From NCBI GenBank assembly GCA_002359215.1, contig DEMN01000001.1, forward strand, positions 16,593-80,592: 64,000 nucleotides of DNA. The letters are read 5' to 3'. Position numbers and translations under genes: made by a program. Below are positions 1 through 64,000 of the stretch, piece by piece. Under the pieces are notes generated by a model. The model worked only from the letters and a program-made list of their open reading frames with translations, did not search any database and was not told the DNA's origin. Within the stretch, counting starts at the first letter, position 1. The number at the start of each line of letters is the position of its first letter. Source of the DNA: Flavobacteriales bacterium UBA2669 (lineage in GTDB: Bacteria > Bacteroidota > Bacteroidia > Flavobacteriales_E > Vicingaceae).

Positions 1-1
1 A

Positions 2-361
2 CAAGGCATAGCAGAAAAAGGACATTTAGCTGAAGTTAATACCAGGATAGAAGAACTTAATAACCTACATAACTCCCTTTTGACTACTGTTCAAGACAAA
101 TTTTATCAAGAGCAGTATTTAAAAACGAAAACAAATATAACGGATTTTATACAAAAAACGGATAAACAAATAAATAATGAAGTTCAAGCTTGTTTGTTGG
201 GATTATACGGATTTTTAGTGTTAAAACTTAAAGGTAAAAAAATTTCGGAGGCAACGCAACAAGCAATTCAGTCGTTTAGTGCAATGATGGCTTTACTCAC
301 AGATAGGTACAATAAATTGCAAAAAGGAGAGTTGAAGTTCAGCAAAGCTTTTAGTAATTAA
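2..361 (+). CDS. 3' part of a gene that starts upstream of the window; function unassigned
   Basis: The frame of ORF 80..361 stays open back to nt 2 (QGIAEKGHLAEVNTRIEELNNL...), so the TTG at 80 is probably internal. Helical protein, no motif recognised. Confidence 0.5.
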   Translation, partial: QGIAEKGHLAEVNTRIEELNNLHNSLLTTVQDKFYQEQYLKTKTNITDFIQKTDKQINNEVQACLLGLYGFLVLKLKGKKISEATQQAIQSFSAMMALLTDRYNKLQKGELKFSKAFSN

Positions 362-380
362 TTTTAGGATTAATTATTGA

Positions 381-1946
381 GTGTTTGAACACCGTAAGAT
401 GTTAAAAAAGATCGTTTTCATACTACTATTGGTAAGCTCTTATTTAGAGTTTAATGCTCAGTGTGTGCCTGGTTCTCCACCATTGCCAACAGTGGTGGTA
501 GATTCTGTTTCCGTTTTACCCAATGGAGATATCATTATTTGTTGGCAAGTGAGTAATGTTCCTGATATTTTGGAGTACGATATTATCATGTTTGACCCCA
601 TTACCTTGGCAGATTTAACTATAGCAACTATTCCTGCAGGTGGTGCAACTTGCTATACTATTCCTTCAGGTAGCGCTAATAACTTTTTTGATACAGAAGT
701 GAGAGAATATGGTGTAAGAGTAAAAGATAATTGTGGTAACGCTTCTTTAAATGGTGATAATTATCATAATACCATGTTGTTGGAATACAGTATAAATATT
801 TGTGCAGCTTCCATTAATTTTACATGGAATGCTTATGATGATTTTACTTCAGGAACAAATGTGCTTTACGAACTTTTTGTAAGTCAAGATGCAGCTCCTT
901 TTATTTCTGCGGGAACAACCAACAGTACGAACATCACCTACACAGGAGTAGTACAAGGTTCTAATTACCAATTTTATATTAGGACAATTGAAAATAATGG
1001 AGCAGGGCCAATAACTTCATCAACAAATATTGTTGATATAAGTGCTAACTTTTTTCTTAAAGATCCTAGTTTTTTATATTTATACACTGCAACCGTTGAA
1101 GCTCCAACACAAATTGATGTACAGTTTTATGTTGACACTTTTGCAGACGCTAGAGTGTATAACATTCAAAGAAAACAAAAAATAACAGATGCCTTTGTTA
1201 CGGTAGGTTCAGTTCCTGCTTTTAAAGGAATGAATCCGTTTATCGTTTTTAATGATTATGATGTTGATGCTGAAGAGACTTCTTATTATTATCAAATAGA
1301 AATGGTTAACCTCTGTAATCAGACAAAAATTATATCTAACATAGGTAAAACCATTTTTTTAGAAGCTTATAATGATAAATTAGAACTAACTAACACACTT
1401 ACTTGGTCGGCTTATGAAGGTTGGTTAGGAAATGTTACCGCTTATGAAATTTACAGATCTATTGGTGGAATTTGGGAAACTACTCCGCTGGCAACTGTTT
1501 CGGCATTGGTTGGAGAAAATATTTATATAGACGATGTTTCTACTACCCTAGAAGGAGATGGAGAATTTTGTTATAAAATTGTTGGTGTAGAAGGTGGAGC
1601 TGCTCATCCGGGAGCTTTGCCTCCAGCCAGAAGCTCATCCAATGAAGTTTGTGTAGAACATGTTCCATTAATTTATATTCCCAATGCTTTTGACCCATTG
1701 AGTACATTTAACCCTGTCTTTAAACCCGTATTAACTTTTGCCGATCCGCTTTCTTACGAGATGATTATTTTTGATAGGTGGGGACAAAAAGTTTTTGAAA
1801 CTAATGATATTAATGAAGGTTGGAACGGAGCCTTTAACAACAAAGGTGAATTTCAAGCCGTTGGTAGTTACGTGTATTCCATTAAATTTAAATCGGCTCC
1901 GGGGAAAGATTTCGCCTATAGAGGCTTGGTAACACTTATTAGGTAA
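381..1946 (+). CDS. Secreted protein with T9SS type-B (gliding motility-associated) C-terminal sorting domain
   Basis: N-terminal signal peptide (KKIVFILLLVSSYLEFNAQ). The last ~90 aa (nt ~1675-1943), IPNAFDP...IIFDRWGQKVFET...GWNG...GSYVYSIKF...RGLVTLIR, match the CHU_C/type-B CTD pattern. Confidence 0.8.
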   Translation: MFEHRKMLKKIVFILLLVSSYLEFNAQCVPGSPPLPTVVVDSVSVLPNGDIIICWQVSNVPDILEYDIIMFDPITLADLTIATIPAGGATCYTIPSGSANNFFDTEVREYGVRVKDNCGNASLNGDNYHNTMLLEYSINICAASINFTWNAYDDFTSGTNVLYELFVSQDAAPFISAGTTNSTNITYTGVVQGSNYQFYIRTIENNGAGPITSSTNIVDISANFFLKDPSFLYLYTATVEAPTQIDVQFYVDTFADARVYNIQRKQKITDAFVTVGSVPAFKGMNPFIVFNDYDVDAEETSYYYQIEMVNLCNQTKIISNIGKTIFLEAYNDKLELTNTLTWSAYEGWLGNVTAYEIYRSIGGIWETTPLATVSALVGENIYIDDVSTTLEGDGEFCYKIVGVEGGAAHPGALPPARSSSNEVCVEHVPLIYIPNAFDPLSTFNPVFKPVLTFADPLSYEMIIFDRWGQKVFETNDINEGWNGAFNNKGEFQAVGSYVYSIKFKSAPGKDFAYRGLVTLIR

Positions 1947-2059
1947 CGCTCTTTAATTTTAACCTTATTAACTATTTTATTAATTTAGCCGCTAAAAGCA
2001 TTGTTATCGTAGCATTTCTAAAAGATATAGACACCCAGCTATTCTTATTCCTAAATGGA

Positions 2060-2584
2060 ATGCATTCTCCATTTTTTGATGTAGTTTTCGAATATTTTTC
2101 AGGTAGATTTTTTTGGATACCACTCTATGCTTTGCTGTTTGTTATTGCTATTTTAAAGCTTAAATGGAGAATAATTTACTTTGTTGTGGCTGTAGTTGCA
2201 TTAATATTTTTAAGCGATAAAATATCCGTTTATTTATTTAAAGAGGTTTTTATGAGGTATAGACCTTGTCATAATCTAGATATTTCTCATTTAGTACATT
2301 TAGTAGATGGATGTGGTGGAAAGTATGGTTTTGTATCATCACATGCTGCCAATACTTTTGCTTTAGCCACTTATTTAGGAGTTGTATTAAAAAAGCATTT
2401 CCCAAAAATGTTATTATGGATGCTTGTTTGGGCGGTAATAGTTTCGTACAGCAGAATTTATTTGGGGGTACATTATCCGGCTGATATTGTTGTAGGAGGA
2501 ATTTTAGGAATAGGAATAGGGTTGTTTGTGGCTTTTTTGCTAAAAAAATTGAATACTAAACTAAACCTTAAAATGGATATATAA
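2060..2584 (+). CDS. PAP2-family (BcrC-like) phosphatase
   Basis: Three PAP2 motifs: RYRPCH, VSSHAA and SRIYLGVHYPADIVVG. Multi-TM protein. The true start may lie upstream (see findings). Confidence 0.85.
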   Translation: MHSPFFDVVFEYFSGRFFWIPLYALLFVIAILKLKWRIIYFVVAVVALIFLSDKISVYLFKEVFMRYRPCHNLDISHLVHLVDGCGGKYGFVSSHAANTFALATYLGVVLKKHFPKMLLWMLVWAVIVSYSRIYLGVHYPADIVVGGILGIGIGLFVAFLLKKLNTKLNLKMDI

Positions 2585-2949
2585 TGGTGCAAATAGGACT
2601 TTTATTTCTTGCGGGTGGTTTAGGTACACTTTGTCGCTATGGAATTTCTAAAGCAACGCTTAGTGTGGTGGTAACCAATTTTCCTTTGGGGACATTTATA
2701 TCAAACATAATAAGCTGTGTTATATTAGCACTTACTTTGGTGTATTTTAACGGAAAATTTTTTGATAACTCATTAGCAAAGTTGGTTATTATTACAGGCT
2801 TTTGTGGTGGGTTTAGTACGTTCTCTACTTTTAGTTACGAAACAGTAGAACTCTTAAAACAAGGAAATGCAATATGGGCGATTGCCAATATTTTTATTAG
2901 TGTGTTGGTGGGCGTTGCACTTATTTATTTTTTACTGATTAAAGATTAA
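2584..2949 (+). CDS. crcB: Fluoride ion channel CrcB/FluC
   Basis: GGLGTLCRYG, GTFISNIISC and GFCGGFSTFSTFSYE motifs in a 4-TM, 121-aa protein. Its start overlaps the PAP2 stop (ATAATG). Confidence 0.9.
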   Translation: MVQIGLLFLAGGLGTLCRYGISKATLSVVVTNFPLGTFISNIISCVILALTLVYFNGKFFDNSLAKLVIITGFCGGFSTFSTFSYETVELLKQGNAIWAIANIFISVLVGVALIYFLLIKD

Positions 2950-3011
2950 GGTTTAGATAACTAATCTGTTGAGAAACTAAATAATCAACCTTTTTTTAAT
3001 ACCTTTGCCTC

Positions 3012-3362
3012 ATGGAAACTACTCATCAACCTAATATCCAACAAGAGTTACCTAATGCTACATTAGTATTGGTTTTTGGTATTTTATCAATAGTGTTTTG
3101 CTTTTGTTACGGTTTTTTAGGGTTAGTTTTCGGTATTCTATCTGTGGTATTGGCTTCAAAAGCTAATAAATTATATAAGAGTTCACCTCAAAATTATACC
3201 ATAGGTTCTTATAACAATGTAAAAGCAGGAAAAGTTTGTGGAATTATTGGCTTGTGTTTATCAGGCATATTTTTCTTATTAATACTTGCTTATCTTGCGT
3301 TTTTCGGCTTTGTATTTACATCAGTCCTTCCATGGTCTGAGATGATGCAGCAGCCGTATTAA
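3012..3362 (+). CDS. Small membrane protein (DUF4190/CCC-motif-like)
   Basis: Polar N-terminus, then hydrophobic helices (LVLVFGILSIVFCFCYGFLGLVFGILSVVLA and a second pair). No catalytic motif. Confidence 0.6.
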   Translation: METTHQPNIQQELPNATLVLVFGILSIVFCFCYGFLGLVFGILSVVLASKANKLYKSSPQNYTIGSYNNVKAGKVCGIIGLCLSGIFFLLILAYLAFFGFVFTSVLPWSEMMQQPY

Positions 3363-3392
3363 TTTTTTCTAACTAATTAAAATTTTTGTGTT

Positions 3393-3758
3393 GTGGATTT
3401 AAGTGATAAATTTAAAGGGAGTTATAGCGTTAATCTTAGAATTTTAACCAAAAAATCTAAGTTGGGTTTTGGTTACCAAGATATAAAAGAATTGCGTATT
3501 CAAGATTTGCTTATAGCTAATAAACACAAAGAATTAATTCGAATTTATTTTGGCTTAGATAAAATATCTTTTGTTGATGAAATCTTAGAAGAAATAGGCA
3601 TTACCGAAGACATGAAAATTGAAAAACCGGGTAAAATTGTTGATACTGACGATAGAGAGGTGCTGATAAAAAAAGCCATGGAAAACGTTAAAGTACAACG
3701 CATAAAAGATAGAGAAGCCTTCAAAAAAATGATGGAAAAAGAATTGGACTTGAATTAA
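3393..3758 (+). CDS. Hypothetical protein (GTG start)
   Basis: Clean 121-aa ORF, charged and helical, with no competing ORF. Confidence 0.5.
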   Translation: MDLSDKFKGSYSVNLRILTKKSKLGFGYQDIKELRIQDLLIANKHKELIRIYFGLDKISFVDEILEEIGITEDMKIEKPGKIVDTDDREVLIKKAMENVKVQRIKDREAFKKMMEKELDLN

Positions 3759-3840
3759 GAGTTAGTTTTGAAATTCATTTTGAATGACTTCTGACCAATT
3801 CCTGAAACCTATTTTACTTTTAATTGTTAACTAAATATTT

Positions 3841-3871
3841 GCAACCCAAGTAAATTATTTAGTTGGGTTGC
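3841..3871 (+). terminator. Perfect 9-bp inverted repeat GCAACCCAA-N13-TTGGGTTGC followed by a T-rich tail; terminator of 3393..3758 or operator of the MerR gene
   Basis: Read directly from the sequence. It lies 14 nt upstream of the MerR start codon. Confidence 0.4.
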
Positions 3872-3884
3872 TTACTTTTGCTAC

Positions 3885-4217
3885 ATGACTGACGGTAAAT
3901 TATTTTATACTATTGGTGAAGTGGCAAACATGTTTAATGTCAACACATCCTTAATTCGTTTTTGGGAAAAGGAGTTTGATATTATCAAACCTCAAAAAAA
4001 TAAAAAAGGTAATAGGCTGTTTACCAAAAAAGACATTGATAATTTTCATATTATTTTTCATTTAGTAAAAGAGAAAGGCTATACTTTAGAAGGAGCCAAA
4101 AACAAACTTAAAAGTGGAGCACAACCCTTTCAAGAATCTACTAAAGAGAATCTTGAAGTCATCAAATCATTAGAAAATGTAAAAGCTTTTTTACTGAGCT
4201 TGAAAGAAGAGTTATAA
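3885..4217 (+). CDS. MerR-family transcriptional regulator
   Basis: N-terminal HTH YTIGEVANMFNVNTSLIRFWEKEF...NRLFTKKDI followed by a coiled-coil tail. Confidence 0.85.
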   Translation: MTDGKLFYTIGEVANMFNVNTSLIRFWEKEFDIIKPQKNKKGNRLFTKKDIDNFHIIFHLVKEKGYTLEGAKNKLKSGAQPFQESTKENLEVIKSLENVKAFLLSLKEEL

Positions 4218-4218
4218 C

Positions 4219-4256
4219 AAAAAAAACCTCTGAATTATAATTCAGAGGTTTTTTTT
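4219..4256. terminator. Bidirectional rho-independent terminator
   Basis: A8-CCTCTGAA-TTATAA-TTCAGAGG-T8 immediately after the MerR stop. Confidence 0.8.
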
Positions 4257-4564
4257 GTACCCCAAACAGGACAAATATCGAACTTTTTAATGAAAGATTC
4301 AGGGATTATTATTCAACAGTCAAAGTTTATTGGATTGACCATTTAAACTTATGTCGAAGAGTAGCTAAATAGAGTATTCAGATTACCTATTTGTGGTATT
4401 TCATATAACATAGTTAATTTTTTAGGTTTTTTTATTAAATTCAAACAGTTCAGTTATATAGTATGTATATAGGAGTAATGAAAAAAAGGATGTTACGGAG
4501 CTATTGGTTGGGTGTATTCTATTGATAAGCAAAAAATTATTAGTAAAAAGTAAAATATTTTAAA

Positions 4565-4572
4565 TATATTTG
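4565..4572 (+). promoter_or_regulatory. Bacteroidota -7 promoter box TATATTTG (TAnnTTTG)
   Basis: Exact match to the TAnnTTTG consensus in a 560-nt ORF-free gap. No clear -33 TTTG was seen. Confidence 0.35.
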
Positions 4573-4621
4573 CATCGAATTTAAAACTAAGCATATAGAA
4601 GAAAAGTAAATTAAAATATTG

Positions 4622-4799
4622 ATATAGCATGACGCTATAATTCTGGTTACAGAAAACGACCAATTTTTATTATCAGACCAAGAATTTAAGCAGTATGCTC
4701 ACCTATGGGGTGGGCTTCTCTTTATTTCGGTCTGTGGGCACTTGGTCGTGCCTCTGTAACGGATAAGTGTAAGTTTCACCCCTCTTTTTTTTTGAGGGG
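4622..4799 (+). ncRNA. Candidate structured RNA or 5' leader (unclassified; 6S-Flavo-like or riboswitch-like architecture)
   Basis: Small hairpin TATAGC(4623-4628)/GCTATA(4634-4639). Nested helices GTTACAG(4646-4652)/CTGTAAC(4754-4760), CGACCAA(4657-4663)/TTGGTCG(4742-4748) and CAGACC(4674-4679)/GGTCTG(4729-4734). Final hairpin CCCCTC-T9-GAGGGG (4779-4799). Confidence 0.35.
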
Positions 4800-4823
4800 A
4801 TTTATTAACCAAAATAAAACCCT

Positions 4824-5195
4824 ATGATTAAAGTACTACTAGTTGATGATAGTGCTATCGTTAGAAAAGCTATCAAAACTATCCTTAACAGACATCCCGA
4901 AATTCAAGTAATCGGAGAATGTAAAGATGGAGAAGAAGTTATCCCTTTTTTACAACATCAGAAGCCCGATGTTATCTTAATGGATAGTAATATGCCTGTA
5001 CTTAATGGTATTGAGGCCACAAAGTTAGTAAATCATTTATTTCCGGAAATAAAAGTAATTGGCTTATCCTGCCATGATGATATAGTAACCAAAAATGCTT
5101 TTTTTGAAAATGGAGCAGTCGGATTTTTATCTAAATATGAGACCACTAATGAAAAACTTGTTTTAAAAATCAATAATTGTTGTTTAATCATGTAA
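4824..5195 (+). CDS. Stand-alone response-regulator receiver (CheY-like) protein
   Basis: LLVDDS, phospho-acceptor context VILMDSNMP, KVIGLS and a downstream Lys. 123 aa with no output domain. Confidence 0.85.
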   Translation: MIKVLLVDDSAIVRKAIKTILNRHPEIQVIGECKDGEEVIPFLQHQKPDVILMDSNMPVLNGIEATKLVNHLFPEIKVIGLSCHDDIVTKNAFFENGAVGFLSKYETTNEKLVLKINNCCLIM

Positions 5196-5242
5196 AAATT
5201 CAAAAAATGATGCCATTATTATATAATTATTCCATCACGAAT

Positions 5243-5292
5243 GAACCGATAAATGGAAAAAAACGACCGTTCATTGACAAAAAACGACCGTT
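5243..5292 (+). promoter_or_regulatory. Direct repeats in 21-bp phase (candidate LytTR boxes)
   Basis: CGACCGTT at 5264-5271 and 5285-5292, each preceded by an A-run, plus a degenerate GAACCGAT at 5243-5250. Spacing is exactly 21 bp. They lie 85-130 nt upstream of the LytTR gene. Confidence 0.45.
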
Positions 5293-5374
5293 AGTAAGAT
5301 AAATGAATCTTTTCTTTGAAATTAACATTTTTTAATTTACGTTTGGAGCCTTTTGTTTATAAATATAAGATAAC

Positions 5375-5875
5375 TTGATAGTACTCAGAGAAAATAACGA
5401 AGAAATTGCCCTACAAAAAAGATTAGTAGAGTTAGAAAAGTTATTAGCTCAAACTAAAAAAAAACTTCAAGATGAAGCTGAATACAACAAACAACTTGAA
5501 GCTGTTTTAAAAGAGGAGTATCCAGTTAGAAAATCAAAGATTATTACCATTAAAAGTGCCACTAAAATAGAGTTTGTAAATGTAGATGATATAATATGTT
5601 GCGATGCAGATGAAGTTTATACACATGTTCACTTAAATGATAAGAGAAAAATTATTACAGTAGCAAAAACATTAAGCACATTTGAAACTCTGTTAGTAGG
5701 ACACGATTTTTTTAGAATAAGTAAGAGCCATATTATTAACCCAAGTTACATTATCACATTTTATAAAGACAGAAACCAACTTTTATTACGAGGAAATATG
5801 GTATTAGACATTGCAAGAAGGAGAAGGGTAGAATTCTTAAAAGTACTTAATAAAAAAGATAAAGAAATAATTTAA
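5375..5875 (+). CDS. LytTR-domain DNA-binding protein without a receiver domain (TTG start)
   Basis: N-terminal coiled coil, then a LytTR-like region: KIEFVNVDDIICCDADEVYTHVHL...FFRISKSHIINPSYI. An in-frame TAA at 5366-5368 limits the start to the TTG at 5375. Confidence 0.8.
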   Translation: MIVLRENNEEIALQKRLVELEKLLAQTKKKLQDEAEYNKQLEAVLKEEYPVRKSKIITIKSATKIEFVNVDDIICCDADEVYTHVHLNDKRKIITVAKTLSTFETLLVGHDFFRISKSHIINPSYIITFYKDRNQLLLRGNMVLDIARRRRVEFLKVLNKKDKEII

Positions 5876-5898
5876 ATTAACATTAAACAACCGGCAAA

Positions 5899-6306
5899 AT
5901 GAAAAAGATGCTTTTAGTGCTTATGGTGCTTACTTCAATGAAAATTTATTCCCAAAATATACTTAATACGTCTGGAAATGTTATTTATACTGTAGACTCT
6001 GTTACAGGAGAAATAAAAAATATAAATTTTGATGTAGTAGGAACGATAAGTGAGACAGGAATAATATACAATGAATTGCAAACACCGATTGCTTATTTTT
6101 CTGAAAATAATGAATTAATTACCAATCAAGGAGATAGTCTGGGAAAATTAAATGAAGACGGGTCTGTTCAATTTAAAAATGGAGCTCAAATTGGATATAT
6201 TCAAAATGATGGAATTGTATTGGGTTCAAATCAAAATACCATAGGAAATGGAAACGATGTTGCTAAAAGATTTCTAATGTATTTATTTTTCTTTTACCCA
6301 TTGTAA
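5899..6306 (+). CDS. Small secreted hypothetical protein
   Basis: Signal peptide MKKMLLVLMVLTSMKIYSQ, then G/N/I-rich short repeats. Confidence 0.5.
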   Translation: MKKMLLVLMVLTSMKIYSQNILNTSGNVIYTVDSVTGEIKNINFDVVGTISETGIIYNELQTPIAYFSENNELITNQGDSLGKLNEDGSVQFKNGAQIGYIQNDGIVLGSNQNTIGNGNDVAKRFLMYLFFFYPL

Positions 6307-6353
6307 CTATTAAGTATGAAAAATAAATCAAACAGATAAAACACTACTGATAT

Positions 6354-9300
6354 ATGAAAATAAAAGGCGTATTTGTATGTATGTTAAGTTTACTACCATT
6401 TTTTGGAGTAACCCAAAATGCAGTTGAGTGGATTAATTTAGTGAACCTTACTTTAACAGGAGATACGTTAGAGAAAACATCAGGAACGGTAGGTTGGAAT
6501 GCACATGCGAATTCAACTAATATTTTGGTTGGAGATGGATGGGTTAAATATAATGTAGCTAGTCTTGGTACACAAAGGCTTTTTGGATTTTCCCAAAAAG
6601 GAGTAACTATCAATACAGATGCAGAAATTATTTATGGTTTTTATGTTAGTGGTACTGATTTATATTCTCGGGAATCCGGTAGTCAAACATATTTAAATAC
6701 TACCTATGACATCGGAGATGAGTTGGTTATTGAGCGGATTGGAGATACTGTTTACTATAAGAAAGACAGTGTTGTTTTGCGACAAATAACCGTTGATGGG
6801 ACTTTACAACTAAATGCAGCAGCAGTTTTTAGAAATCAAGGTACAAAACTGGAGTCGGTAGTTGCTTCATTTGACTCGACAGAGCCATTAAACCTTACAG
6901 CAACGTTAAGTCATGTTTTTCAAACGCCTCAATCAGGTGCAATAGATATTACTCCAAGTGGTGGAATTGTACCTTATAGTTATTCTTGGACACCTGGAGG
7001 AGATACAACAGAAGACCTTAATAATCTTGATCCGGGAGTTTATACAGTAGTGGTTACAGATTCCAATTTAAATACATATGAAAAATCTTTTACTATAGGT
7101 TATGGAGTGGAATGGATAGATATGATAGGAACCGACACAACAGGAACTACTGTGCAAAAGACTTCAACTGCAGGAGGCTGGATTACCGGTGCAGCATCTA
7201 GAAATATTTTAAAATCTATAGAAGATGGATGGGTTGAATATAAAGTACAAGACAGTAATGAGACAAAAGTATTTGGATTATCTCCATATCCTAATACATC
7301 AGCAACATTGAACACAGTAGAATATGGATATCAAATTAGAGCTGATGGTTATGTGTACATTTATGAGTTAGGAGTTCCGGTGCTACAAACTATGCAATAC
7401 ACCATTGGAGATGTTTTAAAAATTGAACGATCGGGAAGTTTTATCAATTATTATCAAAATGAGATACTTCAAAGACAAATTGCTACAGATAGTACTCTGC
7501 AATTAATAGTCGATGTTTCATTTAATACCAATGGAAGTAAATTTCAAGACGTGGTGACCTCTTTTCCTGCACCACCAAGTTTAACGTTTTCGGTTACACA
7601 AGCAGCATTGGATCATTCAGTATTAGGAACAATTGATTTAACGGTAACAAGTGGAACTCCTCCTTATACCTATAATTGGCAACCAACAGGGATGACAACA
7701 CAAGATTTGAGCGGTTTAAACCCCAATACGTATTCAGTGGTTGTAACAGATGCTACAGGGAGAGAAACTGAAGGAGCTATAGGAGTAGGGTATGATGTAG
7801 CATGGGAGGAATTGACAAATGTAACAGTAACCGGAAATACAATAGAAAAAACCTCCGGGTCATCAGGTTGGAATGCCGGAGCAGCATCTGTTGATGTATT
7901 GCCAAGTTCAACCGATGGTTGGATTGAATACGATATAGTACCATCAAACACTTATAGAATAATAGGACTATCGAAATTACCTAGTAATCAATCAGCTACA
8001 TTGACGGGAATAAACTATGGATTTCAAATAAGATTGGATGGTCAAATTATTATTTATGAATTAGGAACAGGAGTACATACTATTCCTAAATATTATGAAG
8101 GAGATGTGCTTCGAATAGAACGAAAATCAAATCAACTCAATTACCTTATTAATCATAGTATTGTAAGATCTATTGTTGTTGATTCTTTAGACTCACTGTA
8201 TACAGATATTAGCTTTCATACGGTAGGTGCTAAGTTTGAAAATGTACGTTATTTATTTTCAGCACCTTCTCTTGCGGAGTTTACGGTTGATTATGTTGCT
8301 ACAAGCGAATCCAGTGATAGTTTAGGGTCTATTCAACTATCACCAACAGGAGGTATTCCACCATTTTACTATTTTTGGGATGATGGAGATCAATCTCAAA
8401 ATAGGTATAATTTAGAGTCAGGATTATATAGTGTTACTGTTGTCGATTCTTTACTAGATTCAGTTAATTTAGTGATACCCGTTGATGTGGAAATTTTAGT
8501 CACAGATTCGCAAGGCGTAACCTTTGATAATCATTATGTAGAAAAAACAGCAGCTGATGGATGGGGCAATGGAAAAATGAGTTTTTCAAATGTAGCAAAA
8601 GGAGATGGGTCTGTAAGAGTTGAAATAGTAAATGATAACAAAGAATGGGCTTTTGGATACAGATTATCAGCTAACGCTCAGGCGGTTTATTATAATGATT
8701 TAGATTATGGATTTTATATTAATAGTGGAGATACCTTATATACATGGGAGAAGTCAACCAGTACACTAATCAATGTAGGGACTGTCACAGCAGGTGATAT
8801 TTTAAGTATAGAACGAGAGGGAGGGTTAGTTACATTTAAAAAAAATGATGTTTTTATTTCAGAAGTAAGCGTTAATGTTGCTAATGAATACAGAATAGAT
8901 TTCTCTCTTTTCTCTACTCAAACAAGGGCAAGGGTTATTATCATAAGGTTTCCTTTTTGGTTAACAGCTAGTGCAAACATTACAAATAGCAATTGTAATA
9001 TCCCTAATACAACTACAGGAGAAATTGATTTGACTGTTATTGGAGGTACTCCTCCTTACTCTTACAGTTGGACTGGTCCAAACAACTTTACAGCTTCAAC
9101 ACAAGACATATTTAATCTTGAAGCAGGAGCTTATACAGTTACAATTACAGATAGCCGCCCCACCCCTAACTCCATCATTAGAACCTATTATGTAGGTCAT
9201 AAAGTAGAATGGACAAACATAGTTGCATCAACTGTTAATGATAATACCTTAATAAGAAATACATCCACTTACGATGAACCTAGTGGGGCATCTTCGGTTA

Positions 9301-12300
9301 ATATACTCAAAAGCTCAGCTGATGGATGGGCAGCATTTGAAGTAAATAGTAATCAAGATGAGAATGAAATTTTTGGTTTATCAGAAACAGATGTAAACCA
9401 AAACTTAAACTCTGTTGATTATGGCATTTATTTATTTAAATCAACCAATTTAAACCCTATTTTTCCTTCACAGCTCGTTACAGTATGGGAAAATGGAGTT
9501 GATATGGGGGTATTAGATCCTATTTCCGGAGAAAAATATTTCACAACGTATAAAACAGGAGATAAATTTAAAGTTGAAAAAACAGGCAATACGATTACTT
9601 ACCTGAAAAATGAGGTGGTATTTTATACCTCCACAGTTCCTGTTCCATCAGCTACTGATTTAATAGTAGATGCAGCAATGTATGGAGTAAACGGGACAAC
9701 TATTTTAGAAGCAGTTACTTCATTTAGATGTGTTTCCTTATGTGATATTGAACTATCATTTCAAGGGGATGATTTTGAAATAACACCGTTGACCGGTGGA
9801 GGCTTTTTATATAAATCATATGTGCATTGTCCTGATGATATTATACCTATTACCGTTCAAGCCCCGGTAAATTATAATATTTCAGATTATACGCTTTATT
9901 GGAGTCAAGTATCTCCAACAGTAGGAACATTTTTTAATTGTCAAAACCCTACTGAATGTTCAGAAATAATACTATATCCTAATGCTAATGGGACCTATAT
10001 TTTTGAAGTAAGTATTACTACCTATTTAGAGGGTGATATCAACTACTGTTCGTTAAACAAAGTTGAATTGTTTGTAGAATGTTCAGCAGAACCCCCATCT
10101 GATGATGAAGAAATAATAGGATGTATTTTTGGAAATTTTGGAGCAGGCGTTTATGTTAGTTCGGGTACAAATTTAAATGTGTATTGTAATTTACTTAATG
10201 AATTAGGAGGGATTAATACAACAACTAACTTAATAGAAAAAGGGGAGTTTAGAAATAAAGGAGATATAAATGTTTCAAAAGAATGGATTAACAATGCAGG
10301 CAATTTATTTCTAACACAAGAAGGAATAACAGATTTAATTGGTGATAACCAAAAAATGAAAGGGAATTCCAGTACCCACTTTAATAAATTAGAACTTGGA
10401 GAAGATGCACAAAGTCTGACAGGAATTAAATCAATAATGCTGGATCAATATGCTCATGATGGGTTAGATTTAGTCAATAGTGAATTAGCTACTGAAGGTA
10501 ATGTATTTTATGTGAAAAATAATGATGCCGGTTCTATTGAAAGGGATAATGGATTTGTTAGTACGGATGAACCTACAGGATATTTATCAAGAGAAATTGC
10601 CAGCTCAAGTGGAGCTTATCTGTTCCCTATGGGCTCTAAGCTGGGTAATTTGAGATATAGACCTATTGAAGTTGATATAAAAGATGTAGATGATGAAATT
10701 AAAGTTAATTTTCAAAATCATAATCCCTTCGATGATGGTTTAACAGCTTTATCTCCGGCAGTGTTAAGTGTAAATGATAAATATTATCATAAAATTAATG
10801 CTACTAACTTATCTCAAACAGCAACAGAATTTATTATTAAATATTACTTTCTTCTTAATGATGGTAGTTTTCAGAGCATCGCTCATTGGGAACCAACTAA
10901 TCCTTTTTGGGAAAATACCCCAGGTCAAAATTCTAATTTAACTCCGGCTACATCTGGGGCTTTTCAGGGGTTGGTTTATGCTGAATCCGATGGAACTCAT
11001 AGTTTTGATGAGGAACCTTATGTGTTGTCTCAAGCAGGTTTTGTTGTAGGGACACCTAATTGGCCATCAACAGGTGGTGGAAATACAGGAATATCTGGAC
11101 CTAATGGACCTGGATCAAGTAATGGATGTGTAGCTAATTTTACTTATACAACTTATAATAATAATCAGGTAGTATTATCTAGTACTTCAGTAGTTTCAAG
11201 TACTGCAATTTATTCATGGGATTTAGGAGATGGAAATTTTGCAACAGGAGCAGTTTATACACATACTTATGCGGCAAGTGGAACATACACGGTAGTGTTG
11301 ACTATAACTGATGGTGCAAATACATGTTTTTCTCCGGCTACTTTTACGGTTATTGATGGAGGAACAAGTGTAGGTTCTCCCGGTAATTCTAACCCAGGGA
11401 GTTCAAATGGTTGTACAGCAAGTTTTTCTTCAACAAATTACGATCCTCAAGTAACATTTACAAATACTGCCACAGGACTATCTGCACCTGTTTTTACTTG
11501 GGATTTTGGAGATGGAAATTCCTCAACAGGAGCAGCTACAGCTGCACATACCTATGCTAATAATGGAACATTTACCGTTACTTTAACTATAGTAGATGGT
11601 GCAAATACATGTACTGCTACGCAACAAGTAATCATAACGAACAATTCAGGGATAGTAATAGAAATTAATCCTGCTAATCCTGCTAATCCATGTGGAAGCG
11701 GTGGGAATATAGGTACTCCAACGGGTACAGGACCCGGAAGTGGCTCGAATGGAAATAACACATCTACTCCAAATACTGTTCCTTGCGATTATGTTATGAC
11801 CATAACCACTAATGATGATTGCAGGTTAAATGGAGAGATTTATTTTACTATTGATGATAATCTATCACTAGTGAATATTGAATTTTCTTTTGATGGAGGG
11901 ACAACGAAACTTCCACTTTCAGAAGAAGTTTATCACGAAATACCCGGTGTACCCGGATTTGTTTTAACAGGAACTCCTGAAGAAATTTATGCTCAATGTA
12001 TCAATTCAGTAAAAGTGGAAATGGGAGGAGTTATACCTAATAATGATTTTGTGTTGGATTTAAGTACTAGCGAAGATATTGTTATAAGCACACCTGCAGA
12101 TATTCAAAGTTTTAAAATTTTTGAAATAGGAAATCCAACGGCTGTTTATACGGATGCTAATACTCCTTCAACACCTTCTAACGGACAAGTTATAATACTT
12201 TCTAGTGCATTAAGTGCACTTACACCAAATTCGTACAGATTTGAAATGGAAATAACGATTGGAGCTAGTTCAGAAATAATAGAAGGACATTTTATAGTAA

Positions 12301-12305
12301 AATAA
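6354..12305 (+). CDS. Giant (1983 aa) secreted repeat protein with SprB repeats and two PKD domains; adhesin-like
   Basis: Signal peptide. SprB-type motifs ([40 protein letters not shown]). PKD motifs ([11 protein letters not shown]...[11 protein letters not shown] and [11 protein letters not shown]...[11 protein letters not shown] at ~11.1-11.65 kb). The last ~60 aa loosely resemble a T9SS type-A CTD. Confidence 0.85.
6423..9730 (+). repeat. Five tandem coding modules of ~690-710 nt inside the giant gene
   Basis: Module starts VEWINL (6423), VEWIDM (~7106), VAWEEL (~7798), ILVTDSQG (~8500) and VEWTNI (~9205). Each is a ~170-aa unit (GW.AGAAS...DGW.EY...FGLS...YG...YE.G...GD.L.IER.G...Y) followed by a SprB repeat. 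Confidence 0.7.
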
Positions 12306-12850
12306 TGATGAAATACACAGCAAACATAGCGTTAGTTTTAAGCATAGCAATTATAGTATTTATAGGTATAGATAAGCTCATCAATAAACAACATAAAATT
12401 AGAATTGTCCAAATGGAACAATTGGTTTATGAATACCAAGGAATGAAAGATGCTACAGAAACATATAATGCTAAGATGGACAAATGGAGCAATCAAACAG
12501 ATTCCTTAGAAAATATGCTTAAAAATTTGTACGAAGAAATACAATTAGACTCAATTGGTGGGAATAAGGAAAAATTGTTACAAGATCAACACCGATTTTA
12601 TCTGTTACAACGCTCTTATTATGAGTTTAAAGAAAACGTAGCACAAAAAGCTCAGGAAGAAGATCAAAAAATGACCATAGGGGTGATTAATCAATTAAAA
12701 GAACACATAAAAGAATATGCAAAACAAGAGAAACATAATATTATTATAGCCAATACACAATTACAAAACGTAGGCTATGTGGACGATGCGTTGGATATTA
12801 CAAAAGAGTTATTAGAATATGCAAATAGGAAATATCAAGGAGGTGAATAA
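12305..12850 (+). CDS. OmpH/Skp-like periplasmic chaperone-like protein
   Basis: N-terminal anchor or signal, a long coiled coil, and the C-terminal pattern NIIIANTQLQNVGYVDDALDITKELLEYAN typical of OmpH. The start abuts the stop of the giant gene. Confidence 0.65.
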   Translation: MMKYTANIALVLSIAIIVFIGIDKLINKQHKIRIVQMEQLVYEYQGMKDATETYNAKMDKWSNQTDSLENMLKNLYEEIQLDSIGGNKEKLLQDQHRFYLLQRSYYEFKENVAQKAQEEDQKMTIGVINQLKEHIKEYAKQEKHNIIIANTQLQNVGYVDDALDITKELLEYANRKYQGGE

Positions 12851-13478
12851 GTTCATTTACATAGCATTTTTATTTCTTGCAATTACACTTAGTAGTTGTA
12901 AGCATTCTATTGATGATTTTAATACCTATATGGAGTATTTAGCAGATAAAGACAATGGACTAGTAAAAGAAAAGTCAATAGGTGGAATTCAACTAAAGGT
13001 GAAATATTTACCTAATGATTATTTAGTGTATAATGAGGTTAAGAATAATAAACAGCTAACTGAGAATTTGCTAGATAGTTTGAAACTAACCTATGCCAAC
13101 TCCATAACATTTATGATGGTTCTTGGCCCAGATAAAAATGAGTCTTTTGATATTACACGAGTTGGAGTAGCTAATTATGAAGAATTTGCTCAGCGAATAG
13201 AAGAAATGAATTTTAATATGATGCAACATGTAAAACTTCAGGTTGGTAATGAAGCGTATAGTCCTGAATTGTATCAAATGGAAAGTACTTACGGATTAGA
13301 GCAAAGCAGGAAATTTTTGTTTGTTTTTAAAGCAAAGGATGAAAAATCAAACACGATATTAAAGGACGATTTCCAATTTGTTTATGCTGACGAATTATTT
13401 AATACAGGTATAAATAAGTTCCAATTTAAGCATTCAGATGTTAATGCCATCCCAACATTTAATTTTAGTTACAAATAA
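12819..13478 (+). CDS. Lipoprotein, function unknown
   Basis: Lipobox LAITLSSC. Overlaps the preceding gene. An alternative GTG start at 12843 follows AAGGAGG. Confidence 0.6.
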   Translation: MQIGNIKEVNKFIYIAFLFLAITLSSCKHSIDDFNTYMEYLADKDNGLVKEKSIGGIQLKVKYLPNDYLVYNEVKNNKQLTENLLDSLKLTYANSITFMMVLGPDKNESFDITRVGVANYEEFAQRIEEMNFNMMQHVKLQVGNEAYSPELYQMESTYGLEQSRKFLFVFKAKDEKSNTILKDDFQFVYADELFNTGINKFQFKHSDVNAIPTFNFSYK

Positions 13479-13499
13479 GAGATAGAAATAGATAAAAAT

Positions 13500-16400
13500 A
13501 TGAATAACAAATCAATGTTTGCAAGAATAAGAAAAAGTAAAACCATTAAATTAATAATGGCCTTTGCGGCTATCAACCTATTGGTAGAAATTGCATTTCC
13601 AACAGTAGCTATGGCACTAACTGCCGGTTCAGCCTCACCGGAATTTTCTAGTTTTGAGCCTGTGGCTACTACCGATATGGTTAATGATTTTACAGGAGAT
13701 TTTACCTATAACCTACCTGTACTGAGTGTTCCTGGACCTGATGGTGGAGGATATTCCATGTCACTATCTTATCATAGTGGCGTATCTTCTGAAGAAGAAG
13801 CTTCATGGGTGGGATTTGGTTGGACACTAAACCCTGGAGCAATTAACAGGCAAAAAAGAGGATATGCAGATGATTTTAACAATGTGCCTGTAACTAAATA
13901 CAATAAAACTACCCCTAACTGGACGCAACTTGCTGCTTTTGATTTTAATATGGAATACAACAGTGCAGATAATCCAAAAGATACTTCATCAGCTGTCACT
14001 AATAAAGTAAAGAAATTGTTTTTAGATAAAAATGGAAACAATGCACCAAATGGTTTTGGAAGTGGAGAAGTGGGAATATCCTTTAGCAAATCAATAAGGT
14101 ATAACAACTATTCAGGGTTTAACATTGTAAATGGGTTTGGTGTTTCTTCCAAGGGTATGGCAAGTTTAAACATGAACCGCTCTGCAGGGGAAACTACCTT
14201 GGGGTTTTCAGTTAATCCTATGGCAGTAGTTCAGAAATTAACTAATAAACTTAACAAAGATGTTAAAGTGGCAAGTTTGAAATCTTACGTTGAGCAAAAA
14301 AAGAAGTTTAGGAGCAAAATAATTACAACGAATATTAAACTTAAGAACAATTTATCGTCTAACTATTCTTCATGGTCATTTAATGCTCCTGCAGTAGGCT
14401 ATTCAGTAGCTCAAAACTCAGGTAAAGCAACTAACTTTTCAGCCTCTTTACAAATTAATCCGGCAGGGCCTATTGGTTTTCAGGGGGGGATAAAGGGTAG
14501 TATGAATTATCAAATTACCGAACCTTTAGTAAATACTAAAGCTTATGGCTACATGTATAACCCTCAAGGAAATCCGGAAGCGATAGATGCTAGTAATAAG
14601 GAAGTCCTTGAATCAGATTTTCAGATAGAAAAGCCATCCACATTTAATAAGCATGACAGGAATTTAGGAATACCTTTTAATAATGCAGATATTTTTGCTG
14701 CAACAGGCAATGGCGTAATTGGCGGCTTTAAACTATATCACAATCAGGTGGGACATTATTACCCTCCATTTGTAGAAAATAATCAAAAAATTAGTCAATT
14801 AGGAGTGGAAGTGGGTATAGGAGGAACTATTTCTGTTGGTTTTGATTTTGGTTTGGGTTTTCAGCAAACAAAGGTAGGTGACTGGAGAGCTGTGGAAGAA
14901 GATTTTGACTATAATAATACCCCTCCTTATTTGAGGTTCAATGGAGACATGGGAGGACAAATTGATTATTCAGATAATGACCAACCATTAACGGCAACTA
15001 TTGGAGGTGCTTATATGAATAGAAAATTAGATTTAGGAAATTTTAAAGATGGTAATGCAGGAGTTAAAGCAAAACTGGATAATACCAAATCCGGAAGAAC
15101 TTCTTTTATAGAATATGAAAAAACAGGGAGTTTAATAACAGCAATGGTGGTTACCAATAAGGATGGCAATAAAAGTACTTATGGAGAGCCTGTATATGTT
15201 CATGAAGAAACAGAATTAACCATTGGATTAAAAAACAATGTTTTCGTTGAAGCTACCGGTACTAATTTAGCACCTATCCTAAATGATGGGGATGCTACTC
15301 CGGCTCAATATGTAATTAATCATGAATTAGAGTTTAGTAATCCAACTTTAAATAAAACAGCAGTAGGACAACGAGTAGAGTCTCCCTACGTAAGCACCTA
15401 TTTACTTACATCAAATACTACCTTTGATTATTTGGATATTTCCGGTGATGGACCATCAGAGGATGATTTTGGAGGGTGGACTAAATTCGATTATAGACAA
15501 GTGCATAATGACTATCGCTATAGAGCACCTTATAAAGGATTGTTTTACGACAGAGGAAGGCTGTTTGATGGAGATGATCAGACTGGAAGTATGTCTTCCG
15601 GAGTGAAAGATGTAAAATACCTAAAATCGGTTGAAACAAAAACTCACATTGCTTTTTTTGTAACCAACAAAACTCAAACTTCAGATTTCGATGCTACTTA
15701 TTCATCTTTAGACTTAACAGGTTCTATGAATGATAGGTTTGATGGCTTAGATGCAGCGGATATTTCTTCAGGGTTAGACCTTGCATCTACAGGTAGTGTA
15801 GGCAATAAGAAATTAGAAAAACTAGAACGTATTGTTTTATATGCCAAAAACGATTTAAGCAAACCCATTAGTACTACTTATTTTGAATATGATTATGCAC
15901 TAGTACAAGGTATCCCTAATACAAGTGGTTCAGCCAATCAGAAAGGTAAGCTAACACTTAAAAAAGTATGGACAGAATCAGGAGGAACCATTAAAAGCAG
16001 AATAGCTCCTTACCAATTCGAATATGAATATTTTACGGATTATTCTTCTGAAATTATAACTAAGTATCCTAATTTATTGGATGGAATTGCTCAATTAACA
16101 AAAGGAACAACAGCTTCTCCAACCTCTAATCAAAACCCTGTTTATCAAGAAGGACAACTAGATATGTGGGGAAATTACCGTTTTGATGGGAAAGACCGAT
16201 TTGAGAAGATCCAGCCTTGGGTAAATCAGAAAGAAAACCCGGTCTCATTTGACCCTGCTGCTTGGCAATTAAAAAGAATCATCTTGCCCTCAGGAGGAGA
16301 AATCCATGTGCAGTATGAACAAAAAGATTACCGGTTTGTACAAGATCAAAAAGCGATGGTAATGACTAGTCTTACAAATCATACTGATTTTAATAATGGT

Positions 16401-19322
16401 TATGATACTTATGATGATATCGCACTTGGATTAGAAAAAAATAAATATTTTATAAATCTAGAAAGTTTAGGTCTTGATCCTTTAGACCCTGATTATACAC
16501 AACAGGTAACGAATTATGTAAATACATTAACCGAACATTTTGTAACATTAAAAAATAAGCTTTATTATAAAATACTGTATTCATATCGAGCCAACTACAT
16601 CCCGAATCTACATCATTTTAATCATCGGTATGATTATGTTACAGGCTATACAACTGTAAATGAAGTTAATTTAGATCCGGTGACAAATAAAATTTATTTA
16701 AGCTTAGGCAATGCAGGAGAAGAAGATAAAACCATACCTAGATGGGTAGGCTTTCAAAAGTTGCACCAACAAGCAGATAGAAATTTAGGTTGGGATGCTC
16801 ATAATATGGAAATTGACGATAGAAGTATCCTTAACAAAGCCTATCAAACTAGTGGTGCAATTACCAGTGACATAAATAAAATAGGAAAGGATTATACATT
16901 ATCTAATACATTTAATTTATTTGGAAATTGGGTAGCAGGAGACGTTAAAAATTACCCAAAGGATAAGGCGTGTAAAACATTGAATGTTGACCTTTCTTAT
17001 TTTAAACTCCCTGCATTTCATGCAAAAAAAGGAGGAGGAATAAGAGTAAAAAGATTGTTGTCTTATGATCCGGGTATAGCACGAGAAACCGGTGATGCGA
17101 TGGTTTACGGTTCTGAATATAGCTATAAAAATTCCGATGGAACAAGCAGTGGAGTAGCCACTAATGAACCACAACAAGGAAGAGAAGAAAGTCCATTAAC
17201 TACCATTGTGGAAAGAAACAAACAATCGGGATGGAATAAAATGTTAAATGGAAGAGATTCTAAAGAACAGGAAGGTCCTTTAGGGGAAAGTTTACTGCCG
17301 GGAGCATCAGTGGTGCATGAGCGTGTGATTATTAAAAACATTCATAGTGGTAAAACCACTACAGGTTATGCGGTAAATAAATACCATACTACCAGAAGTT
17401 TCCCTATGCAAGTAGATTTTACAGAAATTTCTAAAGACGGAGATTCGCCAACCTATAAAAAGTATAACCTAAATCTTCCGTTGGGTTTATTCAACATGTC
17501 GGTAAATCGTGCATGGGTTACGCAGGGGTATTTATTTAAGTTAAATGATATGCATGGGAAACCTGAAAGTCAGGCAACCTATTCAGGAACATATCATCCT
17601 AACTTATTTAATGAAGCGGCATATACCAGTAAAACTACCTATCAATATACTAAACCGGGGACAGCAATTAAATCCTTAGTATATGACTCCGGAACACAGG
17701 ATTTCACTATTGGTTTGATGAAGCCCGGACAAGAAGAAGACTTAACCATGTATCGATCTAAAGTAACGGATAGAACAAATGATTTTTCCATAGAGTTAGA
17801 TTTGAACATTACTTTACCTACACCTATAACACTAGGGTTTGGGGTATCTTACACTTATTCAGACGATCAGTTAAGTCAGCATGTTACTTCAAAAGTAATC
17901 CGACAAAAAACTTATTTATTATCTACTACCACTACCACAGATGGAGTAACTCAAACAACAGAAAATTTAGCCTTTGATAAAAATACGGGAGATCCTGTAT
18001 TAACAAAAACCTATGACGGTTATTATGCGGTTGATGAGCAAATTAATACAGAAGGGGATTTAGGAAAACATAATGGAGAATACTATGCCTTAAATGTTCC
18101 TGCAAGTTGGGTGTATGCAGAGGTGGGAAGAAAATCTGATTTAGTAACTAATAGCAATCAATTAACAGCTTCTGTAGGAAACATTGTAACTTATGGAGAA
18201 AACGTTTTGGTAGATCCATCAACAGGTAAGGCAAAAACAACGTCAGCCAATCCTATTTCGGGGATTTTCACCAATGTGGTAAATGCATCAGCTACCGTGT
18301 ATAAAAAAGGTTGGTTTAATACTAATGTTAATCAAGCTGCTTTAGAAGCTAATTTTCCATTTCTCTCCACTCCTACTACATTGACAGCATTAAACAATAA
18401 TTATTATCCACGCAGAACCTATGTGTATAGAGATCAAGTTACAAATGCCAATAATGGAGCTAGAATTTATGGAGGAGGTGTTATAACTGACCCTCTGAAT
18501 ATGTTTGATTGGGCAAATGGAGATTTTTCTCAAAAAGAGTTAGGAAAATGGTATTCAGCAAGTGAAATAATATCGTACTCACCTCATGGATATCCGGTTC
18601 AAGAAACGGATGTGCTAAATATTAGCAGTACAGCACATTTCGGATATAATAACACTTTACCTGTTTTGGTTGCTCAAAATGCAGCGTACAGTGAAGTTAA
18701 TTTTATCGATTTTGAATATGGGTTTAATAACAATGCCAACATCAATAATAACTACGCTCATTCAGGGGCAAAATCGTATGATGTAAGCTTGGATAAAAAT
18801 TATGTGTTTATTCAAAACTATCCAATCACTTCCCAAATCATAGCAACTAAAGGGTTATCTATAAAGCTATGGCTGAAAAGCTCCCTAAGCAATAATCCAT
18901 CAAGCCCTAATTATGGACTGAAAAATTCAACACCGGATTTAAAAGCATTGATAGGTGGGCAGCAATTTAACTTTAAAAGAATAGCCCAAACAGGAGAATG
19001 GTCGCTGTATGTGGTGGAAATTAGAAACTTCAATGGCTTAGCTGCGGGTACCTACAACATTCAGTTGGGTTATAATTATTTGCCAAATGAAATGGTACTA
19101 GTAGATGATTTTAGAATACAGCCTCTAGATGCAGTAATGAACTGTACGGTTTATACCATAGACAACAAAGTGGCAGCACAGTTTGATGATCAACATTTTG
19201 GTGTTTATTATGAATACAACAACAAAGGTCAGTTGGTTAGAAAATCTATAGAAACAGAAAGAGGTAAAAAAACATTACAAGAACAACAATATAATACACC
19301 ATTAATCCTTAGAACGAATTAA
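13500..19322 (+). CDS. 1940-aa SpvB/TcB(TcaC)-N-terminal-like protein
   Basis: After an N-terminal hydrophobic segment: FTGDFTYNLPVLSVPGPDGGGYSMSLSYHSG...WVGFGWTLNPG (nt ~13677-13845), the SpvB/TcB-type opening. Later come YLLTS...FGGWTKFDY and KLERIVLY...TYFEYDY...GKLTLKKVW...PYQFEY, TcdB-mid-like patterns. The end is YD-like: YYEYNNKGQLVRK. Confidence 0.65.
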   Translation: MNNKSMFARIRKSKTIKLIMAFAAINLLVEIAFPTVAMALTAGSASPEFSSFEPVATTDMVNDFTGDFTYNLPVLSVPGPDGGGYSMSLSYHSGVSSEEEASWVGFGWTLNPGAINRQKRGYADDFNNVPVTKYNKTTPNWTQLAAFDFNMEYNSADNPKDTSSAVTNKVKKLFLDKNGNNAPNGFGSGEVGISFSKSIRYNNYSGFNIVNGFGVSSKGMASLNMNRSAGETTLGFSVNPMAVVQKLTNKLNKDVKVASLKSYVEQKKKFRSKIITTNIKLKNNLSSNYSSWSFNAPAVGYSVAQNSGKATNFSASLQINPAGPIGFQGGIKGSMNYQITEPLVNTKAYGYMYNPQGNPEAIDASNKEVLESDFQIEKPSTFNKHDRNLGIPFNNADIFAATGNGVIGGFKLYHNQVGHYYPPFVENNQKISQLGVEVGIGGTISVGFDFGLGFQQTKVGDWRAVEEDFDYNNTPPYLRFNGDMGGQIDYSDNDQPLTATIGGAYMNRKLDLGNFKDGNAGVKAKLDNTKSGRTSFIEYEKTGSLITAMVVTNKDGNKSTYGEPVYVHEETELTIGLKNNVFVEATGTNLAPILNDGDATPAQYVINHELEFSNPTLNKTAVGQRVESPYVSTYLLTSNTTFDYLDISGDGPSEDDFGGWTKFDYRQVHNDYRYRAPYKGLFYDRGRLFDGDDQTGSMSSGVKDVKYLKSVETKTHIAFFVTNKTQTSDFDATYSSLDLTGSMNDRFDGLDAADISSGLDLASTGSVGNKKLEKLERIVLYAKNDLSKPISTTYFEYDYALVQGIPNTSGSANQKGKLTLKKVWTESGGTIKSRIAPYQFEYEYFTDYSSEIITKYPNLLDGIAQLTKGTTASPTSNQNPVYQEGQLDMWGNYRFDGKDRFEKIQPWVNQKENPVSFDPAAWQLKRIILPSGGEIHVQYEQKDYRFVQDQKAMVMTSLTNHTDFNNGYDTYDDIALGLEKNKYFINLESLGLDPLDPDYTQQVTNYVNTLTEHFVTLKNKLYYKILYSYRANYIPNLHHFNHRYDYVTGYTTVNEVNLDPVTNKIYLSLGNAGEEDKTIPRWVGFQKLHQQADRNLGWDAHNMEIDDRSILNKAYQTSGAITSDINKIGKDYTLSNTFNLFGNWVAGDVKNYPKDKACKTLNVDLSYFKLPAFHAKKGGGIRVKRLLSYDPGIARETGDAMVYGSEYSYKNSDGTSSGVATNEPQQGREESPLTTIVERNKQSGWNKMLNGRDSKEQEGPLGESLLPGASVVHERVIIKNIHSGKTTTGYAVNKYHTTRSFPMQVDFTEISKDGDSPTYKKYNLNLPLGLFNMSVNRAWVTQGYLFKLNDMHGKPESQATYSGTYHPNLFNEAAYTSKTTYQYTKPGTAIKSLVYDSGTQDFTIGLMKPGQEEDLTMYRSKVTDRTNDFSIELDLNITLPTPITLGFGVSYTYSDDQLSQHVTSKVIRQKTYLLSTTTTTDGVTQTTENLAFDKNTGDPVLTKTYDGYYAVDEQINTEGDLGKHNGEYYALNVPASWVYAEVGRKSDLVTNSNQLTASVGNIVTYGENVLVDPSTGKAKTTSANPISGIFTNVVNASATVYKKGWFNTNVNQAALEANFPFLSTPTTLTALNNNYYPRRTYVYRDQVTNANNGARIYGGGVITDPLNMFDWANGDFSQKELGKWYSASEIISYSPHGYPVQETDVLNISSTAHFGYNNTLPVLVAQNAAYSEVNFIDFEYGFNNNANINNNYAHSGAKSYDVSLDKNYVFIQNYPITSQIIATKGLSIKLWLKSSLSNNPSSPNYGLKNSTPDLKALIGGQQFNFKRIAQTGEWSLYVVEIRNFNGLAAGTYNIQLGYNYLPNEMVLVDDFRIQPLDAVMNCTVYTIDNKVAAQFDDQHFGVYYEYNNKGQLVRKSIETERGKKTLQEQQYNTPLILRTN

Positions 19323-19324
19323 AA

Positions 19325-20038
19325 ATGAATAAAAAGAGCCTTATCCCATTATTGTTTAGTCTTATTTTTTGTGTTGGATTTATCCGGCAAAATACAGACT
19401 GCATTAATGAAATTTTAAAATTAGAAGAAAAAATATATGCAAAAAAATATACTGAAAAAGACAAACCGGCATTTCTCAGTTACAGTCTAAAAACTATAGA
19501 TTGGGAAAATAAAACAGTAAATGTTGATGTGAAAATGTATAGAGCATATAATAACATGCATTTTTTTTCAACTCAAACAGACATTTATCAAAATGAAAAA
19601 GAAATGGTAATGGTATTAAAATTACAAAAATTGATTGTGCTAGAAAATTCCAACGAAGAAATTATGGCAAAAGGCTTAAATGAAGATTTTTTAAATGTAA
19701 AACGTAATTTTTTAAACCAATGCGAGCTAGTTAGTTGTGCTGCTTTAGATAGTGATAAGGAAGTTAAAAGAGTGGAGTTAAAAGTAAATGACGATATGAA
19801 TGGAGCATTATTTATAGATAAAATGATTTATAAGTATAAACCGGCTTCAAAAGAGATTTTATTCAATTCCACTTTTTACAAAAAAGGATACAAGGTAAAA
19901 CAGATAGACATTAAATATAATAAATTGGATTTAGAACATGCTTATAAGTTTAACAGTCCAAAAAAATATGTAATGGATGCTAAAGAAAACTTATTAAGCA
20001 AGTATGCCGGATATGAATTAATAGATAATAGAAAATAA
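19325..20038 (+). CDS. Hypothetical exported protein or lipoprotein
   Basis: Signal-like N-terminus LIPLLFSLIFCVGF. Lies 2 nt after the previous stop. Confidence 0.6.
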   Translation: MNKKSLIPLLFSLIFCVGFIRQNTDCINEILKLEEKIYAKKYTEKDKPAFLSYSLKTIDWENKTVNVDVKMYRAYNNMHFFSTQTDIYQNEKEMVMVLKLQKLIVLENSNEEIMAKGLNEDFLNVKRNFLNQCELVSCAALDSDKEVKRVELKVNDDMNGALFIDKMIYKYKPASKEILFNSTFYKKGYKVKQIDIKYNKLDLEHAYKFNSPKKYVMDAKENLLSKYAGYELIDNRK

Positions 20039-20089
20039 CCTTTGCGTCTTTGCGGTAAAAAATAAACAATACATACAAAATAGATACAA

Positions 20090-23000
20090 ATGAAAAATAA
20101 ATTAGTAACTTATATTGGAATAGCATTAGCTGTTGTACTTTCTTGTTCAGTACAAGCTCAAGTATATGAAACGCCTAGTTATCTTTCTGTAAAAGGAAAT
20201 GTACTTGAAGGGACGAGTAGTTTTACTTCCGGAACTATAAGTCTTTCACAAACAGATAAAACAACTCTATCAGGGTTGGAAGAGAGAAATGTGAGTGCTA
20301 ATTTATATTTAAAATTAGATTTAGGAGAAGATTATGTTGATTTACAAGATGAGTTTCATGTTGAAGTGACGGTTCAAATTAGCGGTGGAACACCTGCTAT
20401 AACTCCTATTACAAAGGTAATTGTTATTAATGAGAATAGTCCGGAGGCATTACATACAATTAACTTAATTGGAAATATTGCTAGTATTACCGGTGTTAAT
20501 ACATTAGATGTAGCTATTACTGCTATTAATATTTATGATAATCCAACTTCACAAACACCTTTACCTGCAGGACTACTTAAAAACTATATTGATAACAACC
20601 TTCGTTTATCAGCAACTTTAGTGCGTGAGTATGCGGTGAATGTAAGACAACCCAATGGAATAATGGCAGGAGCACTAAACGCCCCAATTGTTGCATTTAC
20701 TAACCGATTGGCAAACTTTAGCTGGACACCTACAGGAAACACAAGTTACCCTAATTATGAGTTGCAAATTTTGCGTTTGTACAATACAGATCCTACCAAA
20801 AAGAATGTCAACAATGAAATAGTTGCTAAAATTAATTGGGCTGACGCATTAAAAGTTGAAACACAATCGTCATCAACTAGTATTGATTTAACCATAGCAG
20901 AAGGCACAGGTTTTTATGTATGGAGAGTTCGACCTATAGGAAATTTTTATGAAGGAGGAATTGCCAATCATGAAAATTATGGTGTATGGAGTAATAGTTT
21001 TACAAATGGATCAACGCAGCCCATACAATTAAACGCTATTGGAGGAGCAACAGCAGCTAATTACGGAAGTGTGTTTTATTTTCAAGACCCAGATGAAAAT
21101 ATAAACTGGATTTATAACCGTGTTTTCACAGAAGGAAATTCCAATCCTTTAAACACACAGGGAGTAAAAACAAGTGAAGGAATTAGTTATGCAGATGGTT
21201 TGCTACGAGCCAGACAAACACAAGCATATAATAGCTCTAACGATAATACTTTAGTTACACAAACTATAAGCGACTATTCAGGAAGACCATCGTTAACCAC
21301 CCTTCCTGTTCCTGTTGATGGTGGATTAGTAGGGTATAAAACAACCTTTGTTAAATCATCTACTAATACCTTATATACTGCCTTTGATTTTGATGATGGA
21401 GCTAATATTAACGACCCCACAAAGATTATAGATAATAATACTGCTTTTTCTTATTATGATGGAACCAATAATAATGTTGCTGATGCAGAAGGATTTGCTT
21501 TTAAAAGAACCTTATTTAAAACAGACGGTACAGGTAGAGTAAACGAAGAATCGGGAGTAGGAAAGATGCATGCACTAGGTACACAAAGCGGTGATGGAGG
21601 AGGAAAAACCACTAGAGTATTGTTTGGTAGTCCATCAGATGAAGAATTAATACGAATTTTTGGAGACGAAGCTCCTTTATCTGAATCAGTAATTAAAACC
21701 ATTACTATAGATCCAAATGGTGTTACCTCTGCTACTTATACTTCTAAAGAAGGAAAAACAATTGCTACAGCTTTAATTACTAACGAAATAACCGATGGAG
21801 CTAAAACAATTTTGTCGGCTTTAGAACAAGCCATTTCACCATTAACGGTAAACAATGTTGCCAATCAAAATGTGTTGTCCAACAAAAAGTTAGTAAGTTC
21901 TAAGCGGATAGCTTTAGAAGAAGAAAAAACAATCACCTTAGGTTATAATGTAGTAGAAGGAGTAGAAATGGGAGGATGTCCAAGTGGGGATTGTAACCTA
22001 AAGGTTCGTTTTTTTCTTATTGAAGTTCAGTCAGGAATAACCTATGTTAGTGATGCTGATAAAAACACAGCTGAACTTGACCAATTTGATTTGCCGGGTA
22101 CAAATTTAACCTTTACCAGTAATTGGGAATGGGTAGATCCAACTAATACAACCACTCCCCCTTTGGTTTTGAATAATTCACCATACAATCAATTTATTCT
22201 TCCTGAAGGAGAATACATCATAATGAAAGAAGTTTTTTCGGCTAATGACGAAAATTTTGCTGAACTTCAAACAGCAGAATTAACCGACAGACTACAACCT
22301 ATTTTAGATGCATTAGCAGCAAAAATGAAAGCCATTAATAACGCAGCAGACTATGCTGCTTTTATTGAATTTTATGCTGGAAACTCGCCTACGTTGGGGT
22401 TTGTTGATTATGTAAATGCCTACCAAGCAACACCTAATCAAACTACAAGCGATGCTATTTATACGCACTTAGGATTAACCTCTTATGTAGGGAACACCTT
22501 GTTTCCTTTAGAGTTTAGTTTTGATAATGTAACGCCAATAAGCAGTGATATTAATGAACCTACACAAAATGTAATGTCCTTTTCACTAAATTGTTGTGGA
22601 GCCATGGAAATCCCTGTGCCAAAACCGGAAATATGTATTCCTTGTGAGGCAGAGATTGGTGATGATTATGGAAATACTTTTAATGGAATTAATTATATCA
22701 GAGAGAATTCAACATTAGCCGGGCTAACAATTAATACAGGAAGTGATTGGCAATCAATTCAACAACTTGTTGCAGAGCATTTTATGACCTATTTGTATAA
22801 TAAATTAGATGAAGATGGATTCATTACTGCTTATGACCCTAATAATCCACTTTCATATGATCCTATTACAACACCTGATGCCGCTTTGCAATTTGCATTA
22901 GATCGCTTTGCTCCTGGGTTTACTCCGGAAAGTTTACAAAATATGATTACAAATATGCTAGCATCAAAATATTGGGAGGGTCAATCAAAACTATATAACG

Positions 23001-24667
23001 TAGATGGTAAATATTACAGAGCGAAAGAAGATGCAAATGGTGCTTTAGTGTTTATTGATGGTCAAGGAGATCCTGTATCTGAACCTCCAACTTCGGGAGT
23101 TACTGAAATAACGGGCATTAATGATGGAGATGAGTTCAATTATGTTTGTGAGGATTTGTATAAATGTTGGGTAAATGCAGTAAACCTAATAAATGCTTTC
23201 GATTTTGATGGAGATGCTAACGTAATGGATGCATTCAACGATTCTGAGGGAAATAATGCTTCTGAAGATCATTATGATGATGACGAAAGTAGTGATGGTC
23301 CCGGTGGAGTAGTGGGCTGGTTGGCTAATTTGGTTATTTCAATAGAAATGAGAAATTTTCAAGATGGTCCAGATGGAGAAGTACCACAATCACGATTAGA
23401 ATCTTTAGTAAACTTGCCTAATATATTTGTAAGTTGTGCAGGTTATAAATTTGCTAACATTTTAGATGAGGATGAAACGTTACCAACTGATTATGGAAGT
23501 GCATCTTCAGCAGGATATTCAAATATTGCTTATGATGTTGTTATTGGGGCATCAACATCTTTTTTAAATCACTCAAATTATACTACTCCCGGCTTGTTTT
23601 TATATAATGGTACATCATTTACTCAAGATTTAATAACTTGCAACTCTGTTCCAACACCTGCTCTTCAATACAAATACATCATTAAACCCGAGTGGATGTT
23701 TAAGTATTTTGTGTATAATGCTTATGATGCGTTTATACAATCAACACCTCCAAATAATGATGATAATGCTATTGTTCTCAATCAGTTTAACATCGAAATG
23801 GCGTCTTGCTACAATGATCCCAGAGCAAATTGTGCCACTCCATCATTACCGCTTTGTTTTGGAGAAACGTGTAATTATTACCATAAAAGTTGGTCGTCAG
23901 GACAGCGATTAGCATTTTACAAACAAATTAGTGGTGGATTAAACTGTGTACCGACCTCACCCCCCGCTTTTCAACCTACAACTCCTCCTGATGTAACTAA
24001 AGAAGATTTAATAGCAAAGGCAAATCAAGTATTAAATGAAGCTAAAGCGATATGTGAAAATAGATTTGGTGAAATAAAAAGTGCACTAATAGCAGAGTTG
24101 AATAACAAATGCTATACACTTGTGGAATGCACTGCTGTTGGTTCTCCTACATCCGAAATTAGCGAAGCTCAAATTGATAACATGGCAGAAGCTGTGGTAG
24201 CTGCTTGTATCGCTAAAGTAGAAATAATTGAAGATGATTTACCAGTTTATAGTGGAAGTTGTTCGGGAGGAAATACAAGCTTAGGATACGGTTGTAGTAA
24301 AGACAATACTTCTCCTGCCGGAAGTACTGCAAATCAATACCCTACTTTGGTAGAAGAAGATTGTAACTGGATTGATAGTGATGGCTATTGCCAAACCAAT
24401 ACAAGACAAACCGTTGTACTTTTTGCTCCTTGTCACTTGGAAATCTTAGACCAAGTAAACTTTTGGGAATTTCAACCTCATTTACCCATTGCAGACCTTA
24501 ATGGAAATCAATTAGCAGACGATACTTGTGAAGGAGCTATAGAAAAAGAATGGGTAGCAGGAACTTGTTCGGTAGGAACTTGCTCAACTACACAGGTTTG
24601 TACACACAACAACCCTGAAGGGAATACCTATTCAACAACAACACAAATAACGAATCCGGCACCTTAA
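20090..24667 (+). CDS. 1525-aa secreted protein with a DUF6443-like segment and a Cys-rich C-terminal third
   Basis: Signal peptide ending SVQAQ. NWIYNRVFTEG...ISYADGLLRARQTQAY...TQTISDYSGRPSLTTLPVPV (nt ~21100-21330) follows the pattern of the RHS-associated DUF6443 region. No YD repeats follow it. Many Cys residues in nt ~23800-24660. Confidence 0.65.
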   Translation: MKNKLVTYIGIALAVVLSCSVQAQVYETPSYLSVKGNVLEGTSSFTSGTISLSQTDKTTLSGLEERNVSANLYLKLDLGEDYVDLQDEFHVEVTVQISGGTPAITPITKVIVINENSPEALHTINLIGNIASITGVNTLDVAITAINIYDNPTSQTPLPAGLLKNYIDNNLRLSATLVREYAVNVRQPNGIMAGALNAPIVAFTNRLANFSWTPTGNTSYPNYELQILRLYNTDPTKKNVNNEIVAKINWADALKVETQSSSTSIDLTIAEGTGFYVWRVRPIGNFYEGGIANHENYGVWSNSFTNGSTQPIQLNAIGGATAANYGSVFYFQDPDENINWIYNRVFTEGNSNPLNTQGVKTSEGISYADGLLRARQTQAYNSSNDNTLVTQTISDYSGRPSLTTLPVPVDGGLVGYKTTFVKSSTNTLYTAFDFDDGANINDPTKIIDNNTAFSYYDGTNNNVADAEGFAFKRTLFKTDGTGRVNEESGVGKMHALGTQSGDGGGKTTRVLFGSPSDEELIRIFGDEAPLSESVIKTITIDPNGVTSATYTSKEGKTIATALITNEITDGAKTILSALEQAISPLTVNNVANQNVLSNKKLVSSKRIALEEEKTITLGYNVVEGVEMGGCPSGDCNLKVRFFLIEVQSGITYVSDADKNTAELDQFDLPGTNLTFTSNWEWVDPTNTTTPPLVLNNSPYNQFILPEGEYIIMKEVFSANDENFAELQTAELTDRLQPILDALAAKMKAINNAADYAAFIEFYAGNSPTLGFVDYVNAYQATPNQTTSDAIYTHLGLTSYVGNTLFPLEFSFDNVTPISSDINEPTQNVMSFSLNCCGAMEIPVPKPEICIPCEAEIGDDYGNTFNGINYIRENSTLAGLTINTGSDWQSIQQLVAEHFMTYLYNKLDEDGFITAYDPNNPLSYDPITTPDAALQFALDRFAPGFTPESLQNMITNMLASKYWEGQSKLYNVDGKYYRAKEDANGALVFIDGQGDPVSEPPTSGVTEITGINDGDEFNYVCEDLYKCWVNAVNLINAFDFDGDANVMDAFNDSEGNNASEDHYDDDESSDGPGGVVGWLANLVISIEMRNFQDGPDGEVPQSRLESLVNLPNIFVSCAGYKFANILDEDETLPTDYGSASSAGYSNIAYDVVIGASTSFLNHSNYTTPGLFLYNGTSFTQDLITCNSVPTPALQYKYIIKPEWMFKYFVYNAYDAFIQSTPPNNDDNAIVLNQFNIEMASCYNDPRANCATPSLPLCFGETCNYYHKSWSSGQRLAFYKQISGGLNCVPTSPPAFQPTTPPDVTKEDLIAKANQVLNEAKAICENRFGEIKSALIAELNNKCYTLVECTAVGSPTSEISEAQIDNMAEAVVAACIAKVEIIEDDLPVYSGSCSGGNTSLGYGCSKDNTSPAGSTANQYPTLVEEDCNWIDSDGYCQTNTRQTVVLFAPCHLEILDQVNFWEFQPHLPIADLNGNQLADDTCEGAIEKEWVAGTCSVGTCSTTQVCTHNNPEGNTYSTTTQITNPAP

Positions 24668-24804
24668 CTAAAATAAATGAATAATAATAAGATTGAAAAT
24701 AAGTAAAATAAATTATGATTGCATTGCCTCTTAGCGAGAAAAGAGTGTGCGAGTTCAACGAAGTTAAAAAAACTATAGTAATAAATATTAAAAACCATAA
24801 AAAG

Positions 24805-25422
24805 ATGAATATTAAAAATATAATTGTATTGGCTGTTTTTATTGCCACTTCATTAACCACATTGGCACAAAATACCGAAGGAGTTTCTATTGCTCCCAAT
24901 GTAAATCCTCCCGATCCATCGGCAATGTTGGATGTACAATCCAGTGATAAAGGTTTGTTAATTCCAAGAGTTGAGTTAACAAGCACAACGGATCAAACCA
25001 CCATTGCATCTCCGGCAACCAGTTTACTGGTGTATAATACCAATACGGTATCAGATGTTAGTCCTAATTTTTATTATTGGAATGGAACAGCATGGGTTTT
25101 ATTAGGCTCAACAAATAAAGTTCCTAAGGTTACTTATAGTCAAATGCAAAGCATGATAGCTAATTTAACACTAGATGATTTAGGATTGTCAGTTTTTGTT
25201 ACAGACAGAGGTTATATTAGTAATGTTTTACAAGATAATGATATAATTACACATTGTACAGCAGAAGTTTATGGGCTATGGTATTTGTCAAGCATTGAAT
25301 GTACGAATGGAGATATTCTTTTTTGGAGAAGAATTTCAACAAATCAAGGAACAATAGATCCAAGTACATCATGTGCAACTCAATCCGGTAACCCAACTCT
25401 TTGTGATCCGGTTGTGGAATAA
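24805..25422 (+). CDS. Small secreted protein, paralog A
   Basis: The track ORF starts at 24715, but the signal peptide MNIKNIIVLAVFIATSLTTLAQ begins at the ATG at 24805. The N-terminal ~100 aa are near-identical to those of 25446..26027. Confidence 0.7.
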   Translation: MNIKNIIVLAVFIATSLTTLAQNTEGVSIAPNVNPPDPSAMLDVQSSDKGLLIPRVELTSTTDQTTIASPATSLLVYNTNTVSDVSPNFYYWNGTAWVLLGSTNKVPKVTYSQMQSMIANLTLDDLGLSVFVTDRGYISNVLQDNDIITHCTAEVYGLWYLSSIECTNGDILFWRRISTNQGTIDPSTSCATQSGNPTLCDPVVE

Positions 25423-25445
25423 AATAATAACTAACTTAATTTATT

Positions 25446-26027
25446 ATGAAATTAAAAACATTTTTATTAACTGCTTTTCTTACTACTGTATTAATAAGCA
25501 AAGCTCAAACAACTAATTCCGAAGGAGTTTCCATTGCCCCTAATGTAACACCTCCTGATCCATCAGCGATGTTAGATGTACAAGCCAGCGATAAAGGCTT
25601 GTTAATTCCAAGAGTTGAGCTAACAGGTACCACCGATGTAACCACTATTGTATCCCCGGCAACCAGTTTATTGGTGTATAATACCAGTACGGTATCAGAT
25701 GTTGTTCCGGGTTATTATTATTGGGAAACTAAATGGGTTCCTATAGGAAGAGGTGATGAAAAAATGCCTAAAATAACCTTTGCTCAAATGTTGGCAATGG
25801 AAACTAATTTAACAGATGATGATAGAGGTTTATTTGTTTTTGTTACTAATGAACAAGATGTCACCTTTTGTTCAGGAGTACTGACAACCACAAAAAACGT
25901 GTATGGAGTATGGTATTTTTATGATACAGACTCTTGTTACGGAAAATGGATTAGATTAATAGACGGATTACTATCTCAACCATGCCCGGAAGATGTTCAG
26001 GTTTGCGGAAATCCTCCTCAATTTTAA
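25446..26027 (+). CDS. Small secreted protein, paralog B
   Basis: Signal peptide, then EGVSIAPNVTPPDPSAMLDVQASDKGLLIPRVELTGTTD...SLLVYNT...YYW shared with paralog A. Confidence 0.75.
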   Translation: MKLKTFLLTAFLTTVLISKAQTTNSEGVSIAPNVTPPDPSAMLDVQASDKGLLIPRVELTGTTDVTTIVSPATSLLVYNTSTVSDVVPGYYYWETKWVPIGRGDEKMPKITFAQMLAMETNLTDDDRGLFVFVTNEQDVTFCSGVLTTTKNVYGVWYFYDTDSCYGKWIRLIDGLLSQPCPEDVQVCGNPPQF

Positions 26028-26151
26028 ATAATAAAAATAAACAAGTATGGAAAGAACAATTCCATATGACAAATAAAAAAAAAACGAGCGAAGTGAGTTC
26101 ATGAGTACATGATTAAAACAATAAAAATTAACGAATAATAAATAACTACAT

Positions 26152-29100
26152 ATGAAAATCAAAGTTGCTATATTACTGTTGTTTGGATTTTTTCTAACAA
26201 TTTTTTCTGTCAAAAGTCAAACGATAGGAGATCCAATGTGTTCACAAACATCTTCTTCAGATTGTTGTATTCAATATAACTTTGATTTTAACTATACCCA
26301 ACAAGTAATAGCTCCTACACCGCCTGCAACACTATCTAATCAAGTAAAAGTTAATTTTACCTTAACCTCTGTTTTAGGAGTTACTACAACAGGTAGTAGA
26401 TTTACGGGGATTTGTAGTGAACATGAAGTAGCAAGTGTAAGTTGGGACTTTGATGATGATGAACTTGTTGATGTAGTATCGGATGCTCCTGCACATATAT
26501 ACACATTCTCCTCTGCATGTGCCTCAGAAGTACATAAAGTAGTCGTATGTGTACTAATGAGTAATGGAGCTACATGCAGATTTGAGCAATGGATAGTATT
26601 AAACAACCCTAACGTAGTAGCTTCTCATACCATAACACCTACTATAAATGCTTGCGGACAAGTTAACTTTTCATACACAGGAACAACACTTACCAATCCA
26701 AAATGGACTTTTGGAGATGGAACATTTGATAATTCTGCACAACAAACCGTTAGTCATACTTACCCAACTAACGGAACCTATACCGTTACACTAACAAACG
26801 ATGAAATGGCACCTTGTGCAATAGCAACAACAGTTACCATATCAGACAAACCAACCGCTAGTTTTAGTTATACCATTCCCGATGTTTGTAATGTTACTTC
26901 AGGTATAAATGTTACCATTAATAATTATAACCCAAGCCTTTATACCTACTTATGGAAAGTAAATAATGTATCAGTACCTGCAACAGGTGTTACTACCAAC
27001 ATAATATCACCACTCGTGTCAGGACAAAACAATACCATCAAACTTATTGTTCAAGATGCATCAGGTTGCCAATCAACAACCACTAAAAACATAAAAATTG
27101 GAGCAGTAGAAGCAGATTTTAATACCCCTTTAGAGTATTGCTTAGGAGATTTTCTGAATGTTACAGGCATTCAATCGGGAGGAACAACCTACGATTGGAA
27201 AATTGATCACACCACCACTTCAACTACAGTAAATTTAACAAATGCAGGAATGTTTCCTTCCTATCAATTTACCACCACAGGAATATACGATATAAGCCTA
27301 ACCGTTACTACTACTTATCCTAATCCTAGTAATCCGTCTAGTCCGTTAACTTGTACAGACCTTTTCACCGAAACAGTAGAAGTATTTGAACCTGTTGATG
27401 CCAGTTTTAGTATTGCCTCAGGTACCAATTGTGGAGAAATAGCACTAACATTAACTAACCCTACCACCACCACGGCATATACCATTAATTATGGCGATGG
27501 TACTATAGAAACAGGCACAGACATTACTTCTGCACCAAGCAATCATTTAGAACATATTTATACCAGTAATGGCGTTCATACCGTAACCATTACCCTAACC
27601 AATGGAACGTGTACCAATACAAAAACAAATAGCGTATCCATTAACGACCAAGCCACACTAACCATTGTAGCAAGTAATATCAATTTATGTCCCGGAAGCA
27701 CCGTAACATTAAATGCTGTAATAGCTAATGTAGCCATAGGTTCAGGAGGAATCACTTATGAGTGGAAAGATGTTACAGATGTTAATCCTGCAAATCATAT
27801 TACTTTACCCGGAACAACAGCTCAAATAACCGTTACTGCCGGAGGCACTTACCAAGTAACTGTTACCACAGGAAGTAACATTTGTTTCAGTAACAACGAT
27901 AATGATGCTACTATAGTAATTAACGAATTAGAAGCCCCAACAGCAACGTTTGATGTACAAAACATAACAGCTACAAGTTGCGGACTTTCTACAGGGGCAG
28001 TAATTTTAGATGTTACCGCTAATTTAGCAGCAGTAGGCTACACCGTTAATGGTGGTGCAGTACAAAATACACTTCAAACAACAATAAATAACTTACCCGC
28101 AGGGCCTAATTACATCACCATAGCCAATGCCCAAGACCCTACCTGTACAGGAACTGTTTTGGTAAACATTCCGGATAATAGCCCGGAGGTAGAAGTGGTA
28201 AGTACCGATGCTACTTGTAGCAGCACGGGTAGTATTACTGTTAATGGCGTACCAGGAGGATACACCACCACTGTATATGCCGCAAATGATTATCCAACAA
28301 CACCTTTATTTACAGGTACAAGTGGAAACGTACCTGCCGGAAATTATGTAGTGGAAGTAACCGAAAACTCACCGGGAAGCTGTGTAGTTACCCAAAATGT
28401 AACCGTATTAGGCGGAACATTTAACCTAAGCTTAGTAAATCCTAACTTAGGTATTTGCTCTGGCGGAAGTGTAGCAGCTGCATTAGATAATCCTCCTTCA
28501 GGAGCAGTCATTACTTGGCAACAAAAAGATATTAATGGCAATTACAATAATATTGGAGGAACAGCATCAACGCAAAATATTACACAACCGGGAGAATACT
28601 CTGTAACAGTAGAAGATGGCTCTTGTACAGAAATACTCTATTTTACCGTACAACAATTTAACCCCATCACCATTAATTTTGAAATCATTCAACCACTATG
28701 TCCGGGAGATCCTGCACAAATTAACGCAATAGTAGCCGGAGGAAGCGGCAATTATACTTATAGTTGGAGCAACTCCGCCTCTACAGATGACAATATCTCT
28801 ATACCAACAGCACCGGGCGGAGCAGTTACCCTTACCGTAAATGATGCAAACACTGCCTTAGGTTGTGGTCCCGTTACTTCTCCCGATATATCCACCAACC
28901 TCACTTTTCCAGACCCTATCGTATTATGTACCTCAGGAATTACCTCAACACCGGCTTATGTTGGAACAAACACTACACTAGCACCATCAGCTACTTACGA
29001 AAATAACATTTCCATTACGGGGTGTCAGTTAGAATTATGTGCCACAGGAGGAACAGCTCCCTTAAATTACGAATGGTTCCTAGAAGGACAACCCTCCACA

Positions 29101-32100
29101 GAAACCAGAATTGTTAGTTTTACAGTAAATGGAGTTACAGGAGCGTTAGAATATAACGACCCCGACCCAAGTTCATCTACTTTTGGAAATGTGCTTGCGG
29201 CAGAAAAACCAACAGGTGTTACCATTCCAGGTTATACAACAGGAACGGTAGCGTTTAATGTAAACGACCCAAATATTACCGTTACACCAACTCCAACTCC
29301 CGGATTTTACATCTACCCTTATTGGTTGTATGATGGTACGAACATTTTCCCTGCCTTACAAACCGATGGCGTTACTCCTTTTACCGTTACCGTTCAGGTA
29401 ACCGTAACCAACGACATTATGGTGCACAACCATACCGGCTCAACAACAAGTACTGCCGATTTTGCCGAATATGCCGATCCTAATGGTGCTTCAGTTATCT
29501 ACACCTTGGTAATTACAGATGCCAACGGATGTAGCACTTCCTTCCCGGGAGTAGAAATTACCATTCCTCCCGTTCCTGATTTTCCAGAATTTAGCTTTGT
29601 ATGGGCTAAACCGCTTCCATCAACTGGTGGAGAAGAACCCGAAGAAGTGGACATCAATATCAAAGACAACATGGCAGAAGCCGCCAACGAAATGATGTCT
29701 AGTGCCATGGCTTGTTTGCAAAGCCAAACACAAGGAATGATTACTGCTTTTGAGGACAATTGTTTCGACCTCAATACCTTTAGAGATTCTACCAACATCA
29801 GTTATGAGGTAAACGAACACCACTACACCCTCTATTATTACGATAGAGCAGGGCAGTTAACCAAAACAGTGCCGCCTCAGGGAGTTAAATTCTTAGATGA
29901 TGGTTCTATTTCATCCAACGAAATTCAGGCAATTATTGATTACAGAGCGTCTAATCCGCTTAGTTTACCTGCCGTAAGTAAATTTGTTCCCGACCATACT
30001 ATGGAAACCAAATACCAACACAACAGTTTAGGGCAGCTTATCAGCCAAAGTACGCCCGATGGGGGAACCACCAACTTTATTTATGACGGACTAAACCGCC
30101 TGCGTTTTTCACAAAATGAGCAACAAAATACAGACGGGGTATTCAGTTACACCAAATACGATGAACTCGGCAGAATTATAGAAGTGGGTGAAAGCGATGC
30201 CATAGGATTAAACTTTGCAGACCCTACACTAGCAGCTAATGTAACCACCTATGCCAATGATGTCAACTATCCTGATAATACGCTGGCAGGAATCACTAAT
30301 ACGGAAATAACCAAAACACACTATACCACCCCTGCACAAGTAAATTATTATGGGTTACCACAACGCTACCTGCAAAACAGAGTAAGCTTTGTGTTTAACG
30401 ATGAAGATGGTGACCTAAACACCACCAACGATCAATACCATACTTATTTTAGTTACGATACACATGGAAATGTAGAATGGCTTATACAAGAAGATGCCGA
30501 AATAGGCAAAAACTACATTGCCTATGAATATGATTTAATAAGTGGAAACGTAATAAAAGTACGTTACAATGAAAACCGTAGCGATAAATTTTTCCATAAA
30601 TACGAATACGATGCAGAAAACCGCTTAACCCATGTGTTTACCTCTGTTGATAACCAATTGTGGGATAATGATGCTCATTATGAATACTACGCTCACGGAC
30701 CATTAAAACGAAATACCATAGGCGAAGACCATGTACAAGGTTTAGATTACATCTATACCATACACGGATGGTTAAAATCCATTAATAGCCCTAACATAAG
30801 TAATAACACCGACCCGGGAAATGATGGCGATTTAGTAACTGCCATAAATGCTTGGCAACAAACCAACAAAGTAGCTGAAGATTATTTTGGTATGAGTCTG
30901 GGCTATTATAATGGAGATTATCGTAATGTTAACAATTTCCACTATAACAGTACTACAGGAAGTTCTCCTTATCAAAATTTATATGCATCAACTAATAACG
31001 ATGCAGCAGACCTTTACAACGGAAACATTAGCCATTGGGTACACAGCCAATTAAGTACTATAGGAGGAATAAAAGACCCGAGTGTTAAACCAAGAGCAAG
31101 CGTTTACAATTATGATGTATTAAACCGTATTAAGCAAGCTACCAATTTTGAACAAATAGGAGGAGATTTACTAGGTAATTATGCATTTTCAACCTATACC
31201 GGAGCCAATGGTGCAGATGCCTACAAAACCAATTATACCTACGATGCTAACGGTAATCTCCTCAACCTAGACCGATACAATGCATTAGGAATACTCATGG
31301 ATGAATTAGGTTATACCTACGATAATGGATTAGCAGGAGTAGCTCTAAACAGCAACCAACTTACTTCTGTAACAGACAACAGCACCAATACAGAAGATGG
31401 TAGAGGCGATTTAGAAGCCATCCATACTTATACCTATGATGGCATAGGAAACCTAACCATAGAAACCGCTCAAGAACGCATGGATTTTGGTACCGGATAT
31501 CAATTGTTTGATGTAGCTACTAACATTAACTGGACGGTTTATGGAAAAGTAAAACAAGTTACCAAAACCATTAGCACCAACAGCGGAGCAAACGTTTATC
31601 AAGTAGAAAAAATAGACTTTGAGTATGATGCTTCCGGCAACAGAATTAAAAAAACCGCTAATAAGAAAATTGATGCAACAGGAAATCTATCAGGAATAGA
31701 TGCCAACCCCGAAACAGCCAGTTTCTTAGTGAACGAAGTTACCACCACCTACTACGTGCGAGATGCTCAAGGAAACACCTTGGCAGTATATGAAAAAACA
31801 GCAGTAGAAAATGGCAGTAACTTCGATGTTACCCTACAACTAAAAGAACAACCTATTTATGGCTCCGACCGTTTAGGACAACGCACAGCAAACAAAGTAT
31901 TAGCAGCCTCCCTAAATGTAAGCGGAAGCTCAGGCAACATTACCTTTCCCCCACTAGGTAGCGGAATACAAAAAAAATCCGAATACCAAAACTGGATTAC
32001 CAGCAGCAACAAAAATGCGTTACTAAATCTTACCGACCAACTTTGCCAACAAAAAGTAATACACTTAGAATATGATAATGGTACAGCAGAATACGCTACA

Positions 32101-34491
32101 CCAACCACACCGGACATACCTGCTACCACCAACTTTTTGGGAATAGCCAAAAATGGAGTAGCCATTGCCGAAAATACCGATGGCGAATTACAATTTTATG
32201 TAGTACTTGCCGAAAAATACTTGGGCAACAAAGATGCGTGCTTAATTTACGATGCCACAGGCAAACTAATGAAAAATACAGAGTTGATTAGTAATATCGA
32301 CATCAACAGCAAGCCTATTGTGATTAATTTAGCAACAAATAAATATGCCGTAGTTACCCTAAATGCCAACAAGCAACCCATGTACCATATTATAGACATG
32401 GATGCACAAGGCTATGGAGCAGTAAACAATGCAGGCGAAGTGGATGCTACCCAGGTAAACGTAGCCATGACTACCACCACTACAGCACAATATGGTTTAC
32501 ACTTTACCGCTTACGAAGACCACGTTAACAACAAAAAAATAGTTTACAGTACCCGCTATACCCCTAATGTGGCATTGCCCGATCAAGGCAGTACAGAAAT
32601 TGTAGCCTTTGAATTTATAAACAACACCACCCAATTGCAACAGCATGTGTTGTACCAGATTAACGGATGTGGCAATACCGAACAAGGCGAACTACAGATT
32701 TCTCCCGAAGGAAACAAACTCTTGTGGTACCAGCACGATAAATACGTAACCGGCTTTAGCCACCGTGTGTTCGATGTGTATAGCATAGCCCTGCACCCCG
32801 ATAAAATAAGCACCACAGGCGTAGTGGACATCTTAGACCATACCATGGTAAACAACTACGGAGGCAACTATGGCGAAGGAAGAGTAGAATACGATGCCGA
32901 CAACCAAACCATGTACCTTAGCCAACGAGGCATTTATTTAGACGGAGCAAGCGGAAATGAAAGCGAACGCAACCTTTGGAAATACTCTCCGCTAAATACT
33001 ACCACCCTCAACCCCTTAAACCCTACCAGTGTGTATTTATTTAGCGAAATACGCAGAGGAGTAAACGGAAAACTCTATATGCCCAATATGGATGCAGCTG
33101 CAGATGCCATACACAGCTATGATGGAAGTAGCATGAGTAACATTCCTACTAATAGTGCGTATAATTCGTATGTCTTTGCCTCCGCCTTACCTACCCAGGT
33201 GTATAAACTATTTGGAGAAGAAGCAGTAGCAAGTGCAGGCAGAGAAATAGGGAAAAAACAATATTTCTTAAATGACCATTTAAATTCAGTAAGAGTAGTG
33301 ATTACCGATGAAAAACATCTTAATAATGTAAATAGTAATGACCAAATTGATGCAGGAGACTTTTTTAGTCCTTTTGTAGTCTCATTTTCAGATACTTATC
33401 CTTTTGGAATGAGCTTAAGAAACTTTAATCCGAATTTGGCGAGATACTCTTTTCAGGGACAGGAAAAAGAGAAAAATGCTGTTGTTGAAGGGTTTTCTTT
33501 TAAATATAGAATACACGATGCAAGGATAGGAAGATTTTTAAGTGTTGATCCTTTATCAGAGTCTTACCCTTTTAATAGTACTTATGCATTTAGTCAAAAT
33601 AGAGTAATTGATGGGATAGAATTAGAAGGCTTAGAATTTTTGGATGCTAAAAAGTATGGAGTTAATTTCTTTTCTATGCGTCCATTTTTGGATAATCCAA
33701 ATGCAAATGACGTTATAGTTCCAATAGAAGTGATGAATGCATTAGTTACACGTAAGGGAGCACCAATCATTGAACAAGGAAGTGCAGTTGAAATGAGACC
33801 AATTACTCATTGGTTAGCTCCTAAACCTGGTTCACAAACAAAGCCTAATACAAAATCTGCAAAAGTGAAGTCAGCAAAACAAATTCCTATTGTAACAAAT
33901 GTAGTAAATTCATCATCTGCAAAAATTGGAATGAGAATGGGGGCAATTTTGGAAGTTTTTAACTTATTCGTTCCTTATATAGATTTAATTGTAAATTCTG
34001 ATTATTATGCTGATAGAGAAAAAGCAATAGCAGGAATTATTGCTTTAAATAAAGCTACAACATTAGTTTCTGCAGCTAAAAAAAATGGATACATCCCTAT
34101 GTCTCTAACACAAAGTGATGTTTTTATGGCAGATGTAGCAAATTATTTATCTGATGGGAGAATTCCTAAACCTAATGAAAATAATGTTGTAATAACAAAA
34201 GAATATTCAAAATTAGTTACAGATTGGGCACAAATGCTATTAGTAAATGAAGAAAAAGTATTGTCAGGAAGTCTTAATTTAGGGGAAGATTCTTCGGAAG
34301 AAATGATTATTCCTCTTAGTATGGGAACTATTGATAGAAATCTTGGCACAATAATGATAGTAGTGCCTGTAGAAGTGGCAGAACAAGATTTATCTCCAGA
34401 AGTAAAAGAAGCTAAAAAAGCAGAAAAAGCATTTAATGAATCAGGGGAATCAGCTCCAAAAGTAACAGAAAAAGTAAAAAAAAATAATTAA
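26152..34491 (+). CDS. 2779-aa RHS/YD-repeat polymorphic toxin with an N-terminal PKD/SprB-repeat stalk
   Basis: Signal peptide. PKD and SprB-type repeats at ~26.6-29.6 kb. More than 10 YD motifs from 29833 (YYYDRAGQ, YDGLNRL, YDELGRI, YDTHGNV, YDAENRL, YDANGNL, YDGIGNL, YDASGNR). RHS core ...PFGMSLRNF...YRIHDARIGRFLSVDPLSESYPFNSTYAFSQNRVIDGIELEGLE ends at ~33636. A ~285-aa unassigned C-terminal domain follows. Confidence 0.9.
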   Translation: MKIKVAILLLFGFFLTIFSVKSQTIGDPMCSQTSSSDCCIQYNFDFNYTQQVIAPTPPATLSNQVKVNFTLTSVLGVTTTGSRFTGICSEHEVASVSWDFDDDELVDVVSDAPAHIYTFSSACASEVHKVVVCVLMSNGATCRFEQWIVLNNPNVVASHTITPTINACGQVNFSYTGTTLTNPKWTFGDGTFDNSAQQTVSHTYPTNGTYTVTLTNDEMAPCAIATTVTISDKPTASFSYTIPDVCNVTSGINVTINNYNPSLYTYLWKVNNVSVPATGVTTNIISPLVSGQNNTIKLIVQDASGCQSTTTKNIKIGAVEADFNTPLEYCLGDFLNVTGIQSGGTTYDWKIDHTTTSTTVNLTNAGMFPSYQFTTTGIYDISLTVTTTYPNPSNPSSPLTCTDLFTETVEVFEPVDASFSIASGTNCGEIALTLTNPTTTTAYTINYGDGTIETGTDITSAPSNHLEHIYTSNGVHTVTITLTNGTCTNTKTNSVSINDQATLTIVASNINLCPGSTVTLNAVIANVAIGSGGITYEWKDVTDVNPANHITLPGTTAQITVTAGGTYQVTVTTGSNICFSNNDNDATIVINELEAPTATFDVQNITATSCGLSTGAVILDVTANLAAVGYTVNGGAVQNTLQTTINNLPAGPNYITIANAQDPTCTGTVLVNIPDNSPEVEVVSTDATCSSTGSITVNGVPGGYTTTVYAANDYPTTPLFTGTSGNVPAGNYVVEVTENSPGSCVVTQNVTVLGGTFNLSLVNPNLGICSGGSVAAALDNPPSGAVITWQQKDINGNYNNIGGTASTQNITQPGEYSVTVEDGSCTEILYFTVQQFNPITINFEIIQPLCPGDPAQINAIVAGGSGNYTYSWSNSASTDDNISIPTAPGGAVTLTVNDANTALGCGPVTSPDISTNLTFPDPIVLCTSGITSTPAYVGTNTTLAPSATYENNISITGCQLELCATGGTAPLNYEWFLEGQPSTETRIVSFTVNGVTGALEYNDPDPSSSTFGNVLAAEKPTGVTIPGYTTGTVAFNVNDPNITVTPTPTPGFYIYPYWLYDGTNIFPALQTDGVTPFTVTVQVTVTNDIMVHNHTGSTTSTADFAEYADPNGASVIYTLVITDANGCSTSFPGVEITIPPVPDFPEFSFVWAKPLPSTGGEEPEEVDINIKDNMAEAANEMMSSAMACLQSQTQGMITAFEDNCFDLNTFRDSTNISYEVNEHHYTLYYYDRAGQLTKTVPPQGVKFLDDGSISSNEIQAIIDYRASNPLSLPAVSKFVPDHTMETKYQHNSLGQLISQSTPDGGTTNFIYDGLNRLRFSQNEQQNTDGVFSYTKYDELGRIIEVGESDAIGLNFADPTLAANVTTYANDVNYPDNTLAGITNTEITKTHYTTPAQVNYYGLPQRYLQNRVSFVFNDEDGDLNTTNDQYHTYFSYDTHGNVEWLIQEDAEIGKNYIAYEYDLISGNVIKVRYNENRSDKFFHKYEYDAENRLTHVFTSVDNQLWDNDAHYEYYAHGPLKRNTIGEDHVQGLDYIYTIHGWLKSINSPNISNNTDPGNDGDLVTAINAWQQTNKVAEDYFGMSLGYYNGDYRNVNNFHYNSTTGSSPYQNLYASTNNDAADLYNGNISHWVHSQLSTIGGIKDPSVKPRASVYNYDVLNRIKQATNFEQIGGDLLGNYAFSTYTGANGADAYKTNYTYDANGNLLNLDRYNALGILMDELGYTYDNGLAGVALNSNQLTSVTDNSTNTEDGRGDLEAIHTYTYDGIGNLTIETAQERMDFGTGYQLFDVATNINWTVYGKVKQVTKTISTNSGANVYQVEKIDFEYDASGNRIKKTANKKIDATGNLSGIDANPETASFLVNEVTTTYYVRDAQGNTLAVYEKTAVENGSNFDVTLQLKEQPIYGSDRLGQRTANKVLAASLNVSGSSGNITFPPLGSGIQKKSEYQNWITSSNKNALLNLTDQLCQQKVIHLEYDNGTAEYATPTTPDIPATTNFLGIAKNGVAIAENTDGELQFYVVLAEKYLGNKDACLIYDATGKLMKNTELISNIDINSKPIVINLATNKYAVVTLNANKQPMYHIIDMDAQGYGAVNNAGEVDATQVNVAMTTTTTAQYGLHFTAYEDHVNNKKIVYSTRYTPNVALPDQGSTEIVAFEFINNTTQLQQHVLYQINGCGNTEQGELQISPEGNKLLWYQHDKYVTGFSHRVFDVYSIALHPDKISTTGVVDILDHTMVNNYGGNYGEGRVEYDADNQTMYLSQRGIYLDGASGNESERNLWKYSPLNTTTLNPLNPTSVYLFSEIRRGVNGKLYMPNMDAAADAIHSYDGSSMSNIPTNSAYNSYVFASALPTQVYKLFGEEAVASAGREIGKKQYFLNDHLNSVRVVITDEKHLNNVNSNDQIDAGDFFSPFVVSFSDTYPFGMSLRNFNPNLARYSFQGQEKEKNAVVEGFSFKYRIHDARIGRFLSVDPLSESYPFNSTYAFSQNRVIDGIELEGLEFLDAKKYGVNFFSMRPFLDNPNANDVIVPIEVMNALVTRKGAPIIEQGSAVEMRPITHWLAPKPGSQTKPNTKSAKVKSAKQIPIVTNVVNSSSAKIGMRMGAILEVFNLFVPYIDLIVNSDYYADREKAIAGIIALNKATTLVSAAKKNGYIPMSLTQSDVFMADVANYLSDGRIPKPNENNVVITKEYSKLVTDWAQMLLVNEEKVLSGSLNLGEDSSEEMIIPLSMGTIDRNLGTIMIVVPVEVAEQDLSPEVKEAKKAEKAFNESGESAPKVTEKVKKNN

Positions 34492-34497
34492 AGTTTT

Positions 34498-35763
34498 ATG
34501 AAAAGCGTTGTATTGATTTTCGGTCTTTTATTTTTTACAGGTTGTTTTAATAATGAAGAAGAACTAGGTTCTTCGGTTATAAAAGATAATAAAGAAAAAC
34601 TAAAATTAACAGTACCAGAAAAAATTGAAATTAATAAAGAAGGTATTGAAATTTCAGATAGTCTGTTCTTGTATTTTTATATGGAAGGGAACATAGAAGA
34701 ACTAGTGCAAAATAAGTATAAAATTGATTCGGATTTGAAATTAGGCATTTCTTCAATCGCTTTTTTAGAACAAGGTGATTATCAAAAGGCATTAAGTTTA
34801 ATTCCTCATTATAGTCAAGTTGAGTTTGATTGGGATGATGGAGAAAAAATATATCCTCATCAATTTACAAGAGAGTTTGGATTTTACGAACTACTAGCTC
34901 TTTATCGTTATGCCGTTCATATAGATGAGATTGAAGAAAATATTGTTTCACATATGCAAATTAGTTCAAGTTTTACTGACACCTTTGCCAATAATATACT
35001 TATAGGTACAGAATATGTTTTAACCACTACTTATGAATTAGAATATGAACATTTTGCGAAAAACAAAAAGTTTAATTTAGATAGCTTACTTGTTTATTAT
35101 CCAAATTTTCACAGATTAAAATTAGCAAAAGCACATTATTTTTTTGTAACTAATCAAATAGATGAATATTTATTTGAATTAAAAAAGATATATGAATTAG
35201 GATATTTTAGAAGAGATATGTTAAAAAGAATAATTAGTGAGTATTCATGGGGAGAAAAGCCAAATTTAGATTCGGCAGCTGTTTATGTAGCTAAATTTGA
35301 ATTAGAATTTCCTAATGATTGTGATAATTCAATAAATAATTATTATTTAGAATCTAAGAAGTATCAAGAAATGGAGAAAGCTTGTAAAAAATGTTTTCAA
35401 GATAGTTTATTATGGAGAGATAAAATAATTGCAAAGGCACAACTTTGCAGACTCTATTTAAATCAAAAAAAGATAGAAAATGTGAAAGCACTAATCTATC
35501 ATTTTCATGAAAATGATAGTGGATATAGACGAACAGAATTACGAAAGTGGTTGTGGACTGAATATTTTTTTATGGAATTAGAATTAAATTTTTTACAAAA
35601 AAAATATAGTACTGTAAACAAAATGATGAATAAAGGGTTTGGTGAGTTAGCAATGCCTTTTACTACAGAGGAAAAAAGAGAAGTGATAAAAAGATATTAT
35701 GCATATTATATAAGAAAAGATTTAATAAATTTTGAGCATTTCTATCGAGATAATTTTGAGTAA
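34498..35763 (+). CDS. Candidate cognate immunity protein (lipoprotein, helical repeats)
   Basis: Starts 6 nt after the RHS stop. Lipobox LLFFTGC. AT-rich like the toxin tip. No motif recognised. Confidence 0.55.
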   Translation: MKSVVLIFGLLFFTGCFNNEEELGSSVIKDNKEKLKLTVPEKIEINKEGIEISDSLFLYFYMEGNIEELVQNKYKIDSDLKLGISSIAFLEQGDYQKALSLIPHYSQVEFDWDDGEKIYPHQFTREFGFYELLALYRYAVHIDEIEENIVSHMQISSSFTDTFANNILIGTEYVLTTTYELEYEHFAKNKKFNLDSLLVYYPNFHRLKLAKAHYFFVTNQIDEYLFELKKIYELGYFRRDMLKRIISEYSWGEKPNLDSAAVYVAKFELEFPNDCDNSINNYYLESKKYQEMEKACKKCFQDSLLWRDKIIAKAQLCRLYLNQKKIENVKALIYHFHENDSGYRRTELRKWLWTEYFFMELELNFLQKKYSTVNKMMNKGFGELAMPFTTEEKREVIKRYYAYYIRKDLINFEHFYRDNFE

Positions 35764-36119
35764 GTTGTTGTGCCTCGGCACTGTTCGTGAGAGCTTGTAG
35801 CTTGAACACCGCTGAAAAAAACTAAGGTAGTTGATTTTTAGGACAAAATCAAGAGGTAAATGAAAGTTTTTTTAAAGTATTCGTACGGGCAAGTAGGTAT
35901 AGCCGCCAATCATGTGGATTATGAATAGTGTTTGGATTTAATCTAAGGTAAGCTTGGTGCGGTAATGTATCCGTACGATACGAATTTTTTATAGCCCATC
36001 CTTAACCAAGAAAAGCACAATACAAATAAAAATTAGGAAGCCGTAAGCAAAGACTAACTCTGCATTGGAATAATTTTTTTTACCAAAGATAAGACTAATG
36101 AAATCATTCAGTATATCTC

Positions 36120-36377
36120 TCATCTCATCAGGTATTCTAGATTAATACTATCTAAGTAACCATGCCAGTCTTGTTCATTTTCTAAGGCATTTATTCTTTT
36201 TATTTCATTATTATGAACATCATAAAATACTTCTACATAGAAATTACCTAATGAGTAGAGTGCTATTTTATACTTATTATATTCTATTCTATAATCAATA
36301 TAGTTTCCTTTGGAGAAAAGGATTTCCCCTTTTTGATTAAGATTTAATTGGTTGTATTTTGTAATTGAAAGTATCAC
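36120..36377 (-). CDS. Small hypothetical protein (85 aa)
   Basis: Clean ORF. The FYVEVFYDVHNNEIKRINAL pattern is recalled from small Bacteroidota proteins of unknown role. Confidence 0.5.
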   Translation of the reverse strand: MILSITKYNQLNLNQKGEILFSKGNYIDYRIEYNKYKIALYSLGNFYVEVFYDVHNNEIKRINALENEQDWHGYLDSINLEYLMR

Positions 36378-36593
36378 TTAAAACAAAGATAATTATTTTG
36401 GATAATATTCCGTTTTAAAGTGTATTAAAAATGATGGTGAAAAAAAAAGTGAACTAATAAGATGAAACTTTTGTATTAAGTTATACTATCAATAAATATG
36501 GAATCATTATATTTGGTCTTGGTTTTATAAAGACTAAAATGTTCTTTATAAAAGAGTGAGTTGGAAATTGATTATAGTATAAATTAATAAATT

Positions 36594-37031
36594 ATGGATA
36601 ATAAATATATTTTAGAAGGAGAATCAATAATTACTCAATCAAACGATAAAACTGTTACCGTTACTAATAAGAGAGTCAGGTATCAAGCCTCATCTTCAGG
36701 AAAAGCTCACATTGTCTCAATAATGTTAGAGAAGATTAGTTCCATAGAGATTCATTATAAAAGCAAAGTATTTATTTTGATTATTGGAATTTTACTTGCA
36801 GCAGCAGGATTATTTATGGGAGCCAATAATGTAGGGTCAGCAATGATTCTTGGATTGGTATTAGGCGGATTATTTATATTGATTTACTTGCTAACGAGAA
36901 AACACGTTGTTTCAATTGCTTCAGATGGTGGAGCAATCATCTACTTTCAAACAAAAGGAATGAAAAGAGAGGTCTTATTAGATTTTATAAATAAGATTGA
37001 AAAAGCAAAAAGTGAAAAGTTATCAAATTAA
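36594..37031 (+). CDS. Small membrane protein with a PH-like N-terminal segment and two TM helices
   Basis: LEGESIITQSNDKTVTVTNKRVRYQ...IVSIMLEKISSIEI, then the TM pair ILIIGILLAAAGLFMG / ILGLVLGGLFILIYLL. Confidence 0.5.
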   Translation: MDNKYILEGESIITQSNDKTVTVTNKRVRYQASSSGKAHIVSIMLEKISSIEIHYKSKVFILIIGILLAAAGLFMGANNVGSAMILGLVLGGLFILIYLLTRKHVVSIASDGGAIIYFQTKGMKREVLLDFINKIEKAKSEKLSN

Positions 37032-37105
37032 AGAAGCCTTTTGAGATAGCCTTCCAAAAATGTTGTTTTATATAAATTAGCTATGTTTAATTAATAAATT
37101 GTATT

Positions 37106-38137
37106 ATGTCCAATAACCCAAAATTAGAATTTGGTCGATTTACCTTAAATCATAAAAAAGAAAAGTTTACAACATTTAGAGATTTTGCCATTGAAGAATT
37201 AAAAAAAAGTAAATCTATTACCAACGAAAAAGTAGTAGAAGAATGCTTTAAATACTTTATTAAATCATTAAATAGTGATTATGCTAAAGATGAGAAACTA
37301 AAGAAGAAATTAAAGGTTGAAAATAAAAAATCTATTAATAGTCATCATGACAAAAAACCAACTTTCGATTCTAGTAATTATACAATTTATGGTGTAATTA
37401 ATGGTGGACCATATGGGCGTGATAGAATAGTTTCAAATAATGATGATGACGAAGACAGTAGTAGATTAGGACAAAATAAAGCGGTATTATTATATTTTTA
37501 TTTCTTTCTTTATATACCACCGGATCATAATCAAGGGTTTTATATGATTCACTCTAACAGTAGTGATGAGTCTATTACAATATTATTTAGAAAATACGTT
37601 ACTAATATTTTTAAAGGAGTAAATTTTTACAAAGCAACTCCTACCGAGTATGCTCCAAAAACATTTCAAGATGAATATATGAAAGGTGCATTATTAAAAA
37701 GAATGACATTTAAAACATTTATAAATGATAACGTACATTCTACTAACGGTGTTTCAGCAAATATTCCAAATCAATACGATATTAGAATTGAAGTAACTCC
37801 CAGAGGAAGAAGTCTTATAGGGGCAGATGCTGAACCTTTTTTGAAAAAATTGTCAAAGAATTTTTTTGGAAGTAAAAAAGAAACCAAAGAGTTAGAAGAG
37901 TTTGATGAAACGAGTGTTACCTTTGAAAACGGTGTAACAAAAGCTCAAAAAACATTTGAATGGAACACCAGAGATAAAGAGTTTGTTCCTGTTGTTTATT
38001 TAAAAGGAAGAGTTGATAAGAAAAATTTAGATGGCACTCCGGATTTTGAGGAATTAAAAAAATATTGTTTAACTATCTTTACTGATGAGATTTTACCAGA
38101 AATAAGACCAGATTTATATGTCGAAAAGATTAAATAA
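37106..38137 (+). CDS. Hypothetical 343-aa protein, first gene of a coupled trio
   Basis: Lys-rich helical N-terminus, an acidic patch (NNDDDEDSS), then a mixed alpha/beta core. No motif recognised. Confidence 0.6.
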   Translation: MSNNPKLEFGRFTLNHKKEKFTTFRDFAIEELKKSKSITNEKVVEECFKYFIKSLNSDYAKDEKLKKKLKVENKKSINSHHDKKPTFDSSNYTIYGVINGGPYGRDRIVSNNDDDEDSSRLGQNKAVLLYFYFFLYIPPDHNQGFYMIHSNSSDESITILFRKYVTNIFKGVNFYKATPTEYAPKTFQDEYMKGALLKRMTFKTFINDNVHSTNGVSANIPNQYDIRIEVTPRGRSLIGADAEPFLKKLSKNFFGSKKETKELEEFDETSVTFENGVTKAQKTFEWNTRDKEFVPVVYLKGRVDKKNLDGTPDFEELKKYCLTIFTDEILPEIRPDLYVEKIK

Positions 38138-38744
38138 GTATCTTATAGAATTAAGGCATAAAGCAATTCGTTTTGAGAGAATAGATATTAACGGTAAATC
38201 TTCCGATAATTGGTTTATTAATAATCAAAGAAGAATTATTTGTTCTTTAGTTGCTATAATATTAACCTCTTTGCTTGTAGAAGGGTTCAATGAGCAATTT
38301 ATTTCTTATAGCTCGACAATTCTATCTATTCTAATTGGTTTATTTATTACAGCAATGATATTCAGCTTTGATAAATTTTACACAAAAATTGATAGAGAAA
38401 AGGCAAATGCAAATGAAAAGTTATGGAACACACAATCTTATAATTACTCTATGCAGTTTGCATACATTACCGGTTATAACATTGTACTCTCAATATTTAC
38501 ATTAGTAGTATTATCTCTGAGCGTGTTTTTTGATGTAATAATGAGTATCAATGTATGGGGTTATCATTTTGAATTTGACAAAATTAGTGCAGACACTTTT
38601 TTAAATTTTATTGGACTATCGTTATTATTATTACAAAGATTTATTGTATTATACTGGATTGCATGTATTGTGTATAATACACTTTTTTTAGTTAGTAGTA
38701 TGGTTCAATATATGACCGTTAAAATAGATAGACAAGATGATTGA
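38118..38744 (+). CDS. Four-TM membrane protein, second gene of the trio
   Basis: Its start overlaps the upstream gene by 20 nt. Hydrophobic helices at IICSLVAIILTSLLV, ILSILIGLFITAMIFSF, YNIVLSIFTLVVLSLSVFF and LLLLQRFIVLYWIACIVYNTLFLV. Confidence 0.6.
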   Translation: MSKRLNKYLIELRHKAIRFERIDINGKSSDNWFINNQRRIICSLVAIILTSLLVEGFNEQFISYSSTILSILIGLFITAMIFSFDKFYTKIDREKANANEKLWNTQSYNYSMQFAYITGYNIVLSIFTLVVLSLSVFFDVIMSINVWGYHFEFDKISADTFLNFIGLSLLLLQRFIVLYWIACIVYNTLFLVSSMVQYMTVKIDRQDD

Positions 38745-39762
38745 ATTTAAAGACACCTCTATTAGTAATATAGTTTTTCATAGAATTGACAATGAAGATG
38801 GTAAATCTTTTTTAAGTGAGTCTGAGTATAGTATTAATCAAGAAGAAGAAGAAGTTTTAAAAACTATTTTTTTAAAACCTTTTACCTCTAGTCTATCTAC
38901 TTTTGAATTTGACCATCCTGTTGATTTAAGTTTAAACAGCCTATTTAAATTAGCAAAAGATAATTATGCAGATGAAGACTTTTATAATTCATCTCTTAAT
39001 ATCTACAAACACTTAAAATCAGTATCTAAACATCCAAATATAAATGGTGGAGACTTATTTATAATAAAATATGACGATGTTAAAATTAATAATTCTTTTC
39101 ACCAAGCATTAGGAATATATAAGATTGAAAACAAGCAAAATTTTATAGAAACCTCTTTAATAAAAAATGGGAAAAAGAATCTCAATTTTAAAAAAGGTAT
39201 AGGGCAAGGAAAGATAGATAAGGCATGTTTAATAATTTTTACAGAAGAACCTTATACCATCTTTATTATTGATAAAGGTAATGTAGAGACTGAATATTGG
39301 CAAAACGATTTTATAAATGCCCGTTTAAAGAATGACCATATTAACAGTACTTCTCAATTTATGTCATTAACTAAAACGTATGTTACTGAACAATTTCCTA
39401 ATGATTACAAAACATCAAAAACTGACCAAATTGACTTATTAAACCGTTCAATAGAATATTTTAAAACAAATGATACATTTGATAAGCATACATTTGAAAG
39501 TGATGTACTACAGGATGATAGTGTAATAGAATCGTTTAGAAACTTTGATAAGCTATATAAAGAAGAAAATAATATAGCATTATCAGATAATTTTGAAATT
39601 TCATCCCAAGCTGTAAAAAAACAGGCAAGGATATTTAAAAGTGTTTTGAAATTAGATAAAAACTTCCATGTCTATATTCATGGAGATAAAAATTTAATAG
39701 AGCAGGGTGTAGAAAAAGATGGTCGTAAGTATTATAAGATATATTTTAAGGAAGAAAGTTAA
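38737..39762 (+). CDS. NdpA/YejK-like nucleoid-associated protein
   Basis: 8-nt overlap with the upstream gene (ATGATTGA). N-terminal ISNIVFHRIDNE...FLKPFTS...FEFDH and C-terminal AVKKQARIFKSVLKLDKNFHVYIHGDKNLIEQG...YYKIYFKEE match my recollection of Bacteroidota nucleoid-associated proteins. Confidence 0.65.
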   Translation: MIEFKDTSISNIVFHRIDNEDGKSFLSESEYSINQEEEEVLKTIFLKPFTSSLSTFEFDHPVDLSLNSLFKLAKDNYADEDFYNSSLNIYKHLKSVSKHPNINGGDLFIIKYDDVKINNSFHQALGIYKIENKQNFIETSLIKNGKKNLNFKKGIGQGKIDKACLIIFTEEPYTIFIIDKGNVETEYWQNDFINARLKNDHINSTSQFMSLTKTYVTEQFPNDYKTSKTDQIDLLNRSIEYFKTNDTFDKHTFESDVLQDDSVIESFRNFDKLYKEENNIALSDNFEISSQAVKKQARIFKSVLKLDKNFHVYIHGDKNLIEQGVEKDGRKYYKIYFKEES

Positions 39763-39841
39763 TCGTTTAATATGATTCCCTTCTCCATATATAAAGTTTC
39801 GATATTTTTGTCACACCAAAATACAAAAAATAAGAAATAGA

Positions 39842-40294
39842 ATGCCTCAACTATTCAATATATTACTATTGATAACATCCATTTTAATGGTTGATGTACC
39901 CAAAGCAATAGACGACTGTCCACCCAATTTCAAAACAAGCTGTTCTCGAGTGCAATTAGAAGGCTTTTGGTACTATGCAGATGCTCCCAATAACACCATA
40001 TTAAGAAACCCTCATCAAGTAGGTGAGCAAATAGCAGATTTAGGAATAATGATTAACTATGACATAAAATGGCAAGACGGCTGCAACCACGACCTCATAG
40101 TAAAACAAGTTTATTTTGATGAAAAAGTACCCAATTCAGCAAGAAACGCTCACATCTTTTACCCCGGAGAAGTTATCCATCACCAAGTAACAGCTGTTTG
40201 GGCAGACTCTATAAAATACAAAGTAACCATAAAAGGCATTACCACCTGCGAACAAACTCTTTACCGAGTACCCAAAGAACTTTATGACGAGTAA
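39842..40294 (+). CDS. Hypothetical exported protein
   Basis: Hydrophobic N-terminus and several Cys residues. No motif recognised. Confidence 0.5.
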   Translation: MPQLFNILLLITSILMVDVPKAIDDCPPNFKTSCSRVQLEGFWYYADAPNNTILRNPHQVGEQIADLGIMINYDIKWQDGCNHDLIVKQVYFDEKVPNSARNAHIFYPGEVIHHQVTAVWADSIKYKVTIKGITTCEQTLYRVPKELYDE

Positions 40295-40358
40295 ATCTTA
40301 TAGTATATTTCCTAAGCTACCTTAAAACAATATTTCATTACTAAAAAACAAATTAAGT

Positions 40359-40892
40359 ATGAATGAAACAATCTCCCAACCAAAAAAAATAACAGCGATT
40401 ATTTCTACAAAAAAAGCCAATGACCTTTATGGCTCCATAGCAGAGATACTTGTTGTCAATCTCTTTCAGGAACTTGGGTTTAATGTACATCGTTCAGGAA
40501 TGGAATATGCCTTTCCTGCTTTAGGAAATTTACAAAAATTAAATGCAGATAAAGATATCGCTAACCATATCAGACACTATCCCGACTTTATTTTACAACG
40601 AAAATCAGATAAGAAAGTATTTTTAGCCGAAGTTAAATACAGTTCTAAAAATACCTATAGACTAGAGGAACAATATGAAAAACAATATGGAGATTATCCA
40701 TTTCCAGGAGCGTATATCATCTTTATAGGAAAAACCAGAATTGTTGCCAAAAAAGTATCCGAGATAAAAGATAACGGCAATAAATTCAACCTTATCTCTG
40801 ATATTACGGACTTTGAGTGTCATACAGCCGATAAGATAAAAATCATTAAAAAATATGTGGAATTAGCCGGTCATATATTCACCACTTTATAA
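40359..40892 (+). CDS. PD-(D/E)xK (YraN/Hjc-like) nuclease-fold protein
   Basis: Helix GSIAEILVVNLFQELGFNV, then HYPDFIL...KVFLAEVKYSS, giving an E...PD...ExK arrangement. Confidence 0.5.
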   Translation: MNETISQPKKITAIISTKKANDLYGSIAEILVVNLFQELGFNVHRSGMEYAFPALGNLQKLNADKDIANHIRHYPDFILQRKSDKKVFLAEVKYSSKNTYRLEEQYEKQYGDYPFPGAYIIFIGKTRIVAKKVSEIKDNGNKFNLISDITDFECHTADKIKIIKKYVELAGHIFTTL

Positions 40893-40974
40893 GGGTAAGT
40901 CAATGACTTCGTTTTTTTCATTTAGTATTTAGTTAAGTATCTTTGAATTACTTAAATCACTTAAGATGTAGTAA

Positions 40975-41253
40975 ATGAAAATACAGGTCTTTAATAAAAA
41001 CAGTGAAGAACGAGTAAAAGAAGGTCACTACAAAATAACCATAGAAGGCTCTTTCATAGACTTTATGTCTGTATGGACATTTAAAAACGAATATAAGCTT
41101 CCTGACAATACCAAAGAGCAAAATGAGTTGGATAGCAAAGAAATGAATTTTAAGTACGGAGCATACCCTTATAAATGCTTGATAGAAAAAGAAGATCCGC
41201 TAGCCGTTTCTCTACATCCGGTAGAACAAATGGAAGATTACTACGACATATAA
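40975..41253 (+). CDS. Hypothetical protein (92 aa)
   Basis: ORF only. Last plus-strand gene before the minus-strand block. Confidence 0.45.
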   Translation: MKIQVFNKNSEERVKEGHYKITIEGSFIDFMSVWTFKNEYKLPDNTKEQNELDSKEMNFKYGAYPYKCLIEKEDPLAVSLHPVEQMEDYYDI

Positions 41254-41261
41254 AATAACCA

Positions 41262-41435
41262 TTAACTTAAATAAGCCAATACTGCCTGTTTTAACACAAC
41301 ATCTCCCTGTCCGTCATTAAGAGCTGAGTAAAGCATCACAACAAAAGGCATAGGCACATCATCTTGAGTATATTTAATTCCTATCTTTTTTACATTATCT
41401 TTCTCCTGAACAACAACTTTATGAATCTCTATCAT
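41262..41435 (-). CDS. Possible 57-aa protein, below the ORF-track cutoff
   Basis: Hand translation: MIEIHKVVVQEKDNVKKIGIKYTQDDVPMPFVVMLYSALNDGQGDVVLKQAVLAYLS. ATG at 41435, TAA at 41262-41264. Confidence 0.3.
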   Translation of the reverse strand: MIEIHKVVVQEKDNVKKIGIKYTQDDVPMPFVVMLYSALNDGQGDVVLKQAVLAYLS

Positions 41436-41584
41436 GGCACAAATGATTTAATAAACCTCAGGGAACCCTCCTGACAATAATACTTTAACCATTCCTGTCG
41501 CTCCTGCCGGTTTTGAAGTTAAAGCTTTAGCAATAGTTTTCGGCTATCTGTAAGCAAGTACCAAAAGCCAGACGATATGCAGAA

Positions 41585-42001
41585 TTATTGTATTTGAGCC
41601 GTTTTATAATACTGAACCCGAAGCGTATGAATTTTACCCTCTTCGATACCAATCACCTTAAAATTAGTAAGACTTGTTTTACCGAACAGTTCCAATACAT
41701 CCCCATCACCAAAAGCTTGTCCTGAAATAGGCGTAGGAGCAGTTCCATTTTTCTTATACCTTAAAGCCCTTGTTTTGTTAGTAACAGAGGCATCCACCTC
41801 AAAGGAAATAGTAGCCGATATGGCATCTTGAGGAACTTTTAATACTTTAGCTTCGCTGTCATTTACATTCAGATCTTCATATCCGCCATTATTTTCATCA
41901 ATAGGAATACGTCCCCGTTCTCCCGAAGTCCATAGAATCAGTTCTTCAAGGTAATCTTCTGTAGAAGCAAAGTTTTGATGTGGATACGGATTATTTTTCA
42001 T
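41585..42001 (-). CDS. Small beta-rich protein (138 aa), possible virion component
   Basis: Clean ORF. The alternating hydrophobic pattern suggests a beta sandwich. No motif recognised. Confidence 0.55.
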   Translation of the reverse strand: MKNNPYPHQNFASTEDYLEELILWTSGERGRIPIDENNGGYEDLNVNDSEAKVLKVPQDAISATISFEVDASVTNKTRALRYKKNGTAPTPISGQAFGDGDVLELFGKTSLTNFKVIGIEEGKIHTLRVQYYKTAQIQ

Positions 42002-42039
42002 TTTTTTGTTTATTGTTAGTAGGGATTATGCTATCCTCT

Positions 42040-42088
42040 CTATTCTCTATTCTCTATTCTCTATTCTCTGTTCTCTGTTCTCTGTTCT
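42040..42088. repeat. Tandem heptamer array: CTATTCT x4 then CTGTTCT x3
   Basis: Read directly from the sequence. Embedded in the pyrimidine tract 42034-42102, upstream of the start at 42001. Confidence 0.9.
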
Positions 42089-42126
42089 CTCTTTTCTGTT
42101 CTATTAAGTTAACTTTCATTTTGCGG

Positions 42127-42660
42127 TTATGCTGCTAATATTCCCGTGCGTTCATATTCACGGTACAGACTAGCAACTGTTTTGCCTGCTAAATCCTGAA
42201 AGTGTGGTTTATCTTTAATAGAAGTCCAGCGACCACCCCATTCTAGGCCTAATGCCTCTCCCATTTGTCCAATCTTTTCCCAGTTCGGGTTGTTCCATAG
42301 CGGCTGACCATTTTTAAACTCTACTATATCCACTGCTTTTTTGTAATTATGAGAACTTTTACCGCACTTGGCATTCGTTACAATCTTCCCAGGAGCTGTC
42401 CTCCCTTGAGCATAAAGTTTGTTTTGTTCAGCACAATCACGATAAGCAGATATTACCCTTAACTCCATTCCTATATCTCTTGCCTTAGATAATAAATGCT
42501 TGATTTTTTTTCTAAACACCGGATCCAGTGAAAGTAAAAGCAGATCAGTTTTATAGTCAAAATGTTCATAAATCTTTTTTCGAGAAAGATAAAGACCTAC
42601 TCCCAATGCCACTATTCCTAAGGCAATACCTGTATACACATATTTCTTTTTAATTTCCAT
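42127..42660 (-). CDS. Membrane-anchored M15 (VanY / L-Ala-D-Glu peptidase-like) peptidoglycan hydrolase
   Basis: N-terminal TM VYTGIALGIVALGVGLYL. SAYRDCAEQNKLY, SSHNYKKAVDIV and GGRW...KPHFQ give the H-x6-D...H zinc-ligand arrangement. Confidence 0.85.
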   Translation of the reverse strand: MEIKKKYVYTGIALGIVALGVGLYLSRKKIYEHFDYKTDLLLLSLDPVFRKKIKHLLSKARDIGMELRVISAYRDCAEQNKLYAQGRTAPGKIVTNAKCGKSSHNYKKAVDIVEFKNGQPLWNNPNWEKIGQMGEALGLEWGGRWTSIKDKPHFQDLAGKTVASLYREYERTGILAA

Positions 42661-42793
42661 CTGTTTTTTTCTCTTGACAGTTACATGTTTTCTTTCTAGT
42701 TGACTGAATAAGGTTAATACTCATGGAAATAATACTAAGCGTTAAGAATGTACCTGAAAGAATAAGGATGAGTTTACTGTGTTTATTTTCCAT
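42650..42793 (-). CDS. 47-aa single-TM protein overlapping the start of the M15 gene (holin-like candidate)
   Basis: Hand translation: MENKHSKLILILSGTFLTLSIISMSINLIQSTRKKTCNCQEKKTDGN. Its stop overlaps the ATG at 42660 out of frame. Below the ORF-track cutoff. Confidence 0.45.
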   Translation of the reverse strand: MENKHSKLILILSGTFLTLSIISMSINLIQSTRKKTCNCQEKKTDGN

Positions 42794-42863
42794 GAGGCAA
42801 TCGTTATATCAGTTACTTGTTTTAAGGTTAATATCGGAATTGAGAACTTAAGAAGATTTTATA

Positions 42864-42963
42864 GAACAGAGAAAATAGAAGTTAGAACAAAGAGAAAAGA
42901 AGAATATGATACAACTGCTCTTTTCTATCTTCTTTGTTCTCTTCTCTAATATCTTACTTTTCT
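42864..42963. repeat. Polypurine arm / polypyrimidine arm imperfect hairpin (R/Y repeat family)
   Basis: AGAACAGAGAAAATAGAAGTTAGAACAAAGAGAAAAGAAGAA ... CTCTTTTCTATCTTCTTTGTTCTCTTCTCT. Confidence 0.6.
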
Positions 42964-42976
42964 AAGCTCTTTCTTC

Positions 42977-43417
42977 TCAATTCACTATCAGCAATACTGT
43001 CATGATACCCATTCCCACTCCTAATAGTAGTTTATGAGCTTTACTTCGTTTTATTTTTCTTTCCTGAAGAGTAATAGTTTTAGTTAGTATATCCATACTC
43101 TTTTGTTGGTTTTTATAAAGCAATACCATGTTGTTTATCTTTTGCTCTAAACCATCTACCAAGCTATCGTTAACCGCTATGGTTTGATTAAAAAGTTTTG
43201 CCCATTGATGTTGTTCTACCATCAAGGAATCACACCATATCCCAGCTTCCATATATCCGGCAATTACTTTACTTTGATTAATGGTAAAGCAAAATAGAGT
43301 ATCCTTATTCAGCTCTTGTACTATCGGTGTTAAACTCCCGACCCCTTGGAGCAAGTTTTGAGAAAAACAGATATAGTTCATCGTTAGTATAATGCTCAAT
43401 AGCGTTAATCTTTTCAT
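42977..43417 (-). CDS. Signal peptide + coiled coil + C-terminal TM protein
   Basis: MKRLTLLSIILTMNYICFSQ at the N-terminus and LLLGVGMGIMTVLLIV at the C-terminus. Confidence 0.6.
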   Translation of the reverse strand: MKRLTLLSIILTMNYICFSQNLLQGVGSLTPIVQELNKDTLFCFTINQSKVIAGYMEAGIWCDSLMVEQHQWAKLFNQTIAVNDSLVDGLEQKINNMVLLYKNQQKSMDILTKTITLQERKIKRSKAHKLLLGVGMGIMTVLLIVN

Positions 43418-43736
43418 ACTTTAGTTGTTTTAATTCATTTATCCTTTTGGTTTTACTTACCAATAATGCTTTTAAGCTATCCTGTTTTATTTTTAGCCCT
43501 TCATGACGCTTATCCAGTTTTTTATTTTTCCATAAAAGGGTATCGTTTTGAGCTTTGAGTAGCATCAGTTCTTCTTTGTACACCCTTAAGGTTTTCTCCT
43601 TATTTTCATTAAAAAAATAGACTCCTGTCAGCACAGCACCTATAACTAGCATTACAATTACTTTACAGTTATTCATAGCATTAGGGCATATCATGAAACC
43701 TGTCGTAATACCCTCTTGTTGACGCTTCTTTTTCAA
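43305..43736 (-). CDS. N-terminal TM + coiled-coil protein (spanin-like topology); the real start is probably the ATG at 43676
   Basis: TM VIVMLVIGAVLTGVYFF, then heptad-rich KEELMLLKAQNDTLLWKNKKLDKRHEGLKIKQDSLKALL. Confidence 0.55.
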   Translation of the reverse strand: MKKKRQQEGITTGFMICPNAMNNCKVIVMLVIGAVLTGVYFFNENKEKTLRVYKEELMLLKAQNDTLLWKNKKLDKRHEGLKIKQDSLKALLVSKTKRINELKQLKYEKINAIEHYTNDELYLFFSKLAPRGREFNTDSTRAE

Positions 43737-44079
43737 TTACCGAGTTAATGCGTAGTTTTTTCCCGATGTAGGTAGTTAACCCTTCCAAAATGAGTTTATG
43801 AAACACCAGTGCAAATACAAAAGATTGAAACAAACATTCTATTTGATTTAATTGATAACCTCTGATAAAGTAAATAGCAATGCCGTAAAGCAAGCCGATA
43901 ATAGCTACCCTGTATTTGGTTTTCGATGATATACAGGTTATCTTTTTGATACCCCCTTTTACCTTGTGGTGATTACACCCATAAGCAATGATGATAAAAG
44001 TGATGATGTACGTCCAATCCAGTTCATTCACGTAGGAGCTAAGCTGATTCCATATTGTTATAATGATTGTTACATTCAT
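43681..44079 (-). CDS. Three-TM small membrane protein (holin-like)
   Basis: Hydrophobic segments WTYIITFIIIAYGC, VAIIGLLYGIAIYFI and LFQSFVFALVFHKLIL. Confidence 0.5.
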   Translation of the reverse strand: MNVTIIITIWNQLSSYVNELDWTYIITFIIIAYGCNHHKVKGGIKKITCISSKTKYRVAIIGLLYGIAIYFIRGYQLNQIECLFQSFVFALVFHKLILEGLTTYIGKKLRINSVIEKEASTRGYYDRFHDMP

Positions 44080-44120
44080 AAATTTTAGTTTAGTTATTAT
44101 TTATTTAGTTGTTATTATGT

Positions 44121-44495
44121 TTATCCCGGAAAAACAATGTTTTCTAATGCGGTTAAGTTTGCCCGCCCCAAAATCTTTTTTTCATTGATTTTTCCATAAA
44201 ATTTTAGCATGCGTTTCTCCTTACTTTTATTGAGTTGTTGCCCATGATTCGGTAATACCGGCATTATCCATGTATAAGCTGTTAGCAGTTCCAAATCACT
44301 GTACCTCAGTTTTTGTAACTCTTTTTTAATTGCTTCTCTATCTATCTTTTTTTGCTTCTTATCGGCAGCTTCCTTCCATTTTTTCAGCAACCACCGGATT
44401 AATGTATTTTTTCCAATTGGAGTATTTGCAAAAGCCAAATAACCCACACCTGCAAAAACAGATATCCCGAAAAGTGTTATGGCTACTTTTTTCAT
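44121..44495 (-). CDS. N-terminally anchored protein (124 aa)
   Basis: TM VAITLFGISVFAGVGYLAF followed by a basic helical region. Confidence 0.55.
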   Translation of the reverse strand: MKKVAITLFGISVFAGVGYLAFANTPIGKNTLIRWLLKKWKEAADKKQKKIDREAIKKELQKLRYSDLELLTAYTWIMPVLPNHGQQLNKSKEKRMLKFYGKINEKKILGRANLTALENIVFPG

Positions 44496-44524
44496 TTTTT
44501 TTAGTTGTTAATTATTTATCAATT

Positions 44525-44650
44525 AGAACAGAGAGAAGAAAAAAGAGAAGAGAAAAAAGAGAACTGTACTATACAACTTCTAACTTCTCTTGTCTATCTT
44601 CTTTTTCTACCTTCTAATTTCTTTGTTCTTTTTTTCTGTTTACTGTTCTC
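44525..44650. repeat. R/Y hairpin repeat with conserved loop core TGTACTATACAACTTCT (44565-44581)
   Basis: Purine arm 44525-44563, loop, then pyrimidine arm 44577-44650. Confidence 0.7.
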
Positions 44651-44672
44651 CATCCTATTATCACCTCAAGCA

Positions 44673-44873
44673 TTACCGGTTAAGTTGACCCATTTTTTCC
44701 ATGTTCTTCACCACTCCACGCACTCCAAAAACGATAAGCGTGATAACAAAAGCAGTTCCTACAGCATACATAGAAGTTTTTCTTAAGGTCTGGTCGGTCA
44801 TGGTGATTTTGATATCTGTTTTTAATCCGTCATCACTTAATACATTGTCCAAATAATCTTTTATCGTTGCCAT
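44673..44873 (-). CDS. 66-aa single-TM protein
   Basis: TM MYAVGTAFVITLIVFGV. Confidence 0.5.
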   Translation of the reverse strand: MATIKDYLDNVLSDDGLKTDIKITMTDQTLRKTSMYAVGTAFVITLIVFGVRGVVKNMEKMGQLNR

Positions 44874-44874
44874 A

Positions 44875-45267
44875 TTATTTCTTTTTTAATTGTTCTATAT
44901 CCGTCTGGGAAACTGTAGTTTTTCCTAGTAGTTTCTTGACTGCTGCCTGAGTCATATCACCATACTTTCCATCTACTCCGTCTTTATTACTTCCGGTCTT
45001 CCCTAAGTCAGCTCCCAAGACATGTAATATTTTCTGTAAGACAGTTACCTTGTTTCCGCAGCTACCGTGTTTTAAGGGAAAACTATCATCGTACTTACAA
45101 AATCCTGAAGAGGAGGAAGAGGCGGAACTGCTGCTTTGTTCTCCGGGATTGTTTTCTTTTTTCTTGTTAAAATAGAAATAAGCTCCCGTTCCCAGCCCTG
45201 CCAGTAACAAAATACCTCCTGCTATCCAAAGAAGTTGATTGTCTATTTTAAATGTATCTGTAGCCAT
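44875..45267 (-). CDS. Membrane-anchored PG_binding_1 domain protein
   Basis: TM LLWIAGGILLLAGLGTGAYFYF, a Ser-rich linker, then GNKVTVLQKILHVLGADLG...DGKYGDMTQAAVKKLLG. Confidence 0.7.
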   Translation of the reverse strand: MATDTFKIDNQLLWIAGGILLLAGLGTGAYFYFNKKKENNPGEQSSSSASSSSSGFCKYDDSFPLKHGSCGNKVTVLQKILHVLGADLGKTGSNKDGVDGKYGDMTQAAVKKLLGKTTVSQTDIEQLKKK

Positions 45268-45328
45268 TTGTCTTGTTATTCATTATTCATTATTTGTTCT
45301 ATCTTCTGTCTTCCGACTTCTCAATTTC

Positions 45329-45736
45329 TTATTCGTCAATGATTACTGCATCTTCACGAACATACCCTTCATTTTTTCCATTAACCGGCACTGTTAAACT
45401 GATCTTGTACCAGTAATAACCATCTTCACCTTTTACTCTTTCCAAGATGCTCCCCACCGGATTAGTGTTTACCTTTTTGATTAAGTTATGTGAAAAATCA
45501 AACCTTCCCCAATTCTCATTATCCACCTTTGGAGAACTACGAACATTGGCATATCCTTCTGCTCCATAGCTGACTGTTTTGGTAAGGAGTTTTTCTTCTT
45601 CCTTTTCCTTTTGTTTACTGCTACTGGTAGTATATCCCTTTTTTTTGAAATACCTGTAAGCACCATATCCTGCTCCGGAGAGTACCACCGTAGCAATTGT
45701 TCCTATCAGTAAGTATTTTTTCGTTTTTGCATCCAT
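45329..45736 (-). CDS. Membrane-anchored SH3b-like domain protein
   Basis: TM YLLIGTIATVVLSGAGYGAY, then GYANVRSSPKVDN...GYYWYKISL...GYVREDAV. Confidence 0.6.
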   Translation of the reverse strand: MDAKTKKYLLIGTIATVVLSGAGYGAYRYFKKKGYTTSSSKQKEKEEEKLLTKTVSYGAEGYANVRSSPKVDNENWGRFDFSHNLIKKVNTNPVGSILERVKGEDGYYWYKISLTVPVNGKNEGYVREDAVIIDE

Positions 45737-45737
45737 G

Positions 45738-46211
45738 TTAATAGCTGTTAATGATATCTTTTATGCGTTGCATTTCTCTGGCATCGTCCATGTAATAAGT
45801 AATGTATTCCGCCAGACTTTTTTTGTATTTAGCTGCAAACATTCGGGCAATCAGGGAAAGATTATCGGCATTTCCCGCTTCTTCCAAAGCTGAGTAAAAC
45901 CCTCCTTCATCATCGTTAAAAACACCACCTGAATCATAGAGTTGCTCCGCTAACTTCTTTGCCCTGTCGTGAGAAATTGTTACCTTACCCTGTCGGGAGT
46001 AATTAGGGTCAAACCCTTTATAGCTCATGATACTTCGCATCTTTTTACCTTTCTTACAATCAGCTATCCCTGTTGCACAGAGTATAGGGCGAACAATACC
46101 GAAATAGGTTAGCCCCAGTCCAACCAGTACTACACCTCCTATGATGTAGGGAGTAGCTTTATTTCGAGCCAATCCTTCTACTGTTTTTACTCCTGTTATT
46201 GTACTGGTCAT
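45738..46211 (-). CDS. N-terminally anchored protein (157 aa)
   Basis: TM TPYIIGGVVLVGLGLTYFGIV followed by a helical C-terminal domain. Confidence 0.55.
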   Translation of the reverse strand: MTSTITGVKTVEGLARNKATPYIIGGVVLVGLGLTYFGIVRPILCATGIADCKKGKKMRSIMSYKGFDPNYSRQGKVTISHDRAKKLAEQLYDSGGVFNDDEGGFYSALEEAGNADNLSLIARMFAAKYKKSLAEYITYYMDDAREMQRIKDIINSY

Positions 46212-46233
46212 TTTTTGTTACTGTTGTTTAAAC

Positions 46234-46320
46234 AAAAGAGAAGGAAAAACAGAGAAATTAGAAGTTTAAAGTTTTGTTTATCCTCTCTGTTCTAATTTCT
46301 ATATTCTCTTTTCTCTAATC
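46234..46320. repeat. R/Y repeat with an 11-bp perfect stem AGAAATTAGAA / TTCTAATTTCT
   Basis: The purine arm AAAAGAGAAGGAAAAACAGAGAAATTAGAAG faces the pyrimidine arm TCCTCTCTGTTCTAATTTCTATATTCTCTTTTCTC. Confidence 0.6.
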
Positions 46321-46321
46321 T

Positions 46322-46504
46322 TTAATTGATAATTTCCTTTACTGTCTCTTCCACTTGAGTTTGGTTTAAGCCGTTTTCTTTTAAGAAAGCTTCCAAACGG
46401 CTTTTTACCCGCTCTTGTTTTTTCTTTACTTTCTCCCTGTCATATCTGACATATAACTGGCGACCTAACCAAAACCCTACGGCAAGTGTTACTACTGTTC
46501 TCAT
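46322..46504 (-). CDS. 60-aa single-TM protein
   Basis: TM VVTLAVGFWLGRQLYV followed by a basic helix. Confidence 0.5.
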   Translation of the reverse strand: MRTVVTLAVGFWLGRQLYVRYDREKVKKKQERVKSRLEAFLKENGLNQTQVEETVKEIIN

Positions 46505-46602
46505 TTTATAAATGTTAAATTATAAGTGTTAAATGTTGAATGAATTATCACTTGTTATTCCATCCCAAATCAATCCTCAATCAAGGTTAAGGACAAGCTA
46601 TT

Positions 46603-47088
46603 TCAAAAGATGTTCTTTTGAGGTACTCCAATACTTTCCAACCATTTAGGCACATTGAAACCGGGCATTTCTACTTTATCCATTGCCGGGACTTGATTTA
46701 GTCCCATAATAATCAAATCAGGGTTTCTTAGTAACCGGTATTGTACATATATTTTCAGTGTCTCTTTCTGCTCTTTGGTTCGGGTGTCCCATTCTTTACT
46801 GTTATCCTTGGTTCTTCCCCCAACAATGGCTACATATTTTGCCATTCCCGATAATCCGTTTATCCCTTGGGAGATTCCCCACAAATCCACTTCATTAGGG
46901 CTATTTTCAGGAATAATATTAATTAGTTCCCCTTCCAACAAGATAAGATCATCTATTCGGGGACGATTTAGCCCCAATCCCCCTGCATGAACAGGGCTAA
47001 TATGCTGCTGGATAATCGCTGCTTTACTGATTTCCACTCCTCCCGGAGTATTCGTACTGACGATAATTAAGTAATCTGCTTTTTTCAT
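46603..47088 (-). CDS. Amidase_2/PGRP-like fold with substituted zinc ligands (probable non-catalytic peptidoglycan binder)
   Basis: YVAIVGGRTKDNSKEWDTRTKEQKETLKIYV...IMGLNQVPAMDKVEMPGFNVPKWL parallels T7-lysozyme IGVCLVGG...TPAQMQSL...AHHEVAPKACPSFDLKRWW. However His, His and Cys are replaced (IIVSTNT for VHCSAT, GLNQ for AHHE, MP for CP). Confidence 0.45.
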   Translation of the reverse strand: MKKADYLIIVSTNTPGGVEISKAAIIQQHISPVHAGGLGLNRPRIDDLILLEGELINIIPENSPNEVDLWGISQGINGLSGMAKYVAIVGGRTKDNSKEWDTRTKEQKETLKIYVQYRLLRNPDLIIMGLNQVPAMDKVEMPGFNVPKWLESIGVPQKNIF

Positions 47089-47124
47089 TTTTTTGTTTTT
47101 TTTGTTGTTGGTTAATAGTTAGCA

Positions 47125-47190
47125 TAGAGGAGAGAGGAAAGAACAGAGAATTGTACTATACAACTTCTGATTTCTCTTTTCTATATTCTA
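47125..47190. repeat. R/Y hairpin repeat with the same loop core TGTACTATACAACTTCT (47152-47168)
   Basis: GAGGAGAGAGGAAAGAACAGAGAA-TTGTACTATACAA-CTTCTGATTTCTCTTTTCTATATTC. Confidence 0.7.
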
Positions 47191-47625
47191 TTTTTCGTCT
47201 TCTTTTAATCTTCTGTATCCTAACAGTTGTGCTGCATTATAAGCTTTGATACATACTTGGTTGTTTTGATTACCTCCCAAACAGTAGATGTATTTGTCAT
47301 CTTCTGAATGATTGATGTAAATGGCTACATGTCCTTTCCAACTCTTAGGTTGCTCTCTCCAAAAGATAACCACGTCTCCCGGTTCTGGTGTTGTGACTTC
47401 TTCTCCTACCGTCAGCCAAGACCTTGCATTAAGTTTTCCTGAACGGGTTACTCCTGCTTTTAAGGCACACCAATTCATAAAGATGGAACACCATGCCGTT
47501 TCATCGGTAATGATTCCTCCATACCCAATCTCTTTAGAATACCCTACAATGGTAGGGTTATGTTCTTTTCCCTGAATTTCTTTCACCCCATATTGGGAAA
47601 GTGCTATACTTAGTAATTTGTTCAT
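47188..47625 (-). CDS. TIGR02594-type (NlpC/P60-CHAP-like) cell-wall hydrolase
   Basis: GVKEIQGKEHNPTIVGY...ETAWCSIFMNWC...GDVVIFWRE...KGHVAIYI...CLGGNQNNQV. Confidence 0.8.
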   Translation of the reverse strand: MNKLLSIALSQYGVKEIQGKEHNPTIVGYSKEIGYGGIITDETAWCSIFMNWCALKAGVTRSGKLNARSWLTVGEEVTTPEPGDVVIFWREQPKSWKGHVAIYINHSEDDKYIYCLGGNQNNQVCIKAYNAAQLLGYRRLKEDEK

Positions 47626-47659
47626 TTTTTTAGTTGTTTTTTATTTATCTTTTGTTCCA

Positions 47660-49231
47660 TTATCCTAAATGATTTTTTTTGATTATCTCCGAACATGGTT
47701 CGGTTCGGAATTGTCTGAAATAAACCAGTAGAGTAATGGTTTGATTAGGTGCTATGTTAAACTGCCAGGTGTTCTTCCCGTCAATGATAGTTCCCTCTAA
47801 GTCGATCATCTCCGATACATTGAGAAAATTTTGCGGATGTCTGTAATTTTCATGGGAGATGGGAGTTGTCTTTTTTATTCCTGTAGGGGTTTCTTCTATG
47901 TGATTCAACACCTTAAATCGCTCTGTTCCGGAGAGCACCCATTTGGTATGCTTAACAATACCCGGATGATACAGAAAGTCTTGCGACTTGTACTTATAAT
48001 CTTCATTAATGGAAATATTACTGCTTTGATCGGCATACCCCATCAGGTTCACTGAATCTGTAGCGGTATCGGCAATAACCAACTGACTAGTAGCAGTATT
48101 GATAGCCATACCAATGTTTACATTGCCTTTACTGATGGTTGCACGAAGAGTTTTGTCAGGAGCAATTACCGTAAAGGTATCATCCGCACGATTTCCCACA
48201 TACAGGAAGTTGTTAGCCGGATTAAAAATGCTTTTATAGGGACTGTTGCCGGTAGCTATTGAAGGCAGTAAATTATGTGTACTCCCTTCAATGGGAAATA
48301 GTTCATTACTCTGCGAACATACCACATACATTTCATCATTTACAGGATGATAAGTAACAGAAACCGGAGTAGTTCCTACTGCTGCTAAGGTGTTTATTAA
48401 ATTATTGGCAGCATCCCATATACTTACTGTATTATCCGATGAATTAGCAACATAAATTTCACCATTTATGGGATGAATACCCACTCCTAATGGATCTGTT
48501 CCCACCCCTAGTGTAGTACTTACATTTTCTGTATCCGTGTCAATGACCGTTAGATTATCTGAAAAAAGATTAACCACATAGAGTTGATTATTTACCGGAT
48601 TAAATGCCAAATCAACGGGACGTACTCCCGTAGCAATGGTATTTGTTACATTAAGTGAAAGGTCAATAACACTTACCGTATCTGTTACTGAACCTGCTAC
48701 ATAAACCTTTCCGTAATGAACACTTGAACTGTTGGTATTGACTGCTACAGCTACCGGAGAATTGAACCCCAAAACAGAAGCTTGTAATTCTACTAGCTGA
48801 ACCAATTGCCCTGCTATATCTATTACCGATACATTGTTGCTTAACTGATTGGCTACATAAGTCAGCCCGTTAGCCGGATTAACGGCTATCCCTTGAGGAT
48901 GTGTAGCTAAAGAAGCTCCTGAATCATTAATAAAATCCGAATAAGCCAGCGTGTAGTTAATTTTATGATCCTCTACATCGGTTAACAGGGGAGGACTGAC
49001 TGTGTTTGCTTTATTCATTCCCCACAAGCTGATGAGTCGCTGCTTATTAGAGCTATTGGTAATGGTAAGTTGTGTTTTATCAAACACCCTAAGCAACCAC
49101 GTGTAAAAAGCACTGTATGACCGAGGTGGTTGCCGGTGTACCGGTTGAATAATAGAGGGGTGTATACGCTTAACCAGCTGTTCTGCATTCTTATGAATGT
49201 GGTATAATATGTTCGTTTTGTTATTCATCAT
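47660..49231 (-). CDS. 523-aa YVTN-type beta-propeller protein
   Basis: Repeated blades: LTYVANQLSNNVSVIDI, VYVAGSVTDTVSVIDL, LYVVNLFSDNLTVIDT, IYVANSSDNTVSIWD, MYVVCSQSNELFPI, LYVGNRADDTFTVI. Confidence 0.75.
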   Translation of the reverse strand: MMNNKTNILYHIHKNAEQLVKRIHPSIIQPVHRQPPRSYSAFYTWLLRVFDKTQLTITNSSNKQRLISLWGMNKANTVSPPLLTDVEDHKINYTLAYSDFINDSGASLATHPQGIAVNPANGLTYVANQLSNNVSVIDIAGQLVQLVELQASVLGFNSPVAVAVNTNSSSVHYGKVYVAGSVTDTVSVIDLSLNVTNTIATGVRPVDLAFNPVNNQLYVVNLFSDNLTVIDTDTENVSTTLGVGTDPLGVGIHPINGEIYVANSSDNTVSIWDAANNLINTLAAVGTTPVSVTYHPVNDEMYVVCSQSNELFPIEGSTHNLLPSIATGNSPYKSIFNPANNFLYVGNRADDTFTVIAPDKTLRATISKGNVNIGMAINTATSQLVIADTATDSVNLMGYADQSSNISINEDYKYKSQDFLYHPGIVKHTKWVLSGTERFKVLNHIEETPTGIKKTTPISHENYRHPQNFLNVSEMIDLEGTIIDGKNTWQFNIAPNQTITLLVYFRQFRTEPCSEIIKKNHLG

Positions 49232-50016
49232 TAGTTCACAGCTGTATGTGTTGCTTTATAGCGGTCAATAAAATCAATAATGTCTTTGGTGCGTATGACT
49301 TGTTCAGGACCGGTGGTTCCCGGATGCATCAGAAATACTTTAGTAGCGGCATACACCGCTTCTATAGTGGGGTAGCCCAAATCTAAATACAGTTTTAAGG
49401 CAGCCATGTCTGCCGGTTTTTCTTTTCGGGTAGGCAGGGTAAAGTGTTGTCTTTCGTGCAACATAATAAATAACCTAACCGGTATGGAGAATTGTTTGAA
49501 CAGCTCCTGTGCTACTTGATGTCTTCCTGTTACCTGTTGGGTACGTGCAGGGGTAATCATTACCTGCCCCATACTGCCTGTAATTTTTGGTAAATAGTGA
49601 ATTAAAAATTGGTAATCCAAACTATGGTAAAAGCCTGTTTTTACATAACCTGCTTTTTGACAAAAATCTTCTGCAAATCTTATAAAGTCATGCATGTGCT
49701 CATCTGCCCAAACTCTGGATGCAGGCATATCTTCTATCTTGAATTTTTCTATCCTGAAGGAAGTATCGTCTTTACTGAATTTATCTATCAACTCTACCGA
49801 TAAGGTGTCAGGAGAAACAGGCATGGGAATAGTAATTTCCCGATAAGTTGTTCCTTTGGAAAAATCTTCAGTAAGAAAAGTAACTTTTCTTCTAAAGTAG
49901 TGGGTATTGTATCTGGTGGCATCATACGCCTTTATCCCCAAATGAAATGGAGTTAATGCCCGTATGCCGATACGAATGCGAAAACGTTTTTTATTGGAAG
50001 ATACCGGTATAACCAC
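49231..50016 (-). CDS. 261-aa protein with an HExxH motif (possible zinc metallopeptidase)
   Basis: MLHERQHF: the HERQH codons lie at nt 49444-49458. GTG start. Confidence 0.5.
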   Translation of the reverse strand: MVIPVSSNKKRFRIRIGIRALTPFHLGIKAYDATRYNTHYFRRKVTFLTEDFSKGTTYREITIPMPVSPDTLSVELIDKFSKDDTSFRIEKFKIEDMPASRVWADEHMHDFIRFAEDFCQKAGYVKTGFYHSLDYQFLIHYLPKITGSMGQVMITPARTQQVTGRHQVAQELFKQFSIPVRLFIMLHERQHFTLPTRKEKPADMAALKLYLDLGYPTIEAVYAATKVFLMHPGTTGPEQVIRTKDIIDFIDRYKATHTAVN

Positions 50017-50041
50017 TTTTTTAATTGTTAATTGATAATTG

Positions 50042-50452
50042 TTATTTATTCATTACAAGCTGCTTTAATGCCTTATTTTTTCGATAATGGCTAAGCCCCC
50101 AAACTCCTACTGTAAATACTGCTACTGCACTAATGATGAGTACTTCTTTGGAAATTCCTTTTTCGGTTGTTGCTTTTTCCTCTTTTGTATGCCCCATGCT
50201 TACTTCAACATTACTAGGTGCTTTAAAGGACTTTATTACCCCCTTTACTCCTTGAGTTGTTTCTATTATCCCCTGAGCTCCTCCTAATTGCTGATAACCT
50301 TTATTAATATTTTCCCAAAAAGCACTACGCTTCTCTTTACTTGCCTTCTTTTCTTGTTCGGTTTTCTTTCCGAACCACTTTCCTAAAAAGTAATCGAAGG
50401 GATAATCTTCTGCTGTAAGTCCATGTATGTACTCTAATTCTCCTGTAATCAT
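50042..50452 (-). CDS. Tail-anchored membrane protein (136 aa)
   Basis: C-terminal TM VLIISAVAVFTVGVWGL. Confidence 0.55.
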   Translation of the reverse strand: MITGELEYIHGLTAEDYPFDYFLGKWFGKKTEQEKKASKEKRSAFWENINKGYQQLGGAQGIIETTQGVKGVIKSFKAPSNVEVSMGHTKEEKATTEKGISKEVLIISAVAVFTVGVWGLSHYRKNKALKQLVMNK

Positions 50453-50552
50453 TTTTTAAAATGCTAAGTTTTAAATTATAAGTGTTGAATTAGTTGTCTT
50501 TATTTATCATTTAACATTCTATATATCATTCAACACGTAACATTTAAAATGG

Positions 50553-50780
50553 CTACACAATCATCATCACCTTTAATGTGGAACCATTTACTACAAAGGG
50601 AAACTGAGGATAACCCTTACCGACAAAGGGATAGGTTTTTTCTTCTCCCGGTGGGAGATTTATCCCATTAACCGTTGCTATTTGAGCTCCCGTATTCTTA
50701 ATTGAAGCAAATAAAAAGCCCTGAGGTAGATTGCCATCGACGGTGTAATCCTGTTCTATTATCTGTGCCAGTATATTCAT
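50553..50780 (-). CDS. 75-aa beta-rich protein
   Basis: Clean ORF preceded by a GGAGA-type RBS. Confidence 0.5.
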   Translation of the reverse strand: MNILAQIIEQDYTVDGNLPQGFLFASIKNTGAQIATVNGINLPPGEEKTYPFVGKGYPQFPFVVNGSTLKVMMIV

Positions 50781-50815
50781 TCTCCATTTTTTATTCTCTG
50801 TTCTCTAATCTGTCT

Positions 50816-51547
50816 TTAAGCAGCTTTGGCAACTACCGGTTTTTTATTTCCTACAAAAAGTGCAATCCCTCCGATAACTACCACTGCAGCAATCCCTCCG
50901 ATGATAAGTACCGTGTTATTGTTTGATTTTGTATCTCCTTTGCCGGACTTTTCTGCTTCAGCTCTACGTCTACGGTCTTCATCTTCTCTGCGTCTGCGTT
51001 CTGTTTCTTCTCTTTCTCTTCTTTGTCTTTCTTTCTGTTCACGCATTCTGCGTTCGGCTTCTTCCTGTTGTCTTCTCCTGTCAGCTTCCATTTGTTGCAT
51101 TTTTGCTTCCATTTCAGCTTTCATCTGTGATGCCTGTGCTGCTGCTGTAGCTAATCCTGCTGCACTGCTTCCTCCTGAAGAGCTTTTTTTACCTCCAAAT
51201 AACCCGGATAGTCCTCCGAGTGCTCCTTTGGCTAGTCCTCCAACCAATCCACCTAAAAACAAATCTTCTTTGTTCAATAATGCACGGTTACTCTCCAGTG
51301 CCATAATTTCAATGCCTTTATGTTCTAAGTGAATGGATAATAATTTCTCCAAATCATTATTGAATGACTGATTGTTTTGTTTTAACAGTTCTATTACCTG
51401 ATTGATTACATCTCTTCGGGTAGGTTTAAAAGAAAAAATAACTCCGTGTTTTGCCAGTAGCTTAACTACTGCTTCCGGTTTAGTTAGAATTAAATGGGTG
51501 ATTAACTCTAACACGTCTTTTTGTTTTTTGGTGTATGTGGTTTTCAT
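50816..51547 (-). CDS. Tail-anchored protein with a Gly/Ala-rich segment and an E/R-rich single-alpha-helix-like segment
   Basis: EADRRRQQEEAERRMREQKERQRREREETERRRREDEDRRRRAEAEK. C-terminal TM LIIGGIAAVVVIGGIALFV. Confidence 0.65.
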   Translation of the reverse strand: MKTTYTKKQKDVLELITHLILTKPEAVVKLLAKHGVIFSFKPTRRDVINQVIELLKQNNQSFNNDLEKLLSIHLEHKGIEIMALESNRALLNKEDLFLGGLVGGLAKGALGGLSGLFGGKKSSSGGSSAAGLATAAAQASQMKAEMEAKMQQMEADRRRQQEEAERRMREQKERQRREREETERRRREDEDRRRRAEAEKSGKGDTKSNNNTVLIIGGIAAVVVIGGIALFVGNKKPVVAKAA

Positions 51548-51585
51548 TTTTTTAGTGTTTATTGATTCTTACATCATTTTTATCG

Positions 51586-52293
51586 TTAAGTTGCCGAAGT
51601 GGTTAGTGCTGTTTTATTTTTATCCGTATTTGAAATAATAATACCTGCAACAACGGCAACTAGCCCCATTATTCCCATAATGCCGACTATCTTTAGTGCT
51701 ACAGGTGTTTTTTCTTCGGAGGAATTGTTATCCTGCTGCTTGTTTTGGCTTGAATTGACTTTTTCTTCTTGGTTATCTATTAGCTCCTGATGCGTTTGAA
51801 ATTGGAGGGTACTTTTTAGACTTTCCTCTTGAGCTTGTTGTTTTAACTGTTTTACCTGCTCTGTTGACAATTCTTTTACAAAGGGCTTACTTAAGGAAGC
51901 TGCAATAAGCTGCTCTGCACTAAGTTTCATTTTTGCTTTTTTAGGTACTGTGTAACGAATCAGTGCATCAGGAATAAACGAATCGGTATTCTCCGGTATT
52001 CGCTGACCGGCTAGCAATTGAGCAAGGTCATAATTGAACTCATTGTCCTTTTGGCTAATGGCATAAATGGCTGCTGCTGTAAGTACTGTTTTATTGGGCT
52101 GATCAGGAAGCTTTATTCCATAGTTTTTTAATAAGGTGGTAAGTTGTTCGGCCTCGTCAGCTACGACCACCCCTAACAACTTAAATAATGCCAGTGATGA
52201 CTCATCTAGTGCCACCGGCTCTTTTTTCTGCTGTTTATCTTGTACCACTCTTACCATTGCTGAAATATTAAATTCTAAGTAGTCTATCCTCAA
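51586..52293 (-). CDS. Tail-anchored protein, paralogous N-terminal domain (start possibly the ATG at 52257)
   Basis: LLKNYGIKLPDQ...FNYDLAQLL. C-terminal TM IVGIMGIMGLVAVVAGIII. Confidence 0.6.
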   Translation of the reverse strand: MRIDYLEFNISAMVRVVQDKQQKKEPVALDESSLALFKLLGVVVADEAEQLTTLLKNYGIKLPDQPNKTVLTAAAIYAISQKDNEFNYDLAQLLAGQRIPENTDSFIPDALIRYTVPKKAKMKLSAEQLIAASLSKPFVKELSTEQVKQLKQQAQEESLKSTLQFQTHQELIDNQEEKVNSSQNKQQDNNSSEEKTPVALKIVGIMGIMGLVAVVAGIIISNTDKNKTALTTSAT

Positions 52294-52330
52294 CTTGATT
52301 GGGGATTGAATTAGTTGTTGCTTCTTATTG

Positions 52331-52377
52331 CTATTTTCTAACTTCTCTGTTCTTTTCTCTGTTCTCTATTCTCTATG
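52331..52377. repeat. Pyrimidine tract carrying TTCTCTGTTCT twice (52343-52353 and 52355-52365)
   Basis: Read directly from the sequence. Member of the R/Y family. Confidence 0.7.
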
Positions 52378-52399
52378 CTAACTGTTGTCTTCTTATTGC

Positions 52400-53086
52400 T
52401 CAATTACTCCTAAATGCCGAACCGATTAAGATGCCTGTTGCCAGAATAACTCCGGCAATGACCAGTTCACTTTTTTTAACATGTTGGCAAAAGGAGCATT
52501 CTTCTTGTTCTCCGTTTTCAGAAGCATCATCTTTTTCTGTTGTCTTATTCATTCGCTCTCTCAACTGGTTCCATACCAGTTGAACTTCATCGGCTAGCTG
52601 ATTATCTCCAGGGTTTTTATTAGCCTTGTTTAATACCTCTGTGTAATATTTTTCTAAGGCTGCTGTTTCCATGTTTTCCAAGCTGTTTAGAAACTTTCCT
52701 ACATCGGTACTTCCTGTGAAATTGACATGTCCGCATCCTCCGCAGTAATTGTCTTCAGCGAGGTAAGTGGAATTGCCGCAAGCTCCGCAAAAATTAGCTT
52801 CTTCAGGTTGGGTATATTTTAAAATGGCTTTTTTATCGGGATGGATATAAAGGAGGTCTTTGATGGCCTTTATTCCTTTTTTCTTTACCAGTAATTTTAC
52901 CGTTTCCACTAGCGAATGCACATCTTTTGGAGCTTCATACCCATATTCATTCACTAGCTCTCTGGCTTCTTTTTGCCTATTGTACACGATATATGCAATC
53001 TTGTTTTGGGCAAACTTGGAACGTCTTTTTTTAGTCTTGTTTTCCATGGGTCTTTTATCATTAATTATTAAGTGGAAGCTGCTCAT
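52400..53086 (-). CDS. Tail-anchored protein with a CxxC...CxxC zinc ribbon and a paralogous N-terminal domain
   Basis: LVNEYGYEAPKD...IKDLLYIH, CGACGNSTYLAEDNYCGGCGH, and C-terminal TM LVIAGVILATGILIGSAF. Confidence 0.6.
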   Translation of the reverse strand: MSSFHLIINDKRPMENKTKKRRSKFAQNKIAYIVYNRQKEARELVNEYGYEAPKDVHSLVETVKLLVKKKGIKAIKDLLYIHPDKKAILKYTQPEEANFCGACGNSTYLAEDNYCGGCGHVNFTGSTDVGKFLNSLENMETAALEKYYTEVLNKANKNPGDNQLADEVQLVWNQLRERMNKTTEKDDASENGEQEECSFCQHVKKSELVIAGVILATGILIGSAFRSN

Positions 53087-53172
53087 GCGAAATAAAAACA
53101 GCCAAAGAGAGCTTTATGTGGCTACTTTGGCTGTTTATCTTCTCCTTAAGGCAAAGTCTTGCTTTGTTTTTC

Positions 53173-54021
53173 CTATCTTCTTCTAACTAGCCTCATAGCA
53201 GGTCTTTTTACCACTGTGGTTCTTGGAGCTCCTGATCGGATAGGTCTTACTACTTGCCTTACAGCCGGTCTAACACCAAATGCACCGGTATTTTGCTTTC
53301 TTAACAAATCGATTTGTGGTAATCCGGTTGTTCTTGGTGCATCAGATAATTCGGCTACATTGTTTCCTTTTAACAGGTTACCCATGTTTGCTCTTGCTTT
53401 AATGGTGAAGGTAAATACCATTGTAACACCATCTTTCACAATTACTCGTAATGAATCCTGACCGGTAACGTCCATCTCGAAGTTGTTATCGTCAATCAAG
53501 CTTTGGGTAAAGTTCTGTGGAGAGGTAGCATTTCTTGGTTGATACACTCGTTCGGTATTACTTCCCGCTGCTGTTCGCTTTACGATTTTCAGTATGTTAT
53601 CAAACTGCAGGGGGTTAGATACCGACAGTTTCATTCCCCTGATTTTAAAAGGATTCGCTTTGGATTCTTCTCTCACTTCTTTGTGGGAGCTTTCCTCAAC
53701 GGTTACCGTTACTCCTGCGGGTTGTGCTGCTTCTTCATTGCCTCCAAACAGGATGGCTTGTGCTGCTGCTCCTGAGGCATTAGCTACTACTACGGTTAAG
53801 GTTCGGTCGTTGGGATCTATCTTTCCGATGGAAGTAGTGGTATAATTGTCATACATCCCCGATCTCATTCTACTTACATCTATATACTCCATCTCCTGAA
53901 AGTCCTCATTGCCCTCAAAACCGGTATCAAAATAATCTTCATCGTAATCTCCATTGAAGTCATCATACCTGCTTTCTGCATCTATCTCGTAGTCTAATAT
54001 TTCGTCTTCATAATCTCTCAT
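53173..54021 (-). CDS. 282-aa protein with an acidic N-terminus, a beta-rich core and an Arg-rich C-terminal tail (capsid or nucleoprotein candidate)
   Basis: N-terminus DYEDEILDYEIDAESRYDDFNGDYDEDYFD. Tail GVRPAVRQVVRPIRSGAPRTTVVKRPAMRLVRRR. Confidence 0.7.
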   Translation of the reverse strand: MRDYEDEILDYEIDAESRYDDFNGDYDEDYFDTGFEGNEDFQEMEYIDVSRMRSGMYDNYTTTSIGKIDPNDRTLTVVVANASGAAAQAILFGGNEEAAQPAGVTVTVEESSHKEVREESKANPFKIRGMKLSVSNPLQFDNILKIVKRTAAGSNTERVYQPRNATSPQNFTQSLIDDNNFEMDVTGQDSLRVIVKDGVTMVFTFTIKARANMGNLLKGNNVAELSDAPRTTGLPQIDLLRKQNTGAFGVRPAVRQVVRPIRSGAPRTTVVKRPAMRLVRRR

Positions 54022-54102
54022 GATTCTAAATTTTAATCGTTAATAACTTGGTTTGCTTTTGTTACAACAACCGTTAACAGGGTTTCCCTTAAAGGGAAAA
54101 TC

Positions 54103-54258
54103 TTATTTTTTGGTGGTTGTTGCACCTTTATTCTCTGCCGACTTTTTTGCTTTGGCTTTATCCATTGCCGGCTTCACTACAAATACACCTAGTGCGGTTC
54201 CTACTGCCAATAATCCCAATCCAACGGGAAGACATATTTTCCAATCAATATCTTTCAT
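54103..54258 (-). CDS. 51-aa single-TM protein with a basic C-terminus (coat-protein-like topology)
   Basis: Hand translation: MKDIDWKICLPVGLGLLAVGTALGVFVVKPAMDKAKAKKSAENKGATTTKK. Below the ORF-track cutoff. First gene of the minus-strand structural block. Confidence 0.45.
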   Translation of the reverse strand: MKDIDWKICLPVGLGLLAVGTALGVFVVKPAMDKAKAKKSAENKGATTTKK

Positions 54259-54505
54259 GTGTTTATTTTTTTTAAAATTTGTAGTATGCTTGTAAAAGTG
54301 TTAAAATAGTAGTTTCAATCTTTTACTTTTTTCTTGTCTTTTTTAAGGAGATTTTTTTCGTTTTTGTTCTTACTTAAATCTTTAAATGTTAAAAACAAGC
54401 GTTCTCACTTAAAGTGGTCTTTAAACCGAATGATAAGGCTAAATTGGAGGGATTTTCCCTTGTTTACAAGGTGTGCTTTTGTACTTTGGTACAGAAAACA
54501 AAAGC

Positions 54506-54549
54506 ATTGTTATCGTAAACCGCTGATAAAAACGATACAATTATTTTTT
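54506..54549 (+). terminator. Rho-independent terminator-like hairpin
   Basis: ATTGTTATCGT (54506-54516) pairs with ACGATACAAT (54532-54541) with one bulge, followed by TATTTTTT. Confidence 0.5.
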
Positions 54550-54597
54550 GAAAAAGTAACTATGTTATAGTATGAATATTAAAAATAATTATCATAT

Positions 54598-54652
54598 TTG
54601 TTCATTATTTAGCTTTGTTCATGTTTCGTGAACAAATAATAAAAGTGAACAT
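54598..54652. promoter_or_regulatory. Operator-like TGTTCA/TGAACA repeats upstream of and overlapping the AbiEi-like gene start
   Basis: TTTGTTCA at 54598-54605 and 54614-54621, TGAACAAA at 54629-54636, TGAACAT at 54646-54652. The central pair is a perfect 8-bp inverted repeat with a 7-nt spacer. Confidence 0.5.
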
Positions 54653-55643
54653 GAGACATCAAAATATCATAGAAAATGGTTTTGCTCATTTAAAAAATGA
54701 GCTAGAAAATGTTATTGAATGGGAACATCTTACCTATAAAAATACAGACATACCTTATGATGCTGTTTTTGTAGTGAATGATTTGGATCTTTATGTCGAA
54801 GCAAAAAATGAGGTAAGACCGATTCAGGTGGAGCAATTAAGTCAACAAAAAAAACATTTTGGAAACTTATTGGTTATTGCCAATTACATTACCCCAAATG
54901 CAAAGGAATTGTTAAAAGAAAAAGGGATTAACTATGTAGATGGGCAAGGAAACATTTGGCTGAAATTTCCTCCTGTTTATATTCATATTGAAGGTATTCC
55001 TAAACAAAACACTCCAAAACATAAGAAAAACAGGGCTTTTACTAAAACAGGAATCAAAGTAATTTTTCAACTTTTAGTGGATAATGAGCTAGTTAATACC
55101 ACTTATCGAAACATAGCAGAAAAAGCTGAAGTAGCATTAGGAACAATCACTAGAGTAATTGAAGGATTAAAAGAGGAAGGTTTTTTAGTTAAAAAGAACA
55201 AAGACCAATGGGTAATTACCAACTATGCTGAATTGTTGAACCGTTGGCAAGAAGAATATAGCAAACGATTAAAACCTGCTTTATTTGTAAAGCGTTATCG
55301 ACCTACCGATGAAAATTTTCATGTGAACTGGAAAAAATTACAGCTCCAACATGATACGGTTTGGGGTGGGGAACCGGCTGCTGATATACTCACTAATTAT
55401 TTACAACCTGAACAATATACTTTGTATACTCGCCAACATGGACAAGACATTATGAAAGCTTACCGTTGGGTTCCGGATGATGAAGGAGAAATTTTTATTT
55501 ACAAAAAATTTTGGATTACGCCTTTGGATAAACAAAACCTTGCTCCGGCATTATTGATTTATGCAGAACTAATGGATACCAAAGATAGCAGGTGTATTGA
55601 AACAGCAACTATAATTTATGAGCAATTCTTACAAAAACCTTAA
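54615..55643 (+). CDS. AbiEi-like antitoxin / wHTH regulator (start more likely the ATG at 54651)
   Basis: wHTH segment TYRNIAEKAEVALGTITRVIEGLKEEGFLVKK. Overlaps the downstream nucleotidyltransferase gene. Confidence 0.55.
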   Translation: MFMFREQIIKVNMRHQNIIENGFAHLKNELENVIEWEHLTYKNTDIPYDAVFVVNDLDLYVEAKNEVRPIQVEQLSQQKKHFGNLLVIANYITPNAKELLKEKGINYVDGQGNIWLKFPPVYIHIEGIPKQNTPKHKKNRAFTKTGIKVIFQLLVDNELVNTTYRNIAEKAEVALGTITRVIEGLKEEGFLVKKNKDQWVITNYAELLNRWQEEYSKRLKPALFVKRYRPTDENFHVNWKKLQLQHDTVWGGEPAADILTNYLQPEQYTLYTRQHGQDIMKAYRWVPDDEGEIFIYKKFWITPLDKQNLAPALLIYAELMDTKDSRCIETATIIYEQFLQKP

Positions 55644-56466
55644 ACACTATGCTTTTAGTGAACATACTACAGCATTTAAAGTGTTAACTGAAGTATTTCG
55701 TGAATTTTCTATTCACTATTTCTTAATTGGAGCACAGGCAAGGGATGTACACTTCTTTCAAAAAGGTATAAAACCAAACAGGGGAACTCGTGATATTGAT
55801 TTTGCAGTAATGATGCAAGATATGACGGGGTACAACGAATTAAAAGAAGCCCTAAACAAAAAAGGATTTGAAAACACCAAAGACCCATTTCGTTTAAACT
55901 GGTCGTTAGGTGAAACCGTTATTGATTTATTACCTTTTGGACAAATTGAAGAAAATTATACAGTCAATTTTGATGAAAGAGAGTTGGAATTATCTGTTTT
56001 AGGTTACAGTGAATTAAATGAGGAATTACAAGAGTTTTATCTGGATGAAGATGAAGCTGTTTCCATTCCGGTTCCTCCCTTACATGGTATCTTTTTACTA
56101 AAACTTTTATCTTGGGATGATACCAAACCTGACCGAAATAAAGATTTAAAAGACTTAAACCAAATACTAAACAATTACTGGGAATTTGTAGAAGATGAAG
56201 CCTATGAAAATCATTTAAATTTATTTGATGATAACTTTACAACTAAAATAGCTGCAGCTCGAATTTTAGGAAGGCACTTAAGATCAACCATTCAAAAGTC
56301 TCCAACTTTACAAACAAACATTATTCGCATATTAGAAGAACAAACTAATCAGGTCGATCCTCCCGGATTGATGCTCCAGAGTTTTGCCTCTGAAAATGAT
56401 ACATCTATTGAAGAAGTCAAAATATTGTTGGATGAAATACTAAAAGGAATTAAAGACAGACAATAA
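55618..56466 (+). CDS. AbiEii/AbiGii-like nucleotidyltransferase toxin
   Basis: Pol-beta-type NTase signature LIGAQARD...GTRDIDFAV. 26-nt overlap with the upstream gene. Confidence 0.65.
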   Translation: MSNSYKNLKHYAFSEHTTAFKVLTEVFREFSIHYFLIGAQARDVHFFQKGIKPNRGTRDIDFAVMMQDMTGYNELKEALNKKGFENTKDPFRLNWSLGETVIDLLPFGQIEENYTVNFDERELELSVLGYSELNEELQEFYLDEDEAVSIPVPPLHGIFLLKLLSWDDTKPDRNKDLKDLNQILNNYWEFVEDEAYENHLNLFDDNFTTKIAAARILGRHLRSTIQKSPTLQTNIIRILEEQTNQVDPPGLMLQSFASENDTSIEEVKILLDEILKGIKDRQ

Positions 56467-56494
56467 ATCAAACTGAATGTGATGTTATAGTAAA

Positions 56495-56528
56495 AGATTT
56501 TCCAACTTGGTGCAAGTGGAATCTTTTT
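56495..56528 (+). terminator. Terminator-like bulged hairpin + T6
   Basis: AGATTTTCCAACTTG-GTG-CAAGTGGAATCT followed by TTTTTT, 29 nt after the stop at 56466. Confidence 0.45.
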
Positions 56529-56691
56529 TAATTAAAGAATCAATCAATAGATTCAATAAATTGCTGTATTTTTTCTTCCTCTGTCATTATAATTTATTCT
56601 GTTCACTCCTTGTTGTAGGCAACGGTCCCGACCAAAAAGCGTTGCTGTCCAAAAGAATAATTATGATTTTTAGTATTGTTAATGGCTTTTA

Positions 56692-59600
56692 TTATTCCAA
56701 ATCTTTTTCATTTCTTTCAGGGAGAATATCATTTGAAACCTTTGAAACAGTAACTTTCCCAGGCATAATGCTTCCCTTATTATGTTTAATCCAACAAGCT
56801 TTAATCAAGTACTCTGTATCTCTTTGTTCTGCTGGATTTAAAAATTTTGTAGCGTAATTACCACGCAAACTAGAGTATAAGTTCCCAAGATAAAATGAAT
56901 TTTTGTCTAGTTCAGACATGTAAATTAATATGGAATCTTTCCAACCTTGTGGTCTAGCGGTACATTCCATTAATGCAAAAATATGTTTCACTGTAAGGTC
57001 TTCTTCCTTCGATCTATGTTCACGAAAAAGCATCCTTAATTTATCTGAAAAAAGATCATCTTTAAACCAAACATTAATATTTAAAGGCATAGCAACTATA
57101 ATACTCTTTAAACATTCATTAAATTCTTTTGGAAAATCATCCGTTAACTTAAATCTTGCACCACCTACACCACCAAAACCATTCTTAGCAAGTATAGGAG
57201 CGATTAAATAAAGAGCTCTCATCAACTCCTTCCATGCCATCGCAATGTTTTTCAATAGTTCTTCTTTATGTTCAGGCTTTATAAATTCACTATTTCTTAG
57301 TGCACGGGAACTGGATTTAATCAGTTCCATAAGATTTTTTATATCATACTCTTCTAAATAATTATTTATTGTTTGTGTGTATGGTTTTATACTATTATAA
57401 TTTTTATCAGCAACTATATCTTTTATTTCATCAGATACTTTGGATTGTTTGATATTTTGTTCAAGCTGATTTTGAGTCATCCCTTTTACTGTTTCATTTA
57501 AAGACCACTTTATTTCCTTAAATGGATTTATATCATCTGATAACCCAATTTTAGAATGCACCTTATTTGAAAGTGTTGAAAGATCGTTTATCAGCATCTT
57601 CACTATATCTTCAGACCTTCCATCCAAACCAGTATAAAATTCGATTATCTCAGGAAAGTAAAGAGAATGTTTATCATTCAGCATATAAGCTTTAAATTCT
57701 TCTGAATCTTTCATTCTGATGGCAGCGAAATAATAAATCCAGTAAGAAAATCTAAATCGAAGCTCACCGTTAAGACCAACTACAATTTGATTGTTTTTTA
57801 AAACCTGTAATAAATCAGATACATTAGATGGGTTATATTCTTTCTCACAAAAAGGTCTTGTAATTTTATAAAACTCATCTTCAGTAAAGGATTCTTTGTT
57901 TTTTCGAAGAAGATACTCACAAAAATAACCTACTATGAATCCACAATTCTCTTCGTCCAAAGTGTCACCATAAAATAAACTACCTGGATTATCAAAAATC
58001 ACTTTTAGCACATATTTAAAAACCTTAGACCGGTTAATTGGTCTATCTTCAAAGTCATTCAGAAATGCAATTAATAATTGAATACAATTAATTGGTGTAC
58101 GGTGAATATTTAGATCAATCAAATCAACATCTAATCTTTCAAGCACTCTATTTTCTTCCGCTATTTCGTATAATGAGTTAAAATCACTTACTAAATTACG
58201 AAGTCCTTTACGATTAAGCTCACGTAAAAAAAGTTGACTAAACCCTTCATGACTTTCTTCCGAATCTAAACCTTCCAAAACAATATTGTCATGATAGTTC
58301 GACAAGATTATTAAAGAGACGCTTGGGAATTTACTTCGAATATTTTTTAAAATCTTTTGAGCATCTTTCGTATTATTTTTCCAATGATCTAGTAAGAAGC
58401 ATTTTATATCTTCATTTTGAATTTGCAAGTCTTGTATTACATCCTCAAGATCAGAATGATATTTACCAAAAGTCCAGTTGTGAGTATCTAAATAAACCCA
58501 ACAGTCTTTTTTTATTTCCCATGCTTTCATTGCCAAATAATGAGCATAGCATGTTAAACCAAAATGTGGTGCTGCAATTAAATGATAGTTCTGAGGATTG
58601 TTTATAATATTTATATAATCTAAACTTTTAGATTCTTTTTTAGATGAGTTATTTGGAGAATCAGTTGTACAAATACGTTCAACCCATTTTGGTAACTTAG
58701 AATACGATTTCATTGCTTTTTGAAAATTCGATTTAAGTTTTAATGAGATAAAATCATCTAGGGTTATTTCTGAACGTCTGAAATTGTAGATCCCATTTTC
58801 AGTTCCAGAAAAATTTTGACCTCTCATGAATTTTCTTTGTCGAGGCACCCATTCTCTGTATTCAACTGAATCTATTTTTTCATTTTGAAATTTAATTAAA
58901 GCATATCCGTTAAGATCTGGCTTGTCTGAAAACAATTGTGGAGATCCCAATTTTATTATCCCTTGATTATCTGAAATAAAAGAATGATTAATATCTTGAT
59001 CATGGATGTGACCAGATATAAGTATATCAATGCCATTTTTTAGCATGCCTTTTAATTCTTTCCTAGCAAAATCGGTAAGAAACTCTACGGGATGATGCAT
59101 TACTAACATCTTGGTACGACCCTTATTATCACGTATCCATTCATTTAATCCAGCAGTTTCTATTTTTAATACACCTTTATCGTTAATACCATTGAAACCT
59201 CCAGAACAAAGCAACGAGCAATTAAGAAAGTAAATGGAAATTTCAGGAATTAATAATTCTGAATAACCAGTCAAATTAAAGTTTGAAACGTGCAATTTTT
59301 CTTTGCAAAACTTTTCATAATACTTAAATTTATTTTGAGTTAGGTTGCCGTCTTTCTTTACAAAATCATTGAATTCAGTTTCATTAAATTTTTGAGAAAT
59401 GAGATTATTATGGTCTTCAATATTTTGTTCAACGATATTTCTATTTAAATCATGATTTCCCGGTGAACAGAATATATTCTGAAGAGGGATAAGTTTTGTC
59501 AACTTCAAAATAAAGTTTTGGTAGAACTCATTAAATATCTTTTCTGAATTGCCCCTATTAACTAAATCACCAGAAATAATACAATACGTATTTGTGGCAT

Positions 59601-59721
59601 TAGCTGAATCAAATTTAGCTTCAAGGTCATCAAAAAATGAGTTTATTACTAGCCCTTGGTTTTCAGGTTCATTATTTTCATAATGAATGTCGGATATATG
59701 AATTATTGTTATTTCACTCAT
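56692..59721 (-). CDS. 1009-aa calcineurin-like metallophosphoesterase fused to a STAND-like module with a degenerate Walker A and a helical C-terminal region
   Basis: MPE motifs ISDIHY, SGDLVNRGN, PGNHD, VMHHP and SGHIHD (aa ~4-280). LIAAPHFGLTCY (aa 381-392) then CFLLDHW (aa 441-447), spaced like Walker A and B. ELRFRFSYWIYYFAA (aa ~653-667) resembles the STAND winged-helix signature. Confidence 0.8.
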   Translation of the reverse strand: MSEITIIHISDIHYENNEPENQGLVINSFFDDLEAKFDSANATNTYCIISGDLVNRGNSEKIFNEFYQNFILKLTKLIPLQNIFCSPGNHDLNRNIVEQNIEDHNNLISQKFNETEFNDFVKKDGNLTQNKFKYYEKFCKEKLHVSNFNLTGYSELLIPEISIYFLNCSLLCSGGFNGINDKGVLKIETAGLNEWIRDNKGRTKMLVMHHPVEFLTDFARKELKGMLKNGIDILISGHIHDQDINHSFISDNQGIIKLGSPQLFSDKPDLNGYALIKFQNEKIDSVEYREWVPRQRKFMRGQNFSGTENGIYNFRRSEITLDDFISLKLKSNFQKAMKSYSKLPKWVERICTTDSPNNSSKKESKSLDYINIINNPQNYHLIAAPHFGLTCYAHYLAMKAWEIKKDCWVYLDTHNWTFGKYHSDLEDVIQDLQIQNEDIKCFLLDHWKNNTKDAQKILKNIRSKFPSVSLIILSNYHDNIVLEGLDSEESHEGFSQLFLRELNRKGLRNLVSDFNSLYEIAEENRVLERLDVDLIDLNIHRTPINCIQLLIAFLNDFEDRPINRSKVFKYVLKVIFDNPGSLFYGDTLDEENCGFIVGYFCEYLLRKNKESFTEDEFYKITRPFCEKEYNPSNVSDLLQVLKNNQIVVGLNGELRFRFSYWIYYFAAIRMKDSEEFKAYMLNDKHSLYFPEIIEFYTGLDGRSEDIVKMLINDLSTLSNKVHSKIGLSDDINPFKEIKWSLNETVKGMTQNQLEQNIKQSKVSDEIKDIVADKNYNSIKPYTQTINNYLEEYDIKNLMELIKSSSRALRNSEFIKPEHKEELLKNIAMAWKELMRALYLIAPILAKNGFGGVGGARFKLTDDFPKEFNECLKSIIVAMPLNINVWFKDDLFSDKLRMLFREHRSKEEDLTVKHIFALMECTARPQGWKDSILIYMSELDKNSFYLGNLYSSLRGNYATKFLNPAEQRDTEYLIKACWIKHNKGSIMPGKVTVSKVSNDILPERNEKDLE

Positions 59722-59950
59722 TTATAAAGTTTATTGGTCTTGATTGTTCTATTTAATTACCCCTAACATGCATATAACAACAATGCTATTATCCACATTA
59801 CATGCTTAATGCAAATGTAGTAATTTAATAAGTTCTTTATATATTTAATATTTGTAAAAAAACTCTTTTACAAAATTGTCAGATAGTCAGTTAAAACAAC
59901 CTATTTCAACTACTAGTTCATTCATTCAATACCTAGTGTACGCTTTTTAA

Positions 59951-60454
59951 CTAGGATACCACAGTAAAATTCAATTGTTTCCCTAAATTTAATTGATTCG
60001 TAAACCATGCACTGGCAAACCATGAGCCATCACCCTCACCAGTAGGCGTTTCAAAATTAATACGCTTGTTAAAAAGAATCATCTCTAGTCCACACTGATG
60101 AAAAAAGCGTTGTCGTTTTTCAGACTCTAAGGTAGTAAGCGGCAGTAAAAAAGCAAAAGGTTTACCCAGACAATAAGCCCTCTCTAAAAACTCCTGTTTC
60201 AGCGAAAAAGGAGGATTAGTAATGATACAATCATACTGTTTAGGCTCAAAACTTAGAAAATCTTCCCCCGAATGAATATCCGTAGCAATAACCTTATACC
60301 CTTGTTTTCTAAGAGTTTTCACCAAATTACCCTCACCCGCAGCACACTCCCATATTACCCAGTTTTTCTTAAGATGTGGTAGTAATGGAGTTAGTGCTAG
60401 CGGTGGGGTTTGGTAATCATCCCGACTTCCTTGCCTTTGAGCTTTAATCATCAC
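59951..60454 (-). CDS. Small N6-adenine DNA methyltransferase (NPPF type)
   Basis: Motif I WECAAGEGNLV and motif IV IITNPPFS. 167 aa, with no adjacent restriction gene. Confidence 0.75.
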   Translation of the reverse strand: MMIKAQRQGSRDDYQTPPLALTPLLPHLKKNWVIWECAAGEGNLVKTLRKQGYKVIATDIHSGEDFLSFEPKQYDCIITNPPFSLKQEFLERAYCLGKPFAFLLPLTTLESEKRQRFFHQCGLEMILFNKRINFETPTGEGDGSWFASAWFTNQLNLGKQLNFTVVS

Positions 60455-60464
60455 CTAAGCCAAT

Positions 60465-60740
60465 TTAGTAGTAATGAATTTGCCTGATAATTTTCTGTAT
60501 GCGGTCTTTTTTATCAATTCCTAACCATATTAAAGCTATCTGATGCCCGGCTCTAAAACTTTTAGGACTTTCTTCCAGCAACGCCCCACGAGAATAGTCA
60601 ATACTACCATTCTCATAAACAGGATAAAAATACAGTCGTCCTTTATATACCCTATAAGCTGTATGATGATGTTGAACAACATAAGTTTTAAAAGGAAGCT
60701 TATAGGCTTTTTTCCCGGGAGTTTGTCGTGTTGATTTCAT
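60465..60740 (-). CDS. Hypothetical protein (91 aa)
   Basis: Clean basic ORF. Confidence 0.5.
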   Translation of the reverse strand: MKSTRQTPGKKAYKLPFKTYVVQHHHTAYRVYKGRLYFYPVYENGSIDYSRGALLEESPKSFRAGHQIALIWLGIDKKDRIQKIIRQIHYY

Positions 60741-60745
60741 AGTAT

Positions 60746-60955
60746 TTAAGGCTTACTTTTTCTATTGGTTTTGGCAATATTGCCTTGTTTATCCAAAAAA
60801 TAAAGGCATCCTTTCTCTTTAATTATCCCCGTTCTTGCCACTACCTTTTGATGCTTAGTCGTTGGTTTCAGCTCCGTTAAATCCCCCTCCCTGTTAATGA
60901 AGTACAACATGCCTTTTTTTCGTTTAAAATTAAGTTGCTTTACTATTGTTGCCAT
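60746..60955 (-). CDS. Hypothetical 69-aa protein with an internal duplication
   Basis: KKGMLYFINREGDLTEL and EKGCLYFLDKQGNIAKT. Confidence 0.5.
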   Translation of the reverse strand: MATIVKQLNFKRKKGMLYFINREGDLTELKPTTKHQKVVARTGIIKEKGCLYFLDKQGNIAKTNRKSKP

Positions 60956-60974
60956 AGGAGGGGGGAGTTAAGTA

Positions 60975-61910
60975 TTAAAAAGCTGAATTTATTTTTTGTT
61001 CATGGTGTCTTAAGTATTTAGCAATAAGATGCACGACCACTTCACTTCTGTTATTGAATTTAGGCGTATCATCCATGTTCATTTCCTGAAGCAGCATCTT
61101 TACTTTTTTGCTCTCATGCGTGTCGATGTATTTTTTGGCAGCCCGGATAAAAGCCTGCCGACTTACTCCACGAATACGCAACCTTCTCATATCTACATAT
61201 ACACAGAAGCTCTTACGCCTTTTAAACTCCTGCTTACCAATCATCCCTTCGGCATAAGCTGCATTAGCTAAATCATACTGTTCATCTATAATGAAAGTTG
61301 CTATGCGAACCAAGAAATAATTAGGAATACGTTCCCTATACCTGCTAATATCATCCACCTGATGATGTAAGCGTAACCAAGTACAATTCTCCCATTCAGT
61401 AGTGGTAATCTTGGCAATGGATTGATGACTAATCATAATGTCTAGTCCATTGTGCCGGTTGGTAGTTAATAATCCAACGATGCTTTGTCCTTTTGCTCCT
61501 ACCATGTACTTATCCAAGTCCTCAAGTACCAATAACCCATTCTTAAAACGGTTTACCATTTGTTCCACCACATCTCTCTTTTCTTCAATGGTCATGTTCC
61601 TGCCACTCTTAGTAATGGGTCGTATTCTTCTTGCGTTAATAGCAGTAAGGTTTTGAATTAAATTCACCTTGACCGTTTTAAACTGTGGGTAATCATCATC
61701 GTTAACATCAAATGCCAGTACTTTACGTCCTTTTCGTTTATTTTCAATATTATCTTTCATGTATCGGAAGATTTCTATTAAGTTACGGTAAGTTTTTCCC
61801 ACACCCGTTTCCCCACAGGTGAGCACTAACATAGGTTGCCTTTCCAATTCTTCTTTAGAATAGCTGATTTTCTTTCTTCCCCGATGGTTTGTTGCTACTG
61901 TTGCTGACAT
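60975..61910 (-). CDS. Zot / filamentous-phage pI-like P-loop ATPase (no TM segment)
   Basis: Walker A CGETGVGKT, Walker B LLVLEDLDKY, and NRHNGLDIMISHQS, which matches the Zot-family HRH.G.D....TQ pattern. Confidence 0.65.
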   Translation of the reverse strand: MSATVATNHRGRKKISYSKEELERQPMLVLTCGETGVGKTYRNLIEIFRYMKDNIENKRKGRKVLAFDVNDDDYPQFKTVKVNLIQNLTAINARRIRPITKSGRNMTIEEKRDVVEQMVNRFKNGLLVLEDLDKYMVGAKGQSIVGLLTTNRHNGLDIMISHQSIAKITTTEWENCTWLRLHHQVDDISRYRERIPNYFLVRIATFIIDEQYDLANAAYAEGMIGKQEFKRRKSFCVYVDMRRLRIRGVSRQAFIRAAKKYIDTHESKKVKMLLQEMNMDDTPKFNNRSEVVVHLIAKYLRHHEQKINSAF

Positions 61911-62029
61911 GAATAATGGCTGCCCGTTAAGGGAGTATTATTGCCACCCGGTGGAATTCACCTCGTTGGTTCATTTGTAAATCTTCGCTGTGTACGATAG
62001 GGGTGTAAGTGGTACTATTCTTGCTCTTC

Positions 62030-63052
62030 CTAGTTATCTCCGTCATCATCAGCCACCTCCAGTAAAGTGCTGCTCAATCCATCAGGAGCTCTTGCTATGC
62101 TTTCTTCAGTAATAAGGTTTTCCGTTTTTAAATGCTCTTGCTCAAGGTACTGCTTATTTTCTCCCTTTTCATGGAAATGAACTTCTTGTTTTTCCTGAGT
62201 TTGCTGCTTTTCCTGTTCTGTTACAATTGGCTGGTGTTCTTCCTGTTCTTCCTGTTCTTCTTCCTCTTCATTCTCTAAAGGTGCTTCTTCCACATCCTGA
62301 TCAGAATAGCCTTTTTCTTCTCTGATGACATCCAGTATTCGCTCTACAAGTATTTCATTCTCTGCTTTAATTTCCATTACCATCTGTGCTTTTTTCATCA
62401 AAATAGATAAGATGGCTGCTGATAATTGTTGCTCCGGAGTAAGCTGTTTTGCTTTTTGCTTTAGCATGGCTATTAATAGTGGACGAAGCAATATTTTATC
62501 GTCTTCATCAAGTTTTAAACGCCTTACATTTTTCTCATTGTTTTCATCAATAAGTTGGATAACTTCATCAAAGTCATAAAATTCTTTGTGCTTTTTAATT
62601 TTGATGAAAAACCCACCACCAACGGTAATTACATTATCCGCTATTCCAAATATTGCTTCTGTAGCTCTTTTAGCATGAGAATGAGGAATTTCAAATTCTT
62701 CAGCACCAGGTATTTCATCTTCTGCCTGCTCATCATATTCTCCGGAGCCTATCTCCTGTTCCGGAACATCATCTTTGGTATTGTTCTTAAAATAAAAATC
62801 CTCTTCTTTGGGTTGTTGAGTTGACTGACTTTCTTCAGGTTCTTCCTTTTCAAGGCTTTCCGTTAATACATCATGCCCTTTTAGATTTTCTTGTTTTTCC
62901 GATGCTGTAGCGGATGAATGATGTCCTATTTCATTTTCTGCTACCGGTTGATTTAAAGGGCTGCTTTCAGCATCCAATGCATCTTCAAAGGCTACATTTT
63001 CAGTGGCTTGATTCAATACTTCTTTTACTTCTTCTTCTACTGTTTTTCCCAT
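62030..63052 (-). CDS. Highly acidic 340-aa protein
   Basis: E/D/Q-rich N- and C-terminal thirds flank a central helical core. No motif recognised. Confidence 0.6.
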   Translation of the reverse strand: MGKTVEEEVKEVLNQATENVAFEDALDAESSPLNQPVAENEIGHHSSATASEKQENLKGHDVLTESLEKEEPEESQSTQQPKEEDFYFKNNTKDDVPEQEIGSGEYDEQAEDEIPGAEEFEIPHSHAKRATEAIFGIADNVITVGGGFFIKIKKHKEFYDFDEVIQLIDENNEKNVRRLKLDEDDKILLRPLLIAMLKQKAKQLTPEQQLSAAILSILMKKAQMVMEIKAENEILVERILDVIREEKGYSDQDVEEAPLENEEEEEQEEQEEHQPIVTEQEKQQTQEKQEVHFHEKGENKQYLEQEHLKTENLITEESIARAPDGLSSTLLEVADDDGDN

Positions 63053-63102
63053 GTTGCTTGTTGTTAGTGCTAACTTCTTCTATTTTCTTTGTTCTATCTT
63101 CT

Positions 63103-63144
63103 AACTTCGGTCTTCTGACTTCGGTCTTCTGACTTCGGTCTTCT
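63103..63144. repeat. Tandem 14-mer x3, (A/G)ACTTCGGTCTTCT; iteron-like
   Basis: Units at 63103-63116, 63117-63130 and 63131-63144, read directly. The last unit overlaps the stop of 63143..63604. Confidence 0.9.
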
Positions 63145-63604
63145 ACAATTTCCCTATAAATTCAATGGTGTATTTATCCAGTTGTTGGTATTTCTCTGCA
63201 AATTCCTTATCGAAAAAAGGAGCTTCAACCAGTTCTTTACACTTTTGGCAGTAATACAGGATGCCTCGTTTGTTTTTTCCGAAGAGTTCCCCTATCTTGG
63301 CATAACTGCACTTGGTATAAGTATAGAGGATATGATAACATGCCATTCGAGCTTCTCGATACTCTCGTATATCAGAGGTATAAAATTTACTTTCTTCTAA
63401 ACTGAATAAGCGTATAGCTTGAGAAGAAACATAAGTTGCTATGAGTTTGACTTTTCCCATTTCGCTAGCGGTAATGGAGGAATTGTTATTAAAACTTTCC
63501 AATAACTCGGTGGTTTTCTCAATACCAATGTTATTAATTACCCCTTCTAATGCCTGTTGTAAGCGTTCGAGAGCCATTATTGGTATATGTTTATTTTCCT
63601 CCAT
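63143..63604 (-). CDS. DnaA domain IV-like HTH protein
   Basis: IREYREARMACYHILYTYTKCSYAKIGELFGKNKRGILYYCQKCKEL parallels the Bac_DnaA_C pattern R..aRqiAMYL...T..S...IG..FG.rdH.TV. Confidence 0.5.
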   Translation of the reverse strand: MEENKHIPIMALERLQQALEGVINNIGIEKTTELLESFNNNSSITASEMGKVKLIATYVSSQAIRLFSLEESKFYTSDIREYREARMACYHILYTYTKCSYAKIGELFGKNKRGILYYCQKCKELVEAPFFDKEFAEKYQQLDKYTIEFIGKL

Positions 63605-63617
63605 GATTTTCTTTAAC

Positions 63618-63995
63618 TTATGATTTAAACCCTATCTCCTTTAAATAACTTTCCTTATTATCAGAGGAGCTGATTTTTTCAGCAAGGTTTTTCTCCAGCT
63701 TGCTTCTGTATTCTTTAGAAGCCAACACCCAAGAGAGTGTCTTATCTAAATCAAGGGATAAAATATAGGCGGCATCACCGGCTAACCTCTCGGCACTCAT
63801 TTTCTTTAAATGAGCGATAATTGCTTCCTTTTCGGAATTATTATTGCTAGTAACCTCAAGGTAATAGGTATAACTGAACAATGCTTTTGACAAGGTGTAT
63901 TTCCCAACGATATGCTCCTTTTTATCCAGTTTTCCTTTAAATCCTAGCTCTCTTAATGTAGTACGCCCTATACGTTTTTGCTTTTTCTGAAACAA
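63618..63995 (-). CDS. Hypothetical protein (125 aa)
   Basis: ORF only. It lies close to the window edge, so the upstream context is unknown. Confidence 0.45.
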   Translation of the reverse strand: MFQKKQKRIGRTTLRELGFKGKLDKKEHIVGKYTLSKALFSYTYYLEVTSNNNSEKEAIIAHLKKMSAERLAGDAAYILSLDLDKTLSWVLASKEYRSKLEKNLAEKISSSDNKESYLKEIGFKS

Positions 63996-64000
63996 CCGCT

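Follow-up and report, generated by a model that had tools for sequence, protein, structure and literature searches.

What do several giant exported proteins do beside an RHS toxin, at a locus where no TcA-like translocator or other outer-membrane channel has been identified? The question is raised by positions 6354-35763 of a 64,000-nucleotide stretch of DNA (the window) from Flavobacteriales bacterium UBA2669, which hold ten plus-strand ORFs, all found in an ORF check at the coordinates of the original prediction (Table 1). The spacing between them is, in order, -1, -32, 21, 2, 51, 47, 23, 124, and 6 nt. Thus, the co-directional arrangement stands, while the maximal spacing of 137 nt applies only if an internal Met start is chosen for G1; the largest gap is otherwise 124 nt. 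A signal peptide or a lipobox is visible on every protein of the locus. Since dozens of unrelated genomes repeat the same order, strand, and spacing, the gene arrangement is far beyond chance.

Table 1. Genes and protein regions of the locus, with positions in the window.
Feature	Position (nt)	Strand	Description
A	6354..12305	+	1983 aa; giant, exported and adhesin-like; jelly-roll/SprB modules, 2 PKD domains; accessory
A aa 1253-1575	10110..11078	+	common to otherwise differing large proteins upstream of the module elsewhere
B	12305..12850	+	181 aa; OmpH/Skp-like periplasmic chaperone; core gene
C	12819..13478	+	219 aa lipoprotein; core gene
D	13500..19322	+	1940 aa; Sec-exported giant, no toxin domain; signature gene of the module
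D aa 59-127	13674..13880	+	SpvB/DUF6531-type motif just behind the mature N-terminus
D aa 741-1940	15720..19319	+	modelled RHS/TcB-like shell, C-terminal beta-sandwich, last YD-like hairpin
E	19325..20038	+	237 aa; exported protein, Cys shortly after the signal peptide conserved; core gene
F	20090..24667	+	1525 aa; exported DUF6443 protein; core gene
F aa 70-750	20297..22339	+	homologue of the N-terminal portion of DUF6443-RHS fusion toxins
F aa 751-1525	22340..24664	+	Cys-rich C-terminal half, restricted to stand-alone F proteins
G1	24715..25422	+	235 aa; small secreted protein
G2	25446..26027	+	193 aa; G1 paralog
H	26152..34491	+	2779 aa; RHS polymorphic toxin
H aa ~1-1140			signal peptide; PKD/Ig array
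H aa 1174-2506	29671-33669		YD shell
H Rhs core (profile match just below cut-off)			...SVDPLSESYPF...
H aa ~2520-2779	33709-34488		orphan domain
I	34498..35763	+	421 aa lipoprotein; immunity candidate by position only

By sequence comparison, B-C-D-E-F is a conserved five-gene core that is distributed Bacteroidota-wide and unannotated. Among 80 sources (79 fetched loci and the window), D was found in 80/80, E in 70/80, F and C each in 66/80, and B in 63/80, with many of the absences coinciding with contig ends. Gene order and strand are identical at all loci compared; B directly precedes C in 63 loci, E sits between D and F in 70, and the median gaps along the module are -4, 6, 2.5, and 15.5 nt. 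The anticipated conservation of gene order in relatives was thus borne out, as the five genes co-occur in 63-80 of the 80 sources. The carriers (Flavobacteriales, Cytophagales, Chitinophagales, Sphingobacteriales, and Kapaibacterium) represent all major Bacteroidota orders. Six assemblies hold two loci apiece, and the locus pair of a Sediminibacterium MAG (L011 and L072) consists of one fused and one split architecture (see below). The signature protein D has more than 2052 homologues, all named "hypothetical" and none with a Pfam domain; at E<=1e-30, the family forms 1,837 clusters at 50% identity, and 301 stretches of a species-representative genome collection match it. No paper describing the module was found in a literature search, in agreement with the earlier suggestion that the machine had not yet been characterised.

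In the same comparison, A, G1/G2, and I are lineage-specific and lie outside the core. A was correctly recognised as an SprB/PKD repeat protein (PKD_4, 7.6e-23; SprB, 4e-20) with a visible signal peptide; its treatment as an integral member of the block did not survive, because only 12 loci (of the 80 sources) contain its family and just one region of ~320 aa is shared more widely. In blastp, this region (aa 1253-1575) is 33% identical to a 1158-aa protein of locus L001 (1e-46) and 31% identical to a 1523-aa protein of L005 (4e-29), and tblastn with A gave matches in 27/82 loci. G1 and G2 are indeed small paralogs (56% identity over 183 aa, 2e-59), and their family occurs in 18 loci. The N-terminal domain of G1 resembles the start of tail-fibre-like proteins encoded at the equivalent position in other loci: it is 53% identical to aa 27-99 of a 412-aa protein of L001, which has PTL_trimer and Peptidase_S74 and whose C-terminus shows a weak similarity to the assembly domain of the L-shaped tail fibre of phage T5.

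Within the core, the OmpH likeness of B is firm (PF03938, 3.7e-15, 56.8 bits vs the Pfam cut-off of 32.4, covering profile positions 1-139 of 141), and its orthologues in L001, L002, L003, and L005 are likewise annotated as OmpH; B bears a membrane anchor or signal peptide at the N-terminus. The proposed lipoprotein nature of C agrees with its lipobox LSSC, whose Cys is invariant across 27 orthologues, while no relative of C was found in Pfam, NCBIfam, or PDB. E is fast-evolving, and no family or PDB relative was found for it.

The description of F as a Cys-rich DUF6443 protein requires a refinement. The DUF6443 domain is present (PF20041, 1.9e-7, 31.8 bits vs the cut-off of 27.8, aa 351-493, nt 21140-21568) and appears in the precomputed annotation of many family members; Cys richness holds for the last 775 aa (26 Cys) and not for the first 750 aa (3 Cys). 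The N-terminal region of F, aa 70-750, aligns in blastp with residues ~80-790 of nine fused proteins at 28-36% identity (E 1e-52 to 1e-86), and the distant members among 116 F homologues are RHS proteins of 2,300-2,650 aa. The C-terminal half has positions conserved across 27 orthologues and no PDB relative. In 17 loci, F is fused to a shell homologous to that of H, forming toxins of 2,200-3,100 aa in which the F region is followed by the YD shell, the core, and the toxin, and 43 complete F proteins stand alone. The remark that DUF6443, typically fused to the YD shell, is encoded here by a separate gene turned out to match the phylogeny of D: all fused-architecture loci belong to one single clade of the D tree, and in the other clades, the window included, F is encoded separately. 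A separate RHS gene downstream of a stand-alone F was seen in the window, L005, L012, L021, L042, and L077. At many stand-alone-F loci, the 10-kb flank stopped short of identifying the downstream giant as RHS; wherever the fetched DNA extended far enough, an RHS protein is fused or adjacent.

H itself deserves the name of an RHS protein (RHS_repeat PF05593, 2.9e-9, 37.5 bits vs 22), and its family shows internal repeats in an hhalign self-comparison. The shell of H is mostly 31-39% identical to those of the fused proteins (28% for L048), and a PKD array (PKD_4, 1.8e-22) replaces the F/DUF6443 region. The Rhs-associated core TIGR03696 is matched at aa 2416-2493 with E=1e-6 and 29.1 bits, below the cut-off of 32.5, and the core motif RIGRFLSVDPLSESYPF is visible in the sequence. 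The C-terminal 280 aa, and with them the orphan domain, have no homologue at E<=1e-3. I, which begins 6 nt past H and is low in GC (0.27-0.29), is a lipoprotein as predicted (lipobox FFTGC), with no family and no orthologue at other loci.

The identity of D is less straightforward. Of its original designation as SpvB/TcB-like, the predicted structure speaks in favour, while Pfam, a PDB profile search, and an hhalign comparison with SepB do not. The mature N-terminus is near-invariant (ALTSGPxSPEFSSFEPV), and just behind it, at aa 59-119, both SpvB (PF03534; 16.2 bits vs 22, 6.4e-3) and DUF6531 (22.3 vs 24.1, 1.7e-4) score below their cut-offs; the SpvB value was obtained with the N-terminal 200 aa as the query, and full-length D gives 13.5 bits. 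Among 24 family members, DUF6531 matches 22/24 and SpvB 9/24 (best E 3.4e-4, all below cut-off). The mid domains TcdB_toxin_midN/midC, which correspond to the propeller, are absent from D and the 24 family members at E<=0.1 in Pfam, so that the profile searches suggested for D yielded a sub-threshold SpvB and no mid domains. With SepB, hhalign pairs D 82-127 with residues 48-91 over 42 columns (P=0.075) and finds no alignment outside this short motif; the PDB profile search gave no SpvB/TcB similarity. There is no toxin domain and no Rhs core in D, no RHS_repeat in D or the 24 family members according to Pfam, no hhalign match to the RHS family, and no internal repeats.

The AF2 models of D (pLDDT 74 and 81; for aa 741-1940, pLDDT 81 and pTM 0.68) led to relatives in Foldseek. 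The model of aa 1-1200 matches YenB (4igl_A, 7.6e-5), TcdB2-TccC3 (6h6f_F, 4.7e-4), and the SpvB N-domain (6p0x_A, 5.9e-3, prob 0.99, TM 0.35 on the target); the matches of this model have probabilities of 0.99-1.0, yet the query TM is only 0.11 with an rmsd of 13-15 A. For aa 741-1940, the top match is mosquito SGS1 (9.3e-11), followed by YenB (6e-10), TcdB2-TccC3 (5e-9), and then Rhs cores and teneurins, with 41 matches at E<=1e-3; 5kis_A (5.9e-10), 4o9x (1.3e-8), and 4igl_A (2.1e-8) have a probability of 1.0 and TM of 0.15-0.20, the TM-scores for D being low (0.11-0.20). From these models, D is predicted to comprise an SpvB-type N-domain and a TcB/RHS-type beta shell.

As for secretion, the last 100-120 aa of A, D, F, G1, G2, and H gave no match even at E<=10 to the T9SS CTD models of type A (Por_Secre_tail/TIGR04183) or type B (CHU_C/TIGR04131), while a neighbouring 521-aa protein (381-1946), serving as a positive control, showed a type B CTD (CHU_C, 3e-10; TIGR04131, 2.9e-7). 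T6SS (PAAR, VgrG, Hcp, Tss) and eCIS families were not found among ~50 window ORFs scanned with Pfam, so the earlier observation that the three largest effector-like proteins have no T9SS CTD and that T6SS genes are absent is supported. T9SS component genes are missing from the window and the fetched flanks. The ten proteins contain no TcA-type domains (VRP1, neuraminidase-like, TcA_TcB_BD) and no NCBIfam TANFOR match, and the genes called in five related loci likewise encode no TcA-type domain.

Comparison with known systems places the module near several of them. Like the TcB-TcC pairs (YenB/YenC, TcdB2-TccC3, SepB/SepC), it has a large toxin-free protein upstream of an RHS protein; D is modelled with an SpvB-type N-domain and a shell-like beta fold, as in TcB, the RHS partner combines an Rhs core with a C-terminal toxin that varies, the genes occur both fused and split, and the partner and toxin proteins co-diverge. 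Unlike TcB-TcC, the module has no TcA, no propeller signal, and no significant sequence similarity; its proteins are all Sec-signalled and include an extra Skp-like chaperone, a lipoprotein, and a ~250-aa protein; its RHS partner brings its own full-size shell, and D (~1,950 aa) has no YD repeats. An identity as a Tc (ABC) toxin was rejected because the profile scans of the locus turned up neither TcdB mid domains nor a gene resembling TcA. The original idea of a Tc-like delivery machine is thus retained as far as the TcB likeness of D in AlphaFold/Foldseek and the RHS association are concerned, and abandoned, for want of TcA and the propeller, as far as Tc (ABC) is meant.

Polymorphic toxins of a "TcdB/TcaC export pathway" have been listed for Bacteroidetes by Zhang et al. 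2012 (PMC3482391). In that pathway, too, RHS polymorphic toxins go with an SpvB-type element at the N-terminus and a signal peptide, but a single polypeptide unites both with the integrin-like propeller, the RHS repeats, and the toxin (PMC3482391), whereas the SpvB-like element of the module resides in the separate, toxin-free, highly conserved D; the OmpH, lipoprotein, and DUF6443 partners are absent from that account (PMC3482391). With T6SS Rhs effectors (RhsA, Tse5, RhsP, Tse15), H shares the YD shell, a putative Rhs core and C-terminal toxin, and a downstream candidate immunity gene, and their shells match the D model structurally (E 1e-6 to 1e-4); in contrast to them, PAAR, VgrG, Hcp, and Tss genes were not found at the locus, and H carries a signal peptide for Sec export as well as PKD domains arrayed in its N-terminal part. 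SGS1, the best match to aa 741-1940, and the teneurins (3e-6 to 1e-3 in Foldseek) are eukaryotic membrane/surface proteins with recognisable YD repeats and no gene context in common with D. Finally, TANFOR toxins of the same phylum are also Sec-dependent, CTD-less giant polymorphic toxins beside SprB/PKD proteins, but they are not RHS-based, and no OmpH has been reported at their loci (PMC7073777).

Taking the models into account, we read D as a putative TcB-like protein that partners the RHS toxin, one for each toxin, and is provided with a private chaperone and lipoproteins. The confinement of fused loci to one D clade and the six assemblies with two loci make a cognate partner, rather than a shared channel, the best explanation of D.

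The opposite possibility is that D, together with C, E, and B, constitutes a new outer-membrane export apparatus for DUF6443-tagged proteins, the F region being a recognition domain. It would accommodate the Sec signals on all parts with a T9SS CTD on none, and the private Skp-like chaperone and lipoprotein accompanying D, since such helpers are the usual companions of large outer-membrane proteins. D is also nearly Cys-free (2 Cys in 1940 aa) and bears at aa 1428-1450 a conserved alternating hydrophobic pattern, a strictly amphipathic stretch of ~22 residues within a very long predicted hairpin; moreover, the pore-forming CDTb and iota Ib are among its Foldseek matches (E 5e-5 to 5e-4, prob 0.5-0.9). 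However, the top structural matches are soluble RHS/TcB shells and not barrels, LptD-type matches have a probability of 0.01, and the C-terminus of D has no aromatic beta-signal. There is one D per toxin locus, co-diverging with the toxin architecture, and to our knowledge, shared secretion machines do not co-diverge one-per-toxin. Given also that H of the window is devoid of the supposed recognition region, such an apparatus seems unlikely.

Alternatively, the giants might need no canonical CTD to exit by the cell's existing T9SS or in outer-membrane vesicles, with B-E serving as chaperones/adaptors and D as a surface co-factor. Exit of CTD-less proteins by these routes has been proposed for TANFOR toxins, which are also Sec-signalled and adjoin SprB proteins (PMC7073777). 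The type B CTD protein at 381-1946 shows that the genome uses T9SS, A has SprB and PKD repeats as in T9SS-dependent adhesins, and the D family is limited to the T9SS-bearing Bacteroidota lineage. This route is nevertheless improbable in view of the six proteins without a CTD-like match and the lack of T9SS component genes noted above, and it leaves unaccounted for the need of each toxin for its own conserved ~1,950-aa partner.

It is quite improbable that B-F represent a surface or envelope structure apart from toxin delivery, from which RHS toxins borrowed the N-terminal domain of F as an anchor. Stand-alone F is the commoner form (43 complete vs 17 fused), D is free of toxin and Rhs core, and the flanking giants are adhesin-like (SprB, PKD, LRR, Ig, DUF11, CBM96), as such a structure would have it; but given a long enough flank, an RHS shell always turns up, in fusion or as a neighbour, toxin-encapsulating shells are the only structural relatives of D, and the end of the locus is variable and low in GC, as is typical of toxin-immunity cassettes. 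That the locus is simply a divergent member of the usual insecticidal Tc (ABC) type is hardly credible: a TcB-like predicted fold does stand upstream of a TcC-like RHS protein, and the Bacteroidota symbiont Amoebophilus has canonical Tc homologues (PMC8831229), but TcA-like genes, VRP1, neuraminidase-like and TcA_TcB_BD domains, and TcdB mid domains were all missing from the proteins scanned, SepB aligns with D over one short motif only, and all proteins bear Sec signals, unlike Tc subunits, which cell lysis sets free (PMC10847048).

Returning to D as the cognate partner of an RHS toxin, a course of events can be outlined for which, taken as a whole (the module, the D/RHS pairing, and delivery), the chances appear evenly balanced. 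As signal peptides or lipoboxes are found on every protein, Sec would take all parts over the inner membrane. B would hold the beta-rich giants D, F, and H in an assembly-competent state in the periplasm, where D and F/RHS would pair one-to-one, like TcB and TcC, to form or cap a shell enclosing the self-cleaved C-terminal toxin. Since H and the fused toxins own a full-length shell (~1,300 aa), unlike TcC, they may do without D for closure of the cocoon. The shell would be located on or near the outer membrane, together with the lipoprotein C and the protein E, and the variable A (adhesin-like) and G1/G2 (with their tail-fibre-like N-domain) would confer lineage-specific targeting. We infer a delivery function on these grounds, and the core module is probably what assembles or delivers the adjoining RHS toxins.

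The ten ORFs of the block were all recovered as originally described, on one strand and with intergenic distances of -32 to 124 nt, and a signal peptide, membrane anchor or lipobox is present at the N-terminus of each encoded protein. The conserved part is a unit of five genes, B-C-D-E-F, which encode an OmpH/Skp-like protein (B), a lipoprotein (C), a giant protein (D), a smaller protein (E) and a DUF6443 protein (F). It is delimited as such because of the presence counts, the small median gaps (B-C -4, C-D 6, D-E 2.5 and E-F 15.5 nt) and the lipobox Cys of C, which is invariant. The counts were obtained by all-against-all ORF clustering of 79 fetched loci carrying D relatives together with the window (80 sources). 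A check of gene order in distant relatives was likewise positive, with OmpH, a ~215-aa protein, D, a ~250-aa protein and a ~1,500-aa DUF6443 protein recurring in this succession. The SprB/PKD giant A, also a member of the block, is a lineage-specific addition, as are the small secreted proteins G1 and G2 and the lipoprotein I; only about 320 aa of A (aa 1253-1575) recur in otherwise different upstream giants.

Genes of the block, other features of the window and features of comparison loci (window positions unless a locus is named; sources, number out of 80 with a counterpart)
Feature	Position (nt)	Strand	Length (aa)	Sources	Remark
Whole block, A-I	6354-35763	+			ten genes
Module, B-F	12305-24667	+			conserved unit
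A		+	1983	12 (A-type)	SprB/PKD giant
B		+	181	63	OmpH family
C		+	219	66	lipoprotein
D	13500-19322	+	1940	80	predicted TcB-like shell
D, alternating stretch	17781-17850	+			aa 1428-1450
E		+	237	70	no family
F		+	1525	66	DUF6443
G1, G2		+	235, 193	18 (G-type)	secreted paralogs
H	26152-34491	+	2779		RHS toxin
I	34498-35763	+	421		candidate immunity protein
Secreted protein	381-1946		521		type B C-terminal domain
Response regulator, LytTR, Bflower_2 genes	4824-6306		123, 166, 135		directly 5' of A
Run after I	36594-40892		145, 343, 208, 341, 150, 177		low GC
Genes sized like the T2SSF cluster	37106-40294				no similarity to fetched loci
Small-ORF string	42127-47625	-			peptidase, CHAP/NlpC-P60
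AbiEi/AbiEii	54615-56466				type IV toxin-antitoxin pair
Phosphoesterase/STAND protein	56692-59721	-	1009		
Zot-like protein	60975-61910	-	311		
T2SSF clusters	L001:1-4871; L003:2158-6292; L011:2-3010; L080:5752-9053				directly 5' of module
T2SSF alone	L046:517-1722	-			opposite strand
eCIS_core-like protein	L002:2502-5435		977		Microscilla marina
DUF2514 gene	L084:11824-12354				pADAP

The module is large, conserved and, in the databases searched, unannotated, and D, C and E are its three genes without a Pfam family. Relatives of D number more than 2,052 among 90%-identity clusters, all of ~1,900-2,100 aa, without any Pfam domain and with "hypothetical protein" as their sole name; at 50% identity (E<=1e-30) the family comprises 1,837 clusters, and the species-representative genome set holds 301 relatives. 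They are found in Flavobacteriaceae (Joostella, Flagellimonas, Maribacter, Aquimarina, Tamlana), Vicingaceae and Crocinitomicaceae, in Cytophagales (Fulvivirga, Hymenobacter, Microscilla, Ohtaekwangia, Sporocytophaga), in Chitinophagales (Sediminibacterium, Saprospiraceae, Aureispira), and also in Sphingobacteriaceae and Kapaibacterium. D of the window is 96% identical to D of a Vicingaceae MAG (L006). Cultured carriers are Joostella atrarenae, Flagellimonas aurea, Aquimarina megaterium, Taishania pollutisoli, Hymenobacter lucidus, Ohtaekwangia kribbensis and Microscilla marina.

Directly upstream of A lie genes for a receiver-only response regulator, a LytTR-domain protein and a Bflower_2 protein (2.7e-14). 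The same trio is present in L006, and response-regulator genes are located 5' in L005, L009 and L027; these genes may regulate the module. A scan for sigma-70 promoters and terminators gave counts no higher than the shuffle expectation and, with Bacteroidota promoters outside its coverage, is uninformative on co-transcription.

Scanning of the block proteins with Pfam and NCBIfam bore out the PKD and SprB repeats of A, the OmpH assignment of B (3.7e-15), which is a genuine member of this family, and the DUF6443 region of F (31.8 bits versus a cut-off of 27.8). For H, predicted to be an RHS toxin, the PKD and RHS_repeat matches stood, while the Rhs-associated core fell just under its cut-off (29.1 versus 32.5). 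Even with relaxed thresholds, no family was assigned to C, E, G1, G2 or I; G1 and G2 share 56% identity and are indeed paralogs.

The SpvB/TcB-like character of D, also proposed earlier, is barely detectable in its sequence. Its sole Pfam signals are DUF6531 (22.3 bits versus 24.1) and SpvB (16.2 versus 22), both at aa 59-119; among 24 diverse family members, the former occurs in 22 and the latter in nine, always below cut-off, and none of the 24 matches RHS_repeat or the TcdB mid-domain profiles. Searches of the PDB with D by phmmer and with a 42-sequence profile returned nothing at E<=10, and those with F, C and E nothing at this threshold or noise only. When the D family was aligned by hhalign with SepB, the TcB protein of pADAP, only the short motif GxGY..L.YHS...G.GW was matched (P=0.075), and the comparison with H-type RHS proteins was not significant; self-comparison revealed no internal repeats in D, whereas the RHS alignment does show them.

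The predicted structure, however, does make D resemble TcB. The protein was modelled by AF2 in two pieces. The model of aa 1-1200 (pLDDT 74, pTM 0.72) has YenB (7.6e-5), TcdB2-TccC3 (4.7e-4) and the SpvB N-terminal domain (5.9e-3, prob 0.99) as its only significant PDB matches. With the model of aa 741-1940 (pLDDT 81), Foldseek gave 41 matches at E<=1e-3, nearly all of them YD shells, headed by SGS1 (9.3e-11), YenB (5.9e-10) and TcdB2-TccC3 (5e-9 to 1e-8) and including the Yersinia holotoxin B chain, T6SS Rhs cores and teneurins. Because the TM-scores are low (0.11-0.20), the claim is one of the same kind of fold and not of close superposition. A BFVD fold search with the N-terminal model yielded no matches, and D bears neither an Rhs core nor a C-terminal toxin.

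Homologues of F grade into RHS proteins of 2,300-2,650 aa that match only the first third of F. At 17 loci E is followed by a single ORF of 2,200-3,100 aa, whose residues ~80-790 align with aa 70-750 of F and ~1,400-2,600 with aa 1174-2506 of H, its YD shell. A complete, separate F (1,055-1,888 aa) is present at 43 loci, and a separate RHS shell protein is encoded 3' of it wherever the flank is long enough (the window, L005, L012, L021, L042 and L077); at the other stand-alone loci the next gene opens with adhesin-type arrays and exceeds the fetched DNA. Within sufficiently long flanks, the neighbourhood of the module with RHS toxins is obligatory. F and H of the window show no mutual similarity, so the original prediction was correct that pieces normally fused are here separate genes. 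Comparison of the F family with SepC by hhalign was not significant.

When 63 full-length D proteins were arranged by neighbour-joining, every locus with the fused architecture fell within one clade; therefore, D co-diverges with its toxin partner and with the architecture of the latter. Six assemblies have two loci each, and in a Sediminibacterium MAG one of the pair is stand-alone (L011) and the other fused (L072). One D-like partner per toxin locus is the behaviour of TcB/TcC pairs, while a shared secretion machine would behave differently.

The toxin H itself begins with a signal peptide, continues with PKD/Ig-like modules over ~1,100 aa and then has the YD shell and a Bacteroidota-type core motif (RIGRFLSVDPLSESYPF...). 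Its last ~260 aa form a C-terminal domain without detectable homologues in the search, which fits a putative hypervariable toxin. The predicted lipoprotein I starts 6 nt 3' of H, has no relatives in the other fetched loci and is a candidate immunity protein by position alone; orphan rhs fragments are not present. GC content is 0.39-0.43 in the RHS shell region, about 0.35 in the remaining module and 0.27-0.29 at 34-40 kb. GC mosaics of this kind are typical of toxin and immunity cassettes. The same-strand run of low-GC genes (0.27) after I gives only weak bPH/DUF6232 and TnsA-like N-terminal hints and no similarity to any fetched locus, and could represent further immunity or orphan genes.

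Farther downstream lies a string of small ORFs that resembles a cell-wall hydrolase cluster and might be related to a phage or to effectors; it includes an M15/VanY peptidase (2.4e-12) and a CHAP/NlpC-P60 protein (1.9e-8), and gives weak matches to PG_binding_1 and SH3_3. The string is followed by an AbiEi (3.9e-28)/AbiEii (4.9e-6) pair, by a protein in which a calcineurin-like phosphoesterase (7.7e-18) is joined to a novel STAND NTPase 4 domain (9.1e-8), an architecture that looks defence-related, and by a protein with a weak Zot-like P-loop match (1.1e-4) that may be a filamentous-phage remnant.

The lack of a T9SS C-terminal domain on the large effector-like proteins was confirmed, with A, D, F, G1, G2 and H all without a match at E<=10. 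The test is valid in this genome, since the neighbouring secreted 521-aa protein does score (CHU_C, 3e-10). The T6SS genes said to be missing are indeed absent among the window ORFs scanned, and so are the eCIS and TcA families. Among the giant proteins of marine and environmental Bacteroidota, RHS toxins with a DUF6443 N-terminus belong to the most frequent. They have Sec signals and lack both a T9SS tag and a T6SS partner.

Four loci from Sphingobacteriaceae, Ohtaekwangia, Sediminibacterium and Hymenobacter carry, directly 5' of the module, a cluster with genes for a T2SSF platform protein (1.3e-43), for a pair of pseudopilin-like proteins bearing N_methyl motifs, for a MORN-repeat protein and for proteins of ~181 and ~444 aa. 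The cluster could represent a linked type II/type IV-pilus-like component; L046 has T2SSF alone. No such cluster is present in 6 kb of upstream sequence in the window, and the window genes of similar sizes at 37106-40294 resemble nothing in the fetched loci. In Microscilla marina, a protein with a weak eCIS_core (toxin-type) match is encoded about 4.5 kb 5' of the module.

Taken as a whole, this is an RHS/Tc-type toxin system with a new phylum-wide accessory module, and part of its mode of action probably resembles that of the BC sub-complex. Beyond co-inheritance and the predicted fold, we infer the following mechanism. D would be the cognate shell-type partner of F or of the RHS protein, an analogue of TcB with TcC; B would serve the giants as a periplasmic chaperone, C and E would anchor the complex to the outer membrane or assemble it there, and A and G would supply targeting.

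A bolder proposal, which we consider rather unlikely, is that B-C-D-E form a previously unrecognised Bacteroidota-specific export and delivery apparatus for Sec-dependent RHS toxins, in which the TcB-like shell D would assume the roles of TcA or T6SS, dock on the toxin's DUF6443 region and breach the producer outer membrane or the target membrane via its conserved long amphipathic hairpin. In view of three oddities, D may have a membrane-active role. The 1,940 aa of D include 2 Cys, compared with 26 in the C-terminal half of F; a strictly alternating hydrophobic/polar stretch kept across the D family falls inside a predicted hairpin with 26-27-residue strands; and Foldseek also returns the pore-forming components CDTb and iota Ib (E 5e-5 to 5e-4, prob 0.5-0.9). 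The notion that D is a giant outer-membrane barrel resembling SprA, which the Skp-like chaperone B had suggested, was dropped as the leading reading since both AF2 models match RHS/TcB shells, and LptD barrels appear only at prob 0.01. Membership in the Tc (ABC) family was rejected: there is no TcA among the window ORFs scanned, there are no propeller domains, the profile tests failed and Sec signals are present. In pADAP a small DUF2514 gene lies between sepB (TcB) and sepC (TcC), as E does between D and F, which is probably a positional coincidence.

The survey of polymorphic toxins of 2012 (PMC3482391) defines an SpvB-plus-propeller pathway and does not mention OmpH. The term "DUF6443" was not found in the indexed literature, and the only work retrieved for Rhs, Bacteroidota, T9SS, SpvB, TcB and cocoon concerned T6SS, Tc, TANFOR (PMC7073777) and the Amoebophilus Tc (PMC8831229), with no description of the module.

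An odd single locus has thus become a defined, testable unit of five co-inherited genes, with a predicted TcB-like shell as its signature protein. If B-C-D-E did form an export and delivery apparatus, thousands of uncharacterised loci would belong to a new pathway of protein secretion or contact-dependent killing. If D is the partner or exporter of RHS toxins, new family definitions for D, C and E would be justified, the deployment of a large class of interbacterial weapons would be explained, and the "BC cocoon" principle of Tc toxins would extend to a phylum and a setting, Sec-dependent and without TcA, for which it had not been described.

Follow-up and report, generated by a model that had tools for sequence, protein, structure and literature searches.

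A widespread family of mobile elements in marine Bacteroidota, probably proviruses of tail-less viruses

Can a block of tightly packed genes without any recognizable tailed-phage gene be a virus, and if so, of what kind? The window analyzed here is a stretch of 64,000 nucleotides from Flavobacteriales bacterium UBA2669 (contig DEMN01000001.1), in which a preliminary description, made from the letters alone, had pointed to a virus-like integrated element from ~41.3 kb to the window end, possibly of a tail-less, membrane-containing lineage. Positions 41262–64000 hold ~32 open reading frames (ORFs), all on the minus strand except an AbiE pair at 54615–56466, in agreement with the dense, nearly one-stranded layout first described. 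Profile searches of this region against PHROGs and Pfam gave no match to terminase, portal, HK97 capsid, tape measure, sheath or baseplate families, which bears out the reported lack of caudovirus hallmarks and turned up no such homologues hidden among the hypothetical proteins. Two weak labels were not counted as hallmarks: a resemblance of the CHAP protein to the lysozyme end of a baseplate hub, and a weak match of the ATPase to phrog_2666, labeled 'terminase large subunit' (E = 1e-6). On the evidence below, the region is probably that half of a ~41-kb temperate provirus which carries the genes for morphogenesis, lysis and cargo, the provirus belonging to an undescribed family of tail-less, probably membrane-containing double-stranded DNA viruses of Bacteroidota.

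The block is part of an integrated element of ~40.7 kb, so that its integrated state stands while its size is roughly 41 kb rather than the 22 kb first seen:

41255..64000 (minus strand): right-hand ~23 kb of the ~40.7-kb integrated element; the remainder lies beyond the window end

The element continues past the window in sequence L088 (window-equivalent coordinate = 83652 − L088 position). Its right end is the stop codon of a 57-aa gene at 41262, where homology with the compact relative L006 stops, and the start coordinate chosen earlier is thus a real boundary. Its left end lies immediately 3' of a tRNA-Leu(CAA) gene (L088 1651/1652), ~18 kb past the window, where a large serine recombinase (phrog_95 integrase, E = 1e-58) abuts the 3' end of the tRNA. 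A relative with a 91%-identical recombinase is found at tRNA-Leu(TAA) between unrelated host flanks, and homology between the two begins directly past the tRNA 3' end. Extending the window, as had been proposed, located an integrase and the left end; no replication protein was recognized in the element, and no attP junction was seen. From the integrase onward come a divergent pair of small genes (helix-turn-helix-like), an early set made up of glycosyltransferase, polyvalent-type N6-methylase and SNF2 helicase genes, those for the DnaA-C-like protein, the acidic protein and the ATPase, a cargo slot, a structural block and lysis genes, an order that matches that of a temperate virus. All examined contigs with the end genes represent the integrated state, in this population always at the same site. 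Neither particles nor excised circles nor empty sites were observed, so that virus status is probable rather than demonstrated.

The family is widespread and mobile in Bacteroidota. It was found at 114 loci in species-representative genomes and is multi-copy in Kordia, Dokdonia and Aquimarina, with several diverged copies per genome. Copies in different genera are 93–97% identical at the nucleotide level, indicating recent horizontal spread. The conserved core is syntenic across relatives while flanks and cargo vary, and the host flanks found here recur at none of 80 related loci. The family was found in neither IMG/VR, INPHARED, PLSDB nor the searchable literature, in line with the earlier remark that no described virus group in Bacteroidota was known to have this gene set; absence from IMG/VR fits an overlooked virus and equally something that is not a virus.

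The window-end side of the region carries a putative replication and regulation module followed by the ATPase:

63618..64000 (minus strand): C-terminal part of a 311-aa gene running off the window end
63143..63604 (minus strand): 153-aa protein with a DnaA domain-IV-like helix-turn-helix (Pfam Bac_DnaA_C, E = 3e-4)
63097..63145 (minus strand): 14-mer GAAGACCGAAGTCA in 3.5 copies, between the DnaA-C-like and acidic-protein genes (TRF and sequence)
62030..63052 (minus strand): 340-aa highly acidic protein, conserved beside the ATPase
60975..61910 (minus strand): 311-aa P-loop ATPase (FtsK-HerA/A32-like), folded like B204, the genome-packaging NTPase of Sulfolobus turreted icosahedral virus, STIV (AF2 and Foldseek)
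60465..60955 (minus strand): two small basic proteins of 91 and 69 aa, specific to this copy

The helix-turn-helix match noted previously is present, though at 21 bits it falls below the Pfam cut-off of 31.5; it recurs weakly in relatives, and the protein is a candidate for starting replication or for regulation by DNA binding. The 14-mer array had been described as three iteron-like copies. The array itself is real, but it contains the element-wide motif AGAAGTTAGAA, and because this purine-rich motif is common to many intergenic leaders in the element, the array may be regulatory rather than an origin. The acidic protein, recognized as such from the start, has a net charge of −53. Neither of the basic proteins has a match in related loci.

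The ATPase had been called Zot/pI-like, and public NCBI annotation of its homologues indeed reads 'zonular occludens toxin domain-containing protein'. Pfam Zot lies marginally above its cut-off (22.1 versus 20.3 bits), and some homologues have Pox_A32 matches. B204-like ATPases belong to the FtsK-HerA superfamily, alongside inovirus pI and conjugation ATPases. In a Foldseek search of the PDB with the AF2 model (pLDDT 89.7, pTM 0.85), the best 15 matches were all B204 of STIV or STIV2 (E = 7.5e-8 to 8e-6, target TM 0.56–0.62), with the Zot structure 2r2a at rank 23 and the Zot domain, TcpA and HerA also among the fold matches. The ATPase identification thus holds, while the modeled fold is nearer to capsid-packaging NTPases than to inovirus Zot/pI.

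Beyond the ATPase lies a variable slot:

54615..60454 (both strands): cargo island between ATPase and capsid module, from domain matches, absent from nearly all related loci

The island carries an AbiEi/AbiEii-like pair on the plus strand, a 1,009-aa Metallophos-STAND NTPase and a 167-aa orphan DNA methyltransferase, and GC content drops to 29–33% over it. Two of the earlier assignments are firm, namely the MPE-STAND protein (56692–59721; Metallophos and nSTAND4, PADLOC candidate system PDC-S60, E = 4e-50) and the small NPPF methyltransferase (59951–60454; phrog_799, E = 2e-47). For the AbiE-like pair, both genes are in place at 54615–56466 while the AbiEii match is only faint among precomputed matches. 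The same slot ranges from 436 bp to 8.9 kb in relatives, where it holds other defense genes.

Next to the cargo is the candidate capsid module:

54103..54258 (minus strand): 51-aa single-pass membrane protein with a Lys-rich C-tail (translation; same-position homologues in 52–54 loci)
53173..54021 (minus strand): 282-aa jelly-roll-like protein, candidate major capsid protein (AF2 model, Foldseek, conservation)
50816..53086 (minus strand): three consecutive tail-anchored proteins of 243, 235 and 228 aa (C-terminal transmembrane segments)
50042..50780 (minus strand): 136-aa tail-anchored protein (transmembrane scan) and 75-aa small beta-rich protein (kept in 64 loci)
49231..50016 (minus strand): 261-aa HExxH protein (H187, E188 and H191 invariant in 24 homologues)
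47660..49231 (minus strand): 523-aa protein with an N-terminal region, a YVTN/YNCE beta-propeller (Pfam YNCE, E = 1e-12) and a C-terminal jelly-roll-like domain (hhalign)

The 282-aa protein is the family's most conserved gene, with at least 342 homologues at 60–97% identity, and comprises an acidic disordered N-tail, a core and an Arg-rich disordered C-tail. In its AF2 model (mean pLDDT 59), core residues 70–210 reach pLDDT 70–85 and form nine strands, with a helix between strands C and D. The jelly-roll search suggested for this protein gave weak Foldseek matches (best E = 6e-4), almost all to jelly-roll proteins, with nucleoplasmin cores scoring no worse than capsid proteins; we are moderately confident that the modeled core is jelly-roll-like. 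No sequence similarity was found to the capsid proteins of Thermus phage P23-77 or to any phage record, and no double jelly-roll protein was found among the structure models, which covered a minority of the core proteins. The propeller reported on the 523-aa protein was confirmed, and by profile alignment residues 405–503 of this protein are homologous to residues 105–205 of the 282-aa family (hhalign probability 90–91%, E = 2e-6 to 9e-7), with an SPQNF motif in common. Paralogy of this kind would be expected if the one formed the capsid and the other the vertex spike; the propeller protein is a candidate vertex or spike (receptor-binding) protein.

The 51-aa gene always immediately precedes the jelly-roll gene; where relatives lack cargo, only 436–470 bp separate the ATPase and jelly-roll genes, and this gap holds a single tiny membrane-protein ORF. 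This arrangement mirrors that of P23-77, in which an ATPase is followed by small ORFs, major capsid proteins, small membrane proteins and lysins. The three tail-anchored proteins share one layout, in which a long charged linker joins a helical N-domain to a C-terminal transmembrane segment. Between the 243-aa and 228-aa families the N-domains are homologous (probability 87%), the 228-aa protein occurs in 79 of 80 loci, and all three are candidate capsid-to-membrane linkers. The HExxH protein, whose earlier recognition stands, ranks second in conservation among the core genes (distant relative L096, E = 1.6e-61) and has no Pfam, PHROG or PDB sequence match, but is zinc metallopeptidase-like on account of its invariant motif.

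The remaining genes are small and rich in membrane and cell-wall functions:

46603..47625 (minus strand): two soluble peptidoglycan hydrolases, amidase-like (161 aa) and CHAP/NlpC (145 aa), present in 54–59 loci
42977..46504 (minus strand): nine to ten small membrane proteins (transmembrane scan, weak Pfam), kept in 20–59 related loci
41262..42660 (minus strand): terminal module of a 57-aa protein, a 138-aa beta-rich protein and an M15 (VanY-type) peptidase (Pfam, PHROG)

All three peptidoglycan-hydrolase folds listed previously were recovered. The amidase-like (46603–47088; phrog_822, E = 4e-8) and CHAP/NlpC proteins (47188–47625; CHAP, E = 2e-8; phrog_1259 tail-lysozyme end, E = 5e-30) are candidates for virion-borne entry lysins. 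The M15 peptidase (42127–42660; Peptidase_M15_4/VanY, E = 2e-12; PHROG endolysin, E = 5e-31) has an N-terminal transmembrane anchor at residues 8–26 and is a candidate lysis endolysin; L006 also ends with these three genes. A possible multi-pass holin-like protein lies at 43681–44079 (one segment scored, others seen by eye). The PG_binding_1 and SH3b modules of the preliminary description are present as weak matches (44875–45267, E = 5e-4; 45329–45736, SH3_3, E = 6e-3), and its count of at least 14 membrane proteins comes close to the 12 clear and two weaker ones found by a Kyte-Doolittle scan.

The reading of the element as a tail-less, membrane-containing virus is supported by the B204-like ATPase fold, the jelly-roll-like protein and the paralogous domain on the propeller protein. 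Alternatively, it could be a non-viral integrative element, either a new conjugative or vesicle-borne kind or a mere carrier of defense islands, in which the membrane proteins and hydrolases form a transfer machine across the envelope, with the ATPase translocating DNA. Conjugative transfer, too, is driven by ATPases of the FtsK-HerA type (the fold matches include TcpA and HerA), small membrane proteins with cell-wall hydrolases also suit secretion and mating systems, polyvalent methylase/helicase proteins are known on conjugative elements and phages alike, and the family is missing from IMG/VR. We nevertheless consider this unlikely: across the 41 kb there was no match to a relaxase, a coupling protein, VirB4/TraG or any Tra family of Bacteroidota, the ATPase resembles capsid-packaging enzymes most closely, no known transfer system has a role for two paralogous jelly-roll domains, one of them Arg-tailed, and the distal position of the endolysin-type M15 enzyme recalls a phage lysis cassette. 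A defective or domesticated provirus of such a virus, no longer spreading infectiously and retained for host-benefit particles, vesicles or defense cargo, would explain why only integrated copies at a constant site were seen in this population, as well as the heavy cargo and the lack of several core genes in L006. It is quite improbable given the cross-genus identity, the multiple diverged copies per genome, the closest relative at another tRNA-Leu site and core ORFs that are all full length in this copy relative to homologues.

That the element is a giant filamentous, inovirus-like one, extruding DNA in a small hydrophobic coat protein by means of a Zot/pI-type ATPase, is very unlikely. The Zot annotations point that way, as do the only phage-database match of the ATPase (a Zot-like gene of an Alteromonas filamentous phage; 26% identity, E = 6e-3) and the 51-aa protein, which looks like a pVIII-type coat protein in having a Lys-rich tail after its transmembrane segment. 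However, the ATPase has no periplasmic domain and, by Kyte-Doolittle scan, no transmembrane segment; B204 fits it better than the Zot N-domain (target TM 0.6 versus 0.45); and three lysis-type hydrolases and jelly-roll proteins are at odds with non-lytic extrusion. Known inoviruses are, moreover, several times smaller than 41 kb. There is still less to recommend a tailed prophage with terminase, portal, capsid and tail genes too divergent to recognize, even though phrog_2666 weakly matches the ATPase and ~87% of PHROG families are without known function, so that most hypothetical proteins are not excludable by sequence. The ATPase is only 311 aa, lacks a nuclease domain and has a B204 fold; conservation is highest in a small jelly-roll protein, not in one with an HK97 fold; and since the propeller protein is the only product of the conserved block longer than 282 aa, there is no space for a portal, tape measure or sheath. 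Lastly, an immobile chromosomal cell-envelope locus, suggested by the many membrane and peptidoglycan-related proteins, is effectively refuted by the unshared host flanks, the patchy multi-copy distribution, the integrase at a tRNA gene, the different tRNA-Leu site of a relative and the near-identical copies across genera.

If the element is a tail-less provirus, induction would lead the recombinase to excise a circle, on which the DnaA-C-like protein and host machinery would start replication. The 282-aa protein would form an icosahedral shell around a lipid vesicle carrying 12–14 small membrane proteins, with the three tail-anchored paralogues tethering shell to vesicle and the propeller–jelly-roll protein serving as receptor-binding spike at the vertices. 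The ATPase would pump DNA in via a vertex, and the Arg-rich tails of the capsid protein could neutralize this DNA or bind the membrane. The CHAP and amidase enzymes would open peptidoglycan on entry, and the membrane-anchored M15 peptidase, with the possible holin, would lyse the cell. In the lysogen, the AbiE pair, STAND NTPase and orphan methylase would guard the host from other phages.

The ORF layout and searches against PHROGs and Pfam confirmed what the preliminary description had proposed for window 41262–64000, namely a tightly packed, mostly minus-strand, virus-like block that lacks caudovirus hallmarks. Approximately 32 ORFs were found in this region, all on the minus strand save a convergent pair at 54615–56466, and the two databases upheld the majority of the earlier domain calls, while those of PG_binding_1, SH3, DnaA-C and Zot were backed by matches that were weak or marginal.

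Annotated features of window 41262–64000
42127–42660, minus strand: M15/VanY peptidase with an N-terminal membrane anchor (PHROGs/Pfam)
46603–47088, minus strand: amidase-like protein (PHROGs/Pfam)
47188–47625, minus strand: CHAP/NlpC domain protein, resembling the lysozyme end of a baseplate hub (PHROGs/Pfam)
47660–49231, minus strand: YNCE/YVTN beta-propeller protein, 523 aa (PHROGs/Pfam)
54615–56466, plus strand: AbiE pair, convergent to the rest
56692–59721, minus strand: Metallophos and nSTAND4 protein, a STAND NTPase matching PADLOC PDC-S60 (PHROGs/Pfam)
59951–60454, minus strand: small orphan DNA methyltransferase (PHROGs/Pfam)

Three peptidoglycan hydrolases are encoded in the element, one of which is an endolysin-type M15 peptidase, and the motif of the 261-aa HExxH protein (49231–50016) is invariant across 24 homologues. 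A hydropathy scan gave 12 clear and two weaker membrane proteins, close to the earlier count of at least 14. At window 42037–42102, nine tandem copies of TCTCTAT separate the 138-aa gene from that of the M15 endolysin. No replication protein was recognized in the element, and an Rfam scan of window 40000–64000 returned no match. The iteron-like array of 14-mers at 63097–63145 is a real repeat, but its core motif recurs in about 12 intergenic leaders of the element, and so the array was not taken as evidence of an origin. We also observed a purine-rich motif, AGAAGTTAGAA, with 13 occurrences at no more than one mismatch on the coding strand (2.9 expected) spanning window 42877–63109. Twelve of these are inside the element, mainly in short intergenic leaders (for example, 44578–44622, 52336–52346 and 63068–63109) and in some cases within the 14-mer array; the motif may be a transcription or translation signal shared across the element.

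Searching past the window end for an integrase, as the preliminary description had suggested, revealed a large serine recombinase abutting tRNA-Leu(CAA) in L088, the locus that holds the left part of the element.

Genes of the left part of the element (L088), in order from the window end
311-aa protein
79-aa membrane protein
204-aa protein
1407-aa SNF2 helicase
1122-aa N6-methylase
GT1 glycosyltransferase
divergent pair of small helix-turn-helix-like genes
538-aa large serine recombinase

Relatives of the 1122-aa N6-methylase carry polyvalent-protein domains, and the 538-aa recombinase matches the phrog_95 integrase (E = 1e-58). The recombinase gene runs into tRNA-Leu(CAA). In a close relative from a Vicingaceae MAG (L097), the recombinase is 91% identical and adjoins tRNA-Leu(TAA), with the insertion lying after a tRNA-Gly/tRNA-Leu(TAA) pair (L097 1570–1745) and between unrelated host flanks, indicating that different tRNA-Leu isoacceptors serve as targets. 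The '...VGIEPT...' C-terminus of the recombinase ORF arises where its reading frame enters the tRNA-Leu gene in antisense (L088 1571–1651). Homology between these two elements starts immediately past the tRNA 3′ end, and at the right end homology with L006, a compact relative from a Sunxiuqinia MAG, extends as far as the stop codon of the 57-aa gene (window 41262) and no further. Together, these two boundaries delimit an element of ~40.7 kb, of which the window contains the right-hand 23 kb. The ends of this copy read ...TATTTAAGTTAA (end of the 57-aa gene homologue) and CTAAACGGGACAAAT... (recombinase end), and the predicted attP is the two joined. A terminal integrase, site-specific insertion and defined ends are general features of temperate proviruses, and all are found here.

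No repeat of the 3′ part of the tRNA was detected at the window end, either as a 23-mer with up to three mismatches or with blastn-short, which gave only chance matches; serine recombinases are not expected to leave a tRNA-derived repeat at the right end, and its absence is of no help in placing the att sites. Among the contigs examined there was no attP junction, excised circle or empty site: wherever the 138-aa or 92-aa end protein was retrieved, the element was in its integrated state, and a look-up of the left flank returned one short contig. Scans of 60 related loci found no tRNA within 10 kb of the capsid gene. In Patiriisocius marinus (L056 7739–9265), a serine-recombinase homologue with 26% identity to the tRNA-Leu-adjoining recombinase occupies the cargo slot directly upstream of the jelly-roll gene. 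In the host flank, window 381–34491 encodes giant surface proteins of 1525–2779 aa, two of which were scanned and contain SprB, PKD and RHS repeats, as well as a 521-aa protein with a CHU_C type IX secretion signal; GC content is raised (~40%) around the 2779-aa RHS gene and very low (~27%) at 34–40 kb, where no ORF could be annotated.

The preliminary description had favored a tail-less, membrane-containing virus, a reading that is supported and sharpened by two predicted folds. An AF2 model of the 311-aa ATPase (60975–61910; pLDDT 89.7, pTM 0.85) was compared with the PDB using Foldseek, and the best 15 matches were all B204, the genome-packaging NTPase of Sulfolobus turreted icosahedral viruses (E = 7.5e-8 to 8e-6, target TM 0.56–0.62), with the Zot N-domain at rank 23. 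The Pfam match to Zot was marginal (22.1 bits versus a cut-off of 20.3), precomputed Pox_A32 Pfam matches exist on some homologues, and a hydropathy scan found no transmembrane segment. Sequence comparison added a weak match to the P23-77 ATPase in the Walker-B region (E = 0.006), while single-sequence and profile searches of the ATPase and the HExxH protein against PDB sequences gave only chance matches. On the strength of its modeled fold, the protein is a predicted genome-packaging ATPase of the A32/FtsK-HerA type.

The second fold is that of the 282-aa protein (53173–54021), the candidate major capsid protein, which had been singled out for a jelly-roll search. In its AF2 model, an acidic N-terminal tail and an Arg-rich C-terminal tail are disordered and flank a core (residues 70–210; pLDDT 70–85) of nine strands with a helix between strands C and D. 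Foldseek matches to this medium-confidence model were weak but nearly all jelly rolls, including picorna-like VPs, the satellite tobacco mosaic virus coat protein, nucleoplasmin cores and a PR772 capsid chain, and the core is accordingly described as jelly-roll-like. When the core-family profiles were compared all against all, the one top match aligned residues 405–503 of the propeller protein, a candidate spike, with residues 105–205 of the 282-aa protein (probability 90–91%, E = 2e-6 to 9e-7), with an SPQNF motif common to both. A shell protein together with a paralogous barrel bearing a receptor-binding domain is the capsid and vertex arrangement of tail-less icosahedral viruses. The 12–14 small membrane proteins predicted in the structural block lend indirect support to an internal lipid membrane.

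Homologues of the 282-aa protein number >342 at 60–97% identity, and in Bacteroidota collections with one genome per species the protein was found at 114 loci, covering Flavobacteriaceae, Vicingaceae, Crocinitomix, Cyclobacteriaceae, Fulvivirga, Ekhidna and Sunxiuqinia. Three copies are present in Kordia algicida OT-1, three in Dokdonia ponticola (CGMCC 1.16527) and two in several Aquimarina. Other cultured carriers are Aquimarina agarilytica ZC1, Formosa sp. A9, Patiriisocius marinus KCTC 32322 and Croceibacter atlanticus. The block at window 42977–54021 is syntenic across 80 loci, none of which share host flanks, and all loci that extend far enough upstream encode the DnaA-C-like protein, the acidic protein and the ATPase as a trio. 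Copies from different genera are 93–97% identical across 11–20 kb, forming near-identical groups in Dokdonia/Nonlabens/Aquimarina, Winogradskyella/Ulvibacter/Patiriisocius and Formosa/Polaribacter, which indicates recent transfer between genera. The same identity rules out a conserved chromosomal envelope locus, for which a shared syntenic position would be expected and unshared flanks were found. A profile search of 1.84 billion cluster representatives recovered 232 clusters with the jelly-roll core, mostly of 200–260 aa. One distant member is found on a 37 kb metagenome contig (L096) with all genes in one direction. Also encoded there are a protein like the 228-aa tail-anchored protein, a counterpart of the HExxH protein (E = 1.6e-61) and three enzymes, namely a glucosaminidase, an M15 peptidase and an SLT transglycosylase. 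The core, made up of the jelly roll, the tail-anchored proteins, the HExxH protein and the lysins, therefore predates the sampled family and reaches beyond it. The compact L006 variant (10001–17367) has retained the genes for the jelly-roll, tail-anchored and 75-aa proteins together with the terminal M15/138/57 module; a 422-aa ORF stands in place of the propeller, HExxH, CHAP and amidase genes.

Depending on the locus, 436 bp to 8.9 kb separate the ATPase and jelly-roll genes, and this interval is a cargo slot. In this copy it holds the AbiE pair, the STAND NTPase and the orphan methylase, and the GC content of this island is lowered. Cargo in relatives comprises type III restriction-modification, HEPN and PIN proteins, Fic with SMEK, a KAP NTPase, another STAND NTPase or a TonB-dependent receptor, while further upstream slots hold Gabija, or McrBC with ImuB/DnaE2. 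Individual examples are a Gabija-like pair of OLD-TOPRIM ATPase and UvrD helicase (L085 2199–6087), McrBC with the ImuB/DnaE2 mutagenesis genes (L093 1620–9517), a complete type III restriction-modification system (L016 4353–9223) and a TonB-dependent receptor (L081 6295–8565). In most relatives, the helicase is directly followed by an AAA_5 (MoxR-like) ATPase and a DUF7192 protein (L063 2735–4685; L092 14293–16285; L093 17623–19601), a pair missing from this copy; the L092 and L093 helicases have strawberry-notch-type Pfam domains.

Among known groups, the closest likeness is to Matshushitaviridae/Sphaerolipoviridae (P23-77, IN93 and the haloarchaeal SH1-like viruses; formerly Helvetiavirae), which are tail-less with an internal membrane. 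On the map of Thermus phage P23-77, an A32/FtsK-HerA-type ATPase lies just upstream of single-jelly-roll capsid genes, after which come numerous genes for small structural proteins of the membrane and several for peptidoglycan hydrolases. Cargo-free relatives of the element have the same gene order (ATPase and jelly-roll protein with a tiny membrane protein between them, then the tail-anchored proteins, the small membrane proteins and finally the lysins), and the element itself has a B204-like ATPase, two predicted jelly-roll paralogues, 12–14 membrane proteins and three hydrolases; Thermus phage IN93 is temperate. Where viruses of the Singelaviria/Helvetiavirae type encode two vertical single-jelly-roll major capsid proteins side by side, the element encodes two predicted paralogous jelly-roll-like domains whose genes are apart, one being fused to a beta-propeller. 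In contrast to the P23-77 group, the capsid candidate has long acidic and Arg-rich tails, neither jelly-roll-like domain has sequence likeness to VP16 or VP17 (hhalign of the jelly-roll profile found no similarity), the genome is ~41 kb rather than 17–31 kb, and the element carries a serine integrase, polyvalent methylase/helicase genes and defense cargo in a Bacteroidota host. The best structural match to the ATPase comes from STIV (Turriviridae). Double-jelly-roll viruses (Tectiviridae, Corticoviridae PM2, Autolykiviridae and Finnlakeviridae FLiP/PhiCjT23) follow a virion logic similar to the one predicted here, of internal membrane, jelly-roll-based vertex spikes and virion lysins, and FLiP and PhiCjT23 are tail-less membrane-containing phages infecting Flavobacterium (PMC9719478). 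Unlike these viruses, the element has neither a protein-primed polymerase nor a rolling-circle Rep, and its genome is three to five times that of PM2, FLiP and autolykiviruses. No double jelly roll was found: the modeled capsid candidate is one barrel of ~140 residues, and, judged by sequence, no other conserved ORF is plausible as an all-beta protein of at least 270 aa except the propeller protein.

Caudoviricetes were rejected because neither a large nuclease terminase, a portal nor an HK97 capsid had a PHROG or Pfam match among the 32 ORFs, models having been built for two proteins, so that the homologues which might have been hidden among hypotheticals did not appear; the sole ATPase is 311 aa with a B204 fold, and a small beta sandwich was modeled for the structural protein with the highest conservation. 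For tail genes (tape measure, tube/sheath and baseplate), the searches gave only low-complexity tape-measure matches on a tail-anchored protein (E = 0.004–0.06) and the hub-lysozyme-like CHAP protein. Inoviridae/Tubulavirales share the FtsK-HerA ATPase superfamily, the marginal Zot match, integration and a tendency to be missed by virus-finding tools, but inoviruses have genomes of ~5–15 kb, lack lysis genes and leave the cell by extrusion, and their pI/Zot ATPase has a transmembrane segment and a periplasmic domain. The ~40.7 kb of the element, its three peptidoglycan hydrolases, the jelly-roll proteins and a soluble ATPase with no membrane anchor led us to reject an inovirus, in agreement with the earlier remark on size and lysis enzymes. 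We set aside an integrative conjugative element as the main reading, since Pfam gave no match to a relaxase, to a type IV coupling protein or to VirB4/TraG in the window ORFs or in precomputed Pfam annotations of the off-window half and relatives. The N6-methylase and SNF2 helicase match PHROG large phage methylase/helicase and DarB-like families, as in conjugative elements and temperate phages with polyvalent anti-restriction proteins of the P1 DarB type, but are separate genes here and are joined in relatives to the AAA_5/DUF7192 pair.

We therefore regard the element as probably a temperate provirus of Bacteroidota, from a viral family that is undescribed and whose members are tail-less and contain a membrane, a status that we infer from its genes. 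By analogy, its workings would be closest to those of viruses pairing a single-jelly-roll capsid with an A32-type ATPase, and we file it in no described family. In line with the earlier remark that no described virus group in Bacteroidota was known to have this gene set, the jelly-roll protein had no match in INPHARED (tblastn) or PLSDB, the ATPase had only a Zot-like match at 26% identity in INPHARED, and neither family matched IMG/VR by pattern or tblastn. We found no description of these elements in the literature, the coverage of which was incomplete, such that an earlier description is possible. At slightly less than even confidence, we propose that the family represents a major unrecognized lineage, ranking as a family or above, of temperate dsDNA viruses of Bacteroidota that lack a tail, contain a membrane and have genomes of ~40 kb, with a single-jelly-roll shell, a paralogue as the base of a beta-propeller spike and filling by an A32/B204-type ATPase. 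Such a lineage would stand either as a bacterial sister group to the single-jelly-roll viruses of archaea and Thermus or, independently, as an intermediate between capsids with single and with double jelly rolls; it would be common in marine Flavobacteriia, moving between genera, ferrying defense systems and missing from the virus collections searched.

Tail-less, membrane-containing phages are seldom isolated and are systematically missed by sequence-based virus detection, and autolykiviruses are said to have shown how important tail-less phages could be in the ocean. The family has hundreds of members in Flavobacteriia and Cytophagia, groups central to the breakdown of algal organic matter, and is a cross-genus carrier of defense systems (AbiE, STAND NTPases, Gabija, type III restriction-modification, HEPN/PIN and McrBC). 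Several cultured type strains carry copies, making the question open to direct test. If these are true viruses, few tail-less viruses of bacteria would be larger, a new phylum would be added to those in which a jelly-roll capsid is paired with an A32-type ATPase, and their single barrel with charged tails and propeller-fused paralogue would bear on the evolution of jelly-roll capsids.
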